A stretch of 64,000 bases of DNA, taken from contig NC_057744.1 of assembly GCF_004010195.1 (NCBI RefSeq), forward strand, positions 29,253,055 to 29,317,054, in the 5' to 3' direction. The DNA comes from Chiloscyllium plagiosum. Taxonomy: Eukaryota. How positions within the stretch are numbered: position 1 is the first letter of the stretch; the number at the start of each line of letters is the position of its first letter. Below the pieces are notes generated by a model that worked only from the letters and a program-made list of their open reading frames with translations, ran no database searches and was not told the origin of the DNA. Shown piece by piece: positions 1 to 64,000 of the stretch. The translations under genes were made by a program, and so were the position numbers.

Positions 1-250
1 TTCTCTCTCTCTCTCTCCTGCACTGTCCTCACCATGTGCTTCCTTTGTCTGCTCTTCTCCCTTTTAAACTGCTGTTGTTTTGACTTTTTTTTTCCAAAGT
101 TCCAAAACAATGCAACAGCATATAAAACAGTAATTGCTGCTCCTGGAATTCAAGGAAATCACCTCCAGCACCTAAAATACCTCAAAAAAAGGAGCAGCTC
201 TTACAGCCAGAAATTTTTCCCGTCCTCCATCTTGGATTACCCAGAATCCT
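1..250 (-). mobile_element. Probable 5' end/UTR of a shark LINE-type interspersed repeat, running off the window start
   Basis: Minus strand reads GATTCTGGGTAATCCAAGATGGAGGACGGG...GGAGAGAGAG, which resembles recalled shark LINE 5' termini; no ORF support in the window. Confidence 0.4.
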
Positions 251-937
251 ATATAGAAATGCGTTGGTCTGATGCAAAATGAATTTCATAAAATCATTGC
301 AGTCCTACCAAATCTCAATAGACTATAGGCCATTGATGGAAAATTATCAGACTTGGGGACCAACTGAGACCTCAGCACAGTTTTCGTAAGGGAGGAAGAG
401 GAAAACAATGCCAGGAAATTTCCAGTGGTGGTTTAGGCAAATACAGCCCTCAGCTCAATCTCTGGATTAAACAGGTTGCAATTTAAGTGTGTTTAAATAG
501 ACTCAAGGGGCAGTATTTAATGGTCTACTCCTAAGGCAGCTAAAATGGTGAGAGTGGCATTTCATTGGGCGAGTGGAGACTCTGCTATCTTCCCAACTCT
601 CCCTCGATGAAATCTGAGCTGATCAGTCTGGCTCATGGACAAACCCCTGTACTACCCCCAACTCAGCCCCTTCAATGGGAAATCAGTGTGCATCACCTGC
701 CAGTGAGGCAGCTGGGGCCCTGCTATATGAGCAACTTGAACAGTTGGAGTTCTTTTTTGGCTCCCAAGGTAGGTCCCACTGTTGAAGGCTTTCACCTTTC
801 ATTGGCAATGAGAGGAGGTTTATATTGTGCTGACAGATGTTGCTCAGGGTTTTATTTCATATGTCGGTGAGATGGAAATCTGTGTCTCTTCCATTAGTTG
901 TGTCCTGTAATGGTTAACTGTGCTGTCTGATTCTGTA

Positions 938-1100
938 GGAGAAACTGAGGACTGCAGATGCTGGAGATCAGAGTCAAAAAGGATGGTGCTGGAAAAGCAC
1001 AGCCGGTCAGGCAGCATCTGGGGAGCAGGAGAGTCAATGTTTCGGGCATAAGCCCTGACCAGCTGTGCTATTTCAGTGCCATCCTTTTCAACTCTGATTC
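938..1100. mobile_element. PLE-terminus fold-back insertion (family A), ribozyme core deleted
   Basis: GGAGAAACTGAGGACTGCAGATGCTGGAG...GTTTCGGGCATAAGCCC, then inverted arm TGACCAGCTGTGCT...CAACTCTGA; TCTGATTCTGT repeated at 926-936 and 1093-1103. Confidence 0.75.
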
Positions 1101-2979
1101 TGTGGAGTTTCCGCACACTTTTGCACATAGGATTGCACAAAACACTGTTGCGACTATATCTCTCATGAGTACAGACTGTTCCATTCCCTCTCCAAAGTCT
1201 CTTGCACAGGTCTGCTGATGCAGCTGTTACTGTTGTAGTTCATTATCACATTATTATCACCATTTTCAACATACAACAGAAGGCGCCCCAGCTGAGAGGC
1301 TTCGCCCAGCCTTTACCCCCATCATCCCCTATTGCCCACGCACCATGTTCCCCACCTCACTATCACACTCCTAGGCCCCTCTGGCCTTTGCGTGGGTCCA
1401 TTGCCAGCCATAACCATCATTCCATTGGCATTGCCAAGCAATGCATGAATTCAAGCTCCTAATTGGCTGGCAAATCTCGGCAAGGGCAGGATTTCCACCC
1501 GGGGTCCTTGAACTCAAGGAAGGCCTGCCAGTGCCCAGTTAAATGCCTGTTTGGCACCTTTTCATGACTCTTCCCCCTATCCCTTGCCCAACCCACTCTC
1601 GCCAAGGAAATGACCTGGGTCTCACAGGCTCTCCAGCCAATGGGCGAGAGCTCTATTACCTCCCTTAAATACTGCCCATAAGAGTTATTACAGGACAGTT
1701 GAAGCTTAATCACTCATCAAACCTGTATTGGCTATCTTTAGAACATTCGAATTCATTACATTTCCTGGTATAGTCATTATTAATCTTATTATTGAGTGAG
1801 TTGCTCCTAAGCTGATTTTGTAGACCCCATTCCAAGATCAGAAGACAATACCAATATCAGGAAATAGTCACTAACACCAAAAAACTTTTCCTTTATACAT
1901 CAATCAGTCCCAAACACTTCCTTCATCTCACATCTCTCAACCTCTTTACTTCAGACATGTCAATTTTCTTCTCTGTCCAAATCTGTAGTTTGAGTCGATG
2001 AACTTGCTTGCTTGCTCCATAACTCAAATGTCCTTTGTGTGAATCAGCTGTACTTAATTGGCTATCTTATTTCTGACCTCCAAACATTAATTTTTGTCCT
2101 TTAGTGTGTGAGTCCTTAACTGTAGTGAATAACTCATCAATTCCCGTTGTACACTGAAGTTTTGTCAACTGGCCCCATGGTATTCTTTCTTCAACCCTGC
2201 CACCACCATCTCTCCCCCCCATAAAGGAAATGAACCAATATTCCTTACCTTCCTCATAAATCCAGTCAGAACTTGACAAAGTAGTTCATCAGCAGTCGGG
2301 AGCACACCAAGGAGAACATGTGGGCAACCCATCAGAAACAATAACCAGGTCCAACTGTGGCTGACAGGAGCTCTGTAGAGGAAACAATAACAGCTTTGTC
2401 CATGCACAGAATGGGGCCTTACCACCATGACAATAGTGAGAGACAGCCAACAAAGCTAAACATATGGGCTCTGTTTATTTTCAGTCAGAAACTGAGGACG
2501 GGCTTACTGGTTGCTAAATTGAGAGAGAGTGTCTTTACTAAGGCTGTTGCCAATATGCAGAATACAGTGGCTGCTCAGTGTTCGCTATCCTCCGTCTCTC
2601 ACAAACATTTCGAGTCTCTTAATTGTGACTTACATTTATGTGCATATGCATGTATGCATACATTGACACATATGCACAAAAACGTAGGCAAAACGTTTGA
2701 CCCCATTAAGGTGTGCAAAACATTAATCACCAAATTTAATTCAAACAAACCTTTTTTTTCCAAGTAGCTGATGTGGCTCTTCTGCAGGGACTGCACAGCT
2801 TTAGCTGGTGACGTGATCACCACAAGACAAATGCTTATAAGAATTCTATCTATAGTAATGGGTACAAGGCAATAAAAGGAGAAATTTGCAATACCCCTGT
2901 CAATCAGATTCTACAAGCTATGAGGAAAACTAAACAGTGTGCTTGAATTGCACTTTGAAACATTGTACATCAATTTGCA

Positions 2980-3200
2980 GAATCAGAACCACAGAATTGT
3001 TATGGTGTAGCAGGAGGCCATTCAGCCCATTATGTCTTTGCTGGCTTTTTCAGCATTTTGATTCAGTGCCATTCTCCTGCTTTTTTTCCCCTATAAGGCT
3101 GCATATCATTTCTATCTAAATAATCATCTAATTTCCTCTTGAATACTGCATTTGAATCTGCCACATTTCCAGCCAGCAAATTTCATCCCTGAAACAGATG
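2980..3200 (-). mobile_element. Old CR1/HER1 LINE 3' end fragment
   Basis: CAGAATTGTTATGGTGTAGCAGGAGGCCATTCAGCCC...CTCTTGAAT, same pattern as 31913 and 51297. Confidence 0.6.
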
Positions 3201-4214
3201 GCACCTGTTTGCTTCCTGTTCCCTCGACCAAAAAAAAGAGATCGCAAGTTATTCTCTTTATTATTTGCCCCTTCTCCATTCCCCCCACCCAACCGTTTCT
3301 GAAAACATTAACGTGGATATGGCTATGACTTAGATTCTTTCTAAGGCATGAATTAACAGTAACTGAGCAGTCACGCACTTAGTACCAACATAAAACGTTC
3401 ACAAACGTATTGGGGATCATTTCTGGTGATTCTATCCTTTACTTGGTGAAAATCAAACTCTATGGATTATTGCCAGATCACAGAGCTGGATAACAAATAA
3501 ATTTATCAGGAATTACATTCAGGAAGAAAGATTAAGTATTAAGTGTTCTGATTCCATTTTGCAAAGTGGGACTTCAAGTTAATTTATTTGAAGATTTCAA
3601 GATTACAATAAGTTAGTCAAGACATATGTTCTGGTCAGTTGACCAAAATAATTATTTCATTTCATCCACGAAATGGCTATCTAATTGGGAGACAGCCTTC
3701 AGAATTCTGATCCATTGAGCTACCTACTTGCTGAACCTTCCCATAGGAACAACCTTAGTTTCCAATTTAGATGTTGACATACCCAGTTTCAATATGTTAA
3801 TAGTTAACATTAAAGCGTATTCTAAAAATGTATTATGACACCAGGAAACAGGATGGGAAATGCATATACAAAGGCTTTAATAATATGTATGGCCAGATGG
3901 AGAGATTCTGGCCACTTTGATCTCGTTAGATTGTTGACTATGGTGAAAGGAGGTGGGGGTAGGGTTTGGCAGGGAAGTAAATTCCAAAGGAAACACAAGT
4001 TAAGCATTCTGGATGAAGAGTAAGTATTTCTTTCTCACTGAAAGATAATAGATATATGCAATGGGTCAACATGGAAAACCATTGGAGTGAATGGTGGAAG
4101 AGAGTTTCAGAGGCAATCAAATATGTTTCAAGAGAGACAAGATTGGCAAGGAGAAGGGTAAATGGGATTAAGGTCAAACTATGTCTGCTGTGTCGAACTT
4201 TGCTTTGAAAAGGT

Positions 4215-4462
4215 TTAAAAAAGATGTGAGGGACAACGTTTTTACACAGAGAGTGGTTCATGAAATGAACTTCCAGAGGAAGTGGTGAATGCAGATGCAA
4301 TTGCAATGTTTAATAGACATTTGGATGAGTACATGAAGAAGAAATGCTTGGAGAGGTATGAGCTGAGTGCAGGCAGGTGGGACTAGTTTACTTTGGGTAT
4401 ATGGTCGGCATGGATTGTTTGACCTGTATGGTCTGTTTCTGTGCTGTATGAATCTGTGACTT
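4215..4462 (+). mobile_element. CR1/HER1 LINE 3' fragment
   Basis: GGGACAACGTTTTTACACAGAGAGTGG (FFTQRVV-type motif) through CTGTGCTGTATGAATCTGTGAC tail. Confidence 0.85.
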
Positions 4463-4747
4463 TATAAATTATATTCTGTTTTAGAAGGAGAAAAATGTTT
4501 GTTCCCAAGAAACAGAGGGAGGCCAATTTGCCCTTCGAGCCAGATCCCCCATTCACACAGAGTGTGGTTGACCAGTGGCATATTTACTTTCACCCCTTAT
4601 CTTTTTGTAACCTCAATTAACAAAGATTTCAGGATTAAGATCAGAAATTGATCTTATCATCTGTCATTTGTGAAACAATTACGATTGTCTAGCACCTTTT
4701 GTGTGCAGGAGTATTTCATAATTTTATCCTAAAAAGAATCAGAGAGG

Positions 4748-4892
4748 AAGAATCCCTACAGTATGGAAATAGCCCTGCAGCCCAACAAGTCCACATCGAA
4801 CCTCCAAAGACGACCCTACCCAGACCAATTCCCCTACATTTATCCCTGACTAATGCACCTAACTTACACATCCCTGAACACTATTGGCAATT
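4748..4892 (-). mobile_element. HE1 SINE 3' fragment
   Basis: AGAATCCCTACAG...CCCTACCCAGACC...CACCTAACTTACACATCCCTGAACACTATTGGCAATTT. Confidence 0.8.
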
Positions 4893-5048
4893 TTGTACAT
4901 CTGCACATCTTGTGTAATTTGTCCATGCAATTTAAGCATCCTACCAAGGAATCATTCTGATATATCTGCATTGCACTCTTTCCAAGGCCAATATAATTTC
5001 TGAAAGTTATCTGGCCTGGAAATGCTCACACAGTGGTGTGATCTAACC

Positions 5049-5082
5049 TGATGAAGAGCATGTGCCCGAAACATCGATTCCC
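5049..5082 (+). mobile_element. 34-bp hammerhead-core-only insertion in an old CR1 fragment
   Basis: CTGATGA(5048-5054) AGAGCATGTGCCC GAAAC ATCGATTC; flanked by GTGATCTAACC (5038-5048) and GTGGTTTAACC (5083-5093), 9/11 identical. Confidence 0.6.
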
Positions 5083-7654
5083 GTGGTTTAACCATGGCCT
5101 TGTATAGCTGAAGTGTGACTTCTTCCTCTTGTAGATGTGAAGCACCATTTTGTTAGCCTTTTTGTTTGTTTTCTGTACTTGTTCATGACATTTTAATGAT
5201 CTTTGCACACAGACGCTCCATGTTATTGGACTCAACCATTCCTAATATTTTGTTACAATCTACAAAGTACTCTCTACTTTCCTATTTAGGTTCCTACTTT
5301 TACCTACATTTCCAAAATGGTGCCACGTCAACAACATTTATGCCTCTATCTGCACTAATCCCAATGCTGACTACCTTTGTAAACTTGGATATATTTCTGT
5401 AGTTCTCACAATATGGATTTTTCTGCTCTTATTGTTGGTCTGTGTTTCTCAGATTTGAAAACTTTATTTTAAGTGGGAGACCAAGATGGCTGCCTTACTA
5501 GGTTCCTTACTAAAGAAGTTTTAGGACTTGATTGAACTGCCACAACCTGGGCCTTTGTGTGCAGCAACTCACCAACGAGGTCTGAGACAACCAATGTCAT
5601 GGTTTCTGAAAAATGATGCATCCCAGTTAGGAAATCTCTTCTGAATAACCTCAGGACCTAGAGACTTCTTCAGACGAAGACATCCTTTGTCCTTTCAAGA
5701 CCGTGCGGCAGCTTAAATTCACAGTTCCAATCAGATAGCTCTCAGCAGTCACTATCTGTGCAATTTTAGTGTTCATTCTTAAAAAGAGAAGGAAGTTCCA
5801 GAAAATTCCATGTTAATAATGGTTCATGTTTTATAAGTTATGAATATGATAAGATTCCACAACAGATGTTTATGGGACACCACCAGATACCTCCCGCTAA
5901 TTCAACTACCCTCCCATTATCACTTCTTTCTGTCTCCTAACACTCAGCCAATGCCCAGACAAGACACCAATTTGCTATAAGTTTCATGGGTTTCAGCCTT
6001 AAATATCTGTTGCTTTTGGGACATTTTATTGTCTGCCTTTTGGAAGTCCATATAAATAACATCCATTGACATTCTCTTGTCATTCTGAGATGGAAACAAA
6101 CAGTAAAATTGTCAAATGATACATATTGGCACAAATTATCATGTATGTTTCAAAATGGAGGTACAGCACAACAACTGCATTCAAAGTATTACTGTTTTTA
6201 TTTACTGTTTCTTTTCCCTCTGTGAATACATTAGTTATCTCTTCAAAAATTCAATTAGGTTTCGGTCTGACAAATTCATGCTGGCTTCCTCTGCTCTGAA
6301 AATGTTCAAGGTGTTTAGACCCCTATCCTTAATTATAGACTCAATAATAATTTCCTCACAACAGATGTTCAGCTGACTGGTCCATAATTTCCTGGTTTCC
6401 CTCTGTCATCTTTTTTAAATAGTACAGGGATGAATGTGAACGTTAATCTGTGGGAGCTAAAAGCCATGTTTTGTAAGTGCTTATACTCGATGGCAGATAC
6501 TTAATTGTGGGAAGTGCAGCCACTGGAAACCTTTATCATACTTACAGGATATTCTTATGCAATTACCTTGTGTTGCATTTGTGTTTGTTATTAGTTAAAA
6601 TTCCTGGAGCTGTGGAGTCTGTCCCTGAACACATTCCTTGGAGGTGCCTGTATACATTGCCACCATGGCAACAGGAATGCCTTACGTGATCATTTTATAA
6701 CAAAGATTTGTAACCATTTCTTTTACAGACATTGACCTTGAGAATTTATGAAATCTGATTCACCTCACGGTGTTGCATCTAAAATGGCCACTGCTATTTC
6801 AAGATGCGTTCCGATGCCTGAATTTGGAGGAGTGGCTTAGCACATCAGTACATCAATTCACCACACAATATGCAATCTGTTAAGTCCTTGGACTACAATC
6901 ACTGTTATCTTATAGGTATGCATATCAGCCTCTTTAATGTAGTCATGTCCTGCAAAAACGAATCTGTTTTAGGGTGTTTGATTGAGAGGGAAGAGATCAT
7001 AAGAAGACAAATGGGCCATTGAACTGCTTGACTGCTTGAGGCTGTTCTGTGACATTCAGTTAGACCCTGGCTGACCTGTACTTTAACTGAGTTCATCCTC
7101 CTTCATCAATATTCCTTAACAAAACTCTAATAGTCTCAGTTCCGAAAGTCCTATTTGGTCCCCATCCATGGCCTTTTGGGAAAAAGAATTACAGGTTCGG
7201 GTTTCCATGATGTGGAGAACCCTCTGACTTTATTCAGATAAAGTATTGTAAGATCCTCAATATCTACCTGGATCAATGGACAAGACAGGTAAGGCCTCAG
7301 CTGAACATCTCAACCAAAGGACGACATCTCTAACAATGGATTACTCCCTCAGTAATGGGCTCAAGTGTGAACAAATACAATTCCTAGTTTTGAATGTCCC
7401 CTCCTGAAACTTTGAGTGCTCAGGTCATAATGCATACCATAGCCCTGCCTAAGATCAGCCGATCATCCAGGTCTATAGCTCAAGACATAACCAAATGAAC
7501 CTTTGAAGAGCCTGAAAACATAGCAGCCAGTGAACATCTATGTTAAAGGTCTCAATAAACTGAAGGCATTATTGGTACTAATTCAGTAACCAAAATATGC
7601 CATTTAGAAAGGTGAGCTATTGAACTGAGTCAGTAATGCCCCTCTATGTCCATC

Positions 7655-8035
7655 TTGGCTCAGCCTGCTGCAGCCTCTGAATCAAAAGGTCACATGTTAC
7701 AGCCGCACTACAGAACTGAGGCAACACTCCAGTGAAGTATAAAGAAATCTGGAACTGTTGGAGGTGTCACCTGATGAAATATTAAACTGTGGTATCACCT
7801 ACCCTCTCAGGTGAACAGATAAGATCTTATGGTACAACTCAAAGAAGAGAAGTGCCATCCTCCGAGTATCCAATGGAACATTTGTCCTTTATTCTATGCT
7901 GCCAAACAGATTATCTGGCCAAGTCTCTCATTGCTGTTCCACAGGCTTTGTTCTGAGCAAATTGGTCACCACATTACAAAGCTTTTGTTATGTTAAGAGG
8001 TTGTATAAGGTACTAGTGATACAAATTCTTTCTTT
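7655..8035 (+). mobile_element. SacSINE1/DeuSINE-like SINE (old)
   Basis: ACACTCCAGTGAAGTA...CCCTCTCAGGTGAAC...CAGATTATCTGG...CATTGCTGTT...CAAATTCTTTCTTT. Confidence 0.6.
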
Positions 8036-8974
8036 CTCTCTTTCTGTTTGACTAACTCTCTAATTAAGACAATGACAAAAACTTGCACTGATACATTTAA
8101 CACAGTGATGTACTGTGGAACTTTACACAGATGGAAGGTAACCTGGGATTGCCTAATAGCAGAAAATGATTAAGGGAGACGACTGAAGAGAAAATCAAAG
8201 GGGTACAGGCAGAGGGTTTAAAAAATGCAACTCTAAGTATCCCATATGCCTTAAACATCCTGCATCAGTATGTGTAATACTTGAAAAGGAAGGAGCCTTC
8301 CCATTTGGGGGAGGGGCAGGAGAAGGCACAAGAAGTAACTCAAGAGGCAGCCAGATGTGAGAGTGACACTGTTTGCATTGTTTAAGAGCAGGAAGCCTGT
8401 AAGCTTTCTTGGTTAGAATCACAGGAAGGGACTGTGGAGACAGGGATGCTGCACAGGAGGGGAGGGCAGTCTCTTGATGAGTTACTGTGTGCAACTCTGG
8501 GGTCTGGCAGTCACCAGTGACCACCACCTCCTGGCCTGTCACTCACTGCATTCAGATCAGAAAAAAAGAAAGTTTGTTTGCTCAATCTCAAGGGCAGTTT
8601 CTGGCTGTTTGAGAGTTTCAATCTAATTCGAACCGTGGAAATGTTGGACGATCTAAAAAGAAATACTTCTTTTGGATTTGGCATTGATTCAATTTCAGTT
8701 CATTTCAACGTTCAACATTTATAGATACTCAAATGATCTGTCTGAATCATCACCTTCCATTTGTAGCTAAGTGAAACATGTTCTGATGTTTGAACTGCTG
8801 TTTGCTGAAATTGCAGCTTTTGCACTACATTGATTTGCAATCTAGCAGTCAATTCCAAACAGTTTCTCAACTGCTGTGAAGGAGTCAGCCTAGAAAGGAC
8901 ACTCACTATTAATCAAAGTGTCAACCCAGAGTGGCACTACATCTACATTGAATTGAAAGGTGTGGATGAACTCT

Positions 8975-9900
8975 GCTATCTAGACTCAACGGTCTGTTCG
9001 ACATCACTTTCTAAAACACAACCACTTCCACACAGAAGGACAAGGGTAGCAGACAAATGAAAACCTCACAATCTGCAAGTTCCCCTCCAAGCCACTTACC
9101 ATCCTGACTTGGAAATTTATCAGCATTCCTTCAGTGTCTTTGGGTCAAAATCCTGGAATTCCCTCTAAGGGCATTGTGGGTCTACTTCCAGCATATGAAC
9201 TGCAGCGTTTCAGAGTGGCAGCACACCCCCACCATCTCAAGGGAAACTAGTGTTATGGACCAGGGTAGACACTTTCAAAATATTTTAAGCAGGTAACTTT
9301 TCTATTTTCTTTTAGACAGACGTGAAGTGGATATTCCAGGAGTGATGCAACTGGTCAAACCACTAAGCTTTAAACAAAACAGAATTTATTGAAACACTAT
9401 GTATGTAACATGAACAAAGGAAAACAGAATTTAGAATAACAACTTATTTGATAGCCCAATTGACTCTATCGCAACTTAACAACAGAGCTGTACCAATCCC
9501 TGCACATTCCACAAACACACCCCTTGGCAAAAGGTAAATTCAAACGCAGGTTCTTACAGGCAAGAGAGATTTCAGAGAGAAAGTTTAGGCAAGACCTCTG
9601 TTGAAGCATGGAACCTCTTTTCACTGTGGCTGTTTCTCAAGACTCCCAACAGTTTTTGACTGCTTACTAAAAACAGACCAAACTGGAAAAACAACCTGAA
9701 CTTGGAGAACTGGCCACTCCCCTGCCCTTGCTTTCAAGTTGCCATTTCCAGACAAATTGGAACCTCTGCCTTTACCACCCCTCTCGAAAAAAGCCAAAGA
9801 CAACATAACCTTGTTAATGGGGCATCATCATCACACTAGGGGCAGGCAATAAATGCTAGCCAAGCCAGTGATGCCCACATCCCAGGAGTAAATAACAAAA
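8975..9900 (+). mobile_element. 3' end of a CR1-group non-LTR LINE (clade uncertain), split by a solo LTR
   Basis: AGAAGGACAAGGGTAGCAGA...CTCAAGGGAAACTAG | GGGCAGGCAATAAATGCTAGCC...CCCACATCCC; same family in reverse at 51235, 53060 and 57890. Confidence 0.75.
9251..9835 (-). mobile_element. Solo LTR (Gypsy/ERV-type), 585 bp
   Basis: Ends TGTTATG...CATCACA (TG..CA, 6/7 inverted match); 4-bp TSD CTAG at 9247-9250 and 9836-9839; AATAAA on minus strand at 9385-9390; the host LINE rejoins when it is removed. Confidence 0.85.
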
Positions 9901-10029
9901 AAGTGAAATGATCCCAAATAAGACAAGATAAATTTGCATTGGTACAACTGCATCATTTACAAAACTGCAAGCTGGATACTGGAATGACTCAAAACTCTCA
10001 ATAACTATATGACTAAGATTCCAAAAGGT

Positions 10030-10380
10030 CTACATACTACATCCTGTTGTGTGGTGTGGAACCCTTGACTACATATCAGAAGCAGGGATGCAGATTAAGT
10101 TCATTGCATGCATATTTCTTGAGAAAGATCCTTGCGATCCATTGGTAACATAGAGTCCCTAACACAGCATTGCTGAAGCTTTCTCAGTATCATGGCAATG
10201 GTCATATGACCTCAGCTCTGACGGCAAGGCCATGTCATTTGGAATGAATTGTGGTCACTGGCAGAAAGATGCATTTTATGACAAGTTTGATGCTGACGGT
10301 AGATCTGTTGTCTGGACAAAAATAAGACATATGGAATCTGATAGGTAAGGTGTCATTACATGCAAGATTGACTTTAAAAA
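10030..10380 (+). mobile_element. Degraded RTE-clade LINE RT C-terminal fragment
   Basis: Hand translation HAYFLRKILAIHW*HRVPNTALLK ... QL*RQGHVI ... WQKDAFY resembles RTE/BovB LRRILxIxWxDRVPNTEVL / QLRWxGHV. Confidence 0.6.
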
Positions 10381-10857
10381 TCAGGAACAGTCTTCACATG
10401 ATTGAAGCTTTCATGCTGAAGTGTCCACACTAAAGCTTGGAATTTGTTTCCAAGATTTCCACAGAAAAATGTAGCCACCCCCATTCAAAGATTGATGACC
10501 TATAATGCCCTCACTAAATAATAATGACTTGCTCAGATTGAATTAACTGCCAGGTCTGAAGACTCAAAACAGATAGGCAGCAGATTTAAATTAATAGCAA
10601 TGCCAAAGAAGAGAATAAGCATTTGATTCCAAGTTTTCCTTCTCTCTCGAAGGTTCTGAGTCCAGAAGGTAATTTGACAAAGGGTTCATGTATCTGTGTT
10701 GACACTGGATGTCTGGAGGGCATTCTACCCTGAAGGGGAACTGCAATTGGGCCAAATCCTGTTCTCACATTCATTTTTTTCAGCAGGAGGGCATTTATTA
10801 TTAGTCAAGACTGGAAACAGTGGTTAATCTTTTTCCCACAGCCCACAGACACAGAGG

Positions 10858-11050
10858 CAGGCCAATATTTATCCTTCAACTAACACCTCAAAAAACATTT
10901 ATCTAGGCATTATCACATTGCTGTTGTGTAAGTTTTCTTCATGTTCCCACCTTCCCAACATTACAGCAGTGATCACTGCACTTAGCTATAAAGAGCTTAG
11001 GGAGGTCCTGGGGTTGTGAAAGTTGCAATGTACGTACGAGTCTTTCATTT
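10858..11050 (+). mobile_element. SacSINE1/DeuSINE-like 3' half
   Basis: GGCCAATATTTATCCTTCAAC...CATTATCACATTGCTGTT...GAGTCTTTC. Confidence 0.65.
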
Positions 11051-11879
11051 TTGTTCACTGACATCACCCACTGGCATTCCAAGTCCATAATCTGTCACAA
11101 AATATTTTGAGATGGAGAATAAGAGATGACATCTATTTCTTTACTTAGCTTTTCGGTCCCCACTTTCTCCAAACATTTCCCAGTTGCAGATGAATGCCCA
11201 GCCCATAAGCCCACCACCCACACTTTCAGACCCTCATCCAAGTCTGTGGTCCATTCACTAGCTGTTGACTGGTTCCACACTCCCCGTGCAAAGGTGTTGC
11301 AGCAAAAAAATATATAATTATTTGGACAAGCTACTGGCTAGGGAGCACTGACAGTTGTTTCTTAGCTTGACTGATTCAGTCTTTTTTTCTGAATCAGCTT
11401 GTTAGTTCCTGTGTGGGCAGCATTTTAAAGCGCAGTCATTAAAATCTATTTCTGTTTCCTATTTCACTCTCAACTGCTATTGCTGCTGAGTATTCTTCCA
11501 GTGGGGAAAGGCAAAATAATGCCTGGGAGTCATTCAAACACATTAGTATACTGATCATGAACTATTGATAATGAGTTCACATTATTCCTAACTGTAGTGG
11601 CACAGACCAGCTTGTCCTATCCCAAAGATAAGCAAACCCTAAGTTTTTCAGATCCAGAGAATGGGTCTGTCCACGTCAGGGTTAAAGGTGCAGTACAAAG
11701 ACTGAAGGTAGTGGAGAAAGAGCAGAGTTCAGATCTGGAAATAAATCAAAAGATTTACTGCTTTTTACCAATTATTTCAGATTGGTGAAAACTACAATGA
11801 TATGTAAATTTTGAAAGAATTTTTAGTTCTAGTATCTATGGAACATGATGAGTGATTATTTGAAAGGGCACAGTAAAAA

Positions 11880-12320
11880 ATAGATTTTGCATCCGTTTGG
11901 TGCTTTTTATAGCCTCAAGATGTCTCAATGTATTTCACAGTAAATTGAGCACTTTTGAAGCATTGCCACAGATGTACTTCAGGGAACAGTGCAGCCAATT
12001 GACTCATAGACAGATCCCACAATCAATAATGAGAGTAATAATTGAATTGATTTTTTTTGTAGTTGAATGATATATGTTGGTTTGGGGATCAGGGTAGGTC
12101 CTCTGCTCTTCTGAAAAATTGCACCACAAGATAGTTTACATGCAACAAGGAGAATTGGCATGTTTGTGTTTGCAGGATAGCATCTCTGATAGTGCAGCAT
12201 TCCCTCAAGGACAGGACTGACGTGTTAACTGAGATTATATATTTGCGTCTCAGAATATAGCGTTGAACTGTGTCCGTCAGTCACCAGGATGAAAATGCTA
12301 TCATTAATCCAAGACTGACA
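11880..12320 (-). mobile_element. SacSINE1/DeuSINE-like SINE (old)
   Basis: Reverse of the Deu-type body: CACTTTTGAAG...CAGCCAATT...GATCCCACAA...GTGCAGCATTCCCTCA. Confidence 0.6.
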
Positions 12321-12374
12321 CCAGAGTAGATTGTCCAAGGTCTTCCATTCCCAAAACATTTATTTTATGAGTTT

Positions 12375-12500
12375 TGATTAAAGGTTATTGACCTGAAATG
12401 TTTACTCTATTTCTCGTTCCACAAGGTCACCTGACCTGCTGCATAGTTCCACCATTTTCCATTTTGATTTCCGCATCCACAGCATTTTCTTTTTGTTTCA
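12375..12500 (+). mobile_element. Degenerate PLE terminus (family D)
   Basis: AAGGTTATTGACCTGAAATGTTTACTCT...TGACCTGCTG...CATCCACAGCATTTT. Confidence 0.55.
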
Positions 12501-13181
12501 TATTTACTGTTGGTTCAGAGTGACATGGTGGCTGTAGCCTTGGTGATGATAACCTAATATTGATGGTACATATTCAATTGATCCGTGCCATCATATATCA
12601 CAATCTTTTACTTGTTGAATATGATCTATTACGGGCTGTCCCAATGCCAATTAACTATCATTACATCGAACACTCTGGCATTTTATTTGGTGGCTCTCTG
12701 ATTACAGTATGTATGGTAAGTACTGGTGATAATGAAAATGTTGCTTGCAGGATGTATGGATTTTGTGAGCTGACTAGGAATGTCTAGCAACCACTGAACA
12801 ATCATCTTCAGATGTAACTGTTTCTCTTAATATTTGCCCATCAGTGAAATTGGATTTGACATGATCATTCTTGATTTCATGAGAGTATTCATGAGCAAAT
12901 ATTTGAAAGGATTCAATGATGGATTAAAGGTTTTGTCCAAATCAATACCCTCTCTACACTGACTGGTCTTCAATTCTATCCCTCACCACACGAAATCAAA
13001 GATCCTCACATTTGTATCTCTGGAGTACAAGTAGTTGCCTGGTGGATAGTGGGTCCCTGAGATACACTCCCCTGTGATGGGAGAGGTTTCCGTGGTTTCC
13101 CTGGCCATGACCCATTTGCAGGCTCGTCACCCTGGCAAGGTCTTATGCTGAGATAAAGAAGGCATTGACATGAATATAACT

Positions 13182-13310
13182 CAAGTAAAAGCAACATATT
13201 GCAGATGCTGAAGATCTGAAATAAGAACAGGAATTGCTGGAGAAACTTAGCAGATTTGACAGTATTTGCGGAGAGACAATCTTTCTAATCCTATGTGATG
13301 CTTCTTCAGA
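13182..13310 (-). mobile_element. PLE terminus insertion (family D-like) beginning at CTGAAGA
   Basis: TCTTCAG at 13303-13309 (CTGAAGA on minus); TATAACT duplicated at 13175-13181 and 13312-13318. Confidence 0.65.
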
Positions 13311-13549
13311 TTATAACTGCAGGTTTCGAGAGGATGCCACAGTGTTCTTCCTCACTGTCTTTAGGGTCTTTGAACTGCTGATGTAAACACCAGCCATGGG
13401 TGGAGGTGGAGGTGGGTAAAAAAATCCACTCAAAGTACATTAACAAAAAAAACTATAATTTCTCTCTGCCTCTCTGGATTTTGGATCTTTGCCTAGCACT
13501 AAACCAGTGTCAAGTTTATTTGAGCACCCCTCCACTTTGGCATCCAATA

Positions 13550-13990
13550 AGTTTAAAAGGTATTTAGATGGGTATATGAATTAGAAGGTTTAGAAGCGTA
13601 TGGGCCAAGTGCTGGCAGGTCGGACTAGATTGGGTTGGGATATCTGGTCAGCATGGACGGGTTGGACTGAAGGGTCTGTTTCTGTGCTGTACATCTCTAT
13701 GACTCTATGAGTCTATGAGAGTTTGAGGAAAAGAGTCAGGCAACGTCTATTGCTGTTTCATGTCTATTGGGTGGTACGTGTATGGAATGAGCTGCCAGAG
13801 GATGTGGTGGAGGCTGGTATAATTGTAACATTTAAGAGGCATTTGGATGGGAATAAGAATAGGAAGGGCTTGGAGGGATATTGGCCGGGTGCTGGAAGGT
13901 GGGATTAGATTGGGTTGGGATATCTGGTCGGCATGGACAGGTTGGACCGAAGAGTCTGTTTCCATGCAGTACATCTCTATGACTCTATAT
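13550..13990 (+). mobile_element. Two adjacent CR1/HER1 3' ends (13550-13715 and 13768-13990)
   Basis: ORF VVRVWNELPEDVVEAG...FKRHLD; both end in CATCTCTATGACTCTAT tails. Confidence 0.9.
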
Positions 13991-14524
13991 GCTGGCCCTG
14001 TCATAGACCCAGTGTCAAATGGGGAGGAACCCCCTGAAAATCCTAAGACAAAATAAAGAGGGAGAGATCTGATGCAATGGATCTCCACCTCCTTTTCCTT
14101 TTTTTCCATCTAGGGGCTGTAAAGGCATATAAAATACAAGCTTGATTCCCTTAAATCGTTAAGTTCAGCGGCTGTATAATTCTAATGTGGAGTAAATGTA
14201 ATTGCATGCATGTGACATTGTGATATTTTTCAAGATCTACTTTGCCCAGTTGTCATCTAATCCCTTCTGACAGGTCAAAGGCAAAGATTTCAGGCTGGTG
14301 GAAAGCAATCTAGAAATTATCATTCGGAGTACTCAGTTTTCTCATACTCAGGGTAATAGTCAAATGCCTTCGGCATGGGTTACTGCAGGACTGCTGGATT
14401 TTCTACCTGCTCAAAGTTGATAGCAATTATGAGGCTTGCTCATCACCAGCAGTTTAATACAGGTCTGGAGTGAGGGATTTTGGAAAAGGTGGGATCCTGT
14501 TAGAAAACAACTCACCCACCTTGG

Positions 14525-14593
14525 TTAGGGTTAGGGTTAGGATTAGGGTTAGGGTTAGGGTTAGGGTTAGGGTTAAGGTTAGGGTTAGGATTA
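14525..14593 (+). repeat. Interstitial telomeric repeat (TTAGGG)11
   Basis: 11 hexamers, 8 perfect plus TTAGGA x2 and TTAAGG x1. Confidence 0.97.
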
Positions 14594-15417
14594 CCACCCT
14601 GAGATGTGTAGTGGCTGGTCACTGTAAGCTGAAGCCCTTCCTCCTTGCAGACTCTCATTGTTTTCATTAGCAAATCCACCTCATGGCTTGGCTCTGGGTC
14701 ACATGTGTGGCCCAGAGGAAGTCCTTCAATTAGATGTGTAGGTGTTCTCAATCATGAAGGAGAACTGCTTGGACATCTGTCTTGCATATTGTATCTTGGG
14801 GAATGTATTGTGACAGAGCCTGGAAGCTGTGTGAGGCAGATGTGACTGGTCTTACCACATACGCAGTGCCACGCTGCAGTACAGACGGTCATTGTTCTGT
14901 GAGATGACCTACATGGGAGTTGACAGTGAACATCTGAGTGTTTGACTCCTCCACCAGGCAGACCAACTTCCACTGTCATGTAGGAGGAAATAGAATACTT
15001 CCAAATAGAAGCAACATCACATGAGAAGCAAAGCTGCTGACATTGTGATATCCTGCAACCTGTGACATACTGAGGAATGTCCTTCCTTCTTTCTGACTTG
15101 GACACAGTCAAATTCTATTCCACGTCAGCTGTCTCTACATAAAGCACACAAAAATGTCAATGTATACTTTTGAAATGTTTACTTACTAGTATTCATTTTC
15201 ATTGGTATTTATTTATTGCTATGGCACAGACAGAATTCCCTTCACTTCCTGTGAGCAGTATGTTGTCTAAGTAAGAGGAGCATTTATTATTACCCTCAGA
15301 GTATGGAATCAAATTAAGTAATTTCAGTGACCAGTTTAGTGAATTCAGAGCAAAGAAGGCTATTTAAAGTCAGCCCTGACTTTAAAGCATAGCATCTCAC
15401 ACACGTGCTCCCATATG

Positions 15418-15443
15418 TCACACACACACACACAAACACACAC
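15418..15443. repeat. (CA)n microsatellite
   Basis: Read directly. Confidence 0.9.
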
Positions 15444-15678
15444 GTTACATGTTACTGGTTTAGGGTAAATGGCAAGCTAGCTTTTTTGAATGAAGTTGAT
15501 GCTCTGAAATTGGAATGAGGGTCTTGCAGAGTGAAGGATTCTCTGCAGGTTTTGAAATCTCCTGCAGTCAAATTTCTAAGGTGAACTTTACTTGACTCAG
15601 GCTGAATGAGCCCTTTTCTCTGGAATCTCCTACATATAAGGTATTGCTATTAGAGACTTTGCTTGCCTGAATTATTTG

Positions 15679-15814
15679 CCTGAAGAAGGGCTTATGCCCG
15701 AAACGTCGATTCTCCTGTGATTCCTGAAGAAGGGCTTATGCCCGAAACGTCGATTCTCCTGTTCCCTGGATGCTGCCTGACCTGCTGCGCTTTTCCAGCA
15801 ACACATTTTCAGCT
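15679..15814 (+). mobile_element. 136-bp PLE-derived insertion carrying a tandem pair of minimal hammerhead motifs (family A)
   Basis: Identical 40-mers at 15679-15718 and 15723-15762, each CTGAAGA-A-GGGC-TTAT-GCCC-GAAACGTC; perfect 12-bp TSD CTGAATTATTTG at 15667-15678 and 15815-15826. Confidence 0.9.
15680..15756 (+). ncRNA. Predicted dimeric type I minimal hammerhead ribozyme
   Basis: Two intact cores; ACGU palindromes can form a shared stem III; GUC cleavage triplets end at 15707 and 15751. Confidence 0.7.
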
Positions 15815-15889
15815 CTGAATTATTTGGAGACAGTTTGATAGATTTGGCGGATCTTATGTTGATTTCTAAAGAAGCAGTCAGAAAACACA

Positions 15890-16196
15890 GGGTGGCACCT
15901 TGGCTCAGTGACTAGCACTGCTGCTTGGGTGACTGGGTGGAGGCTGTGCATTCTCTCTGTGTCTGTGTGGGTTTCCTCTGGGTGCTCCGGTTTCCTCCCA
16001 TAGGCTAGTAATATTCAGGTTGGGTGGATTGGCCATGCTAAATTGCCCATAGTGTCTCGGGATGTGCAGACTAGGTGGATTAGCCATGGGAAATGCAGGG
16101 TTACAGGGAGATAGCTCTGAATGCTGTTTGGAGGGTTTGATGTGGACTCATTGGGTTGAACAGCCTGTTTCCAATCTGTAGGGATTCTATGATTCT
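15890..16196 (+). mobile_element. HE1 SINE (internal deletion in tRNA head)
   Basis: TGGCTCAGTG A-box-like head, GTCTGTGTGGGTTTCCTC core, GGGATTCTATGATTCT tail. Confidence 0.9.
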
Positions 16197-16439
16197 TAGG
16201 GCAGCCTCATCATGTGACCTTCCAAAGTTCAAAGTCCTTCCCAAATAAAGGAGTGATATTCATATAGCTTCCTCCATCTGTGTTGCAGGTTAGTGTGCCT
16301 GTTTCAGAACGACCCTCTTACTATCATTTGTGATTAGTTTCAGGGAGGGGGCATTGAATCGTATCGGTTTAGAAAGTTATTTTGTATCGGTCCATCCTTC
16401 AACAAAGAACTTGCCTGGATGGCTCTGCATATCCACATT

Positions 16440-18092
16440 AGAACATACACCATAGAAAAGTACAGCACAGTATAGGCCCTTCAGCCCATGATGTTGTTCC
16501 GAGGATTAATCCTCATCTAAAATAAAATAACCTAACCTACGCTCCCCTCAATTTACTACTGTCCATCTGCATGTCCAGCAGTCACTTAAATGTCTTTAAT
16601 GACTCTGCTTCCACCACCACCGCTGGCAACGCATTCTATGTGCTCACAACTCGCTGCATAAAGAACCTACCTCTGACTTCTCCTCTACATCTGCCTCCTA
16701 ACACCTCAAAACTATGACCCCTCATCCCAGTCAATTCTGCCCTGGAGAAAAGTCTCTGGCTATCGACTCTATCCATGCCTCTCATTACCTTGTACACCTC
16801 GATCAGGTCACCTCTCTTCCTCCTTCTCTCCAGAGAGATAAGTCCCAGCTCAGTCAACCTCTCCTCGTAAGACAAGCCCTCCAGTCCATGCAGCATCCTG
16901 GTAAACCTCCTTTGCACCCCCTCCAAAGCCTCCACATCTTTCCTATAGTAGGGCAACCAGAGCTGGTTACAATATTCCAAGTGCGGTCTCACCTGGGTTT
17001 TGTAGAGCTGCAGCAAAATCTCACGGCTCTTAAACTTGATCCCCCTGTTAATGAAAACCAAAACACCATATGCTTTCTTAACAACCCTATCCACTTGGGT
17101 GGCAACTTTGAGGAATCTATGCACTTGAACACGAAGATCCTGCTGTACCTCCAGAATGCCAAGAATCCTGTCTTTAATCCTATATTCAGCCTTCAAGTTT
17201 GACCTTCCAAAATGCATCACTTCGCATTTATCCAGGTTGAATTCTATCTGCCATTTCTCAGCCTAGCTCTGCATCCTGTCAATGTTGCGCTACAGCCTGA
17301 AATAGCCCTCGATACTATCACAGCACCTCCAACCTTTGTGTCATCGGCAAACCCACCCCTCAACCTCCTCATCCAAGCCATTTATAAAAACTACAAAGAG
17401 CGGAGGCCCAAGAACACAGCCCTGTGGGATACCACTCACCACTGACCTCCAGGCAGAATACTTTCCACCTACAGCCACTCTTTGCTTTCTGTCAGCCAAC
17501 CAATTCTGAATCCAGACCGCCAAATCTCCCTGTATCCCAACCTCCTGACTTTATGAATGAGTCTACAGCTGAAGTCCATGTACACCACATCCTACAGCTC
17601 GACCTTCATCAACCTGACTCGTCACCTCCTCAAAGAACTCAGTAAGATTTGTGAGGCATGACCTGCACCTCACAAAGCCATGCTGACTGTCTTTAATCAT
17701 GCTATGCTTTTCTAAGTAGACATGAATCCTATTTCTCAGAATTTTTTCCAAAACCTTGCTGACCACAGATGTAAGGTCTGTAATTGCCAGGAATTTCCCT
17801 ATTCCCCTTCTTGAACATTCACCTCCCTCCAATCCTCCGGTACGACTTCTGTGGAGAATGAGGAAACAAAGATCTTCGCCAGCAGCTGAGCAACCTCCTT
17901 TCTCACTTCCCGGAACAACCTAGGTTAAATCTGATCTGGCCCTGGGGATTTATCAATCTTAGTATTTGCCAAACTTTCCTGCAAATCCATTTCCTCAATC
18001 TCGATCTGTTCAAGTCTGTTTCCCCACTCCCACTCCTCAAAGTTCTCATTCACAATAAAGTCCTTTTCTTTAGTGAAAACTGAAGCAAAATA
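16440..18092 (-). mobile_element. 5'-truncated CR1/HER1 LINE, RT pseudogene with frameshifts
   Basis: ORFs LTSVVSKVLEKIL..SQHGF..SCLTNLTEFFEEVT, WIQNWL..SGIPQGCVLGP, LYKTQVRPHLEYC..QRRFTRM; CCACATT TSD at 16433-16439 and 18093-18099. Confidence 0.95.
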
Positions 18093-18704
18093 CCACATTT
18101 CATTAGATCTTTGCTTGAGACATCATTTCTGTCACTGAAATGTCAAAAGTTGCATCATTTGCAGGAGCCATTTTAGTAGCCTCTTTCTTTCCAGTTTTTA
18201 AGTGTTTGACTGGAATTTCATAATATACTGGAAAGTAACAAGAGATAAATTTAATCATGACCAAGAATGACCCTTACTGCTGAAGTTTTTGGGCAATGAT
18301 CGCTGAAAAGCCAGGGTTGGATAAATGAGGTGAGAGGTAAATGAAAAATGTCTTTTTATAACAATAATTATGGATTAGCATTTCTTGTAAATTGACTTTT
18401 ATATGAGTAAATATGGTATGCACTGAGAAGTGTATTTCATGTGTTCTAATAAGTGCCAGTGCATACAGTGTGTAGAAAATGCTGAACGAATCAAAGGATA
18501 TAGCCTAGAAATTACATCATGTGAGATCATTGGATAATGTAGAATAGGGATTAGATCAGCAATCTAAAAACAGACTGTTTAATCATCCTCACTTTGCTGT
18601 ATGTGAAGGCCTGCTGAGCACAATTTGGCTGTTTCATTAACAGCACTGAATATGCTCCAAAATTACTTAATCATTGGCTGTCAAGTCCTTTATGATATCA
18701 TGTT

Positions 18705-19045
18705 TTAAATTCTTTGATGTGATGTGCACATCACTGGCAAGACCACCGTCCCTCGTGTCCCTGGAACTGAGTATCTTCCAGGCTATTTCAGAGGGCAGTG
18801 AAGAATTAACAGCATTGCTTCCCTACCAGGGAAGGACAGCAGTTTCCCTCACTAAAGGACATTAGTGAACCAGATGGGTCTTTCCAACAATCAACATCGG
18901 TCATCATGAGTCTCTTTTTACCAGATTTTAATTGAATTCAAATTCCATCATCTGCTATGGCAGGGATTTGGGCCTAAGTCTTCAGAACATTACCTGGGTC
19001 TCTGGATTAATAGTCTAGCAATAACCATTAGGCCACCACCTCTGC
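18705..19045 (-). mobile_element. tRNA-derived SINE sharing the CR1-group LINE tail (second SINE family)
   Basis: Minus head GAGGTGGTGGCCTAATGG...CCAGAGACCCAGG; related copies near 19400-19555, 20150-20410, 23030-23710 (split), 36400-36540 and 41745-42118. Confidence 0.7.
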
Positions 19046-20662
19046 CTGTTGATTGGTGCCTGACAGACAATGGGAGGATCCTTTGAAGCAAGCGATGAGC
19101 TGAAGTCATACAGTACTCACTCTGGCTTCAGTGTCGTGAATTCTTGGTATCCAAATTGCTTCTGATGGGTGGTATGAGAAGAAGCTACTCGGGTGAAGAG
19201 GTGGGACCTGCAGTTAATAAGATCTTTAAAAATCAATAATCCCCCTTAATAGGCAACTTGCCACTGCTGAGTAAGAATCTCCACTCCATAGCTGGAATTC
19301 AGTTGAAAGATGCAGCGAGTTATTCCAAACGTCAAGATAGGCCTCTCACGAATTCTCAGACATTTCTGCCAATATTCCCAACATAGTTCACATCCCAGTT
19401 CAGGTCCCAATTAGATTCCACCATTAGTTATCATTACCGAGGCTAGATTTCAATCCCAGATTTATTCATTTAATTTAAATTCTACCACCTGTGTTGTGCA
19501 GCCAGAGCATTAGCCTGAAGCTCTGAATTAATTGCCAAGAAACATTTGCCACCTTTTAACATGATGAGGTTTCAAATGGTTGCAGTCTGTCTTTCCTCAT
19601 ATTTTTATTGTTGGACTTGTGGAGGGTTGGAGTTAGGACAACAATGTTGTAGCATTGAATCCTTGTCTCACTCTCTGAGACTGTGGATTTCCAAAGCGAG
19701 CCTTGGATTCCCTTCATACATTTTCATAACAGATCCCCTTGCTCACGATTATAATGAGTCAGTAATCTGTTTAAAGTGAGTGCATTATAAGTTACATAAT
19801 AACACTGGTCACTCCATTCTCGTCATCCTATCAATGAGACAGCAAGGGCGATTACCTGGTTTGGTGAAGAAGGCTGTTTGTAAGTTCAGGGTTCACAAGT
19901 AGACTAGATAGACTGAACATTAGCCACATCAAGCCACAATTTACTGACCAGCATTGCCTGTTGTTCTCCCTCCTGACTCAGTATCTGATTCACAGCTGAA
20001 ATTCATTTCACTGCTGACACAGTATGATGCCTGCTATTCAATGAGTCTTTACATAATTCACAAAAAAATCGTTTCGATGAATAATACCTGAAAAAAGAAT
20101 GAGATGGAGTTAGAATGACACTTATGTTACGAGAATAGGATTCCAGAAGATAGAACCTCCAATTCCTGCTGTGACAGTTTGTGAATTTGAATTTTGGAAA
20201 TAAAAGTTAATTATAATTAACAGGGACTTTCATGAGGAAACCTGCTGGTCTTCCACAATCCCACACCGGTGAGGGATTAGCACACAGATAGTGTGCTCTG
20301 AAATTGCCGAGCAAACTATTCAGTTTTTCCAAACCTGTAGGTAGCTAGAGATGGGCAGTAATCGCCAGCCTTGACACTTCCCCCCACAACACAGGAGTTC
20401 ATGAATGAACAACTTGAGGCAGTTAGCAGACCAGGGGTCCGTGGCAGGCTTTGTGATCATGCCTTCCTACTTGGCGTCAGCTACCACCACAGACCATCCC
20501 ACGCCACAAAGGTGGTGTGTCTTCTGAAGTCTGTTTTACATTTTAAAGTCTAAAAGGTGTGTGTGTGCCCCAAAATGGAGGCACCCTCTTTCATGTTTAC
20601 CCTAAATGGCAGTTGCATCAGTGGTGGAAGACCATACCTCCCAGCCCTTAATGCTATAAACA

Positions 20663-20985
20663 GGTGGCATAGCCACTCAATGGTTAGCACTGCTCCCTCA
20701 CAGCACCAGAGACCTGGGTTCGATTCCACCCTCAGGCAACTGTCTGCATAGAGTTTCCTCTGGGAGCTCCAGTTTCCTCCCACAGTCCAAAGGTGTGGAG
20801 GTTATGTGGATTTACCACGCTAAATTGCCCACAGTGTCCATGGATGTTATGGATTAGCCATGGGAAATGCAGGATTACATGAATAAAGAGAGGAAGGGGT
20901 CTGGGTGGGATGCTGTTTTGAAGGTCAGTGTGGACTTGATGGGCTGAATGGCCTGCTTCCACAATGTAGGGATTCTATGATTCTA
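20663..20985 (+). mobile_element. HE1 SINE
   Basis: TGGTTAGCACTGC...GGGTTCGATTCC B-box; GATTCTATGATTCTA tail. Confidence 0.92.
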
Positions 20986-21398
20986 ACTTTTGGAACTGCT
21001 CTTTTGGAACGATGTCAAAGCTTTCCAGCAAGTGTGAAATCGATTGACTGGACCAAAACCCGGGATGCAAGACTATAGTTTAACAGGAAGTGTTTCCACA
21101 GTGTAGGGATTCTCTAAAACAAACAGTGAGCCCACTCTACCGCTTCTAGGATAGTTATGCTGTGAGACTACAATTCCTGTTGTTGGTAACTCTCCCTCAG
21201 CTGTATGCATTTTGCCATGTGACCACAGGAGAAAAAACACTTGAATTGATCCATCACTAACCTTGTAGAACCAACCATTCCTCAGTTGCTGGTTAGCCAC
21301 TTTCACCAATAACTGAATACTCTTCAAACCCTTCATCCCTTGCATTAGTCAAATAGCTGTCCACTGTTGCAGTAACTCATCAGGATGGACATCTCTTC

Positions 21399-21628
21399 AG
21401 TGACAAAAACCCGAACGAACTGCAGATGCTGTAAATCAGAAAGAAGAACAGAAGTTGCTGGAAAAGCTCAGTAGGTCTGGCAGCATCTGTGCAGAGAAAT
21501 CAAAGTCAACATTTTGAGTCCTGTGATCCTTCCCCAGTTCTAAGGAAGGGTTGCTAGTCCCAAAACGCTAACTTTGATTTCTCTTCAGAGATGCTACCTG
21601 CTGGGTTTTTCCAGCAATGTCTGTTTTT
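21399..21628. mobile_element. PLE fold-back insertion (family D) with two decayed hammerheads
   Basis: Inverted arms centred near 21538; 8-bp TSD ATCTCTTC at 21391-21398 and 21629-21636. Confidence 0.8.
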
Positions 21629-22354
21629 ATCTCTTCCTTGACTCCAGGTTGCCACAAATGCGATACCATACCTGGAACTGCACAGCTTAAAACTACCCAC
21701 TCCTGTGATTCTATCAGCAACATCTCCATGTGTCTGTGAAGTTTACTGTCCTCCCATCCCCCAGCACTTTCTTGTGTAAAGGGAACGGCTCTCAGCTGTT
21801 AAAGTTGAAATCAGATGAAATGATGCCTGTGACAGTCGAATATCATGACATATTTCTTAAGAGTGACAAGTAGCCAGGGGTCAGCTGGTAAATATCTGAT
21901 TAATACTGAGGAGCCAAGGAAATATATCAGAGGGGAGTGGAGATAGAAACAAATTAATTGGACATCATTGTGATCCTTCTTCATTCACTCTCAATGTTTT
22001 TGATCATTCTGAATACGTTAAAGATAATTACCCCTCACTGCATACCATTTTCCAGATGAATATTTAGATTTCATGCTCGGCAGCAAATATCTCCATAATT
22101 TGTTCCAATCATAATAGAGTGAAAGCTCCCACACACTCAGTTCCATCTGTGTAATTCCTCCACACACATTTATTCAACAGTAATCACACTAATCTATCTC
22201 AATTTATTCAGGACAAAGAGTCAGACACTAACAGGATTTTACATTACCAATACAAAGCATTTATCAATAAAAATGGCCTTTTAAGACAATTTTCCTATAA
22301 ACAAGCTTACTGTAATCCTGCATGGATGTCATTAATGATTTGTACTGCAGAAGT

Positions 22355-22560
22355 TCATGTATATACCTGTGTTTCTATGTGTTTTATTTGTGTCTGCACC
22401 TCTGCATGTGTAAGGGTGCTTGTATACCTGTAACTGTGGCCTCTGTGATTGTGTCTGTCTCTCTGTGTCTCTGTGACAATGATACTGTGTGTGTAACTGA
22501 GTGTGTGAGTTACTGCATTTCTGTATGTATGTATGGATGTGTCTGAGCACATACACACAA
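22355..22560. repeat. Degenerate TG-rich low-complexity tract
   Basis: Read directly; explains the overlapping Cys/His-rich ORFs. Confidence 0.8.
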
Positions 22561-23140
22561 AGTGCTCATTAAATCTCTGTTTGAGTTAGAGCTGGACTTT
22601 GCCAGCCCTTTGGGGCAGGCTGGGAGATAGTAAGTCTGGGAAAATGGATTAGGAATGCCGTTTTGCCAGGCTGTCTACCCAGAGCCCACAACAAGCCCCA
22701 TAATCTGCCAATGATAAGCCTCTCTCCACATCTGCTGCCATTTTAAAAGATAAACCCCAATGATTGCCTCGTGGAACTTCGGGTAGGTCAGACAGGCCTC
22801 CTTTTCAGATATTCGGACCCACAGAAATGCTCCAAGAGACATTGGTCCTGCCCAAAGCATTGGCTGCCAGCCCTCACTCTCTGGGTTTGACCTGGTCGGC
22901 CTTGTCACTCTGAGACCATTATCCTGTTGGCCTTGGCCAGACTCATGCTATAGCTTCAGCTCCAACAGTGGCTATTGGTCTGGGCCAGCAGTTCTTGGGG
23001 CCTCAATAGAAGGAGCAATATTGGAGGCAACAAATTAATTTGAGTTCAATAAAATTCAGTAGCAAAAAAAATAACCTAATGGCATCCATTTGGCCTCTGC
23101 TGATTGTTGTGAAAACACATCTCGTTCTCTAATGTCCTTC

Positions 23141-23421
23141 ATAGAATCGCTATAGTGTGGAAACAGGCCAATGTGACTCTCTGAAGAGCATCCCACCCAG
23201 ACCCACCACACCACCCCTCATCCTTGTAACCCTGCATTTCCCACAGCTAATCCAACTATATCTTTGGACTCTGGGAAGAAACCGGAGCACTCGGATAAAA
23301 CCCATGCAGACACAGGAAGAATGTGCAAACTCCACACAATCAGTCACCCAAGGTTGGAATTGAACCTGGGACCCTGGTGCTGAGAGGTACCAGTGCTGAC
23401 CACTAAGCCACAGTGCCACCC
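23141..23421 (-). mobile_element. HE1 SINE inserted in a second-family SINE
   Basis: Reverse HE1; host TAATGTCCTTC | TTTAAGGGAGGAAATC resumes after it. Confidence 0.9.
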
Positions 23422-23465
23422 AAAAGGAGATTTCTTTAAGGGAGGAAATCTTTATCAGGTCTGAT

Positions 23466-23655
23466 ACAAAAAAACTGCAGATGCTGGAATCCAAAGTAGA
23501 CAGGTGGGAGGCTGGAAGAACACAACAAGCCAGACAGCTTTAGAAGTCAATGTTTTGGGTGTAACCCTTCTTCAGACTGGGGGTGGATGTAGGGAAAGCT
23601 GCAGATAAAGGGGGAGGCAGGGTGGTGAAGTGGGGATTGGTGAAGATAGGCAGAG
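23466..23655 (-). mobile_element. PLE 3' terminus (family C) with decayed hammerhead
   Basis: Minus strand CTGAAGA(23575-23569) A GGGT TAC ACCC AAAAC ATT; C-rich 3' UTR. Confidence 0.8.
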
Positions 23656-23939
23656 GCAATAAATGGTGGACTAGACAGTGTTGCTCTCATCCCATGAATG
23701 AATAAAAAAAATTGAAAACCACCAGAAATGTGCAAACCCTGGGACCCATTGCTCCTATTTTGGTTGCAGTGGAAGGGGCTCTGTTGTCTACATGAAATTA
23801 AGCCCCATATCGCAGAGATTGATTTGTCTATATATTTGTGTCTGACTGTGTTTGTACGTGTATCTCATAGTAAGGCATAAACTCAAGCTCAGTTTTGGAC
23901 TTTAGGACTTGGAAATGCAGATGGACCAGGTGGGAGAAC

Positions 23940-24822
23940 ACGGATTTCAATGTCAGAAAATAGGTCGGATATCCTCTTACTGCTCTATTCCTCCCTGACT
24001 CCCTTCCTAGCTCCTCCCCCTCTCTGCCATTGCTCCCTTCTACCAACTGGTTCATTCCTCCCGGGTCATACCCTCTACCTGTCTTCACCCATCTCCACTT
24101 CACCACCCTGCCCCCACCACCCCCTTTATCTGCAGCTCCTCCCCACACCCTCCCCCAGTCCTGAAGAAGGGTCACACCCAAAATGTCGACTTCTCCACCT
24201 CCTGTTTCAGCTGCATTGAGAATACTGTGTACAGTTCTGGTCGCCGCATTACCAAAAGGATGTGGACGCTTTGGAGAGGGTGCAAAGAAGGTTTACGAGG
24301 ATGTTGCCTGGTATGGAAGGTGCTAGTTATGAAGAGAGGTTGAGTAGGTTAGGTTTATTTTCATTAGAATAAAGGAAATTGAGGGGGGACCTGATTGAGG
24401 TTTATAAACCCATGAAGGGTATAGGCAGGGTGGATAGAGACAAGCCATTTTCCCAGGGTGAAGGATTCAATAATGAGAAGTCACACATTCAAGATGAGAG
24501 GTGGAAAGTTTAAGGGGGATACATGCGGCAAGTACTTCACACAGTGGGTGGTGGGCGTTTGGAACACATTGCCAGCGGGGGTGATAAAGGCAGGTACGGT
24601 AGATTCATTTAAGATGCGTCTGGATAAATGCATGAGTAGGTGGGATGCAGAGGGATACAGATGCTTAGGAATTGACCAACAGGTTTAGGCAGTAGATTTG
24701 GATCGACTCAGGCTTGGAAGGCTGAAGGGCCTGTTCCTGGGCTGTAAATTTTCTTTGTTCTTTTCTTTTTACTTTGATGCCGCCTGGCTTGCTGTGTTCT
24801 TCCAGCCTCCTACCTGTCTACT
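23940..24822 (+). mobile_element. PLE 3' terminus (family C) interrupted by CR1
   Basis: C-rich UTR, CTGAAGA 24161-24167 AGGGTCACACCC AAAATGTCGAC; resumes ATGCCGCCTGGCTTGCTG at about 24777. Confidence 0.8.
24205..24775 (+). mobile_element. CR1/HER1 LINE 3' fragment
   Basis: [26 protein letters not shown] and KYFTQWVVGVWNTLP motifs; TTCTTTG tail. Confidence 0.93.
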
Positions 24823-25056
24823 GTATTCCATAATTTTCTATAATTTTATATATAACTGCCACAAGAAAGAACCAAAGCCAATAAGAGTGGCCATTGATTG
24901 TCTCTGATCTGACGTTACTGTAAGAAAGACTAGATGTGATTCCCTCCTTGGTGAGACAATGCTCTCCACCTACTTTTCTTCTACCAGGAGCACAAGAAAA
25001 TCAACCCTTCAGCTTTCTGTTCAAATGTAAAAGTATTCAAGTCTTGTATTTATATA

Positions 25057-25267
25057 CCAAGAGAGCAAAAATTGCTTGAGAAACTCAGCAGATCTGGCAG
25101 CATCTGTGGAGTAGAAACAGAGTTAACATTCTGAAGAAGGGTCATTGGACTCAAAACATTAGCTCTGTTTTTTTTTCTCTACAGTTGCTGCCAGGTCTGC
25201 TGAGTTTCTCCAGCAATTTCTGGTTCTGTTTGTTTCAGATCTCCAGCACCTAATATTCTTGTTGTAA
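25057..25267. mobile_element. PLE fold-back insertion (family D)
   Basis: Right arm starts at CTGAAGA 25131-25137; TCTTGTATTT duplicated at 25042-25051 and 25268-25277. Confidence 0.8.
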
Positions 25268-25440
25268 TCTTGTATTTCTACAGCCTCTTCCACAACCTCA
25301 GGTCATTCCAAAGTGTTTCACAGCCAATTAACCACTTTTTGAAGTGGAGTCAATGCAGGAAACATAAAAACCAGTTTGCCCACAAACAGCTCCCACAAGC
25401 AGCAGAGTGATAATGAGCAAAGTATTTTTTTCCAAAATAA
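25268..25440 (-). mobile_element. SacSINE1/DeuSINE-like 3' part
   Basis: CTTGTATTT..CACAACCTCAGG..CAGCCAAT..CTCCCACAAGCAGCA. Confidence 0.65.
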
Positions 25441-25482
25441 TAGAAATGCTCAACACCAGATGACAAACTGTCCTAAATTTTC

Positions 25483-26410
25483 GAGTCCTACAGCATGAAA
25501 ACAGACCTTCTCTCCAACCAGGCCATGCCAACCATGTTCCCAAACTAACCTAATCCACTTGGCTGCAATTGGCCCATATCCCTCCAAACATTCTTACCCC
25601 ATGTCCTTACCCCATCCTCACATAGTAAACTTTGTTATTCACACGGTCTGCTATTACACAAAAACCATTGCTCGCCACTAATAATCCCCATTAATAGCTG
25701 TACACCCTCTTTGCCAGATTGTTATCCTTTCCTTTGCCCAACTGTTCTTCTCTCTCTTTGGGCTCTATCCTAATCATTTACCCCTTTCTCCCTCGCTCCA
25801 CCCTATCTTCTGCTTATAAACCCACATTTTCCTCGCTACCATCAGTTCTGAGGAAGGGTAACTGGACCCAAAACATTAACTCTGATTTTTCTTGACAGAT
25901 GGTGCCAGACATGCTGAGCTTTTATCGCAATTTCTGTTTTGCTTCCTTATTCATTAATGTATCCAAATGTATTTTAAATGTTGTAACTGTACCTGCATCC
26001 ATCACTTTGTCTGGCAACTCATTCCACACGCAAACTAGTCTCTGTGTAAAAGGATTGCCCTTCATATGCTTTTTAAATATTTCTCCTCTCATCTTGAATA
26101 TATGCCCCTTGTTTTGAACTACCCCACCCAGTGAAAAAGATCCTTGTAATTCACTTTATCTATGTCCTCATGAATTTGTATACCTCAGTAAGGTCACCCC
26201 TCAAGCTCTTAATTGCCAATGAAAAAAGGCCCAGTTTTTCCAGTCTATTTTTATATCTCAAACCCTCCGTTCCTGGTAACACCCTAATAAATCTTTTTGA
26301 ACTCTCCAGTTTAGTAATAACTGGGTGACCAGTATTGCACACAATACTCCAGAAGAGGCCTCACCAATGTCCTCAACATGACACCCCAACTCCTATATTC
26401 AAAGGTCTGG
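25483..26410 (-). mobile_element. CR1/HER1 3' fragment interrupted by a PLE terminus
   Basis: ORF KRFIRVLPGTEGLRYKNRLEKLGLFSL..RGDLTEVYK; tail at 25483-25595. Confidence 0.9.
25597..25942 (+). mobile_element. PLE 3' UTR plus terminus (family D)
   Basis: CTGAGGA 25848-25854 AGGGTAACTGGACCC AAAACATTAACTCTG. Confidence 0.75.
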
Positions 26411-26860
26411 ACTGCTTTTCTGGAATGTCCTTATTTGAGCCAGTTATCACGAGTTCTGGATCTTTGATTGCCATGACCCTGCCCCATGGTTTTGTCCTTC
26501 AATGTTAACTCATGTGCATAAAACACCTATGTATACCCATTGCATTGTCCTCGCTCTCATCAGATTTCACAAACATGGTAGCAGTACCACTGTCAAAGGT
26601 TTGTGGTCACCATTCCCACATTTGTACCAACCACCAGCCCGATCCCTACCCCACAGGTTCAGTTGCCACTCCCCCAGTACAGTTCCTCAGACCATTCAGT
26701 TTTTATCTCAGGGAGTTGGGTTTTGGCTCATCAGGTCGTGCAACATCTTTGAAGTGAGAAATGGAAATTAAGTTGATATTGATGGCCTTTCATCAGGATC
26801 AGACAACGTCAGAGATGTTTTGCGTTTTAAGCAAATGGACAACCACAGAAAGGGGAGAGA

Positions 26861-27171
26861 TAGGCGGCTCAGTGGTTAGCACTGATGCCTCACAGCACCA
26901 GGGTCCCAGGTTCGATTCCAGCCTCGAACCTGTCTGTGTGGAGTTTGCACATTCTCCCCGTGTCTGCATGGGTTTCCTCCGGGTGCTCCAGTTTCCTCCC
27001 ACAGTCCAAAGATGTGCAGGTCAGGTGGATTGGCCATGTTAAATTGCCTGTAGTGTTAGGTGTACTAGTCAGAGGGAAATGGGTCTGGATGGGTTACTCT
27101 TCAGAGGTCAGTGAGGACTAGTTGGGCCGAAGAGCCTGTTTCCATACTGTAGGGAATCTAATCTAATCTAA
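26861..27171 (+). mobile_element. HE1 SINE
   Basis: GGCTCAGTGGTTAG A-box, GGTTCGATTCC B-box, (AATCT)n tail. Confidence 0.95.
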
Positions 27172-28763
27172 TAATGGAATAGAGAAAGATCTGCAATAAG
27201 CAGGAATGCCAAAATAATAATCACGAGGATGGTGCAAGGCAAAAAGGAGATGCTAATGGGACAATAAAGGAACAGTATAATTGCAGCAGTTGCACAATCA
27301 TTACAAAGCTTGCCATCCAGAAAAGATGGGAGAGGAAATAAAAATCTGAAATTATGGAACGCAGCAATGAGTCCAGAATTGTATCAAGTGCCAAACTCAA
27401 AAGATGAGGTGATGTTGCTCGAAGTTTTATTAAGTTTTATTAACAGCAATGAAGCCTGAGGATAGAGGAGTCAGAGTGCAACTGGGGTAGAGAATAAAAA
27501 TTAAAGGAATGTGTTCCACAAAGTGAACAGTCAAGTTAACTCCCCTGCAGCTCTTCAAACAATCCACAGTGATATATAAGGGACTGAAAAGGTTAATATT
27601 TTAGCATCGCACACTGTGATGATGACATACAGGTTTGGTTGGAGAATTGTTTAGGATCTCAAAGGAGGGAGACCTAACATCCAGGTCCTGTTCATATTCT
27701 CTGTACCAATGTCTGTCCCCTATGACTCTAAATCAATGTAACCTTAACATGCAATTTAAGAACCTCTTCTAGATAGACCCATAGGTAATTTTCCTTGACC
27801 ACACTCAACCAAGCAGGCCTTGTAGATTTCTATACTTAAATGGATGGCGACAGCAAATATATCCTATGGTGAAGTGTGAACTCAGTTGGACTGCACATTG
27901 ATGCTCCTGTATCTGCCATAAAGACACTTCACCTGAAAAATGACACCTCAACAGTGCATCACTCCCTCAGCTCAGATTTTACTATCAGATTTGTCGAATC
28001 GGACTTGAAGCTTTCAGTGCTGCTGGCAAGATTCAGGAGACGGCACTTCCCATGTTATGGCTGCACAGATCTCCCACTCAGTGATAATGATGGCAATATC
28101 ACCCGAAACCCAGACTGGCACCTGTGCACATTCTCTCTGCAGGAAAGGGCACCAAATAGCCTCTTCAATATCAGTGTCACACTGCGTAACAAATACCCCC
28201 ATGGAGAGCTGTGAAATATTATCCCAATTAAAGGGAGCCATAATTAACTTTGAATTCAACGTCAACCTTTATGGGTCACATTGTGCTTGAATTTAACATT
28301 TACTAAATGCTCCCACATATTGTTCTTTAGTCTTTTGAGCTCTTTTTAAGTGCAAAACATCAAAAAGATTACAGGCAATGCTCTAAATCTAACAAACTTC
28401 ATTTCTTTTCTGCTGCATTTGAGAAGTTTTGAAAGCAAGCTTGCCTTTGAAGTAAAGTATCTCTACATTTCAAATTCCAACCATCTGTTTGGCCCAAAGA
28501 CACGCAGCTCGGGCAGTAAATTAGAAGCACTTCCTGCCTTTAATAGGATTGGTGCAGATGTTACAGCAGGCATTACCTGTGGGGAATCTCATTAATAAAT
28601 AATAACTCTGATTTTTCTGTTTAAATCCCAATCTTTCAACATGGGTATCATTACAATAATTCTCATAGACAATGGGCTTGCAAATTCTACTTTACTAATT
28701 AGCGTAAATATTCGTTTGGCCAAGTACCACCCTAGCCAGCCTTGCCCCTTGTGTGCGGCCTAT

Positions 28764-28777
28764 GTTGCCATGGTAAC
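28764..28777. promoter_or_regulatory. RFX X-box motif in a repeat-free candidate enhancer
   Basis: GTTGCCATGGTAAC, 13/14 match to the palindromic GTTGCCATGGCAAC. Confidence 0.45.
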
Positions 28778-28989
28778 TTCATGCCGAAGTGCCCGCTGTT
28801 GCCAATACAGTGATGTCATGGAGGCTTACTCCTTGAGCCCGTAATGCTGATTTAAGTATTAGCCAGAGCAGGCTGGCTGTCTAGTACTGGTGTGCGGTCG
28901 AAACTATCTCAAATTCATGCATTATCGTCTTGTCACTCACTCAAGGGTCTTATGTCCTGGTAAAAGATCAATGCAGCTGGAAGCAAAAC

Positions 28990-29400
28990 AAAAGACTTGC
29001 ATTTGTATAGCACCACTCACAACCATGGACATCTCAAAGCACTTTACAGTCAGTGAAATACTTTTGACATGTAATCACTGATGAAATGTAGGAAATGCAC
29101 CAGCCAATGTGCACACTGAACATATCCAGTTTCTATATCAGCAGTGTGATAATGGCTAGATATTCTGTTTTAAGCAAATTGCTTAAATACTGGTCTGGGC
29201 ACCAGGGATGATTTCCCTATTTTTCTTTGCAAAGGTGTCATGTGATCATCTGCACCCACCTGAGAGGGCAGACAGAGGCTTGATTTAGAATCCCTGAATA
29301 AAGATGGCACCTACACCAGAGTAACACTTCTACCGCTCGACAGTGGAGAATCAGCATTGATATTTTGTACTCAAGTCTTGGATTGGAACTTGACCTCGCA
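28990..29400 (-). mobile_element. SacSINE1/DeuSINE-like SINE
   Basis: AAAGACTTGCATTTGTATAGCACC...CACCCACCTGAGAGGGCAGAC...GGAACTTGACC. Confidence 0.7.
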
Positions 29401-29744
29401 ATTTTGTGACATGGGTTTGAAGTGCTCTTGGCATTCTGTGAGAAAGACATTTGGTGGAAAAGAGAAGTCCAGGACATGATCTAACTGAAGTTTACAAAGT
29501 TGTGAAGGATATTATTTAAAGTAGGGAAAGTTAGGAAACATTTATTCCCAGGATGACTGGTCTGCAAGTGGAATTGTTGATTTAAAAGTCTGAAACATCT
29601 AAAGGAGCATTATTGCTCAATAGCGATCCATTACGAAATAGATATAGAGAAGGAGCAGGAACTTATGAGTAGATCTACATATTGTCATTGTTCAGGGGCT
29701 ACTCAAGCTGTTAAAATCCTGTGTGTCAGGCAGGTAGCATGGCA

Positions 29745-29935
29745 CATTTACAGCCTGAGTGTGTTGGCTCGTATGCAGTGAGGAGAGATGCCAATGTTGT
29801 GGGTTCAATTCCTGCATGAACTTAGATTGCTGTGGAGGTCCCACTTTATCAACCTCCCACCTTTAGCCTGAGGCATGGTGACTCTCAGATTAAACCACCA
29901 TGAGTTGCCTCCCTCAGATGGAAGAGGACTTTACA
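29745..29935 (+). mobile_element. Third tRNA-type SINE family (second copy reversed at 47175-47352)
   Basis: GGGTTCAATTCC B-box...GCCTGAGGCATGGTGACTCTCAGATTAAACCA; the reverse complement matches 47220-47320. Confidence 0.65.
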
Positions 29936-30627
29936 TTCACTGCCCACATCTTGATTCACCTCCTACTCTTACTTACTGCATTCCATTTCAAATCAATTTC
30001 TTCAAGTTTCTTTTCTCATAGGAAGCACCACATGCACAAACAAACCTCAAATTAAAAATATCGGAGCCCACTGTTGGATCTCTTGAGCTGTTGTGTGGAA
30101 GGTCTGAACCAAAGAAGGCTCGTATGCACCATTGGCACAGTATACATTTTTGCGTTAACAAATACAACTTCTTATTTTAATTCTCAGGAACAGCTTGAAT
30201 GGTGAGATTCTACTCCAGATGTGGAGCCCCATTAGCCCCATCATCTCAAAATGAGATGGAAGTGTTAACTTGGCTCCAATCTCCAATCTGGCTTCCCCTC
30301 TAGCCAAGCTTCACATTGGTATAGAACATAATTCCATGGAAGTACACATCAGGAATTGGGTCACGGAAGTCAACTGGCCCTATTGAATTTTCTATTTCGA
30401 GCTTCTACTTCTCTTCCTCCTCAAACCTAGTGTGCCATCTTGTCAGCTCCCCGTTTGTCCTCCTCTGAACGGCAGATGTCCACATACAATATTTGTAACA
30501 TTAATGGAGAAACTGAATGCTAGGGCACCAACTCAGTGCATTCATCTTTAGCAGCTATTGGCTTTTAGAAGAGACCATTATCTACGTTAGAAAATTGTGA
30601 CAAACATTCAGAAGCAAGTCATTTGTC

Positions 30628-31290
30628 GAGTCATAGAGTCATACAGCATAGAAACAGAACCATTGGTCCAACTAGTCCACACTGACCACTTTTCCAAACT
30701 AAACTAATCCCACCTGCCTGCACTTGGCCCATATCTCTTCAAATATTTCCTATGCATTAACTCATCTAAATGTCTTTTAAATGTTGTAACTGTACCTGCA
30801 TTCATCATTTCCTCTGCCAATTCATTCCGCACACAAACTACTCTCTGTGTAAAGAAGTTGCCCCTCATGTCCTTTTTAAATCTTTCTCCTCTCACCTTAA
30901 AAATATGTCTGCTAGTTTTGAACTACCCCACCCTAATGAAAAGACCCTTGTCATTCACTTTATCTGTGTCCCTAATGGTTTTATAAACCTCAATAAGATC
31001 ACTCCTCAACTGCTAAGGTCCAGTGAAAAAAAGTCCCAGTCTTTCCAATCTATTTTCATATTCTCAAACCCTCCATTTCTGGCAACATCCTGGTAAATCG
31101 TTTCTGAACCCTCTCCAATCTAATAATATCCTTCCTGTAACTGGGTGACCAGAACTGGCTGCAGTACTCCAGAAGAGGCCTCATCAACTTCCTGCACAAC
31201 CCCAACATGACATCCCAACTCCCATACTCAAAGGTCTGAGCAATGACAGCAAGCATGCTAAACATCATCTTCACCCCACTGTCTACCTGG
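30628..31290 (-). mobile_element. CR1/HER1 3' fragment
   Basis: ORFs RPLLEYCSQFWSP..LERVQKRFTRM and GNFFTQRVV; (CATAGAGT)n tail. Confidence 0.95.
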
Positions 31291-31912
31291 GCATTCTGTC
31301 AGGAGAATAGAAGTCAATTACGTTTACGTCAGGATTTCATGTCCTTTGGTATAACTACTGCTTACCAACCAATTGTTCATTTATTGAAGCGTTGTAACTG
31401 TGTGACAGCCAACTGAAACACAGCAAATTCTCACACAAATAGCAATGTGAAAACTGACCAGCTAATCTGCTTTTGTAGATATTGGAAGGTTGGGGTGAAT
31501 GCAGTTCAAATATTCTCAGCGATCCTTAACATCCAGCTCAGTCATTAGAACAGACTTCTGTTAAAGGACAGCATCTCTGAAGTAAAAGTGAACATCATGC
31601 ATGCCAGGAGGTTGGTCTGGCCTCAGCAGTTATCCGCAGTTTAGGTTAGATTAAAATGTCTACTCTCGTGTTAGCTTGGTTCACTGAATACACTGTAGCT
31701 TGCACATGGAGTTTGAAAATTGTGGAATTAAGTCCCTTGAGAGAATATAGTCAAGTTAACACTTCAGTGCAGTGCTGAGGGAGTGTTGCATTGTTGAACG
31801 TAATGTTCTGTGTGAGATATTGTATAGTCTGAATGCTCAGGTGGATGGAAAGCAGTCTCTGGCCTGATTGGGAGAACAAAGAGATCTTATTGTAAAACTA
31901 TCAACATTACTC

Positions 31913-32230
31913 AGAATCACAAAATTATGGAATTATTACAGTGCTGAATGAGGCCATTAGGCCTCTCGTGCCTGCACCAGCTCACTGAAGATGTTACCTA
32001 CTATGGTGATGAAACGTCTAAAAATGAACCTTCCAGCTCAGTGAGCAAACCTACATCCTGAACCTCAACCTGAGCTACAAATCTTCTCAAAACTCTGCAC
32101 CAGCTCTGTTATCTAGAGCCAATCTCCTGCCATTTCCGGATATCCCTGCACAGCCTTATTATCTAAATAACCATCCGACGTCCTCTTGAATGCTTCAGTC
32201 CCTGCCTCCACCAGATTACCAGGCAAACGT
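31913..32230 (-). mobile_element. Old CR1 3' end hosting a PLE micro-insertion
   Basis: AGAATCACA..GAGGCCATT..CCTCTTGAATGC..CCAGGC. Confidence 0.7.
31984..32094 (+). mobile_element. 111-bp PLE-derived insertion (family E) starting at a hammerhead core
   Basis: CTGAAGA(31985-31991) T GTTACC TACTAT GGTGAT GAAACGTC(32011-32018); perfect 12-bp TSD CTGCACCAGCTC at 31972-31983 and 32095-32106. Confidence 0.88.
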
Positions 32231-33103
32231 TCCCAAACATCATGAGAATAGGGCTAGATTAACTGCTCACATGGATGACTTGCAGTGTTGTGGAATTGCT
32301 CTGTGCTGTTGGCCACTGTCACTTTGTTTACTGACAAAACAGCAGTGATGGCACTTTATAAATAAATCACTGGCTGTGCAGGATCGAAGGATGGGGGTTG
32401 GTTGGTGGAGTTTGGGTTCAGGCTGCAGCCATGACACAGCTCTATGCTGATCTTCAATCTCACGTTAACTGAAACACGTTAACCGATTCAGAAAGTCCCA
32501 CAAACTGAATGAGTATGAGTACGTGCTGTGTGATTATGCAAGTTTGAAGAAAAGCCATGGACCATGAATGAAGGAATGATGGAGCCTGGACACAGCTGCT
32601 GCACAAAATCAGCAAGGCTTTAAATTTATCAGATGTGTGGCTCTACTTGGAGAGTTGCAATCAAGCAGGATCTAGGAGTCTAAACACAACCCTGGAATGA
32701 AAGACTGGCACAGTCATTGCTGTTGGAATATCCCCTTAGTCTGGGTTTCCTACAAATACACACACCATTAGAGATTGTGACTACGTTGTCCAGCAAAGCC
32801 CAGCCAACTTTGAAATGAAATTTCAGCTTCAATATGCCAGTTGCCACGGTGAGCGCTGGTCTGATTTCACTCACGATTTGTGAAGTGTATAGAAATCAAT
32901 TTTGCCTTGTTGTGGGGAAAACCACCTGCCTAGGAGTCAGAGTCGGGGTTCAACGACAGAGTTTATTGTACAAGGAAATACCTGAGCTCTGGGGAGAGAA
33001 AGACACCAACAGCACAGTGGTCAGCTGCGATTCTTCTCTCAACTCGGGAGCACATGTCAAGACACTTTTATACATTTTGTGATCTAATAAGTCAGTGATG
33101 AGG

Positions 33104-33855
33104 AAAGTCTTGGCCTGCTGTGGTGTCAGGTCTGCCAGCTACCTGCCTCCACTTATCTGCTGGGCAAGCTGCCCAGACCAGCTGGTGTATGTCCGTCAGG
33201 CATAGTTGGTGCCCTACCCATACACTATACAGCTCTTCCGAGAACCTGGTGTTTGCACCCTGGGGCTATAATTTGCCCAAGGAGGCCATAGTTTGCTGCC
33301 TCTCCCCTGGGGTAAAGGGTTTATAATTTGCTTTGGGCTCTGAGTCTGTTCCTCCTCTTGTCACGGGCACTAAGTTGGACGAACCATGCACTCTTGGTTC
33401 ATCCAACAGAGGGAGAAGTTGGTCTCTGCTGGACGGTTTCATATCTCCCTTTCCTCCTGTACTTTTTCTAATCTTTGTTCTAGCTCTTTTGTCCCGTCCT
33501 CCAGCACCTCAATTCATTCTTGGCCTTTTCTCCACCTGCTAGTGGAGGCACCTACTTGTTCAATTAGGCCTGCTAATTGGTACACTAACATTACTCCTAT
33601 CTTCTTAGTTTTATTTTGTTTCTGTTTCTCTATCGACTCTCTCTGTTGTGCTAATGTCTGGGATGGATCCCAACCACTTTTCTTATTTAGCTCTGTCAAC
33701 CCTAGTCTGTCTGCCTTGTATTTGTCAATAAGGGAACCTGCAGTATCCCCCCTTAAAACTTTGATCTTCCATTTAGCAGATTCTGTATCCCTGGATACCT
33801 CACCAGTGAGGACTTCTCTACCCCTAAACAATAATACTGTCCCAGCACTGTCCAT
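33104..33855 (-). pseudogene. gag: Retroviral gag-like pseudogene (N-terminal region, coiled coil, capsid N-terminus)
   Basis: Hand translation MDSAGTVLL...EVLEDGTKELEQRLEKVQEER...YKPFTPGERQQTMASLGKL*PQGANTRFSEELYSVWVGHQLCLTDIHQLVWAACPADKWRQV; 3 stops and 1 frameshift. Confidence 0.6.
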
Positions 33856-34507
33856 ATGGTCATAGCAGCCTCCTGGCAAAGTGTCCTTTCTACTGGTGGG
33901 ACTTCTCTACCCTCCCAGCCACCACTACTAGTCAGTACCTACTGGTCGGCTGGGAATGCTGGTTCAATAGGGTGTACTGTCTGCCGGGACTCCTCTACCC
34001 CGGCTACCTCTACTGACCCAACACCTCCCAATAGGCCCAGAAACCTACCTCTCGCCCGGTGTGTTCTCTACTGGTGGGACTCTTTACCCACCCACCCAGC
34101 CACCACCACTACTCAGGCTCTGTCATTCTCCTGTGGACTGACAGGGTATCACGGTTACTCACAGTTTCCACACTCTCCACCTTGGTAATATGCACTCCAC
34201 TGAGGTTTGGCTCTTGGTCAGAGTGATCAACACTTCTTTCTCAATGCATTGGAAATTACAAATACAAACAACATCCAACTTTTAATGTAAATTCGAACTG
34301 AACTCTGCATTGTTCACCCCGACAGAGTCCAGTGTTGCCTGACTTTGCCACTTGTGCTTCACAACCCCTTGGCGCCTCAAATTCCCACTTTCAAATCCCA
34401 ACCTTCGTGTGGGAGGGGTGGGGGGGCTGTCGATGGTGAGTGGCTACCCCTCTTAACAACTGGTTTAGGGCAGGGTCTTGGAGACAGGCATTATCTTGTC
34501 CTCTAGG

Positions 34508-34766
34508 TAAAAACAATGACTGCAGATGCTGGAAACCAGATTCTGGATTAGTGGTGCTGGAAGAGCACAGCAGTTCAGGCAGCATCCAAGGAGCAGTGAA
34601 ATCGACGTTTCGGGCAAAAGCCCTTCATCAGGAATAAAGGCAGTGAGCCTGAAGCGTGGAGAGATAAGCTAGAGGCGGGTGGGGGTTGGGAGAAAGTAGC
34701 ATAGATTACAATGGGTGAGTGGGGTAGGGGATGAAGGTGATAGGTCAGGGAGGAGAGGGTGGAGTG
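34508..34766 (-). mobile_element. PLE 3' terminus (family A variant) running into the gap
   Basis: AAAACAATGACTGCAGATGCTGG...; G-rich (+) UTR; intact hammerhead motif. Confidence 0.85.
34600..34635 (-). ncRNA. Intact minimal hammerhead motif
   Basis: Minus strand ATTC CTGATGA A GGGC TTTT GCCC GAAACGTC GATT. Confidence 0.7.
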
Positions 34767-35219
34767 NNNNNNNNNNNNNNNNNNNNNNNNNNNNNNNNNN
34801 NNNNNNNNNNNNNNNNNNNNNNNNNNNNNNNNNNNNNNNNNNNNNNNNNNNNNNNNNNNNNNNNNNNNNNNNNNNNNNNNNNNNNNNNNNNNNNNNNNNN
34901 NNNNNNNNNNNNNNNNNNNNNNNNNNNNNNNNNNNNNNNNNNNNNNNNNNNNNNNNNNNNNNNNNNNNNNNNNNNNNNNNNNNNNNNNNNNNNNNNNNNN
35001 NNNNNNNNNNNNNNNNNNNNNNNNNNNNNNNNNNNNNNNNNNNNNNNNNNNNNNNNNNNNNNNNNNNNNNNNNNNNNNNNNNNNNNNNNNNNNNNNNNNN
35101 NNNNNNNNNNNNNNNNNNNNNNNNNNNNNNNNNNNNNNNNNNNNNNNNNNNNNNNNNNNNNNNNNNNNNNNNNNNNNNNNNNNNNNNNNNNNNNNNNNNN
35201 NNNNNNNNNNNNNNNNNNN
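34767..35219. other. Assembly gap (453 N)
   Basis: Run of n. Confidence 1.
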
Positions 35220-35549
35220 TTACTGAAGTCCATATAGATCACATCTACTGCTCTACCTTCATCAATCCTCTTTGTTACTTCTTCAAAAAACTCAATCAAT
35301 TTTGTGTGACATGATTTTCCACGCACAAAGCCATGTTGACTATCCCTAATCAGTCCTTGCCTTTCCAAATACATGTACATCCTGTCCCTCAGGATTCCCT
35401 CCAACAACATTCGCACCACCGATGTCAGGCTCACTGGTCTATAGTTCCCCGGCTTGTCCTTACCACCTTTCTTAAACAGTAGCATCACATTAGCCAACCT
35501 TCAGTCTTCCAGCACCTCACCTGTGACTATCGATGATACAAATATCTCA
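35220..35549 (-). mobile_element. CR1/HER1 RT fragment running into the gap
   Basis: LFKKGGKDKPGNYRPVSLTSVV..SQHGFVRGKSC..FFEEVT..VDVIYMDFS. Confidence 0.95.
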
Positions 35550-35631
35550 GTCAAGATACTTTTATACATTTTGTGATATAATAGGTCAATGATGAGGTTA
35601 TTGTCTCTGTAACGTGGTTTGTTTATTGTAA

Positions 35632-35750
35632 ACATTGCAGAATCATTGATAGTTTCGATGCAGTCATTGTCAGTTCCAGCGCAGTCTTTGTTAATTTCAG
35701 CATGGCTGTTGTCAGTTTCAGTGCAGACATTGTCAGTTTCAATGTCTGCA
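35632..35750. repeat. About 21-bp degenerate tandem repeat (5-6 units) in LTR U3
   Basis: Unit approx. CATTGTCAGTTTCAGTGCAGT; 7-aa periodicity in ORF 35501..35761. Confidence 0.75.
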
Positions 35751-37877
35751 CGGAAATCCATTGCTGTAGTAATGGGCGCTAATCCCTCTTCCTGAGAATG
35801 ATGATTACTGCAGCCCTGGCTATTAGCACTTTGTATTGAGTCTGTATCAAACTGTTAGCATTTCTATAAAAGGTGTTGGCTGGACCCAAACATTTCAGTC
35901 GGCAGTATATGCTACTCATGTGTATTCACTCCCCCATCCACTTTAAACTAACTAACTAGGCTATGAGTGCATTGTGCTGGCTTTCTGGTGGCCCCAGGTA
36001 GTGTCTGTGTTTGCTCTGCTGTCTCTCTCCATATTGTGGTCTGGTGGCCATCTTGTGTGTCAAGTGGCCAACATATAGTTCAGCGGCCATCTTGTGTGTC
36101 CATGTGCCCAGTGTCACCCTGCTCCATGCCACCTCCCACTTCAGCCTTCAGTCCCACAAATTGAATCAGAGTGAAGTGTTGTCATCCCAGTACTTTCTCT
36201 GACTTGCACATGGGGACACACACTGGACAGATCAATATTCTGCCAGTTTGACATTACATTGTAAACCTCCCAAATTCAGCTCATTTTAACCTAAACAAAG
36301 TTTAAGCATTGGATAATCTTTGGCTGAAAATCCAAAATATAGTAAGAAGTGTAAATAACAAAGTCAACAAATTGCATTGGTATGGTGTCTTTCACTTATT
36401 TTTGTATTCATTCATGGGATGTGAGTGTTGCCAGCTAAGTCAGCATTCATTGCCCATCCCTCACTGCCCATTGCATTAGGGAGTCAACTACATTTCTATG
36501 TCTGGAGACATGTGTAGACCAAGTTAGGTCATTGATGGAGAAATATCTCTTGGCCTGTTAAAACCAAGTTTTCATGTACATTAAATCTGTATTGTGTCAC
36601 TGTGTTGCCATTTGAACAATCCAAATATTTTAAACATCAGATTACTCAACAGATTGCTTCAAACATTAACCACATTGCAAAAATTAGTGTCTTTACCTTA
36701 TTTCCAAAATGTCTCAACCCCTGAATTCACATGGATTCCATTGAAGTGCAGCAAATATTGTTGCATAGCAGAGTATAATGTCCATGTTGTACACAACAAG
36801 ATCCCACAAATAGTAATGAAGTGGATGGCTATTCAATTGTTTTTAGAGTGGTAGCTGTTGATACAGCAATGCTTGCCAGAACAACATGTGATCTCCCTGC
36901 CCTCTTTCGGGTAGCAACATGGGATTTCCATCTATCTGTTCACGACTTTGTTTTAGTATGTCATTGCAATGATGTGCACCCTCAATAACACCATCATCAA
37001 TCATAGAGTCGTAGAGGTGTACAGCATGGGAAAAGACACTTCAGTCTAAACCATTCACACCAACCTATTGGATTATGAGTTTACTTGCTGGAGTAGAACT
37101 TGAAGTGAAATGGATTCCCTCACAGCTATTGTAGATACATTTTCTGGTCCTTACATACTGTACCTTAACACAATTAGCTTGGGTTGCCTTGTCAAATTGT
37201 AAAGGCATAACAAATGTTGCTAACCATTATGGATCCACTGCCAAGATGGAAATGGTTTCTACCAATTTGGATGCACAAATCTTCACTGTGTGTCGGTCAC
37301 ATCCCATGTGCCTGCATCATCTATAGAGGCCCATTGAGCACCGTCAGCCCTAAGCTACACTTAGCTGGTTCTGGTATTTGCCCAAGATACAATGAACTGG
37401 GGAAATTGCTTTGTGAGCAGAAATCTGGAGGCTGTGCAGAACAGGGTGGTGCAGACGTGGAATGTCCTGTTCCCCAAGGACCAGCAGTGGAGGCTATCAC
37501 ATCGGACCATGTCAGCCTGAACCTTGGATTGCCACCCAGGTTAAAGTAGACTTCACAACATGGAGGGATACCCAGCAATGTGGGAATAAAATCAATTTCC
37601 TTCTCCACTCTGTCAGGGTCATTGCCACTGTCTTCTCTCTGAACCCTCACACTCATTCTACTGTACTGTATTGTACCCACCACCCAACAAAGGTCACACC
37701 GTAAAACTCTCAGGATTGTTCAGACATGTCCTCATCTGCACCAAACTGATGGCTATGCCACATACTTTCATCTCCCACAATATAGGCCACGAAAGGGCAA
37801 AAAGAGTCAGAGATGGTGATATGCTGCTGACAATCGGCTCCAAACCCCTTTATGTTTCTGCTGTAACAACCCTTTGT

Positions 37878-38147
37878 ATTAGATTAGATTCCCTACAGTG
37901 TGGAAACAGGCTCTTCGACCCAACAAGACCACACTGACCCTCCGAAGAATAACCCACCCCCCCCTCTGACTAACACACTAACAATAATCACAATTTAGCT
38001 TGGCCCATTCAACTGACCTGCACACCTTTGGAATGTGGGAGGACACCTGGAGGAAACGCACACAGACACAGAGAGAGAATGTGCAAACTCCACACAGACA
38101 GTCACCCAAGGCTGGAATCGAACCTGGGACTCTGGCACTGTGCCGCC
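37878..38147 (-). mobile_element. HE1 SINE
   Basis: ATTAGATTAGATTCCCTACAG tail; GGAATCGAACC B-box reversed. Confidence 0.92.
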
Positions 38148-38302
38148 TGTGTGATGAGCCTCCTGACACTGATCACCCTGAGTGGTTGATTGTCTGTTTC
38201 CAACCCCTGGGCTGGTATCAGAGGTTGTGTTTGACGTACAGTGCTGTCCCCCTGGACAAAAGCTTTCCCTCTTGCCTTGATTGATGCCAAATGACAACTG
38301 TG

Positions 38303-38641
38303 ACAAGCTTCCTGGTTGTGGATTTCACCAGTTTCCTCATTTTCCCTCCCTCTACCTTATCCCAGATCTAACCTTTCAACCCGGCACTGCCCTCTTGATC
38401 TGTCCTACCTATCCATCTTCCTTACCACCTATCCACTCGACCCTCCCCTCTGACCTATCACCATTGCCCTTACCTCCGTCTACCTATTGCACTCTCAGCT
38501 ACCTTCCCCCCAGCTCTATCCCCCTCCCAATTATCTCTCCACCCCATTCTGGATGAAGGGCTTATGCTCAAAACGTCGATTCTCCTGCTCCTTGGATGCT
38601 GCCTGACCAGCTGTGCTTTTCCACCACCATACTCTTCGACT
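38303..38641 (+). mobile_element. PLE 3' UTR plus terminus (family A), decayed hammerhead
   Basis: GTGGATTTCACCAGTTTCC ORF-end, C-rich UTR, TGGATGAAGGGCTTATGCTCAAAACGTCGATTC. Confidence 0.85.
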
Positions 38642-39151
38642 GTTCCTGGTTTTGTGTCTGCACTAAACAGTATGGCACTACGGAAGTAAAATGAGCCTGG
38701 TGATTCTGGTTGAGTGTGCGAAGTACACAAAGACAAGGCAAGGTAGGGGTTCTGTAATTATCCAGGAAATCCCAGGATGAATGATCCCTATGATAGTGAG
38801 TAGAGAGCCTAGAAATGCAATCAGGTCCAGTCCATGAGCTGGGTACACGTCCCTGAGCACACAGTGTACTGGCAGCAGCAATTCTATGTCAGGTGCAGCT
38901 TTGAAGTGCAGAAGCATACTGAAGTGAATCAGAGATGTGCCGTGAGGCTTCTTTGAGGCTGGCACATGTCAGATGTCAAAGGCAATAGATGGTGGATATG
39001 TACAGTCAATGGGCATGTAGTATGCCCTGAGATATTGATGTCCAGAGTCCAACATGTTTTGTTGTAAATTAGTGCTGTAATGGTGTTACATTATTGAAAA
39101 CAGCAATGCTATTACTATACATTGAGTTCTAATAGTCTTGTAGTCAAGAGT

Positions 39152-39422
39152 GAGGCACAGTGGCTCAGTGGTTTGCACCGCTGCCTCACAGCACCGGGGA
39201 CCCGGATTTGATTCCAGCCTCGGGCAATAGTGTGGAATTTCCACTTTCTCCCCGTGTCTGTGTGGCTTTCCATCCACATTCCAAAGATGCGCAGGTTAGG
39301 TGGATTGGCTATGCTAAATTGCCCCATAGTCTTCTGAGATGTGCAGGCTAGGTGGGTTAACTATGGCAAAGTGCGGGGTTACGGGGATAGGATTAGTACA
39401 AACTCGAAAGGCTGAATGGCCT
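39152..39422 (+). mobile_element. HE1 SINE
   Basis: GGCACAGTGGCTCAGTGG head; GGTTAGGTGGATTGGCTATGCTAAATTGCCC core. Confidence 0.92.
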
Positions 39423-39599
39423 TTATTTTTGTAAAAAAAAACGTCTTTCACTATTTCTCCCTTTCTGTCATGATAATGTGAAATGTGCACCTCAAGCAGG
39501 TATTATTTCTCTGGTGTCAATAAATATGAAATAGATTTTTGAATTGTCTTTTACACTATTCCATATTCTTAACTTACAAATATAAATTTCTAATCTATA

Positions 39600-40100
39600 T
39601 GAGAAATACAGAAAAGGGAGAAGGTGGAGGCCATTCGGCCCTTCGAGCCTGCTCTGCCGTTCAATGTATCATGGCTGATCATCCAACTCAGTGCCCTGTT
39701 CCTGCTTTCTCCCCATACCCTTTGATCCTTTTAATCCTAAGAACCCTACCTAACCTCTCCTTGAAAATGTTAAGTTTTGGCCTCAACCACTTTCTATGAC
39801 AGAATTCCACAGTCTTATCACTCTCTGGTGACAACATTTCTCTTCATCTCAATCCTAAATGGTCTGCCCCGTCTCCTTAGACTGTCACACCTGGTTGTGA
39901 ATTCCCTGGTCATCAAGAATATCTTTTCTGCATTTACCCTGTATAGTCCATTTAGAGATTTTATCAGTTTCTGTGAGACTCCCCCCATATTCCTCTAAAC
40001 CAGTGAATATCATCCTAACAGATCCAGTCTCTCTTCATATATCAGTTCTGTCAACCCAGGAGTGAGTCTGATAAAGCTTTGTTGCATTTCCTCTGTAGAA
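39600..40100 (-). mobile_element. CR1 3' fragment
   Basis: GGCCATTCGGCCCTTCGAGCCTGCTC tail; SFIRLTPGLTELIYEERLDLLG. Confidence 0.88.
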
Positions 40101-40624
40101 ATATTGACTGCCAGAAGTGAGGTCAGCTGGTGGGAGCTGCTTGGAAGGAAGATGTGCAGAGGTTGTAAGAAGGAAATGTCTTTTATAAAAGGGTATAAGG
40201 TGAATATCATTTGGCATATTTTCTGTATCATCCTATCACTCAGTATGTATCCTTGACATGTCTCCATAGCAATAAGATAGCAGACCATGTTAATCTGTGA
40301 GCACACTGGGTAGAAAACGTGTCTTTGATGTTCACCCAGATGTTGTGTTTTGATTGCAATTTCTCAGTGTAGATATATTGTTCGAACTGATCCTGGTCAC
40401 TTTGATGGATGATACTTGGCCCCTTGTATTGGTGAGATTTTAGTTATGATTTATAATCAACGTCTCTCCTCTCAGTTCTGAGAACTGGTCAGATCTGTGC
40501 AGTTAGTATCATCATTTGATTGCAGACCCAGCAACTGAGCCAGGAATATCACCAGTCCATGGAATCAGCAGAAAATGATGATATCACTTCTTTTACTTTT
40601 CATCCTTCTTATGATCCAACATAA

Positions 40625-42570
40625 TGCTATGACTGGCCCAGTGAGAATCCCACAATGAAGTTTGGCTTGATAGATCTTTTACTAAATGTGGGGCAGTCTT
40701 TCAACCTAATATAAGCACGCAAGATTTGGTTTTTACAATAAAACAAAAGTTTATTAAGCAAAAAATTACAAAAGCAAAATAAAACAGACCAAAATATTTA
40801 CTTGTAACACCTTTTGAAATATTTCAAAACACATAGAGCACAATCCTATCTATTCATTAACTAACATTTTGCAGTCAAATACATAAAAAGTTTCCTTTCT
40901 TGTCCAGTCTGTAGGTTTGACTTAATTAACATAAATCTCCACATTACAAATAAACATTCATTAACACTACAGAGATCCTTGCAGTCACCTGCTCTCTCTC
41001 TGCCTCATGCTGGTTTTAAAGTCATAATTCCAATGAGACTGATATAAATAACTTTTAAATGCCTTCATAAAAATACAACAACACTCATATGCCACTGGTT
41101 TGAAATCCAAACTCCCTTTCATCAGACCACAAAAGTTGTGATGTATTTTTTACATGTTGGATCTATGCAGACATAACAAACCAGAAACTTTATTTCAATG
41201 AGGTTTGTGCCATGCTTTAAAATATTTATTCTATTGTTCTAGATTTAGTTACAGCTGTGTTCGTAGAACAATTGAATGCTACATATAGAAATACTGCCAT
41301 AACCATATTAAGTTGGTCCACTGAGAGGTCTGTGAACCATAAATTTGAACAGCTCATTTAGCCACCTTTCAGTTTGATGCACAACTTCTGCTAAAATTTC
41401 TAAGCAAAAGATTCATACAGTTATTAGCTGAAATTTTCAGGAACAAAACTTAAAAGTAGGGACAGATAAAAGCTACTTAGAATATTGAAGGTAAAATCAG
41501 TGTGTTGTGTTTGAATGCTGTTGTTTCCTTGAAGATTTGCTTTCTAAAATAAAGGTATTGAAAACTTCTAAGTGAGAGTTCAGCAGCTATGATGGCTTTT
41601 GTATTTGCACACGTGGAGGTTGATTGCACTCATTGGTTTAGTTAGTGGAGAAGGAGACAGGACAGTGAGACAAAGTTTTGTTTTCTCACTAGTTCTCCGG
41701 TTATGACATTTGCATGTTGTTGGGACCCTATCAAAGGTCTATAGTACTTTATTTATACTTTCATGGGATGAAGACATTGTTAGCAAGGGCAGCTTTTGTT
41801 GCCCATTCCTAATTGCACTTGAACTTTTGTGGGTTGCTAGGACATTTCAAAGTTTAGTCTGGAGCCACGTGTATGCTCAACTTGGTAAGGACAGCAGATT
41901 TATTTCCCAAGCAAACATTAATGAAGCAAATCGGTTTTTACAACAATTGATATTGGTCATGGTCACAAATACTGATTTTAGCTTTATATTTCCAAGTTAT
42001 TGATTGGTCAAATCCTTCCAGTTGCCTTGGTGGGATTTGAACACATGCTTCTGAAGTACTAGCTTGAGTGTTTGGATTACAACTCCAATGCCAGTACAAT
42101 TATGCCACCACATCCCCCCTAAAAATCCTTTTGAAAGCCCATTGCACTTGTTTTATCTTTGGCTTAGAACTCTGTCTTTTAGGGTATCTCTCGGAGTCCT
42201 TTCTTGTATCCTACTGTAAAAACAGCTCAAAAATGTATAAAACTTAAGATGGCTGAACTGTGAACTTGGATGAATCATGATTGCACAAAACAAAGTCAGT
42301 TATGCTGGAATTCCTGTCTCCTGTTTTCTGAGAAACTTTCACATTTTTAGAAGGGCCCATTCTGCTTACTAATGTTAATCAAAATCTAAATGCCTCCCAT
42401 TGTGATCGACGCAGAGATGACACATCAGTCTGTCTGCTATTTTGCTATCCATAGATCAACAAAAATAGCCACATGAGTTTTGGGAACCACCTTATAAGAT
42501 GTCCATTTCTAAAATTTCTGATTAACCTTCTTTAAAAAATGTTTAATATTATAATTAAATAGTCATGACG
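40625..42570. mobile_element. Possible degraded LTR-like element(s) with nested SINE
   Basis: TGCTATGAC at 40625 and GTCATGAC near 42562; AAGTTTATT and composition similar to the 9251 LTR; no TSD seen. Confidence 0.3.
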
Positions 42571-42660
42571 CCTTCAAACACAAAAAGAGGTTATTCCAAT
42601 TCTCAAAATAGCCTTGCACCCTTACTTTCTGCATATATCTCCCTACTTGTAAAACAACAC

Positions 42661-43705
42661 GATTTGGAGATGCCAGTGTTAGACTGGGGTATACAAAGTT
42701 AAAAATCACACAACACCAGGTTATAGTCCAATTTATAGTCCAACAGGTTTATCTGAAAGCACGAGCTTTTGGAGCACTGTTCCTTCATCAAGTGGTTGTG
42801 GAGTATAAGATTGTAAGACACACAGAATTTATAGCAAAAGTTTTCAGTGTGATGCAACTGAGATGATATATTGGAAAAGACCTAGATTGTTTGTTAAGTG
42901 TCTCATCTTTTAGAATGACCATGTTGGTTTCAGTTCTTTCATATGTGAATCCCAGAACTTTATTTTGAAGTTACATTCTCAAGCAAACTTTAACAATAGG
43001 TGCCATGTCAGTTCAGACAATGCATTGAAGGTGTGAGATTAATGTCTGTCTGTCTGTGTCCAGACAGATTGTCAAACTGATTCTATTCCTTTAAAATAAG
43101 GGGATTTACAGAATCTTACATGGATTCATGCAGTTTTTGAGCAAAATAAAATGTAATTCTGCAATTACAAACTCACCTCACCAACTTATATTTGTGTTTG
43201 TGCATGTGGGTGTGTGGGGGAGGGTGTTGAGTGTCTGTGAGAGTGTGTGTGTTTGTGTATGTGTGTGAGTGTAAAGGGGTATAAGTCTGTGAGAGGGTGT
43301 ATGTGTGAGTGTGGGAGTGTATGAGAAAGAGCTTGTGTATGAGAGAGGATCTACATGTTTCGTGTGTGTGTGTGTGCATGTGCGTGCGTGTATGTGTGTG
43401 TCAGTGTGTGCGTAGTGCAGTGAGGTCACCTGTAGTATGACATTAACTCAAGGTCCCAGCTGGGTATCGAACTTGGCTATCAGCCTCTGCTCAGCCACTT
43501 TGCGTTGTTGCCTGTCCCGAAGTCTGCCTTGGAGGATAGTCACCCAAAGGTCCAGGTCGAATATCCTGGACAACTGAAGTGTTCCCTGACTGGGAGGGAA
43601 CACGCCTTATACTTCACAACCACCTGATGAAGGAACAGTGCTCCAAATGCTAGTGCTTCCAAATAACTCTGTTAGACTATAACCTGCTGTTGTGTGATTT
43701 TTAAC
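42661..43705 (-). mobile_element. Penelope-like element 3' portion (family B) with an inverted terminal copy
   Basis: Minus strand 43606-43460 encodes SLPVREHFSCPGYS/DLWVTILQGRLRDRQQRKVAEQRLIAKFDT (C-terminal half of a GIY-YIG endonuclease); CA-rich UTR; terminal repeat 42661-42810 inverted at 43607-43705; decayed hammerheads near 42765-42791 (-) and 43624-43652 (+). Confidence 0.88.
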
Positions 43706-43859
43706 CAAAAATAGCAAATTTGCAAACTGAAGGATGACACCTACTGTTCTAACAAAACTCTTTGAACCATTGAGTAGATGCTCTAAGTTCAAGACATATG
43801 ACATAAAATTGTATCTCCAATTTCAGAAAATATCTTCCCCTGTCCATGCCCTTCACATT

Positions 43860-44636
43860 GTATTGAATTTATTGTCATGTGCACCGAGGCACAGTAAAAT
43901 GCTTTGTCTTGCGAGCAATACAGGCAGATCACATAGTTAAGTAGCATAGATAGTAAATAATAGGTAAACAGTGGCAAAAACAAAAACACAGATACAGGTG
44001 AACTTTAAGAGTTTGTGAGTCCATTTAGTATTCTAACAACAGTAGGGTAGAAACTGTTTCGAAACTGCCTGGTGCTTGTGTCCAGGCTTCTGTACCTTCT
44101 CCCCGATGGTAGAGGTTGTAGAAAAACATTGCCAGGGTGGGATGGATCTTTGAGAATGCTTGCGGCCTTTCCTTGACAACGGGCCTGGTAGATGGATTCC
44201 ATAGATGGGAGGTTGGCCTTTGTGATTGTCGTTGAAAAGTCTGGTGCTGGAAAAGCACAGCAGGCCAGGCAGCATCCGAGGAGCAGGAGAATCGACGTTT
44301 CAGGCATAAGCCCTTCTCCTGAAGAAGGGCTTATGCCCAAAGCGTCGATTCTCCTGCTCCTCAGATGCTGCCTGGCCTGCTGCGCTTTTCCAGCACCACA
44401 CTTTTCAACTCTGGTCTCCAGCATCTGCAGTCCTCACTTTCTCCTTTGTGATTGTCCAGGCCGAGTTCACCACTCTCTGTGACTGTCTCCGATCTTAAAT
44501 GGTACAGCTGCCATACCAGACAGAATGCCCTCGATGGCGCACCTATAAAAATGGCAAGGGTATTTGCCGTCATGCCAAATTTCCTCAGCTGCCTAAGGAA
44601 GAAGAGACGTTGTTGGGCCTTTGTAACCAGTGCGTC
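43860..44636 (-). mobile_element. Rex1/Babar-type LINE 3' fragment
   Basis: KAQQRLFFLRQLRKFG and ILKDPSHPG..LPSGRRYRS..FRNSFYP..RILN motifs; CACATT TSD at 43854-43859 and 44637-44642. Confidence 0.88.
44231..44442. mobile_element. PLE fold-back insertion (family A) inside Rex1
   Basis: About 87-bp inverted arms meeting at CTGAAGA 44319-44325; perfect 14-bp TSD CCTTTGTGATTGTC at 44217-44230 and 44443-44456. Confidence 0.92.
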
Positions 44637-45334
44637 CACATTTCAAGGCAAGGCAGTTGGAGAACTCCAAGACGTTCTTTCAGAAGAGCTTACAACTAGA
44701 AATTGTTGATTTCTAACTGCCCTCAGGGGATAGATATCCACCACTTCTCAAGATATTGATTCTATAGAGTGCGTGAGAGATCCTGTCAAACCATCCCTAG
44801 CCTGTTCCCCCTACTTTCACCATCTCCAGCTTTTAGGAGTGATGTTCCAAACTTCAGTAAAGATGGGGAGTGTGTGATGATGACAGAGTGTGTGCAACAG
44901 TCGGTAAGGTAGTCGAGTCAGAAATTATACTGTACATAACAATGTAGGCAGTAGATATTATATGATAAATTTATGTAATTATATGCTTTGGGTACCTGCT
45001 ATACCATCAATCAATAAATATGTAATAATATGTTCAGTCCATATATTACACAGTGGCACAGGTGTTGAATATTATGTAATGCTATAGAATTATTGCTGAA
45101 AGAGAAGACACGCTATTAAAAATGTTCATCTGCACTCATCAGAGCAGATGCAAGCTTATTAAATTCAAAACAAGCAACAGTTTATGCTGCATGAGAAATG
45201 GGTACTGATTGTTTAGCTAACTATAAGTCCAAAATTTTTGAAAACATGTCTCTTCTTTAGCAATTCGCACATTCTGTAGCCCATGAGATGATTCTGCATT
45301 ATGTGGTAACACCAAATTGAAACTGATTGAAACT

Positions 45335-45695
45335 TACAGAATACTGAACAGCTTGGACAGGGTGGACGTTGGAAAGATGTTTCCATTGGCATGAGAGACG
45401 AGGACCCGAAAGCACCGCCTTAGAGTAAAGGGAAGGCCTTTTAAGGTGATAAGGAGAAACTTCTTTAGCCAGATAGTGGTGAATCTGTGGAATTCATTGC
45501 CACAGAAGGCTGTGGAGGCCAGGTCATTGAGTATATTTAAAACAGAGATAGATAAGTTCTTGACTGCCAAGGGGATCAAAGGTTACAGGGAGAAAGTGGG
45601 AAAATGGGGTTGAAAAACCTATCAGCCATGATTGAAAGACAGAGCAGACTTGATGGGCCAAATAGCCTAACTTCTGCTCCAGTGTCTTAGGTCTT
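45335..45695 (+). mobile_element. CR1 3' fragment
   Basis: RRNFFSQIVVNLWNSLPQKAVEA by hand translation; CTTCTGCTCC..TCTTAGGTCTTA tail. Confidence 0.9.
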
Positions 45696-48600
45696 ATTCA
45701 TGTATCTTAACTAAACATATATTCTTATTATACAATTGGCCTATTTTATATCAGAACAATGTATGTTCCTATTGTAGGGCAATCAGTATAAAGTGGTGTA
45801 TGAAGAAATTGTTTCATGATGATATATTCAATGTTTATGTTCTACTGTATAGAGTTGGGATATGTTTTGCAGCAATATGTTAACCATGTACAAAAATGGT
45901 TTTGTAATAAAGCAGCTGAACAGTGGCAATGACCTTGAGAGTTGGCACAGGACTATAAATTACCCCAAAGATTATTTCTGACCTTATTTTCCTGTGTCCT
46001 ATATCCTGTACAGTCAGACTTAGACTTAGACTAAAATGATGTCATTAATTTTTAATGTGCCCCCACTTCTTCCTTAAAACCCTCATTGGTGTTGTTTTCG
46101 TCAATGCGGTTTTATTCTGCTGCATTTACTAAGGGCTACATAGCACCAGGGATCGTCAATGCAAGATTCCGAATCTCTGTGCATTCTCCTTACTCTCATT
46201 TCAAGGCAATGCTGTTGGAGACCTCCAAGGCATTCTTTAGACAGGGCTTCCAGCTAGGAAGTGTTGATTTCTAACTGCCAGGAAAGAGTTCATTTCCAAA
46301 ACATGGAACCTTTGGAAGCCCACTGGACATAGTGTATACTACACAGTTTGCTTAATCTAAATGAAGTAGGTCCCTAAAAACTCATCAGACAAGCCAAAGA
46401 GTGGCAGGTTCAATTCCAGATCTGCACTGAGTAAGGTAGCAGCTGAGGAACTTAATCCCGATAGGAAAGTGGGTGCTAAAGAGAACTTCCTTTCTCTAAT
46501 CATTATCCAGAGAATGCTGCTATACTCCTAAACTCTAACTTGTGAATATTCAAACATTGATTCCTGTATGAAGAATACACGTTTGTACATAGTACAAAAT
46601 GGCTTTAGGTGTCCTTACAATTATATCTCATCAAAAGTATTGACTGAGACATTGAGTTTTGCCATGTGGCCAACTAAAATGATAAGCACCAAACATCAAC
46701 ACACTTCCAGCCAGCAATGGGTTGCCTGACATATCTCGGGTAGATACAAGCAAGAGATGACCTGCACAAGGCCTAAAGTAGGCATTAGGCCCTCTACATG
46801 TTAAAGGTATGTACATATAGGTCTAAGATATTCACATATCCCTGAAGAGATCAAACATCCTTCCTGACGCATAAGAGTCCCTCACCTGTGACTCATCAAA
46901 ATTGGGAAGCTTAATTTGTAAAAGCACTGGGCACATTGACCATATTCATGGAGAACACCCAGTGGGGAAGTCAAGATGTCATGAGAAAGAACCTCTAACC
47001 ATTATAATTACCCAAATTTGCATAAACCACTTGGCCAATGTTCGGAAGAGTCCCAGATCACACATTGAACTCATCAGCTATCTTAAACCCTATCCAAATA
47101 CAGTGGAAGCAGTCAACCTCAATTGCAGAGGACTAGCTAAGATAATTAAGAACATATTGAAAGTCCTACATGCAATGAGACTGCTCTCTCATTAGAGAGA
47201 GAAAGAGAAGACTGATGATGGTTTAACCTGAGGGTCACTATGCCTCAGGCAAGGGGAAAGGTTGAGAAGAAGAATCCTCATGGTAACCTCAGCTGGCATG
47301 GGAATTGAGCCCATGCTGTTGGTATCACAAACAAACTGAGCTAACCAGCCTCCTGCAATCCAAAGCAGCATTAGAGGACGATGAACAACCTAGTATATTT
47401 TATTGGTAAATATAATTTGCACAACCCGGAAAGCATGAGAAGTGTTACTAGTCATCAGGGCAGGCTTGGGGCTCATTCTCTTATGAGTGGCATTGGGTAA
47501 GCTGTACATTGGAGGGACTTCTTGGCTTTGGGTGGCTTGGCAGGATTTGTCCCTATATATTGTTCAGGGTTACTAACTCCGACTGTCAAGGTTTGAAGGC
47601 TTTGCTGTGGTTGCCAGTTCTCCATCTTACATTGGTCTGGCTGGCAAGGGAATTGAGGAGGCTAGAGAATGGCAGCACAGGTGATGATCAGGGTACTGTG
47701 CATTAGGGCCATTTTCTTCTGTGTGTTTTATCCAAGGGGACAGTTTCTTGATGACCTGCTTTGTGTGCGTTTCACTGGGACCTGCTTGTTGTGGATGGGG
47801 ACAATCCACCTCTATAGTCCAACTCATTGAGATCTCGAGAGTTGGGTAAGGTAAACAACAAGCAGTTTACTACATCACTTTACACAATATACAAGTGCTG
47901 TGAGTTCTCTGTCAGTGCTATGGATCTTGCTAAAAAACCTCCAAAGTCTCTCCAGTCAGTCTGAGTGACAGACTCACACTGGGAGATGCTAACTCTTCTG
48001 TCAGATTTAAACCTTTCAGACTCATATTCAGGGCCTTTGGCACTCAACGCTCATCCAACATCAAATGTTGGGGCAAAGGTGGAGAAGTTTCTTCATGTGA
48101 CTCCATTTCTAGCAGCATTTGATTTGGAGACATACTACAAACCACTGAGAAAGCAACATTGCAGATCATTGACCGAAGCATTATGCGAATGCATTCTCCC
48201 CATGGTGCTGATGGGAAATTTGATTGGTTAATCTATTGGCAGTGGCTGGAAATATGCCATTTTATTTCTTTGCAACACTCTTCCATTTCACTCTCAGGAG
48301 TTTCAGAACTATTTGAGCAAACCAATGAAGAGAAATAGCAATCCCACTAAGTCCAAGAACTTCCCAGACCAGCCGAAGAGCTGTCTTACTTACAAGATAT
48401 CATTAGCATTTTGCAATATAAATGTTTTCAAAAACCTGATTGAATGTCAATTCCTACACCAATAGTGCCCCAGGCTGGTTGAAATGTACGGAAGTGGAAC
48501 ATCCTTTAGATATACAAGCAATGGTATAAACAATAGAACAATACATTTGCAGCCCACTGTTAAAATCAGAATGAGCCAAAAAATGAGTGCCAGAGGGAAA

Positions 48601-48951
48601 ACACAGTAAAATAAAATCAGTAATGTTGAGAACTGAGCGCACTGGTTGTATTGAACCTCCATTTTATAGTATAAAAGACCCAGTCTGTCTCAATCATCAA
48701 TTTTACTGGCTTTTTATTCTGTGTGGCCAGACACCATCTTTAAATAAAGTGTTAAATATTTGTGCAGCAAATATTTAGAACGTTCCAAAGCAATTTGCAA
48801 TAATAATCTTTTGAAATGTAATCACTCCAGAGGTAGAAATGTGAGCAATCAATTTATGCACAGCAAGATCCCACAATCAGCTGTGGGACAGTGACCAGGT
48901 CTTTTATGTTAATACTGCTGATAAATATTGCTCAGAGCACCAGGGAAAGTA

Positions 48952-49267
48952 TGGTGGCCTGGTGGCTCAGTGGTTAGCACTGTTGCCTCACAGTGCCTGG
49001 AACCAAGGTTCAATTCTGGTCTTGGGTGACTGTCTGTGTGGAATTTGAATGTTCACCCTGTATCTGTGTGAGTTTCCTGGCACAATCCAAAGATGTGCAA
49101 ATTAGATGGATTGGTCATGCTGAATTTCCCATAGTGCCCAGGGATGTGTGGGTTAGATGAATCAGCCATGGATAAAGCAGGTATATGGGGCAGGTTTGGG
49201 TAGGATTCTCGTCAGTATGGATGTAATGGGTTGAATTGCCTGCTTCTGCACTGTAGGGATTCTATGA
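48952..49267 (+). mobile_element. HE1 SINE
   Basis: GGTGGCTCAGTGGTTAGCACTG head, GGGATTCTATGA tail. Confidence 0.92.
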
Positions 49268-49309
49268 ACTCCCACGCTCCTCTTTAACACAATGCCATGG
49301 GATCTCCTT

Positions 49310-50000
49310 GAATGTTGTCAAACAGAGAGACCTAGGGGGTCTGCTACGTAGCTCTTGGAAAGCTGTGTCGCAAGTAGACATTGGTAAAGAAGGGGATGGC
49401 ACACTTAATTTCTTTGCTCAGAATATAGGAGTTGGGACATCATGTTGCAGTTGTACAGGACATTAGTGAGGTCAGTTTAGGAGGACAGTGTGCAGTTCTG
49501 GTTGCCCTGCGGTAAGGAAGGAGATTACTAAATTGGAGAGGATTCAGAAAAGATTTACCAGGATGTTACCGGGACTGGCGGATTTGTGTTCTAAGGAGAG
49601 GCTGGATAAGATGGGACTTCTTTCACTGGAGCATAGGAAGTTGAGGGGTGACCTTATAGATGTTTATAAAATCATGAGGGACGTAGGTAAGGTGTATATT
49701 TTCCCCAGGTAGGAGTTCAAAACAAGGGGCCATAATTTTAAGATGAGAGAAGAAATATTTAAAAGGGACCTGTGGGGAAACTTTTTCAAACAGACAGTGG
49801 AACAAAACGTCAGAGGAGTAGTAGATGTAGGTACAGTCACAACATTTAAAAATCATTTAGACAGGTATATGAATAAAAAAGGTTGAGAAGGATATGGGCC
49901 AAACTCAGTCAAATAGGTTTTGTTTTGTTTGGGAAACTTGGTCGGCATGGATGAATTGGACTGAAGGGTCTATTTCCCTGTTGTATGATTCTTTGATTCT
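49310..50000 (+). mobile_element. CR1/HER1 3' fragment
   Basis: [35 protein letters not shown]. Confidence 0.92.
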
Positions 50001-51234
50001 ATGGCAGATGAGGACTTGGTTCAGGTTTCATTCTAAAGACAAAATTTACAGCAATGCAGCACTCCCTCAGTACTGCGTTATGTGTGTTAGCCTATAAAAT
50101 GCGCTGAAGCCTCTGGGGTAGAACTTGAACTCATAAATATTTTTACTCAGAAGAAAGACAGAAAGCATTTTCTCCCAATGCAATTGGGCAATGAAATAAA
50201 TATAGGAAAAGTAACAGTATAATAAACTTCCTCCTGATCTGACCAACATCTGTGAGGAATGTGGTTTCTCAGTTATTGTCGGAATCCAAACATGTACCAC
50301 AGAACCCTACACCACCAGGCAGCCGGCTGCTTTTGTTTCTCTTCAAACTAACAGGAACCTGCTGTCAGCCCCAAGAGCCACAAAAAGCAAGTGACCTATA
50401 ACATTACCTCGTCGACATCATTAAACACATTCACTGCTGGGTTTTTTTTTGCCTCTCCTGACAGGCAAACTCTCCTTTGCTAATTATGACCGAAGCAAAC
50501 CTTACACTCCCGAATCGATCTGATCTAGAGAGCATTCACAAGCAGCTAAATCCCCCACATAAAGCGTTCTGAATAAAATATTAATCCAGCATCCTCCAAA
50601 AGCACCTCTCAAGGTCACAGACCTGAAATTGCTGCTGAAGCTCTGAGTTTACAATCCGAGATGAGAAGCGTGCTCCATTCACTCTTACGGATGTTGGCTC
50701 ATGTTTAATTTTGGATCACATTTTCGCTTTCCCAATCTTTTTATCTTCCTTGTCGCCTGTGGCCTCTCCGAAAATTTGAAGCTGAAATCATACCTTCTCT
50801 TTCTTTGGTAGTGTTGTCAAAACATTGACTTTTTCTTTTATGTTAGCTCCCAGCAAAAAGAAGGCAAGAATCAATATGCTGATAAATATTACATGAGCTG
50901 CTGGATGGCAGTGCACTGTGTGTTCAATGGCTTGTACCTGCTGACACCATGCTTCAGGAGAAAAACACAAGCTATTTTCTTCTTGCTAAGTTGCCTTTCT
51001 AAGCCAAGATTGGTTAGCGGGAAGGTGTATAGGTTTGTGTATGTGTGTTTTCATGGGTTTTGTGTGCACAGAGGAGGAAAGTCTTTGAAGGCATTTGTGA
51101 TAGCTGCCTCTCAGTGCATGTTGGAACCTGCACAAATTATAACATGTAATACCTTTTCAGGTTGAGCTCTTTCAAACGGAGCTGGGACTTGGATGAAGAG
51201 CCAAAACAAACAGAATTGCAGTTACTGTTTTTTA

Positions 51235-52590
51235 TCATGTATTCATGGGATGTGGGCATCAATGGTTGGTCCAGCATTTAACTCCCATCCCTAGTTCACA
51301 GAATCACAGAATTATTATGGTGTAGAAAGAGGCCATTTGGCCCTTCATGTCTGAACTTACTCTTCAAATGTGCATCATTACATAATGCCAACTTCCTGCT
51401 TCTTCCCCAACTTCCTGCACACCATTTTTATCAAAGTACCTATCCAATACCCTCTGAAAGACCTCTGTTGAAACTGTCACCACTACATTTCCAAGCAGTG
51501 CATTCCACACTCCAGCTACCTGCTGTGTAAAAAAGGCTTTCTAACATCACCTTTGCTTCTTTTGTGGATCACTTTAAATCCATGTCATCTTATTCTTGGT
51601 TCTTTTAGGATAGGAACAACTTCTTCCTATCCATTCTCTCCAGCCCTCTTCTCTCCAAGAAGAACAGACCCAAAATTTTTCAATCTATCCTTTTCAATGA
51701 AGTTTCTCAACACTGGCACCATTCTTGTAAATCACTTCCTCACTCTCTCCAGTGCATTCACATCTTCCCTATAAAGTGCTGTCCATAACTATACACAATA
51801 CTCAAGCTGAGATATAACAAGTGTCTTAATATGTTCAACATCACCTCGCTGCTCCTATTATCAAAGATGAGGACAATATGCATTATTAAGTGATCTTTTC
51901 ACGTGCCCTGCCTCCTTTAATTATCTCCGCACATGTACACCCAGATTCCGCTACTCCTGCACTCCCTTTAAAATTGTAGCCCCTATTTTGTATTGTCTTT
52001 CAATGTTCTTTTGACCGCACATTTCTCTGTATTGAGCCCCATCTGTCGCCTATCAGCCCACTCCACCAACTTGTCAATCTCTTTTTGGAGTTCCAAACTG
52101 TCACCTCACAGTTGAAAATTCTTCCAAGTTTCTTACATCTTCATAGCTGCCTCTGAGAAGGTGACGGTGAGCTGCTGTCTTGAACTGCTACAGTCCATAT
52201 GTGAGATATAGACCAACAATGCTGATAGATAGAGAATTCCAGGATTTTGACCCAGCAATGCTGAAGGACCAGCGATAAACTTCCCGATCAAGACGGTGAG
52301 TAGCTAGGAAGGGAACTTGCAGGTGGCAGTGTTCCCATGTAGCTGTTTCCCTTCTCCATCTAGAAGGAAGTGGTCATGGGTTTGGAAGATATTATATAAT
52401 GTCTGCAGTGCATCTTATAAATAGTATACACTGCTACTACTGAGCATCGGAGGTGGAGAGAGTGAATGCCTGTGAATATGGTGCCAAGTAAATGAGCTAC
52501 TTTGTCCTGGAGAGTGTCAAGCTTCTTGAGTGTTGTTGGAGTTGCACCCATCCTGGCAAGTGGGGAGTATTCCATCACAATCCTGCCTTG
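51235..52590 (-). mobile_element. CR1-group LINE 3' part (clade uncertain), split by CR1
   Basis: Tail ATTCATGGGATGTGGGC at 51241; resumes at 52143; ORF MEYSPLARMGATPTTLKKLDTLQDKVAHLLG..IHSLHLRCSVVAVYTIYKMHC. Confidence 0.8.
51297..52140 (-). mobile_element. Old CR1 3' fragment
   Basis: CACAGAATCACAGAA tail; CACTCTCTCCAGTGCATTCACATC (reverse of DVNALERV), ACACAATACTCAAG. Confidence 0.85.
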
Positions 52591-53059
52591 TGCCTCAAGG
52601 TGTAATGGAAACCACTTGACTGGTTGAAGTGCGGATCCAACAACACTCAAGAAGTTTGACAAAAGAAAAGCATTTGCATCAGGAGTGACTGATTGTGTTT
52701 TGCTTCTCTGCCATTTTGTCTCAACCATATTTGTTCAATTTCAACCCACAAGTGTTCAGAATTGGGCTGTCAACTTAAAGTAATTGATCACCCTTATTGA
52801 AGGAAATACGGACTTTTTGAGCCCACATTACATTTTTTACACTATTTCTGCTGCTGTATTCATTACTGACTTTATTTTCTTCGATTCGCATGCCAAGGCA
52901 CATCTTTTCTCATTCCCTATCGTCAAAGAGCTACTTCTACTGAATCCCGAGCCGGCATTTCCACGCCACTCTCTTTACACTTCCCTCTGCGATCCCATTT
53001 TTATTCCTATTCATTCTTGAGATTCTCCGAGAACATATGAGAGTGTTATTGGCAAGTTC

Positions 53060-53560
53060 AGGATTTATTTCCCTGCCCTCACTACCCCGGAGAAGGTGAC
53101 GATGAGCCGCTGCAGTCCATGTGGCATAGGTATAGCCATGGTGCTATTAGAGAGGGAGTTCCAGGAGTTTGTCCCAGTGACAGTGAAGGAATGGAGGTAT
53201 GGCTCCAATTCATCATAGTGTATGGCTCATTGGGAATTAGGGAAGGGACCTTGTTGGTGATGGTCTTCCCAGCATGGATGATGCCCTTACACTGACAATG
53301 GAAGTAGTGAGGGCATGGATTTGGAAAATGCTATTGAAGGAACCTTGCCAATATGCTGCAATGCATCTTCCCAGTGTAGCCAATAATGAAGGGAGTGAAT
53401 GTTGAAGGGGTGGATGTGATGCTGATCCAGGGGGCTGCTTTGTCCTGGATGGTGCCAAGCTTCTTGACAGTATTCTATCACAGTCCTAACTTGTGCCTTG
53501 TAGATGATGAACGCACTCCGGGGTTTCAGTTACTCACTATGGAAATTCTAACTTCTGATT
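53060..53560 (-). mobile_element. CR1-group LINE 3' fragment
   Basis: Parallel to 52143-52590 (GAGAAGGTGACG..GCTGCAGTCC..GCTTTGTCCTGGATGGTG). Confidence 0.75.
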
Positions 53561-55881
53561 GTGCTCATTGGGCAGGTTTTCAAAACCAATGTGATGATGA
53601 GTGGAGAAATGGGGGTATGTCAGTGCCAGTCCAAAGCATGAGCATGGAAAATGAATGGTCAAATGCTTTGGATGGGTTGGAGTTAATGTATAGAGGAGCC
53701 TGACAGAACACTGGAAAACCTCAGACTGGAGCCACAATTACATATTTTTCCCATACTACCTCAGAAGTGCTGAGGCCATTTACTGCACCAGTTGGCCCTC
53801 TAATCATGCGAGTGAATCCAGACCAGGGAATGAACCTTGCACTTCTAAAACAGCATTTATCAACTGAACCATGGGGATAGTGTTCAATGTTGAAGTGAAG
53901 ACTTGACAGATTCCTGAGGAATTCTGATGCAAAAACATGAGTCAGTATCATCCCTTGAGTAAGCAAGGATCACGGTATCTCCCAATTTGATGAAGAAAAA
54001 ACCCTGTAAAGTAAGAAAACAAGATCGAATGCAGAGACTAAAAGTACTTTGACCCTCGAAACAGTGTCTCAATGGAGTGTTTAACATTGGTACAATTGAG
54101 ATTCAATTGCAAAGTAAATGATTCAACATGCTCAGCTACAGATGATGCTGATGGTCAATTTGTTTCTCCGAGACTGGGAGAAATTCAAATCCAACTTTAA
54201 CGAGACTCAGGCAAAATGCTTCTTGACAATGTAATGGAACATTTATCAAGATTCAGCTGGAGTGTAACTTGATCAGCTAAAGATTACCGTGTTTGGCATG
54301 GTATGCCACAATGATGTCATGAAAACCACAATGTAAAACAAAACCCTCAATGTTGAATAATAGCTTGTGTTGAGTATGTGACAAGCCTGTCACATTCCCA
54401 CTGACTTACAGCATGCCCCAATGCAATGATACTCTCATTACCTTAATGGAACCATCTCAGGGAATGCTTACCAAGATCATATCTATGGGCTCCCCTAGGG
54501 CTTCAGTGGTACAATGTATTACCTGATGCATACAGACCAGGAAGCTCTCAAGACTTGAGTACTGGTCTGTGTTAAGTAATCTCATTTGGAATAGGTATGG
54601 GGGTGGGGGGATGATGTAACGTTCTGAAAGCATTACTAGGGGAAGCAGGAGAGATTGGGGAAAGATGAAGGAACAAGCACTTTGTAGCACTTTATTACTT
54701 CAGTGAGCACCGTGTTCAAAATATTTTCTCTCATGTTATGCAATATGATCAAATAAATTCCAGCCGGCTCTCCTTGATTTCTGATCCCAAGTGCCTGTGA
54801 TAACGATAGGAAAGGGATTACTAATAATGGTGGGAATGACATTTCCCATTCAAAAAGCTTCTTGTTATATGAAAGGAAATGTCAGAGCTCTTTTCTAGAT
54901 GAAGGTGAGATGTCAGCAAGGGTTTGGGAATACTGGGAATGATCAAAGTCATGGGAGATGAGACAGGTTGTTGGGGAATGTGTGATGGCAGGTAAGAGAG
55001 AGGAGGCAAGAGGAAATGTTTTGGGTCAAGAATCTGAAGAATGTGGACTCAGATATCCAGGGGTTCAATCAATCAGGTTCGCATTCACATGCATAAACAT
55101 TCACTTACTCTCTCAATCTCACACATTCACACTCAGTCATCTACTTGCAGGCTGTGCACACTTAAAGTTATATTTATTTTTCTAAATTGCATAGATACTA
55201 TGCATCTATCATTATCGTTAGCTTCCAATGGCAGAAGCTTCTTGGATCCATGGAGGTTACTTTGAATGTGGCACCATGAGTGAACTTGGAGAAAAGGGCA
55301 TCAGGTCAGCAGCACTAGACATTCTCAAATTCCTACCAGAGAGGGGAGAACATTGACTGTAATGGTCAGCCAATACTGAATCAGTAGGGCATTAATGAAG
55401 GGGGCAGGGAGGACTCCACTGGGATCTTCTTGGCATCAAAACAGCTTCCACTGAATACCAGCGTTGGTAGTTCCTTGCTGAGTTGTGCAGGACTCTCAAA
55501 AGGACCAGACAGCCTTCATATTCCAGCTCTTGTTTCACATGTCCTTCCAAACATTTGTAAAGAAATGACATTAACCCAGTGCCATCCTGGGCTCAGGACC
55601 TCTGCCAAAAACAGTTTTCAGCCAGTGAAGTGTGTTTGAAGAGGTTATGCAGAAACTTAGCCAGCTTGAGGACACAAAGATTCCACAATCAGCAATATAG
55701 TAATGACCAGAGAATCCTTCATGACTTTAGTTGAAGGATTACCGTTAACCAGGCAGAATTTCATTAGTCTTCTTCAAAATTATGTCATGGAAACTTTTAA
55801 ATCCATCTGAGAGGCATAAACGACCCATTTAATGTCACATCTAGAAGATGGTACCTCTAAAATTATGGCACTTCCTTAGTA

Positions 55882-56245
55882 CTCAGTGGTTAGCACTGCT
55901 GCCTCACAGCACCAAGGACATGGGGTTTGATTCAGCTTTGGATGACTGACTGTGTGGAGTTTGTACATTCTCCCTGTGTCTGCCTCGGTTTCCTTTAGGT
56001 GCTCTGGTTTCCTCCCACAGTCCAAAGATGTGCAGTGTTAGGTGGATTGGTTGTGCTGAAATTGTCGGCATTGTTCAGGGATGTGTAGGTACTCAGGGAC
56101 ATGTAGGCTAGGTGGATTAGCCATGGGAAATGAGGGGTTATGGGGATATGGTAGGGGACTGGGTCTGAGTGGAATGCTCTTTGAAGGGTTAGTGTGGATT
56201 TGATGGGCTGAATTGCCTCCTTCCACACTGTAGGAATTCTGTGAT
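55882..56245 (+). mobile_element. HE1 SINE abutting a reversed Deu-type SINE (55610-55882)
   Basis: CTCAGTGGTTAGCACTGCTGCCTCACAG..; TTCCACACTGTAGGAATTCT tail. Confidence 0.9.
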
Positions 56246-56552
56246 TTACAGCATCAACGTTGACATTGTGTGCAGTCTTTTGATTCATCTATTCTTTAAG
56301 CTTACAATAAATTTGCAGCTGAAAAGTGAGAGAAATATGAAGGATTACAATAAATTACAACAATCTTTCCTCTCACTCACCCACCAAATTATGTGAGGAA
56401 GGTCACGGAACCCCAAAATGTTTCCATTTAAACGGACAATATTCTATATCAAAGGCAAGAATCACAACCAGTAAATCACGGGCTGAGGCATCTGGTGAAA
56501 GCAATACGCACTTAACAAATACAAAAGTAACATTAAAATGATGTAAGCAGAT

Positions 56553-57240
56553 AACTTGCATTTATATAGCACCTTTAATAAAGTAGAATAGTCCAAAGTG
56601 TTCACAGGAACATTATCAGTCAAAATTAACGGCAAATCATATATGGAGACATGAACAGAAACTGCTGGAAAAGCTCAGCAGGTCTGGTAGCATCTGTGGA
56701 AAGAAATCCAAGTTAACGTTTTGGGTCAGGTGACCTTTCCTCAGAAAGGTGCTGAGGAAGGATCACTTGATCCAAAATGTTAACTCTGATTTCTCTCCAC
56801 AGATGCTGCCAGACCTGCTGAGCTTTTCCAGCACTTTCTGTTTTGTTTCTGATTTCCAGCATCCACAGTTCTTTCAGATTTTATTTACAGAGACTTTAAG
56901 ATTGGTGGCCAAAGAGGAAGGTTTAAACAGCATCCTAAAGTGGGAGATTGAGGTAGAGAGGCAGAGAGATTGAAGAAAAGAATTCCAGAGCTTATGGTCC
57001 ATGCAACTAAAGGTATGACTGCCAATGGGGAAGTGAACAAAGTTAGGGCTTTGGCAGAGACAGGAATTGTAGGAGATCGGAATGGATTGTGCTACTTAAT
57101 GAGGACACAGAGATGAGAGGCATAGAAGGATTTGAAAACAAAGATGGGAATTTTAAAATTGATCTGTTGCTGGATGCAAAGTGAATACAGACAAGCTATA
57201 CAGGAGTGGTGGGCAGATGTGACTTATTTGCAAGCACATA
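56553..57240 (-). mobile_element. L2-type LINE 3' fragment
   Basis: AACTTGCATTTATATAGCACCTTT tail shared with Deu-type SINEs; GAATTCCAGAGCTTA..GGATTTGAAAACAA body. Confidence 0.65.
56652..56885. mobile_element. PLE fold-back insertion (family D)
   Basis: About 90-bp inverted arms; divergent CTGAGGA boxes at 56744-56738 (-) and 56752-56758 (+). Confidence 0.88.
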
Positions 57241-57983
57241 TTTGCTCTTATGCACACACAGAATAATTGCCGGCAAAATGTACCGGTGATAATTGCTGGG
57301 TGTGTAATGAATTTAATAACACACAGGCACTTTACAAACCTTCCATTTGATTAAGTGTTCCTCACATCAGAGGGGTTTCGGTGGCTCTTGTGTATGTTGT
57401 CGTGCACCAATCTATAAAAGGTACTGCCTTTAGATTGCAGAATGAGCAAATAATGCCCATCTGGCTAAAAGCCAGGAATATCTGCCCATTTTATCGAATA
57501 AATAGTTTCCTTTTATTTCTGATGGCTTTTTTTTGTTCTGCTTATAAAAAAGATGCATCTGTCAGTGTCAGTGCTGCCTTCTGTGCTGACTGATCTGCTA
57601 TTCTGTGAGAAGACGACTAATTCCTATGGGTTTTTCCGCCAAATAAAGCTGCAGCCAGTTCTGCAGACAGGCTCATTAAACTCAAAAGGGTTTTTTTTTG
57701 TTTTATATACATAGATTAAAGTAAAACAGAAAACGCTCATGGTGAGAAAGAACAGGTCAATCCCTAGAGAATAACTTCTGATTTGAAAGGACTTCTTGTT
57801 TGTAATTTTTATTGGAGAGAAACAACCTACATCTATATAGCACCCAGTTATCACAGCTCTTGGAAAGTGGCCAGAAGGGCTGATTTTATCATTCCTTCAT
57901 AGAATGTGGGTATTGCTTCCTAGGGCAGCAATTGTTGCCCATTCCTAATACTCCTTAAGACGGTGGCAGCGATCTGCCTTCTT

Positions 57984-58230
57984 TAAAAAGCCTAGCTTTT
58001 GAGTGCTGCTCCTTCACCAGGGACAGCACCTGATGAAGGAGCAGTGCTCTGAAAGCTAGTGCTTCCAAATAAACCTTGGATTATAACTGCTGTTGTGTGA
58101 TTTTTAACTTTGTCCGCCCAGGTCCAACACTGGCTCCTCCACTTCTTGAAGAAGGGTCACACCTGAAACGTTGACTTCTCCACCTCCTGATGCTGCCTGG
58201 CTTGCTGTGTTCTTCCAGCCTCCTGCTTGT
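57984..58230. mobile_element. Chimeric PLE insertion (family B inverted + family B + family C) with three hammerhead motifs
   Basis: TSD CCTTCTT at 57977-57983 and 58231-58237; motifs at 58020-57992 (-), 58030-58058 (+) and 58146-58172 (+). Confidence 0.8.
58025..58063 (+). ncRNA. Minimal hammerhead motif with complete stem I
   Basis: AGCAC CTGATGA A GGAGC AGT GCTCT GAAAGCTA GTGCT: 5-bp stem I, 5-bp stem II (G.U closing pair), AGCT palindrome, CUA triplet. Confidence 0.72.
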
Positions 58231-60349
58231 CCTTCTTGAATTGCTGCCGTCCTTGAGATCCACAACACCGTTAGGAAGGCAGTTCAAGAATTTTGATCCT
58301 ACAGCAGAGCAGGGACAGTGATATATTCCCATGTCAAGATAGCTCCGAGGGGAACATACAGGGTGAATCTGTTTCCCCTTTTCCTTCTTGGTGGTAGCTG
58401 TGAACCAGCAGACCCAAGCTAATCCACAGGTTCAAACTCACCAATGCAAGAGTGTGGTCTGGAAGATAATGTCAAGGGCAGTGCTCGAGAAGCAGTGGCT
58501 CCTTCAAAGCTTTTTTTTTGTGTCCATTTCGTTCCATCTTCCTCTGTGGCATTCACCTCATCATCACTCTCAAGGCAGGCTGCTGTCTGGCCTTTGGAGC
58601 ATATTTGTTGGTTCACCCTCCTGCCTCCTCAACCTGGAAGGTGATCCAAAAGGCAATTTCTTAATTGAACACTTTCCAGAAGGTCGGACCTGAGCAAAAA
58701 AAAGGGTGGGACAGTGGCAGTCATTATTGCAAAGGTGGACTGCTCCCAGTGACTGGAAAAAGACCATGGTGGAAAAGTCCAGCCCCAAAATATCTGTCTA
58801 ATCTACTCCAGCCCAGGATTTCACAATGACAGATGGCTTTGGCATTGTGTCCTCAGCATCAGAGGGGAGAAATCTGAATGAGCAGGATGAATATTAGGTT
58901 GGAAATGAGATTAAGGTTTATAGACCTCAGGATAAACATATTGTATGAAACATGCTGATCACTAAGCTGCTGGGACCGTTAATGTAGCAAAGATGAATCA
59001 TCCAGTATGGAAGATTAAATCAGTATGCTATTTGTTTTGTCTGATTTCCGCCTGGGATCACAAGGTATTTGTGCAGCAACTCCTCTCAGGCGATTGCGAG
59101 AGCTCTCTGCCAAATTTAGTCTATGGCCTGGATAGATTTAATGGGCCGATTGGTCTTTCCTCGTTTAGTTCTTTCCTGTTTTCTCGCTTACATTAAGGCA
59201 TAGTCAAATCTGCAGAGTAGGTCAAAGTGTTGAGTGTTCCTGACTGGAAACCCTTGCTTCCCAGGGAATGTAGCCTGACCACAAGAGGCTTCCATGGTTG
59301 GGTGTAACACAAAGGAACCTTCATGGATATGAAGATCCATTACCGAGAAATGATGCATTGAAGTAAATTGGCCAGAAGCAATGGAGGAGCTGATCAGAAA
59401 ACATTAGATGTCGGACAACCACATGCCAATTATGTGCACGCTGCAAAGCCCTTGTTGTTCCAATCCCCATCACTGACACTCCTCCAACGATGACAGCTGA
59501 TGGGATTAACTCTAAAGGTCATTTAGGAGTATAGTGAATGCAAATATATTCTCTGGTAGTTAGCCTTGCTCCTAAACATAAACAGCTGAACCTACAGCCA
59601 AATGACTGTGATGCAGACCCACAGGCTTAAGCATCTACATCTGGGATAACACATTATATTCCTACAAAGTAAATATAGGGAACGGGTTGCCTGTGTTTAC
59701 ATTCGGTTTTGCACAGCTAAATACAGCAAACAGACAAGTGATCATTGAAACTGTTCTTCCCAAGCCACCACCCAGTAAAGTAGGAAGGGCCCCAGAGCAA
59801 AGAACTCTGAGCATTTTGTTTATGGTGAGCTTCTCTAAGTCCCAAACAGAGTTTATGATCCCATTCGCATTTCCTTCGCGTTCAACTTAAGTTGCTACAA
59901 ACAGATTCGTTTTAAGATTTCTCCACCAACGTGGCAAAAGCCTTTCCAAACCTCCAGGTTGGTGAAATCCAGGCAGAATGAATAAGAATGATGACTATCT
60001 CTGGGATTAGTTTAACTCATCTGCAGAAGGAGAGCTTTCTTTCACCCATGCCTGCAGGCTCAGGGAGCAAATCCTGCTCCAGGTAACTCCAGTCAGCAGG
60101 GACTGGAGTTTTGGTTCTGGAATTGGGGTTCATCACAGGCGGGAGATACCTGTCTGCTGAGTGTGGGTAACCTTGTGTTCACTTAAAACCCAAAACAGAC
60201 CCGAAAGAAAGATTTTATGGCCAGACCCCTGGTCAGGTTCTTTATAACAATGGGATTGTTAATCTCTCAGGAATGAAATGGCTTCCATTCTTTAATCACA
60301 CCCCAACCCTCAGTTCGTCGCAACAATCATTAGTTTAGAAAGAATTCCT

Positions 60350-60568
60350 GTTAGCAAGTTTTGAGCTCAGTGAGCAAACCTACATCCAGAATCTCAACCT
60401 GAGCTACAAATCTTCTCAAGTTTTGAGATGATTTATAGCTCAGGTTGAGGTTCTGGATGTAAGTTTACTCGCTGAGTTCAAAACTCGCTAACACCTATGG
60501 GCGCAATACGCTAAAACTGGCCTAAAAATGCCATCCGACAGCTCAGCGAGCAAACTTATATCCAGAAT
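60350..60568. mobile_element. Family E fold-back (143-bp palindrome 60350-60492) plus a further fragment
   Basis: Same sequence as 32035-32094; flanked by AGAATTCCTGT (60341-60351) and AGAATCCCTGT (60564-60574). Confidence 0.8.
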
Positions 60569-60807
60569 CCCTGTCTTGTGAACACCTTTCTCCCAGACCA
60601 AATTAAATTTATGTTGTAAAAGGAACCCACTTAACCCAAACCCTTATCAAAGAGTTGATTGGTTAGAAAATAATACAATACTCATTCACACAGATTGGAA
60701 CTAAGAAATTAATCCAAATAAAAGATAAAATTATCAGTTCGATGGATCAATCTCACTGGGTTGTTCAGATGGAATGTTTTCGAATTGAACAGCTGATTTC
60801 AGAAGCA

Positions 60808-61096
60808 TAGAATAGAATCCCTACAGTGTGAAAGCAGGCCATTCAGCCCATTGAATCCATAACGACCCTCTGAAGAGCATCCCAACCAGAACCACCACCC
60901 CCACTCCATCCCTGTAACCCTGCATTTCCCATGGCTAACCTACCTAACCTACACATCCTGGGACACTATGGGCAATTTACCATGGCCAATCTGCTCTGAG
61001 CTGCTCACCGTTTAGACTGTAGGAGGAAACCAAAGCACTGGGAAGAAACCCACACAGACATGGGGAGAACGTGCAAACTCCATACAGACAGTGGCC
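60808..61096 (-). mobile_element. HE1 SINE lacking the tRNA head
   Basis: TAGAATAGAATCCCTACAG tail; GGGGAGAACGTGCAAACTCCATACAGACA. Confidence 0.92.
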
Positions 61097-61823
61097 TGCG
61101 GTGGGATGGTGCACACTCTCCCTGAGCTCTCCCCACCCCACCCCCACCTGTTTATTCTTCCCCTCTCCCAGTTCTTCACACTTCCTCGCTCTACCACACT
61201 CTTCACTCTCTCTCTCTCCTTGACATTTGTGGGTTAATTGAAATCTTTTTTGCCCTGCTTCTTTTTGATGTGGCTATTTTGCCTCAATCAGAGTGAGAGA
61301 GTCCTTCTGTTGTCCTGTTTCCTTTCAGCTGGCTTGTTAGCTCGCTGTCTTCTACAGCAAGAGAACCCTTTTACCTGCTACGCAGAGGTGACAAACAAGT
61401 GATTCTTTTATTGCGACCATAACAGTACACTTGTCCATGAACCAAAGTTGCCTAGTACACGCAAACCTCAGTTCACTAGCATACCTTGCACAGACCAGAG
61501 TTGCAGTTGGTTTTTATGCCCCCTTGTTTTTGTACATTCCTGGATGGACAAAACACAAAATGTCCTTGTAAGTAGGGATTTCTGCTGAGACAGGGGAACT
61601 GGTCAACCTCTTTTATTATCTCCTCTGCTTACATCTCTTTGTTTGAAGTCTCTGACACTATTATAGATGTGACATTCCATAGATCTGACACAGGACTTTG
61701 CCAGACGGTACTGAATTTACTTTCGCACTTTTTTTTGTAGCAATCTTCTTAAGGGCAAACAGATTTTGGAATTAAATATCCCGAGTACTTCGAGATTGTG
61801 ATCCACCCTCATGACAGAGTCAG

Positions 61824-61922
61824 TTAGATGGTGGACAGATGGTTAAAGCTGTGGAAGGAGAATTCATGTACAGGTCTGTAACCAGCCAGTGAATCCTGTG
61901 AATCTCCGAGGGAAGTGAAGAT
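61824..61922 (-). CDS. Weak candidate terminal coding exon of an unidentified gene
   Basis: TGTTGTTTTCAG acceptor, then IFTSLGDSQDSLAGYRPVHEFSFHSFNHLSTI*; repeat-free downstream region with AATAAA at 61617-61612; protein not recognised. Confidence 0.2.
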   Translation of the reverse strand: MFTSLGDSQDSLAGYRPVHEFSFHSFNHLSTI

Positions 61923-63714
61923 CTGAAAACAACATGTTCAGCTTCAGGGGCTGGACTGTACGTGCTTATGAACCAGATGTGGTTTCCAAGCTGCTGGTTA
62001 GCTCCCAGTGCGTTCAACTATCTTGTGGGCGCTCAGTTGGCTCCATTGTGACAGTGCCAAATGCTATTGATATCTCTGATGACTGCAAATCAGTGTGTAC
62101 AACACAAGAGTCGTTGCTGCCAACTGCCCAGCATTACTCCGCAGTGTTGGCAGACAATCCTTGTTCAGCAAGCAGCTCCTTTCATATGCAAATTAGCCTT
62201 CAGAGCCACACGTGGGATTTGATGTTAATAAGGACAAAAAAAATGCTGGAAATGCACCGCAAGTCAATCAGTGTCTGAAAGTAAAAGACAGGCTAACATT
62301 TTGGGTGAAGCCCTTTGGCAGGACTGGAGAATTCTGTTAAGGAGCCGCAGCTGCAGCATTAACCTCCATTCAACTGGTATTTTATTGCTGAGGGCTGCTC
62401 ACTTCCAACATGTGCAGTCAGCAGCCCTGCAGGACAAAGCTTACCCTATTCTGTCAGATTTCTTTGGCCAGACAAACAGTATAAACAATGTTCCTGTCTT
62501 ATTGGCATGAATGAATTTCCTGTTGTTACCCATATCATCAGCCCCAAAAACACGTGTGAGGGTCACATGCACCATTGAAACCATCTTTGTTCATTCCATC
62601 TCTCTGTCTCTCCCCTTGTCCACAAAGCTAAGCTTCCCCACCTCACCTCCCCCAGCAAGGTTTCTGTTGCTTCTGAGACAAAGCTACATCTTTCTCCAGT
62701 TTCTCTTGCCATGAGCCTCTATTGTCTCTTCAAGCTGATCTTGTTCATCAGACCCAACCCCTGTTCTCCCAATCCTATTTCTACTAACCTTCTGACTCCT
62801 CAAACTCCCTTCTTGGCTCCCATTGCTCAACTGATATTGTGATGCTGTGTATATTTCAGCGCTTCTTCTAATTTGCCATTACCACCCAACTCCTCAAAAG
62901 AGAGATGACTCTAGTGTTCAGTTTTTCTGAGTTCTGTTATGTGAGGATGTTTACCATTGATGCTTACTGTGCTCGGTTAGTTAAGCCTGGGTTTGGACAT
63001 GGAGGAAAGTGAACAAACTGTCAAAGACACTGGGAGCAAAGAGCCGTGAGCATGGAGCAGACATTTTAAAGCACTGTGAATAATCTTTATATATGCATGT
63101 GGATCAGTACAATCAATGGGTGCCACAGAAGTTGGAGTACCTTATGAGCCCCAGAATCAATATTTTAGTTCAATTTGATAAGCTGGCTTTAAAATTTTGA
63201 TTTTTATTCGTGTTACTTTAAGAGCTCGTTCTTTAGACAACTAATTGATTCGATTTACTCAAAACAGTATAAACTAGCGTGTTATCTCTATGCAGTCCAC
63301 AGTACGCAAGGTCAGTCTCCTCTCTGACCTTGTAAATATAACCTGACCACTTGACTTTTTATTCCAAAGTCCTCGAATGTGTTGTTTCCTTCCAAATTCC
63401 TGTCCATTCTTAGGTCTTTTTCCGGCAACTTCTGTTTCCATTTCAGCATGTAAATGAGTGAATGAATGATTTTTATTGTCATGTGTATTTTACAGTGAAA
63501 TACAAGAAGCTTTGTTCCCATAATCCGGTGTCATTTTGATAATTTTACTATAAGAGGAAATGAAAATGTACAGCTTAAAGAGAAGGCCATTACATTTGAA
63601 TTCTGAGCTGGCACATCAGATAAAACTAACAGTGAAGTCGTCGATCCTCAGACTCCATCTTTCACTGCTGGGCCTACCTCACTGACATCACCTCAGATTT
63701 GCTCTCCTCCCCCA

Positions 63715-64000
63715 CACTGGGCTCACCCTCCCCTCGCACTGGGCTCACTCTCCCCCCGCACTGGACTCACTTTTCCCCTCGCACTGGGCTCACTCTCCCC
63801 TAGCACTGGGATCACTCTCCCCTCGCACCGGGCTCACTCTCCCCCTCACACTGGACTCACTTTCCCCTCACACTGGGCTCACTCTCCCCTAGCACTGGAC
63901 TCACTTTGCCCCCACACTGGGCTCACTCTCCCCCCACACTGGGCTCACTCTCTCCTCGCACTGGACTCGCTCTCCCCTCGCACTGGGCTCACTCTCCCCT
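63715..64000. repeat. 22-bp minisatellite, about 13 units, continuing past the window end
   Basis: Unit CACTGGGCTCACTCTCCCCTCG with 22/23-bp variants. Confidence 0.95.

Follow-up and report, generated by a model that had tools for sequence, protein, structure and literature searches.

The window (the whole 64-kb stretch of shark DNA analysed here) carries numerous short repeats with hammerhead ribozyme motifs. Using profile HMMs built from natural copies, we obtained 31 family matches, 23 of which span most of the hammerhead core. They belong to five families (A-E), occur at one per ~2.8 kb and include head-to-head pairs; the sequence-only reading's estimate of about 20 copies in 64 kb therefore stands. 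The features are given below as coordinates, strand and description.

970..1056, minus: family A stub (profile match) with stem II, GAAA and tail only, no CUGANGA box
5047..5087, plus: family A hammerhead with C3 at 5048, a broken palindrome (ACAU) and damage in stems I and II
12370..12466, plus: old D-like copy (C3 position 12374) whose core has 2 mismatches
15678..15818, plus: single insertion of family A carrying a 44-nt duplication at its 5' end; exact cores at 15680 and 15724, the second with family-type stem I; 12-bp target-site duplication (starts 15667 and 15815)
21442..21629, both: decayed family D head-to-head pair (21537-, 21540+)
23490..23576, minus: family C copy (23575-), G12 lost
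24156..24212, plus: family C copy (24161+), stem I of 4 bp retained, G12 lost
25063..25230, both: family D head-to-head pair (25131+ and partial inverted tail), 10-bp flanking direct repeat
25843..25941, plus: family D copy (25848+), stem I of 4 bp retained, G12 lost
31981..32088, plus: family E (Poseidon-like) copy with an exact core (31985) and a broken stem I; ATG formed by A9, the extra U and G10.1; 12-bp target-site duplication (starts 31972 and 32095)
34537..34636, minus: family A copy (34631-) with an exact core and a stem I of the family type
38546..38638, plus: family A copy (38550+), 3 core mismatches
42683..42796, minus: family B hammerhead of the 3' pLTR (42791-), its core with 2 mismatches, in sense with the GIY-YIG remnant
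43451..43606, minus: family B PLE GIY-YIG endonuclease, C-terminal 52 aa, 73% identical to the end of the L061 ORF
43619..43707, plus: inverted 5' copy of family B (43624+), its core with 2 mismatches
44232..44412, both: family A head-to-head pair (44321-, 44319+); 14-bp target-site duplication (starts 44217 and 44443)
56649..56844, both: family D head-to-head pair (56744-, 56752+), G12 lost in both
57980..58022, minus: short decayed inverted family B copy
58026..58122, plus: family B copy (58030+) with an exact core, stems I and II of 5 bp each and a CUA triplet; AATAAA 10 nt past the cut site
58145..58240, plus: family C copy (58146+), C3 lost
60355..60571, both: family E tail-only pieces (inverted pair and a third piece) without hammerhead core
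62233..62326, minus: old C-like copy (62321-) whose core has 3 mismatches

A strict descriptor (CTGANGA, 1 nt, 4-bp stem II, GAAA, paired NN, UH) matched the window five times and none of 10 dinucleotide shuffles; allowing as many as 2 mismatches in the core raised the count to 17, versus 1-3 in the shuffles. Every coordinate cited in the sequence-only reading holds the motif or a decayed copy, but the exact core with its palindrome occurs only at 15680+, 15724+, 31985+, 34631- and 58030+, and stem I is also retained in three of these (15724+, 34631-, 58030+). The C and D copies it cited (24161, 23575, 25848, 56752) and the B copy at 43624 do carry the motif, but have lost G12, with AAAA or AAAT replacing GAAA. 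Intact C, D and E hammerheads are present elsewhere in the genome, where exact-core C/D matches are rare (922 genome-wide). The core or palindrome is damaged in 18 of the 23 window copies, and most copies are broken, inactive as judged from their sequence and likely inert. Clear target-site duplications of 10-14 bp flank 4 of the 12 window insertions checked.

An Rfam scan of the window (E<=10) returned no hammerhead family, only hairpin-like miRNA models on inverted pairs. No host gene was found in a Pfam scan of 150 of the 407 unmasked frames (at least 45 aa); two weak matches among them looked spurious on translation and PDB search, and were rejected.

Motif anatomy and covariation

The motif runs from stem I through CUGANGA, one extra base, stem II, GAAA and a self-complementary ACGU or AGCU to the NUH triplet, which is GUU in 18/19 exact family D copies. 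The CUGANGA and GAAA-N-N-UH boxes are also the majority letters of unselected A and B copies. The unpaired extra base after A9 is A in families A-D and U in family E; it had been described as tolerated, but its presence is a standard PLE feature. Stem II opens with a G-C or G-U pair in nearly every copy (A 91/96, B 56/59, C 11/11, D 19/19, E 28/30).

Stem I, which the sequence-only reading did not mention, pairs and covaries. It was absent from every search pattern, and hence is unselected in the exact-core sets. The stem comprises 3-4 bp, with compensatory changes between families and within E. Pairing in exact-core copies reached 85/96, 89/96 and 82/96 at positions 1, 2 and 4 of family A, in which 66/96 copies have a U-U mismatch at position 3 of the 4-bp stem. 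The corresponding values were 55/59, 50/59 and 50/59 at positions 1-3 of family B, 29/30 at each of positions 1-3 of family E, 10/11, 9/11, 7/11 and 9/11 in family C, and 12/19, 15/19, 15/19 and 15/19 in family D; slid controls were lower in all five families. Position 3 of family E is C-G, G-C or U-A depending on the subfamily, and is Watson-Crick in 27/30 copies versus a permutation mean of 10.8 (0/10,000 permutations), a result that is inflated by related copies and amounts to about 3 changes. In a cross-family alignment of 11 sequences, 85.5% of the cells were paired versus 24-40% after sliding, and double changes occurred in 6/10 pairs.

As for the covariation proposed for stem III, the palindrome of the loop-less helix III is ACGU in families A, C, D and E and AGCU in B, which amounts to a single inter-lineage change between two forms that the search patterns had named. 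In the 11-sequence alignment, MAFFT placed family B one column off at helix III, and this change is therefore not visible there. The core boxes and the stem covariation on which the sequence-only reading had staked its claim are both present. All five of its families were recovered, but the description of them as unrelated fails for A, C and D because these have a common tail, leaving about three lineages.

Penelope-like coding sequence, copy number and decay

All five families are located 3' of PLE coding sequence, in sense, with weaker linkage for C, D and E; a link to PLE ORFs is what the sequence-only reading had required. The family B hammerhead lies in sense 344-1444 nt past the GIY-YIG end at 27/29 other loci, and that of family A lies in sense 3' of PLE coding sequence at 23/29 loci; in each family an inverted hammerhead is found upstream at 9/29 loci. 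Coding-sequence linkage was observed for 5/15 family C copies and for 1-2/34 copies of family D, whose tie to a PLE is weaker, coming from those 1-2 loci. Family E hammerheads lie 3' of a GIY-YIG ORF at three loci (L320, L073 and L270). A single ORF with RT and C-terminal GIY-YIG was seen for family A, at L161, where an open 620-aa ORF (RVT_1, E=1.2e-8; GIY-YIG, E=2.6e-4, just under the curated cut-off) is followed ~160 nt downstream by the hammerhead; only thumb/GIY-YIG parts were seen for families B, C, D and E. The CX2-5CxxC linker occurs in family A and B ORFs and is absent before GIY-YIG in family E fragments. By motif, not by tree, A and B appear Neptune-like, C and D carry A's tail, and E appears Poseidon-like; the proteins of the lineages are only ~23% identical.

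In the window, family B had been described as attached to a GIY-YIG C-terminus. A remnant does adjoin it, but lies on the minus strand (43451-43606); 43624+ is therefore the inverted 5' copy, and the in-sense copy is 42791-. BLASTP of this 52-aa piece against the family A protein gave no alignment, and Pfam missed short or frameshifted GIY-YIG pieces (0/4 detected, with L061 also missed).

One locus, L309, preserves an element at full length, though decayed, in the order inverted pLTR, gap, tail, ORF and 3' hammerhead. Its 3' hammerhead is seen directly, and the position of its 5' sense hammerhead falls in an assembly N gap. At L309 and L316 the 5' tail runs into the ORF, which in family A appears to begin ~170 nt past the hammerhead. 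Among the 30 + 30 loci examined, we found no gap-free tandem with both pLTR hammerheads; nearly all are 5'-truncated or enter assembly gaps, and only L305 and L309 reach the 5' end. L316 is a tandem array with a 224-nt unit of hammerhead, tail, ORF start and 3' UTR. The stem I/II covariation, the sense linkage to RT/GIY-YIG and the decayed full-length element support the assignment of the repeats as minimal type I hammerhead motifs at PLE termini, in agreement with the sequence-only reading.

Exact-core matches number 218,478 genome-wide against 1,425 for a reversed-pattern control, or about 200,000 net, although this control probably understates chance matches, since reversal gains CpGs. In an evenly picked sample, 2/23 such matches lay outside the families. 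An even genome sample of 46 evenly picked 10-kb stretches contained 66 core-spanning copies in 446,029 non-N bases, and its reversed sequence gave 0 profile matches. The claimed density of one motif per 3 kb thus holds locally in the window, but the sample has one per 6.8 kb. By extrapolation, recognisable copies number roughly half a million; they make up about 1.7% of the sampled DNA.

A set of 50 family A copies, drawn from evenly picked DNA and from the window, included 48 that cover C17 and 47 that extend to the extra base; because the copies cross the cut site, they were copied from uncut RNA. A start within 10 nt of C3 was seen in 23/52 non-inverted family A copies, 18/23 in family D and 3/37 in family E; such starts coincide with the outer 5' boundary of stem I rather than with the cut site. 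Copy lengths are continuous from stubs to near full length, and the stubs have the same sequence as the ends of coding elements. The share of copies with an altered G12 is 12% for family A and 45% for family B, similar to neighbouring CpG sites (10-19% and 25-40%); given this decay at the CpG rate, the copies look neutral after insertion.

Hammerhead and tail sequence was found in poly(A) RNA, on both strands. The RNA reads also contain a likely poly(A) tail 68 nt past the cut site of a young subfamily. Read ends did not accumulate at the cut site in one single-cell poly(A) run (1,465 reads), a library type poorly suited to this use.

Interpretation and relation to known elements

With the covariation, the anatomy, the RT/GIY-YIG link, the target-site duplications and the CpG-rate decay observed, we consider it highly probable that hammerheads sit in the pLTRs of several PLE lineages, whose 5'-truncated, often head-to-head ends of 90-130 bases are scattered through the genome; they would likely cut RNA only in pairs and with protein help, solo copies probably being inert. 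Judging from published PLEs, helix III would form between two motifs by way of the 4-base palindrome, and cutting would then require two copies in one RNA, supplied either by the pair of pLTRs ~3.2 kb apart or by a short tandem array. The element's own protein is probably also required. Selection would act on the ribozyme of master elements, which would account for the covariation between subfamilies; the template for insertion was uncut, and inserted copies appear to decay neutrally. Activity may be very low: predicted dimer hammerhead folds lie 12-15 kcal/mol above the dimers of minimum energy, and the U-U mismatch in stem I is found in the majority of family A copies. The z-score of the hammerhead fold in single-strand folding was not significant. 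Lunse et al. reportedly described dimer cleavage of minimal PLE hammerheads in RNA Biol 14:1499. Cervera and De la Pena 2014 (PMC4209133) give the monomer as inactive and the dimer as weakly active, and PMC11167929 reports protein-assisted cleavage and an uncut insertion template.

The hammerhead shape might instead be kept for a non-catalytic job (protein-binding, promoter or reverse-transcription landmark) and never cut in vivo, which we judge unlikely. The origin of copies from uncut RNA, the lack of reads ending at the cut site (in the poorly suited library) and the weak stem I of the most abundant family would fit this, as would the unchanged insertion in vitro by anole element hammerhead mutants (PMC11167929) and the success of Naiad PLEs without a hammerhead (PMC8557442). 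Yet the catalytic residues C3, U4, G5, A6, G8, A9, G12, A13, A14, A15.1 and U16.1 are kept across lineages with such divergent proteins while the stems change (exact-core sets are selected for the core, and unselected sets show the same majority letters), H17 is never G in a family majority, and the anole homologue cleaves with protein (PMC11167929). A chance likeness of common repeats to a short motif has negligible probability: the silent Rfam scan and the exact-core matches outside the families fit it, but the strict descriptor found nothing in the shuffles, and the unselected stem I pairing with its compensatory changes and the fixed position past PLE ORFs speak against it; covariation and linkage refute it.

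Alternatively, the short copies might be a distinct non-autonomous family, a retrozyme or SINE, and multiply via their own small ribozyme-processed RNA. The many starts near C3 in families A and D, the target-site duplications and the L316 unit, which matches PLE-derived retrozymes (bioRxiv 2026.07.22.740005), agree with this, but we find it quite improbable, as starts sit at the edge of stem I, lengths form a continuum, stubs share the sequence of coding-element ends and family E seldom stops near C3; window copies are dispersed or inverted, the one array lying elsewhere (L316). Retention of some copies by the host to cut or end its transcripts seems very improbable. The large copy number and the presence in poly(A) RNA would suit it, and the 15680/15724 tandem can be folded in silico as a one-chain hammerhead (a predicted type III-like fold at 15700-15752), but that fold has an ensemble frequency of 8.6% (z=-0.12), G12 decays at the CpG rate, most window copies are damaged, and the frames scanned contained no host exon.

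A further proposal, tentative and in our view doubtful, is that the Neptune-like pLTR resembles a retroviral R region. The RNA would run from the first base of stem I to a poly(A) signal just past the cut site, with the ribozyme normally uncut; internal priming at the first tail would copy 100-130 bases to the RNA 5' end, mass-producing several hundred thousand stubs headed by a hammerhead and donating poly(A) sites to host transcripts. In the literature on Penelope and polyadenylation, we found no pLTR poly(A) signal described. A 3' splice site at the outer 5' boundary of stem I, resembling that of Drosophila Penelope, was considered and dropped because CAG, present in C and D, is missing in family A.

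The kind of element is already known, and the window itself brings no new mechanism; the novelty implied by the sequence-only reading is not supported, PLE minimal hammerheads having been described in 2014. Their role is termed unknown in PMC7761336 and PMC8557442. Our literature search on hammerheads, ribozymes or Penelope in sharks and cartilaginous fish returned no paper on shark PLE hammerheads, though supplements may hold a shark entry; the survey of Li et al. 2026 (bioRxiv 10.64898/2026.07.22.740005) included one chondrichthyan genome. These results extend PLE minimal hammerheads to a genome of very high density: PMC4209133 names fish, coelacanth (~4,000) and Xenopus (~9,000) as hosts, and the published counts compared here, for coelacanth, Xenopus and coral, are in the thousands, the ~200,000 exact cores here resting on a looser descriptor than that of PMC4209133. 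The much larger axolotl genome has up to 120,000 retrozymes, a rough comparison since descriptors differ, and unlike the copies here, those carry canonical hammerheads. Young near-identical subfamilies, natural stem I variants (perfect versus U-U), tandems and mappable 5'/3' ends make the role testable.

The motifs resemble the min-HHR of metazoan PLEs (PMC4209133): type I without a helix III loop, a palindromic 15.2-16.2, an extra base between 9 and 10.1, G10.1-C11.1, a short stem I, and many covarying families with mostly solo truncated copies, opposite-strand pairs and a pLTR location. Stem II has 4-6 bp here, unlike the 7-8 bp of the schistosome families. Like animal non-LTR retrozymes (PMC7229834; bioRxiv 10.64898/2026.07.22.740005), L316 has short tandem units with a type I hammerhead from pLTRs, whereas the window copies are dispersed stubs, not arrays, except for one 44-nt duplication. 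RT, a CX2-5CxxC linker, C-terminal GIY-YIG, heavy 5' truncation, an inverted 5' copy and a tail recall Neptune-clade PLEs (Craig et al. 2021, PMC8557442), with Neptune distinguished from Nematis by motif only and clear target-site duplications in the 4/12 window insertions. Family E resembles the green anole Poseidon element PAc (Frangieh et al. 2024, PMC11167929) in that the start codon falls within the hammerhead, where stem II begins, and in having no Cys linker before GIY-YIG. As in PAc, copies reach the tail past the cut site and the template is uncut RNA; unlike PAc, for which purified protein was tested, the families here are known from sequence, A-D appear Neptune-like, and the family A ORF appears to start well past the hammerhead.

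Hammerhead copies in the window and their pairing

Profiles built from natural copies gave 31 family matches in the window, 23 of which cover most of the core, in agreement with the about 20 copies counted in the sequence-only reading. The motifs it cited were present at their places, but the catalytic G12, which falls within a CpG, was gone from every C and D copy it cited and from the B copy at 43624. Five window copies matched a strict hammerhead descriptor, compared with 0 in 10 shuffles, and an Rfam search of the window did not report a hammerhead. Stem I was retained in three of the five copies carrying an exact core (intact CTGANGA and GAAA boxes) and palindrome.

Window copies with exact core and palindrome
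15680, plus strand
15724, plus strand
31985, plus strand
34631, minus strand
58030, plus strand

At 15700-15752 (plus strand), a 44-nt duplication lies within a single insertion; a one-chain, type III-like hammerhead is its predicted minimum-energy fold (8.6% of the ensemble), and it may offer a natural test substrate. A lone hammerhead-like match at 40492 (minus strand), with two core mismatches and outside all five families, is probably due to chance. The window also holds a separate abundant SINE family lacking a hammerhead match (20663, 26855, 39151, 48953, 55869 and others), which we take to resemble the shark HE1 SINE, and a 22-nt minisatellite (63683-64000) extending past its end.

A type I hammerhead requires stem I, which had been left unchecked. 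We gathered 221 distinct exact-core copies from loci, assigning 215 to the five families and leaving out 6. In these 215, stem I pairs in all five families though absent from every search pattern, and the pairing falls in every family once the 3' strand is slid as a control.

Stem I strands by family
A: AUUC/GAUU or AUUC/GAAU
B: CAC/GUG
C: AGUC/GACU
D: AGUU/AACU
E (subfamilies): CCA/UGG, GCA/UGC or UCA/UGA

The proposed stem covariation was borne out in an alignment of 11 sequences, with 85.5% of cells paired and double changes in 6 of 10 pairs, although these counts represent only a handful of evolutionary events because the copies are related. Helix III is a palindrome without a loop, ACGU or AGCU; both forms exist as described, but the covariation claimed for this stem amounts to a single change, B versus the rest. 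Nor are the repeats unrelated, as had been supposed, since a tail common to A, C, and D marks one broad lineage. A further AGCU-type core with another stem II and unpaired stem I occurs at two places (loci L100 and L102, G000:C1), possibly representing a sixth family.

Carrier elements

The GIY-YIG end of family B is represented in the window by one piece:
43451-43606, minus strand, 52-aa GIY-YIG piece

Of 29 other loci in the genome with this end, 27 have a family B hammerhead following in sense and 9 have an inverted hammerhead upstream. The copy at 42791 (minus strand) is thus the true 3' copy and 43624 (plus strand) the inverted 5' copy; the proposed link of family B to GIY-YIG stands, 42791 being the in-sense copy. 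In the family B 3' UTR (42800-43450), a long CA-rich tract, microsatellite-like and variable in length, lies between ORF end and hammerhead.

In 23 of 29 loci, the family A hammerhead lies downstream of the family A ORF. The family A element L161 has an open ORF comprising RT and GIY-YIG, and L309:1383-5050 is a decayed full-length family A element of ~3.2 kb, its tail running into the ORF. The L309 ORF begins with a long Ala/Pro/Thr-rich low-complexity stretch, where most long copies are truncated. A-like GIY-YIG sequence was found upstream in sense in 5/15 C copies and 1-2/34 D copies. The A and B proteins share 23% identity across 230 aa, and both ORFs contain the CX2-5CxxC linker, described as a Neptune/Nematis feature (PMC8557442). 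The family E hammerhead lies 3' of a GIY-YIG ORF that lacks the cysteine linker, and its ATG is placed at the start of stem II, a position shared with an anole Poseidon element (PMC11167929).

Internal deletions in young family A copies (L211, L213, L214, L220, L221, L223, L232, L234, and L236) place the hammerhead 736-1705 nt after the anchor, versus the usual ~2,020; many skips occur in DNA contigs too. In a young family A subfamily, L316:639-1472 is a tandem array whose 224-nt unit consists of hammerhead, tail, ORF start, and 3' UTR end, a retrozyme-like derivative with cis partners; L317 shows comparable 224-nt spacing.

Abundance, copying, and RNA reads

Two core patterns gave 167,584 and 50,894 exact matches in the 3.56-Gb assembly, against 1,208 and 217 for reversed-pattern controls; narrower patterns gave 98,983 (mostly A), 15,205 (E), and 922 (C plus D). 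Forty-six evenly picked 10-kb stretches, 1.7% of whose DNA was covered by family matches, contained 66 copies that span the core, or one every 6.8 kb. Among their 23 exact cores, 18 had stems I and II intact and 2 were outside the families. Together, these data put net exact cores near 200,000, and extrapolation suggests ~500,000 recognisable copies genome-wide. Assembly gaps take in many young long copies. The earlier density estimate matches the window, which is, however, ~2.4 times richer than the genome average.

Flanking duplications of 10-14 bp were found in 4 of 12 window insertions checked, versus 2/195 random positions with 10 or more. The cut site was covered in 48/50 family A copies, indicating that the RNA that was copied was uncut, in agreement with PMC11167929. 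Decay at G12 matches that of other CpG sites, and inserted copies thus bear no sign of selection; the ribozyme would be selected in master elements. Helix III may be formed by two palindromes pairing, in which case a second copy would be needed, probably plus the element's protein. Monomers were inactive and dimers weakly active in PMC4209133, and our computed dimer folds were predicted to lie far from minimum-energy.

Starts within 10 nt of C3 occurred in 23/52 non-inverted A and 18/23 D copies, versus 3/37 E copies. Short copies begin close to the 5' boundary of stem I, and breaks in both DNA contigs and RNA reads fall at L161:6446-6447, the first base of that stem. This pile-up could be a transcription start, an internal promoter being described in Drosophila Penelope (PMC2377424), or it could be a reverse-transcriptase stop.

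In X20, a single-cell poly(A) raw-read run whose species label matches that of the best DNA source, 1,465 reads fell on L161:4500-6700. Both strands of the hammerhead and tail were covered, at a depth of ~350, and depth across the ORF reached ~65 at most. No single place in this region concentrated many read ends, and the pattern is consistent with read-through of scattered stubs. The tail of a young family A subfamily (L161:6527-6546) has an AATAAA 49 nt past the cut site. At L161:6540, 14 nt beyond this hexamer and 68 nt beyond the cut site, 58 reads diverge from the tail; their loose majority (agreement 0.54) consists of six templated bases and then an A-run. Because 10,939 assembly copies continue normally past this point, another 4 continue with AAA, and 0 with an A-run, the A-run in the reads is likely non-templated, i.e. 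added. In 42/57 family B copies, an AATAAA or ATTAAA hexamer located 10-12 nt past the cut site, with a GT-rich stretch behind it, forms a putative signal, exemplified by the tail of 58030 (plus strand). Families C, D, and E and the majority of A subfamilies have no such hexamer, which limits the generality of the poly(A) lead.

Comparison with known systems

Our literature search found no paper describing shark PLE hammerheads. A whale shark paper lists Penelope, with ribozymes unmentioned in the single passage located, and shark terms were absent from the two of three supplementary files of PMC4209133 searched. A 2026 retrozyme preprint survey includes one chondrichthyan among its genomes (bioRxiv 2026.07.22.740005). 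Elsewhere, counts of 6,000 motifs for a coral and as many as 120,000 retrozymes for axolotl are reported, their role being stated as unknown (PMC7229834, PMC7761336). Every structural feature, plus the solo and inverted distribution, is already given in PMC4209133 (Cervera and De la Pena 2014). It is well supported that the PLE hammerhead motifs are real and of a kind already known.

Follow-up and report, generated by a model that had tools for sequence, protein, structure and literature searches.

The window analysed here, a 64,000-nt stretch of the Chiloscyllium plagiosum genome, contains short inserts, head-to-head palindromes and longer copies of several related families that carry a hammerhead motif (Table 1). 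Core-relative positions are counted throughout from the C of CTGANGA, which is taken as 0.

Table 1. Hammerhead-bearing copies and associated features in the window.
Feature	Position	Strand	Details
Short decayed family A hammerhead fragment	5047–5081	+	TSD unconfirmed
Old family B copy	13175–13318	−	Start near −2; 7-nt flanking repeat
Left TSD of family A insert	15667–15678	+	12 nt, CTGAATTATTTG; final base G
Family A upstream partial unit	15679–15718	+	Core −1 to +38
Extra G ahead of the −4 start	15719	+	Consensus continues with T; likely copied cap
Family A unit	15720–15814	+	Initiator-like A at −4, through hammerhead, to short 3′ end at ~+90
Right TSD of family A insert	15815–15826	+	12 nt
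Old family B palindrome	21439–21640	.	Right arm starts at −4
Putative core promoter, long C copy	24125–24160	+	TTTATCT at −36; CCAGTC initiator-like
Old family B palindrome	25056–25240	.	Right arm starts at −2; left arm ends near +24
Putative core promoter, long B copy	25815–25847	+	TATAAA at −33; TCAGTT initiator-like, A at −4
Short insert (31983–32094) of family E, presumably Poseidon-type	31972–32105	+	11-nt TSDs (31972–31982 / 32095–32105); untypical of E
Putative core promoter, long A2 copy	34632–34668	−	CTTATCT box; TTATTC at −6 to −1
Putative core promoter, long D copy	42792–42833	−	TATAAAT; CCACAA initiator-like, A at −8
Family A head-to-head palindrome	44217–44456	.	14-nt TSD (44217–44230 / 44443–44456); left arm tail-less; right arm tailed, starts at −2
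Family B palindrome	56646–56885	.	Arms 56654–56744 and 56752–56842
Short inverted D arm, G and tailed family D copy	57991–58141	+	G at 58022; D copy from 58023
AATAAA poly(A) signal, family D	58068–58073	+	Downstream of hammerhead
Family C copy	58144–58240	+	Start −2; joined behind D tail (cross-family junction)

Inspection of the sequence revealed the CTGANGA core, helix II and GAAA-N-N-U-H on the sense strand of all families, and this minimal hammerhead within a pseudo-LTR (pLTR) suggests that they are EN+ Penelope-like elements. Other traits of that group, namely an optional 30–40-nt tail, inverted and tandem pLTRs and a TSD, were all found here. An Rfam search returned no hammerhead match, only hairpin-type matches under the gathering scores. 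Coding remnants are confined to broken ORFs: a Pfam GIY-YIG match over the cut-off precedes one A copy, and RT motifs lie upstream of copies of A2 and E. CxxC motifs of the Zn-finger-like linker type occur in the translated sequence ahead of A/A2, B and D copies but were not seen in that ahead of family E; the Poseidon clade has RT and GIY-YIG but lacks this linker, and from its resemblance we tentatively take E to be Poseidon-type. Families A, B and D are probably Neptune-type, as a Zn-finger-like CxxC linker between RT and endonuclease is a feature of the Neptune clade (PMC8557442). Tandem junctions were present at 9 of 352 A cores and at none of 96 D cores, and the copies do not form the tandem arrays of cleavage-to-cleavage units that define retrozymes. 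As no full-length pLTR-ORF-pLTR copy joining the hammerhead to the ORF start occurred in the fetched sample, the layout assumed here, with the hammerhead at the ORF start, is borrowed from the anole element.

The first-pass annotation held that, across five families, TSD-defined inserts begin within about 1–2 nt of the 5′ edge of the core and fold-back centres fall at the core. Within the window, 12-nt TSDs do enclose the insert beginning at 15679, which starts at −1, and 11-nt TSDs enclose that placed at 31984, which starts at −2 to −5 (microhomology). The family C part of the chimera, said to begin at its core (58146), indeed starts at −2. Palindrome centres proposed near 44319 and at 56745–56751 were located at 44317–44323, with 87-nt arms, and at 56744–56752, with 91-nt arms. 

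Other claims stood in part. The minus-strand insert at 13309 has a plausible boundary but a weak TSD, a 7-nt exact repeat only in an old, decayed copy. At the centres given as ~21538 and 25131 one arm starts near the core, at −4 and −2, respectively, but the other arm of the latter ends near +24. The centre proposed at 58021–58025 is a palindrome centre (58021–58029), but the D copy there starts at −7/−8, after a G, and not at the core. The TSD-defined insert reported at 5049 was not confirmed: the core begins at 5048 in a fragment of ~35 nt, and no flanking repeat of at least 8 nt was found near the junction, the best being 7 nt long and 21 nt off.

We then mapped 5′ breakpoints in 748 copies, picked with 3′-part seeds alone and reaching beyond the window. 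In family A, 108 of 187 at-risk (core-reaching) copies end at −6 to −1, with 8.1 expected, and the breakpoint hazard is 0.096 per nt in this interval versus 0.0045–0.005 at −59 to −12. The same interval holds the ends of 35 of 51 at-risk copies in B (expected 6.1) and 29 of 80 in D (expected 4.0); a further D cluster lies at −11 to −7 (17 of 51; expected 2.1). Clustering is far above chance in these three families. Family E is weak, with 6 of 98 at-risk copies ending near the core (expected 1.5) and 80 of 120 copies extending past −60, and family C was represented by 11 copies, so the claim of five families was too broad. Of E's six near-core ends, two are one palindrome and two belong to a subfamily absent from the reference panel. 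B breakpoints at +18 to +43 contain misassigned old A-like copies and were kept out of interpretation. A distance of 1–2 nt from the core was likewise an overstatement: the boundary differs by family, peaking at −4 in A and at −3/−2 in B and being sharpest at −8 in D. In A, breakpoints were neither uniformly distributed nor clustered at the NUH site, only 8 of 325 falling at the predicted cleavage site (+27 to +29). This bears out the proposal that the templates were uncleaved at the hammerhead, and uncleaved RNA is the dominant substrate in vitro (PMC11167929).

What the boundary follows is suggested by the long copies. TTTATCT lies at −35 to −37 in 35 of 42 long A copies and TATAAAT at −38/−40 in 8 of 12 long D copies; the sharp boundary sites of both families coincide with an initiator-like A ~30 nt downstream of this TATA-like box. 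The G-marked boundary described below tracks the box (box at −35 and boundary at −4 in A, −38 and −8 in D) and not the core or helix I, so the clustering, though real, is not tied to the core. The junction thus appears to lie at an initiator in A and D, and the arrangement is variable in B. The A box is not a canonical TATA, the B box is itself variable, and the upstream box is absent from short copies. Family E has a clear TATAAAT at −47/−48, yet only 3 of its 120 breakpoints fall at −16/−15.

These positions bear on the explanation first offered, in which RT that leaves the folded ribozyme halts or changes template and its cDNA folds back on itself, giving the motif a structural role in integration. 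The peak at the motif's 5′ edge in A and B and the small near-core excess in E (6/98, composed as described above) would agree with it. However, an RT moving 3′ to 5′ should have unwound both helices by −4, the boundary is family-specific and tracks the TATA-like box, a stall offers no reason for a G, and hammerhead mutants leave insertion size in vitro unchanged (PMC11167929). We regard a stall as very unlikely, and a structural role of the ribozyme in integration is unsupported. The other option raised, that a short transcript starts here, fits the data.

Several further candidates were discarded. That the core marks a 3′ splice site, an idea raised by the CAG that B and C have at −3 and by the D. 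virilis intron, fails for A and D, which have no AG there, and the inserts share no common upstream exon. Cleavage at an upstream NUH (CUC at −7 to −5 in A) was rejected on inspection: it would need helices I and III, which are unable to form there, and D lacks the triplet. As to a Pol III promoter, a B-box resemblance is seen only in A and C, and T runs occur within the unit.

The junctions carry an additional base. Genome-wide, with G at −6 excluded, the base before A(−4) in family A is G in 2,086, A in 742 and T in 558 cases (n = 3,386), where a G share of 26.5% is expected from flanking DNA and 37% from an inverted arm. For D at −8 there were 2,531 matches, with G upstream in 88 of 100 among the matches listed (counted by eye). 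The corresponding figures among the matches listed were 12 of 100 for a control at +12 in A (315 matches) and 33 of 100 for a control at −2 in D (142 matches); with a rough correction for pattern length (27/79), D starts at −2 are about 4-fold rarer than at −8. Placement of the G outside the TSD was seen in four inserts of A, with G, G, GG and CTG as the added bases, and in one of D. Less favourable to a copied cap is a set of 24 A inserts that start at −4 between TSDs, at loci partly chosen for A or T: G falls within the TSD in 5, and there is an extra G in 4, an extra A in 5 and an extra T in 1. The bases before the G, and the flank beyond, differ from copy to copy. An untemplated G at the L1 5′ junction has been read as a mark of the cap (PMC9341517, citing Lavie 2004 and Gilbert 2005), and the excess of untemplated G seen here is that of cap-terminated retrocopies.

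An uncapped end could look similar if a 5′–3′ exonuclease trimmed a longer RNA until blocked by the folded hammerhead or a bound protein, and RT then added an untemplated C. The 4-bp helix I of A, B and C has its 5′ edge at the boundary itself (−4), many D breakpoints lie at −6 to −1, and the extra A and T bases show that RT or repair adds untemplated bases. Against trimming, the G-marked −8 of D lies five bases beyond helix I and 30 nt behind TATAAAT, and the −2 position of D is both the rarer start and the one poorer in G. We consider trimming unlikely.

The very high copy numbers (53,421 and 32,790 exact 3′ motif matches genome-wide) and the description of retrozymes as non-autonomous derivatives of Penelope-like elements (bioRxiv 10.64898/2026.07.22.740005) raise the alternative of a founder effect, in which short non-autonomous masters starting G-ATTCC or G-ACAA spread and the boundary and G were inherited. 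This is difficult to reconcile with the variation ahead of the G, with palindrome centres that differ from copy to copy, with short copies that have no upstream box, and with the same pattern at the initiator position of two unrelated families; it seems highly improbable. Nor do we give more than minimal credence to cutting of the new cDNA by the GIY-YIG endonuclease at a fixed place near the core during resolution of the intermediate. The anole enzyme prefers ATT (PMC11167929), which A has at −4, and resolution by the endonuclease has been proposed for the tail (PMC8557442), but the boundaries of B, C and D have no ATT and cutting yields no extra G.

The 3′ ends are bimodal, in classes ~35 nt apart (in A, +85 to +95 and +123 to +126), and resemble the two RT start sites used in vitro by the anole element PAc (PMC11167929). 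Palindromes in A pair a long with a short arm in 53 of 65 cases, where about 32% is expected. Their centres vary among copies, and the two arms may alike terminate at the start site with a G on each (L228, L314/315). L228 also has palindromic filler, which is compatible with fold-back, and self-priming has been proposed for palindromic junctions in rotifer Penelope-like elements (PMC3846280). A first-strand fold-back requires the tailed, first-made arm always to reach further 5′, and it does not: the further-reaching arm is tail-less in 29 and tailed in 19 A palindromes, and tail-less in 7 and tailed in 9 D palindromes. We therefore reject this origin. The arms differ at 73 of 2,582 positions in A (5.4% in random pairs) and at 168 of 1,749 in D (10.5% in random pairs), which fits one RNA used twice and two RNAs of one subfamily alike.

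Taken together, the boundary is probably where the element's own mRNA has its capped 5′ end, and the short inserts are likely run-off cDNAs. Penelope RT would start at an internal site ~90 or ~125 nt into the uncleaved RNA and copy the sense strand up to its capped 5′ end, adding the G mark; a palindrome would be two such cDNAs joined, one tailed and one tail-less. The hammerhead would then owe its place at the boundary solely to coming first in the transcript. The excess of D ends at −6 to −1 (29) over −11 to −7 (17) means that trimming or minor starts must also be invoked. RNA reads on A and D copies revealed no position where many molecules begin. A depth rise with 48 loose ends at −4 on an A copy was dismissed as a start site: 95% of the reads enter unlike flanks, so the signal comes from short genomic copies in host transcripts. 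In D, a loose end at 1449 arose in alignment from a 1-nt deletion in L172 and is artefactual. We did not find a cap explanation for such insert boundaries in the literature consulted. The start mapped for Penelope in D. virilis (nt 371) is upstream of an intron whose end marks the hammerhead (PMC2377424, PMC4209133), so a hammerhead-first transcript is not universal.

The closest experimental system is the anole Poseidon element PAc, for which target-primed reverse transcription (TPRT) has been reconstituted in vitro (Frangieh et al. 2024, PMC11167929). Its pLTR, too, contains a hammerhead; further shared traits are two internal RT start sites giving a 30–40-nt tail, cutting and extension of both DNA strands, use of uncleaved RNA, and a product length set by the template's 5′ end. 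The text of PMC11167929, as far as it is considered here, gives no start site, cap mark or genomic map of 5′ breakpoints; by comparison, the families with the strongest signal here are Neptune-type, and genomic copies indicate where the RNA ends. One published hammerhead system shares CUGANGA, helix II, GAAA, the palindromic 15.2–16.2 pair, NUH and a short helix I, and likewise consists mostly of single truncated copies and opposite-strand pairs. Cleavage and circular templates are proposed there, whereas the 5′ ends here keep clear of the cleavage site and bear a cap-like G. In L1 the extra G at a pyrimidine/purine initiator is also read as a copied cap (PMC9341517), but the copies that bear it there are full-length and rare; those that bear it here are the shortest and most frequent, as priming occurs close to the 5′ end of the RNA. 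The Penelope elements of D. virilis and rotifers have a promoter in the pLTR, with a partial tandem needed for transcription, and inverted pLTRs with a tail on one side (PMC2377424, PMC3846280), and a TATA and initiator-like motif was noted in a rotifer pLTR (PMC3846280). In contrast to the arrangement proposed here, the internal promoter of the fly element has its start considerably upstream of the hammerhead (PMC2377424), and head-to-head palindromes in rotifers are explained by self-priming on an antisense template (PMC3846280). Here, by contrast, the sense strand carries the cap-like G, which favours sense templates and a pair of priming events.

In retroviruses, minus-strand strong-stop DNA is a cDNA that is primed close to the 5′ end of the RNA and extends as far as the cap. 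In L1 twin priming, the second DNA strand primes its own cDNA to give an inversion. Here the primer would be nicked target DNA and not a tRNA, and both arms copy the same segment, unlike those of L1 inversions. We tentatively suggest that the pLTR might work like a retroviral U3-R-U5, every insertion beginning as a strong-stop cDNA running to the cap. The upstream promoter would then be U3, the RT start sites would lie beyond R, in U5, and the cap at −8 and poly(A) site at +57 to +60 of D would bound R, so that a polyadenylated mRNA would carry U5 at its 5′ end only. Making a long or full-length copy would require the cDNA to jump, via R, from the cap end to the RNA 3′ end; the short inserts and palindromes, which number in the tens of thousands, would be jumps that failed.

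The findings bear on how pseudo-LTRs are rebuilt, how inverted repeats form and what purpose the hammerhead serves in Penelope-like elements. According to PMC2377424 it is not evident what mechanism regenerates the pLTR, and PMC3846280 poses the question of a sense versus an antisense template. The copies described here are a fossil 5′-end map of thousands of events, and they point to a capped, sense, uncleaved RNA as template, to priming close to its 5′ end and, in each palindrome, to two primings that are coupled. If the U3-R-U5 reading is true, the jump would supply the missing mechanism of pseudo-LTR regeneration.

The window holds many Penelope-like element ends with minimal hammerheads, here divided into families A (including a variant, A2), B, C, D and E, and exact matches to the 3' motifs across the 3.56-Gb genome number 53,421 for family A, 4,101 for B, 32,790 for D and 1,891 for E. 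Upstream of the hammerhead, long copies carry broken ORFs with a terminal GIY-YIG domain (Pfam match). The translated upstream sequence contains a CxxC linker in A, B and D, a feature given for Neptune in the available text of PMC8557442, and none was seen in E. Assembly gaps lie immediately upstream of long copies at window 34767-35219 and in four sampled loci (L060, L065, L067 and L068), which means that the counts of long and full-length copies are too low. The window also contains a tRNA-like SINE family that we take to resemble shark HE1, a tandem array, and tail-to-tail inverted E ends forming a hairpin whose miRNA-type Rfam scores are below threshold.

The first-pass annotation had placed insert boundaries and fold-back points at the 5' edge of the ribozyme core in five families. 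As finding elements by CTGANGA biases toward boundaries there, we gathered copies with sequence 3' of +38 only (the C of CTGANGA is 0; the family A NUH is at +25 to +27). This gave 590 matches, 557 after a coverage filter; 207 were added from later loci, copies chosen by 5' patterns being dropped. Once junctions beside Ns or locus ends were removed, 748 copies were kept, with palindrome arms counted singly, so that events are only partly independent. In family A, 108 of 187 at-risk copies end at -6 to -1 against 8.1 expected from the flanking hazard, with a mode at -4 (36 copies) followed by -3 (30). Only three breakpoints fall at -20 to -12, 65/325 copies extend beyond -12, and 8/325 break at the cleavage site (+27 to +29). 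The -6 to -1 interval takes 35 of 51 at-risk B copies and 29 of 80 D copies, a further 17/51 D copies ending at -11 to -7. For E the figure is 6/98, and 80/120 copies extend beyond -60. Clustering is real in A, B and D, far over expectation, but weak in E; the 11 C copies are too few to judge. Within the window, the TSD-bounded inserts at 15679 and 31984 were firmly upheld and the chimera junction at 58146 was where it had been annotated, whereas the TSD at 13309 is weak and that at 5049 was unconfirmed on inspection. Palindrome centres lie as claimed, although in most cases a single arm extends to the core; the D copy found at 58023 begins at -7/-8.

Long copies carry an AT-rich box whose distance upstream is constant: TTTATCT at -35 to -37 in A (35/42), TATAAAT at -38/-40 in D (8/12) and at -47/-48 in E (17/35), with a TATA-like but variable run around -33 in B. 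About 30 nt 3' of the box is a pyrimidine-A initiator-like motif, TCATTC in A and TCAGTT in B (A at -4 in both) and CCACAA in D (A at -8). A box-to-start spacing of about 30 nt is the textbook rule, and box and initiator together predict that D has its boundary at -8 and that a copied cap marks every boundary. The non-consensus base preceding A(-4) genome-wide is G in 2,086 cases, A in 742 and T in 558; G would be expected at 26.5% from flanks or 37% from the inverted arm. Family D has 2,531 matches at -8, and in tallies by eye of the first 100 listed, G precedes 88, compared with 12 of 100 listed for A at +12 (315 matches) and 33 of 100 listed for D at -2 (142 matches, about one-fourth as many as at -8 once the longer pattern is corrected for). 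Among 24 TSD-flanked A inserts starting at -4, some of them A or T cases taken at loci selected for those bases, G is extra in 4 and within the TSD in 5; a cDNA ending in C and annealing to a G of its partner would account for both. In the accessible portions of the cited papers, an untemplated G at the L1 initiator is taken as a copied cap (PMC9341517), and TATA plus initiator are noted in a rotifer pLTR (PMC3846280). Against the cap reading, many D breakpoints lie at -6 to -1, and E, with the best TATA box, has no peak at -17. Also against it, no start site was seen in the RNA reads examined on element copies.

The observed boundaries, G excess, box spacing, 3' ends and arm pairing probably reflect run-off on a capped mRNA. 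A putative Pol II promoter in the 3' UTR of an upstream copy would yield a capped mRNA starting 4-8 nt before the core, the PLE protein would prime 90-125 nt into it, and the RT would run off at the cap. The cDNA end could then be joined to the target or to the other cDNA, or jump to another RNA. Of the earlier interpretation, the uncleaved template and the transcript start are supported; stalling on the folded motif is not. In the run-off model the hammerhead would be neither cut nor required for the stop. Family E, putatively of Poseidon type, rarely stops near the start despite its clear TATAAAT (e.g. loci L176-L205), which would set Poseidon-type apart from Neptune-type elements in priming or jump efficiency.

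The 3' ends in every family form two groups ~35 nt apart, matching the tail and two RT start sites of an anole element that, in the part of the report available, extends both DNA strands and favours uncleaved RNA (PMC11167929). A long and a short end are paired in 53/65 unbiased A palindromes (~32% expected if chosen independently) and in 18/26 from D. If fold-back on the first arm had produced the second, the tailed arm should in every case extend further 5'; it does so in 19/48 untied A pairs and 9/16 untied D pairs. Junctions of family A palindromes show 1-3 nt overlap in 24/53 pairs, and in some palindromes (L228, L314/315) the start site is where both arms end, and both carry a G of their own. 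We infer that a palindrome arises from two linked primings that use one cut strand and one start site each, although palindromic filler at L228 may mean that fold-back sometimes occurs. Junctions between families (D-C, D-A, E-D and B-D), some of them joining Poseidon-type to Neptune-type elements, are a hint of cross-mobilisation or of RNA-to-RNA jumps; nested insertion is a possible alternative. In short A tandems the upstream unit ends at +28 to +39, just beyond the cleavage site, in 7/9, a position that could be the 3' end of an RNA or a favoured site for jumps.

Locations of features in the window and in sampled genomic loci (L-numbers)
Feature	Window	Other loci	Remarks
Complete poly(A) site within D pLTR	58068-58110 (equivalent)	L172:1498-1540	hexamer, poly(A) reads, GT-rich stretch
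Short tandem junctions, family A	15679-15720	L248, L270, L275, L283, L284	
Cross-family junctions	58141-58146	L084:5062, L302, L133:1435	
Tail-to-tail inverted family E ends	60364-60475		rarer orientation
tRNA-like SINE copies	20663-20982, 26855-27165, 39151-39422, 48953-49267, 55869-56246		
22-bp tandem array	63683-64000		continues past window end

Family D also carries a poly(A) site. ATTAAA or AATAAA occurs near +40 in 137/159 copies, a GT-rich stretch follows the site, and in RNA read run X20, whose source is perhaps a relative, 320 reads on a long copy end with poly(A) at +57 and 405 at +60. Such RNA stops short of both RT start sites. Should the element's own mRNA also end at this site, the RT could prime in the 5' copy alone, and a jump would have been needed for the 34/131 D copies extending past -12. 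A transfer of this kind, like retroviral strong-stop transfer, is a tentative and rather doubtful reading, since the reads may derive from host transcripts, read-through may occur often, and family A lacks a hexamer of this sort.

Earlier work, in its accessible parts, already describes the elements with their hammerheads, tails and inverted pLTRs (PMC4209133; PMC8557442; PMC3846280; PMC2377424; bioRxiv 10.64898/2026.07.22.740005). In the literature searched, which covered few subscription papers, no paper traced the 5' breakpoints of PLEs to a cap, and none tested fold-back versus twin priming. This is a known type of element carrying a new, testable mechanistic signature, and family D, with 32,790 copies, may be a rich source of poly(A) sites for host genes.

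What the first reader, a model, noticed from the sequence alone, without database searches (positions are those of the whole stretch)
15667..15826. Young 136-bp TSD-flanked element made of a perfect tandem hammerhead dimer
Seen: two identical 40-mers at 44-nt period with all CpGs intact and a perfect 12-bp TSD. Inference: the two ACGU palindromes pair into the 4-bp helix III that a monomer cannot form. The spacer folds into stem I for core 2 (G15708-C15723, A-U, U.U, U-A, C15712-G15719, 6-nt loop), predicting cleavage after C15707; cleavage at both sites would release a 44-nt RNA. Established: tandem dimeric hammerheads are the active form in newt satellite 2 and non-LTR retrozymes. This looks like a minimal retrozyme-like unit born from a PLE end, and could cut any + strand transcript crossing it.
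Basis: partly seen in the sequence, partly recalled or inferred. Interest (0 to 1): 0.85.

Follow-up and report, generated by a model that had tools for sequence, protein, structure and literature searches.

The report
Shark Penelope end with doubled hammerhead
This is a recently inserted scrap of a common shark jumping gene whose small self-cutting RNA motif was copied twice in a row, giving at most one weak cutting site rather than a new self-spreading element.

Summary
The insert is the 5'-truncated 3' end of a Penelope-like element (PLE) carrying a standard minimal hammerhead. The window holds 24 related arms at 18 loci. Five other loci have two adjacent arms head-to-head; only this one is a direct tandem. 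Family 3' ends fall at +91/92 or +124-127, the PLE 'tail'. Three of the four spacer bases match the pLTR just upstream of the ribozyme, so the doubling is best read as a junction accident (re-priming or template jump). The core cutting after 15707 is well formed, but its predicted occupancy is 0.4% in the element and 20-28% in isolation. The second core has a one-pair helix I (at most 3e-6), so no 44-nt RNA should be released. No host exon was recognised. Published minimal-hammerhead dimers cleave weakly, and 1 of 9 tested Xenopus dimers cleaved. Recurrence in the genome and PLE ORF linkage could not be tested. Verdict: a real, young, ordinary PLE insertion with an unusually short tandem; not shown to be a retrozyme.

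The parts
15667..15678 (+). Left copy of the 12-bp target-site duplication (AT-rich, contains ATT)
15679..15718 (+). Upstream arm: 40-nt copy of the PLE end from ribozyme position 2.1 to +39; minimal hammerhead with CUGANGA 15680-15686, bulged A15687, helix II 15688-15699, GAAA 15700-15703, palindrome 15703-15706, C17 = 15707. It lacks its own helix I 5' strand (host DNA lies upstream).
   Evidence: consensus in PMC4209133 Fig. S3
15719..15722 (+). 4-nt junction spacer. Its last three bases match the pLTR bases just upstream of the ribozyme in two relatives (34631-, 38549+); the first base is unexplained (non-templated, or subfamily-specific pLTR). It forms the 3' strand of the hairpin helix I of the hybrid core.
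15723..15762 (+). Downstream arm, first 40 nt: second identical minimal hammerhead (core 15724-15730, helix II 15732-15743, palindrome 15747-15750, C17 = 15751)
15763..15814 (+). Rest of the PLE 3' end, stopping at the tail-less end position (+91/92 from C3) used by three other arms in the window
15815..15826 (+). Right copy of the TSD; its first 4 nt also fit the element's continuation (3' microhomology)
15703..15750 (+). Predicted hybrid hammerhead (core B): helix III 15703-06/15747-50, hairpin helix I 15708-12/15719-23 with one U.U, helix II of copy 2; would cut after 15707. Prediction only.

Best explanation
A single recent insertion of the 3' end of a shark Penelope-like retrotransposon, made by the autonomous element's RT/GIY-YIG protein, in which the ribozyme segment was copied twice during formation of the 5' junction. 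Steps: (1) the endonuclease makes a staggered cut at an AT-rich, ATT-containing site, giving the 12-bp TSD [TSD shown; enzyme inferred]; (2) reverse transcription starts at the first of the family's two internal start sites (+91/92) on uncleaved RNA and stops just 5' of the ribozyme, where most short copies stop [end positions shown; mechanism inferred from PAc]; (3) the junction is made in two tries, either by second-strand synthesis that primes at the cDNA end, aborts after 40 nt and re-primes at the same end, or by an RT template jump, leaving 40 nt + 4 nt + the full 92-nt arm [inferred; the two routes cannot be told apart here]. As RNA, the accident puts two minimal hammerheads side by side and completes one hybrid core that could cut after 15707 slowly and incompletely; the second site should not cut, so no 44-nt unit is released and the locus is a dead-end passenger [folding predicted; activity untested].
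For: 24 arms at 18 loci in the window, 0 hits in the reversed-window control; nearest relatives 82-90% identical. Five other loci have two adjacent arms head-to-head, three of them with 10-14-bp TSD-like repeats, so compound junctions are routine for this family. 3' ends fall in two classes 33-35 nt apart, 4 arms at +91/92 and 3 at +124-127 among the 7 arms measured, matching the 30-40-bp PLE tail and the two RT start sites of PAc. 4 of 6 candidate TSDs contain ATT, the PAc preferred cut motif. The motif fits the published min-HHR consensus at every position and helix II covaries across 17 arms (92.9% of cells paired, 6 compensatory cells, 2 of 500 shuffles). 16 of 24 arms begin within about -3..+8 of C3 and 0 of 24 at the cleavage site. 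Two Chiloscyllium plagiosum FUBP3-like isoforms end in an exonised single copy of the same subfamily with the same two ends, flanked by a repeated 5-residue word: the monomer is a recurrent unit. Core occupancies.
Against: No PLE RT or GIY-YIG coding sequence was found in the window (300 of 394 ORFs of 55 aa or more scanned; motif scan), so the link to an autonomous PLE rests on the ribozyme, tail and junction anatomy. The genome could not be searched, so 'one-off' is shown only for 64 kb. The spacer ranks 3 of 256 for the active fold and its unexplained first base is the best of 4, which could reflect selection or a natural 5-position helix I rather than luck. In published partial tandems the upstream copy runs to the element's end; here it stops at +39. 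Nearest-neighbour energies ignore tertiary contacts, Mg2+ and proteins, and PAc's ribozyme does cleave with its protein.
Confidence: 0.72

Rival explanations
1. The dimer is itself the mobile unit: a master locus with this junction is transcribed and mobilised in trans by the PLE protein as a minimal retrozyme-like element.
For: Perfect copies and TSD. The spacer is near-optimal for the hybrid core (3 of 256). A 2026 preprint derives non-LTR retrozymes from PLE pLTRs and would count two consecutive complete motifs as a candidate.
Against: The junction 16-mer occurs once in the window even at 3 mismatches. Only one core is complete, so no unit-length RNA can be excised. Period 44 nt lies below reported units (51-972 bp; 150-450 bp). 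The only outside relative found is a monomer. No family arm starts at the cleavage site.
Confidence: 0.11
2. An ordinary monomer inserted first, and a later DNA-level event (slippage or templated repair) duplicated the ribozyme segment.
For: The two copies are identical while the locus has no other age marker; short microhomologies exist around both junction ends (sequence).
Against: A simple tandem duplication would put the spacer before both copies or neither; it precedes only copy 2, and 3 of its 4 bases match pLTR sequence that a monomer starting at 15679 would not contain. The TSD is as perfect as the duplication.
Confidence: 0.1
3. The tandem is an assembly artefact in a high-copy repeat; the true allele has one 40-mer.
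For: The window is a gapped scaffold (453 N at 34767-35219) and the copies are 100% identical.
Against: The junction carries 4 extra bases that make biological sense, the whole insert is shorter than one short read, and it sits inside an exact TSD.
Confidence: 0.05

Closest known systems
[quoted passage not shown]
   Same: CUGANGA core, unpaired base before helix II, G10.1-C11.1, no loop III, palindromic 15.2/16.2, short helix I; thousands of solo copies from truncated PLEs; opposite-strand pairs; designed to act as dimers, with low activity in artificial dimers and trimers.
   Different: Natural same-strand pairs there lie about 3 kb apart (two pLTRs); here they are 44 nt apart. No shark was listed in Table S1 or Fig. 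S3 as read.
EN+ PLE insertion anatomy: 5' truncation, partial tandems, inverted truncated copy, 30-40-bp tail (PMC8557442, PMC3846280, PMC8969392); PAc/Poseidon mechanism (PMC11167929)
   Same: 5'-truncated end, 9-14-bp TSDs, two 3' end positions a tail apart, head-to-head arms, ATT-containing targets, uncleaved RNA as template.
   Different: The upstream arm here is direct, only 40 nt, and truncated at both ends. No ORF is attached, so the clade (Poseidon or Neptune) is not determined.
Non-LTR retrozymes and newt satellite 2 (PMC7229834; bioRxiv 10.64898/2026.07.22.740005)
   Same: Head-to-tail type I hammerheads whose weak helix III is rescued by dimer pairing; proposed origin from PLE pLTRs.
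   Different: Those have 150-450-bp units (51-972 bp in the preprint), usually canonical HHRs with loop-loop contacts, every unit with a complete helix I, multi-copy families and circular RNAs. Here: 1.9 units of 44 nt, one complete core, one locus, no RNA evidence.

Membership tests
PLE minimal hammerhead (min-HHR) | Core CUGANGA-H ... GAAA-N/palindrome-NUH with G10.1-C11.1 and an extra base before helix II | tested here: met
   against the consensus; position 7 is the varying core base among relatives
PLE minimal hammerhead (min-HHR) | Helix II supported by covariation | tested here: met
   92.9% paired, 6 compensatory cells, 2 of 500 shuffles, slid controls 60% or less; 17 of the 24 arms, related sequences, so not a true probability
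PLE minimal hammerhead (min-HHR) | Helix I of at least 2 bp | tested here: inconclusive
   Met for the hybrid core (4 pairs plus U.U), not met for the other core (1 pair); family-wide 76.3% paired, 31 of 500 shuffles
PLE minimal hammerhead (min-HHR) | Self-cleavage | not testable with these tools
   only folding predictions
Rfam hammerhead families | Match to a covariance model | tested here: not met
   0 hits at gathering score in the window; no hammerhead among 4 weak hits at E up to 10 in 15400-16400. Expected for a motif without helix III (inference).
EN+ Penelope-like element (truncated insertion) | Optional 30-40-bp tail, i.e. two 3' end positions | tested here: met
   +91/92 (4 arms) and +124-127 (3 arms) of 7 arms measured; ends of the 34k and 38k arms were set by eye without a TSD
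EN+ Penelope-like element (truncated insertion) | 5' truncation with tandem or inverted arms and a TSD | tested here: met
EN+ Penelope-like element (truncated insertion) | Linked telomerase-like RT plus GIY-YIG ORF in full-length relatives | tested here: inconclusive
   No such ORF in the window; the longest pLTR copy runs into an N gap; no eukaryotic genome collection was available
Non-LTR retrozyme | At least two consecutive units each with a complete hammerhead | tested here: not met
   1.9 units; upstream core has a 1-bp helix I. A descriptor that ignores helix I closure might still count it.
Non-LTR retrozyme | Unit length in the reported range (150-450 bp; 51-972 bp) | tested here: not met
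   44 nt
Non-LTR retrozyme | Multi-copy family with the same unit | tested here: inconclusive
   One junction in 64 kb; protein searches found only a monomer; genome not searchable
Non-LTR retrozyme | Unit-length linear and circular RNAs | not testable with these tools
   no RNA data; folding argues against double cleavage

The most novel reading that the evidence does not exclude
Retrotransposition itself has assembled, in one step, a cis-active hammerhead out of two individually inactive PLE half-ribozymes, and the junction has been or is being re-mobilised as the seed of a 44-nt retrozyme, shorter than any unit in the papers read. A third copy of the unit would give every internal core a full helix I, so this locus would be the caught-in-the-act birth step from PLE end to retrozyme.
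Probability: 0.1. Interest if true: 0.6.

Novelty: new member of a known kind. Interest (0 to 1): 0.25.

Why it matters
As it stands it matters little: truncated PLE ends with minimal hammerheads are counted in thousands per vertebrate genome, and compound junctions are a known PLE trait. Its value is as a ready-made test piece. It is a natural, unmutated, 44-nt-period dimer of a ribozyme class whose activity and role remain unclear, and it shows one concrete way a PLE end can become a tandem, the step that the retrozyme-from-PLE model needs. If it cleaved well, or recurred with its own TSDs, it would be the shortest retrozyme-like unit among those in the papers read. A side result may be worth more: most short arms in this window start at the 5' edge of the ribozyme and none at its cleavage site, which fits copying of uncleaved RNA and points to the ribozyme fold as a boundary for integration.

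Tried and rejected
Rfam: no hammerhead hit. Bacterial and archaeal genome scans for stray copies: 0 and 0. Protein searches with the junction-spanning reading frames: minus frame, near lengths, no candidate; minus frame, longer, 10 candidates, none significant; plus frame against cluster representatives, 1 weak hit that is an unrelated repeat protein, rejected; plus frame, longer, 2 of 3 candidates, both monomer-bearing. None shows a second dimer, but these searches see only annotated or predicted ORFs and are weak evidence. Whole-element folding is no more stable than shuffles (z -0.63, 59 of 200 as good), and the MFE pairs the two copies in an inactive register. A host gene was sought: 300 ORFs gave only LINE RT pieces, a TE-associated ALKBH8_N match and three weak hits below cut-off; two of these were followed up and had no match among solved structures. 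Release of a 44-nt RNA was rejected. Supplement searches for a shark PLE or this motif found none; one file of PMC4209133 and the GenBank file of PMC11167929 could not be read, and the preprint's tables of retrozyme families (which include one chondrichthyan) were not seen and may already list short shark units. Metagenome and viral collections stayed unchecked. Literature searches listed no paper on shark PLE hammerheads, on a 44-nt tandem or on 5' ends clustering at the ribozyme; the library lacks most subscription papers and Repbase.

Full report
Observation. The 12-mer at 15667-15678 recurs at 15815-15826 and nowhere else in the window; the 40-mers at 15679 and 15723 are identical and separated by four bases; a 52-nt tail follows. 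TRF reports 1.9 copies of a 44-nt unit. A repeat of 12 bp or more at this spacing turned up at 52 of 200,000 random positions, and the hammerhead pattern matched 4 times in the window against 0 in each of 100 shuffles. The insert is younger than its neighbours: no mismatch in 52 duplicated sites (upper bound 5.6%) and 7 CpG in a window with o/e 0.22, whereas paired arms at five other loci differ by 7-23%. The absolute age is unknown.

What the insert belongs to. A profile built from ten window copies found 24 arms at 18 loci and nothing in the reversed window; the nearest five are 82-90% identical to the downstream arm. Two Chiloscyllium plagiosum FUBP3-like isoforms end in a read-through of the same subfamily, 28 of 33 residues identical. 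That copy is single, starts and ends where our downstream arm does, and is flanked by a repeated five-residue word, which looks like its own TSD. The window is therefore probably from a bamboo shark or close relative (inference), and the 92-bp monomer is a recurrent insertion unit. No host exon was recognised among the 300 longest of 394 ORFs, so no transcript crossing the site is known.

It is a Penelope-like end. The motif matches the published minimal-hammerhead consensus of metazoan PLEs at every position (PMC4209133, Fig. S3). Across 17 arms the core varies mainly at position 7 and helix II covaries (92.9% of cells paired, 6 compensatory cells, 2 of 500 shuffles); helix I is weaker (76.3%, 31 of 500). 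Rfam has no match, as expected for a motif without helix III. Of 7 arms measured, 4 end at +91/92 from C3 and 3 at +124-127 (two ends were set by eye). This is the optional 30-40-bp tail of PLEs (PMC8557442, PMC3846280), which in the Anolis element PAc comes from two internal RT start sites (PMC11167929). Four of six candidate TSDs contain ATT (the two shortest may be chance), the motif that PAc prefers to cut. Five loci have two adjacent arms head-to-head, another described PLE trait. The defining RT and GIY-YIG ORF was not found in the window, so membership rests on anatomy and the clade is open.

How the tandem arose. Short arms begin at the 5' edge of the ribozyme. Fourteen arms start at profile positions 2-4 and show no similarity to upstream pLTR (scores 24 or less, random 95th percentile 31), two more start at +5 and +8, five run on into pyrimidine-rich pLTR, three start further downstream, and none starts at the cleavage site (+29). 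Caveats: the profile begins at this edge, some pLTR-bearing arms score no better against each other than random, and one arm is weak (E 0.046). The last three spacer bases are the bases that precede the ribozyme in two relatives that retain pLTR. So both arms start within four bases of the same point, and the upstream arm stops at +39, which is not a family end. The simplest reading is one cDNA whose end was used twice, by abortive then successful second-strand priming, or an RT template jump; non-templated bases and microhomologies at 5' junctions are documented for R1 and R2 (PMC2718515), not for this family. A plain later duplication fits less well, because the spacer precedes only one copy. 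The junction occurs once in the window.

Would it cut? The hybrid core (helix III from the two palindromes, hairpin helix I from the spacer, helix II and catalytic bases of copy 2) is nested and correctly paired. Its predicted share of the ensemble is 0.4% in the element, 1-2% in nascent prefixes, 20-28% in 48-52-nt fragments and about 1e-5 in 301 nt of context; it lies 2.4 kcal/mol above a fold that pairs the copies in a shifted, inactive register. The reciprocal core has one helix I pair, because host DNA replaces its 5' strand, and an occupancy of 3e-6 or less. One cut is possible; a 44-nt product is not expected. Published activity is low: artificial min-HHR dimers and trimers cleaved weakly, PAc's ribozyme cleaved only with its protein and was dispensable for insertion, and 1 of 9 predicted Xenopus dimers cleaved. 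I put detectable single-site cleavage in vitro at about even odds and meaningful cleavage in vivo well below that (judgement).

Comparison and novelty. It works like a dimer-dependent type I hammerhead, as in newt satellite 2 and axolotl retrozymes, but fails two retrozyme tests: two complete units, and unit length (44 nt against 150-450 bp, or 51-972 bp). Multi-copy status and circular RNA are untested. The preprint 10.64898/2026.07.22.740005 already proposes that retrozymes arise from PLE ends and reports them in one chondrichthyan. The concept is thus in print; this locus is a compact possible illustration. Eight searches listed no paper on this shark family or on so short a tandem, within a library that lacks most subscription papers.

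What was read. PMC4209133: parts 1-2 of 4 of the text, supplement file 2 parts 1-2 of 3, file 1 unreadable. Preprint 2026.07.22.740005: parts 1-3 of 5, supplements not seen. PMC11167929: parts 1-2 of 4, three supplements searched, GenBank file unreadable. PMC7229834: parts 2-3 of 6. PMC8557442: passages and one supplement search. PMC3846280, PMC8969392, PMC6155905, PMC2718515: passages. Other papers: search listings only. Hammerhead numbering, the remark that ALKBH8_N often marks TE remnants, and the labels LINE and SINE for neighbouring repeats are recalled, not from a call.

Verdict. Real and young; a truncated PLE end with a junction duplication (confidence 0.72); at most one weak cleavage site; not shown to be a retrozyme. 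New member of a known kind, interest 0.25. The bolder reading, a cis-active ribozyme assembled by retrotransposition and seeding a 44-nt retrozyme, has probability about 0.1 and would merit 0.6.

Noticed in passing
window, 24 arms at 18 loci: 16 of 24 arms of this repeat begin within about -3..+8 of the ribozyme's first core base and none at its cleavage site. This suggests a 5' boundary set by the ribozyme fold or the ATT just upstream; the profile also starts there, so it needs a genome-wide check.
   Followed up: partly
958-1098, 21425-21627, 25068-25250, 44231-44424, 56654-56863: Five head-to-head two-arm insertions. At 44k and 1k one arm ends at the tail-less site and the other at the tailed site, inside 14- and 11-bp TSDs, as if both target strands primed reverse transcription.
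   Followed up: partly
23480-23575(-) and 24159-24204(+): A longer inverted pair of pLTR-bearing arms about 580 bp apart, 83% identical over 123 nt.
   Followed up: partly
58030-58242 (+): A different minimal-hammerhead repeat (palindrome AGCU) lies directly upstream of an arm of the present family.
   Followed up: no
31985-32018 (+): A further intact hammerhead-like core with a longer helix II region, not part of the profile's family.
   Followed up: no
34604-34631 (-): An intact monomeric minimal hammerhead with pLTR upstream; the copy runs into the N gap 34767-35219, beyond which LINE RT sequence follows.
   Followed up: partly
14523-14593: Interstitial telomere-type repeat, 11.8 copies of a 6-mer, 1.1 kb upstream of the finding.
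   Followed up: no
63707-64000: 22/67-bp minisatellite running off the window end.
   Followed up: no
P0002, P0003 (C. plagiosum FUBP3-like), residues about 530-572 of P0002: The predicted C-terminus is an exonised copy of this repeat with its TSD, probably a gene-model artefact or alternative last exon.
   Followed up: partly
16639-17919 (-), 35222-35500 (-), 44364-44642 (-): Decayed LINE-type RT fragments (RVT_1 below cut-off) and an ALKBH8_N match; the 44k two-arm insertion sits inside such a remnant.
   Followed up: no
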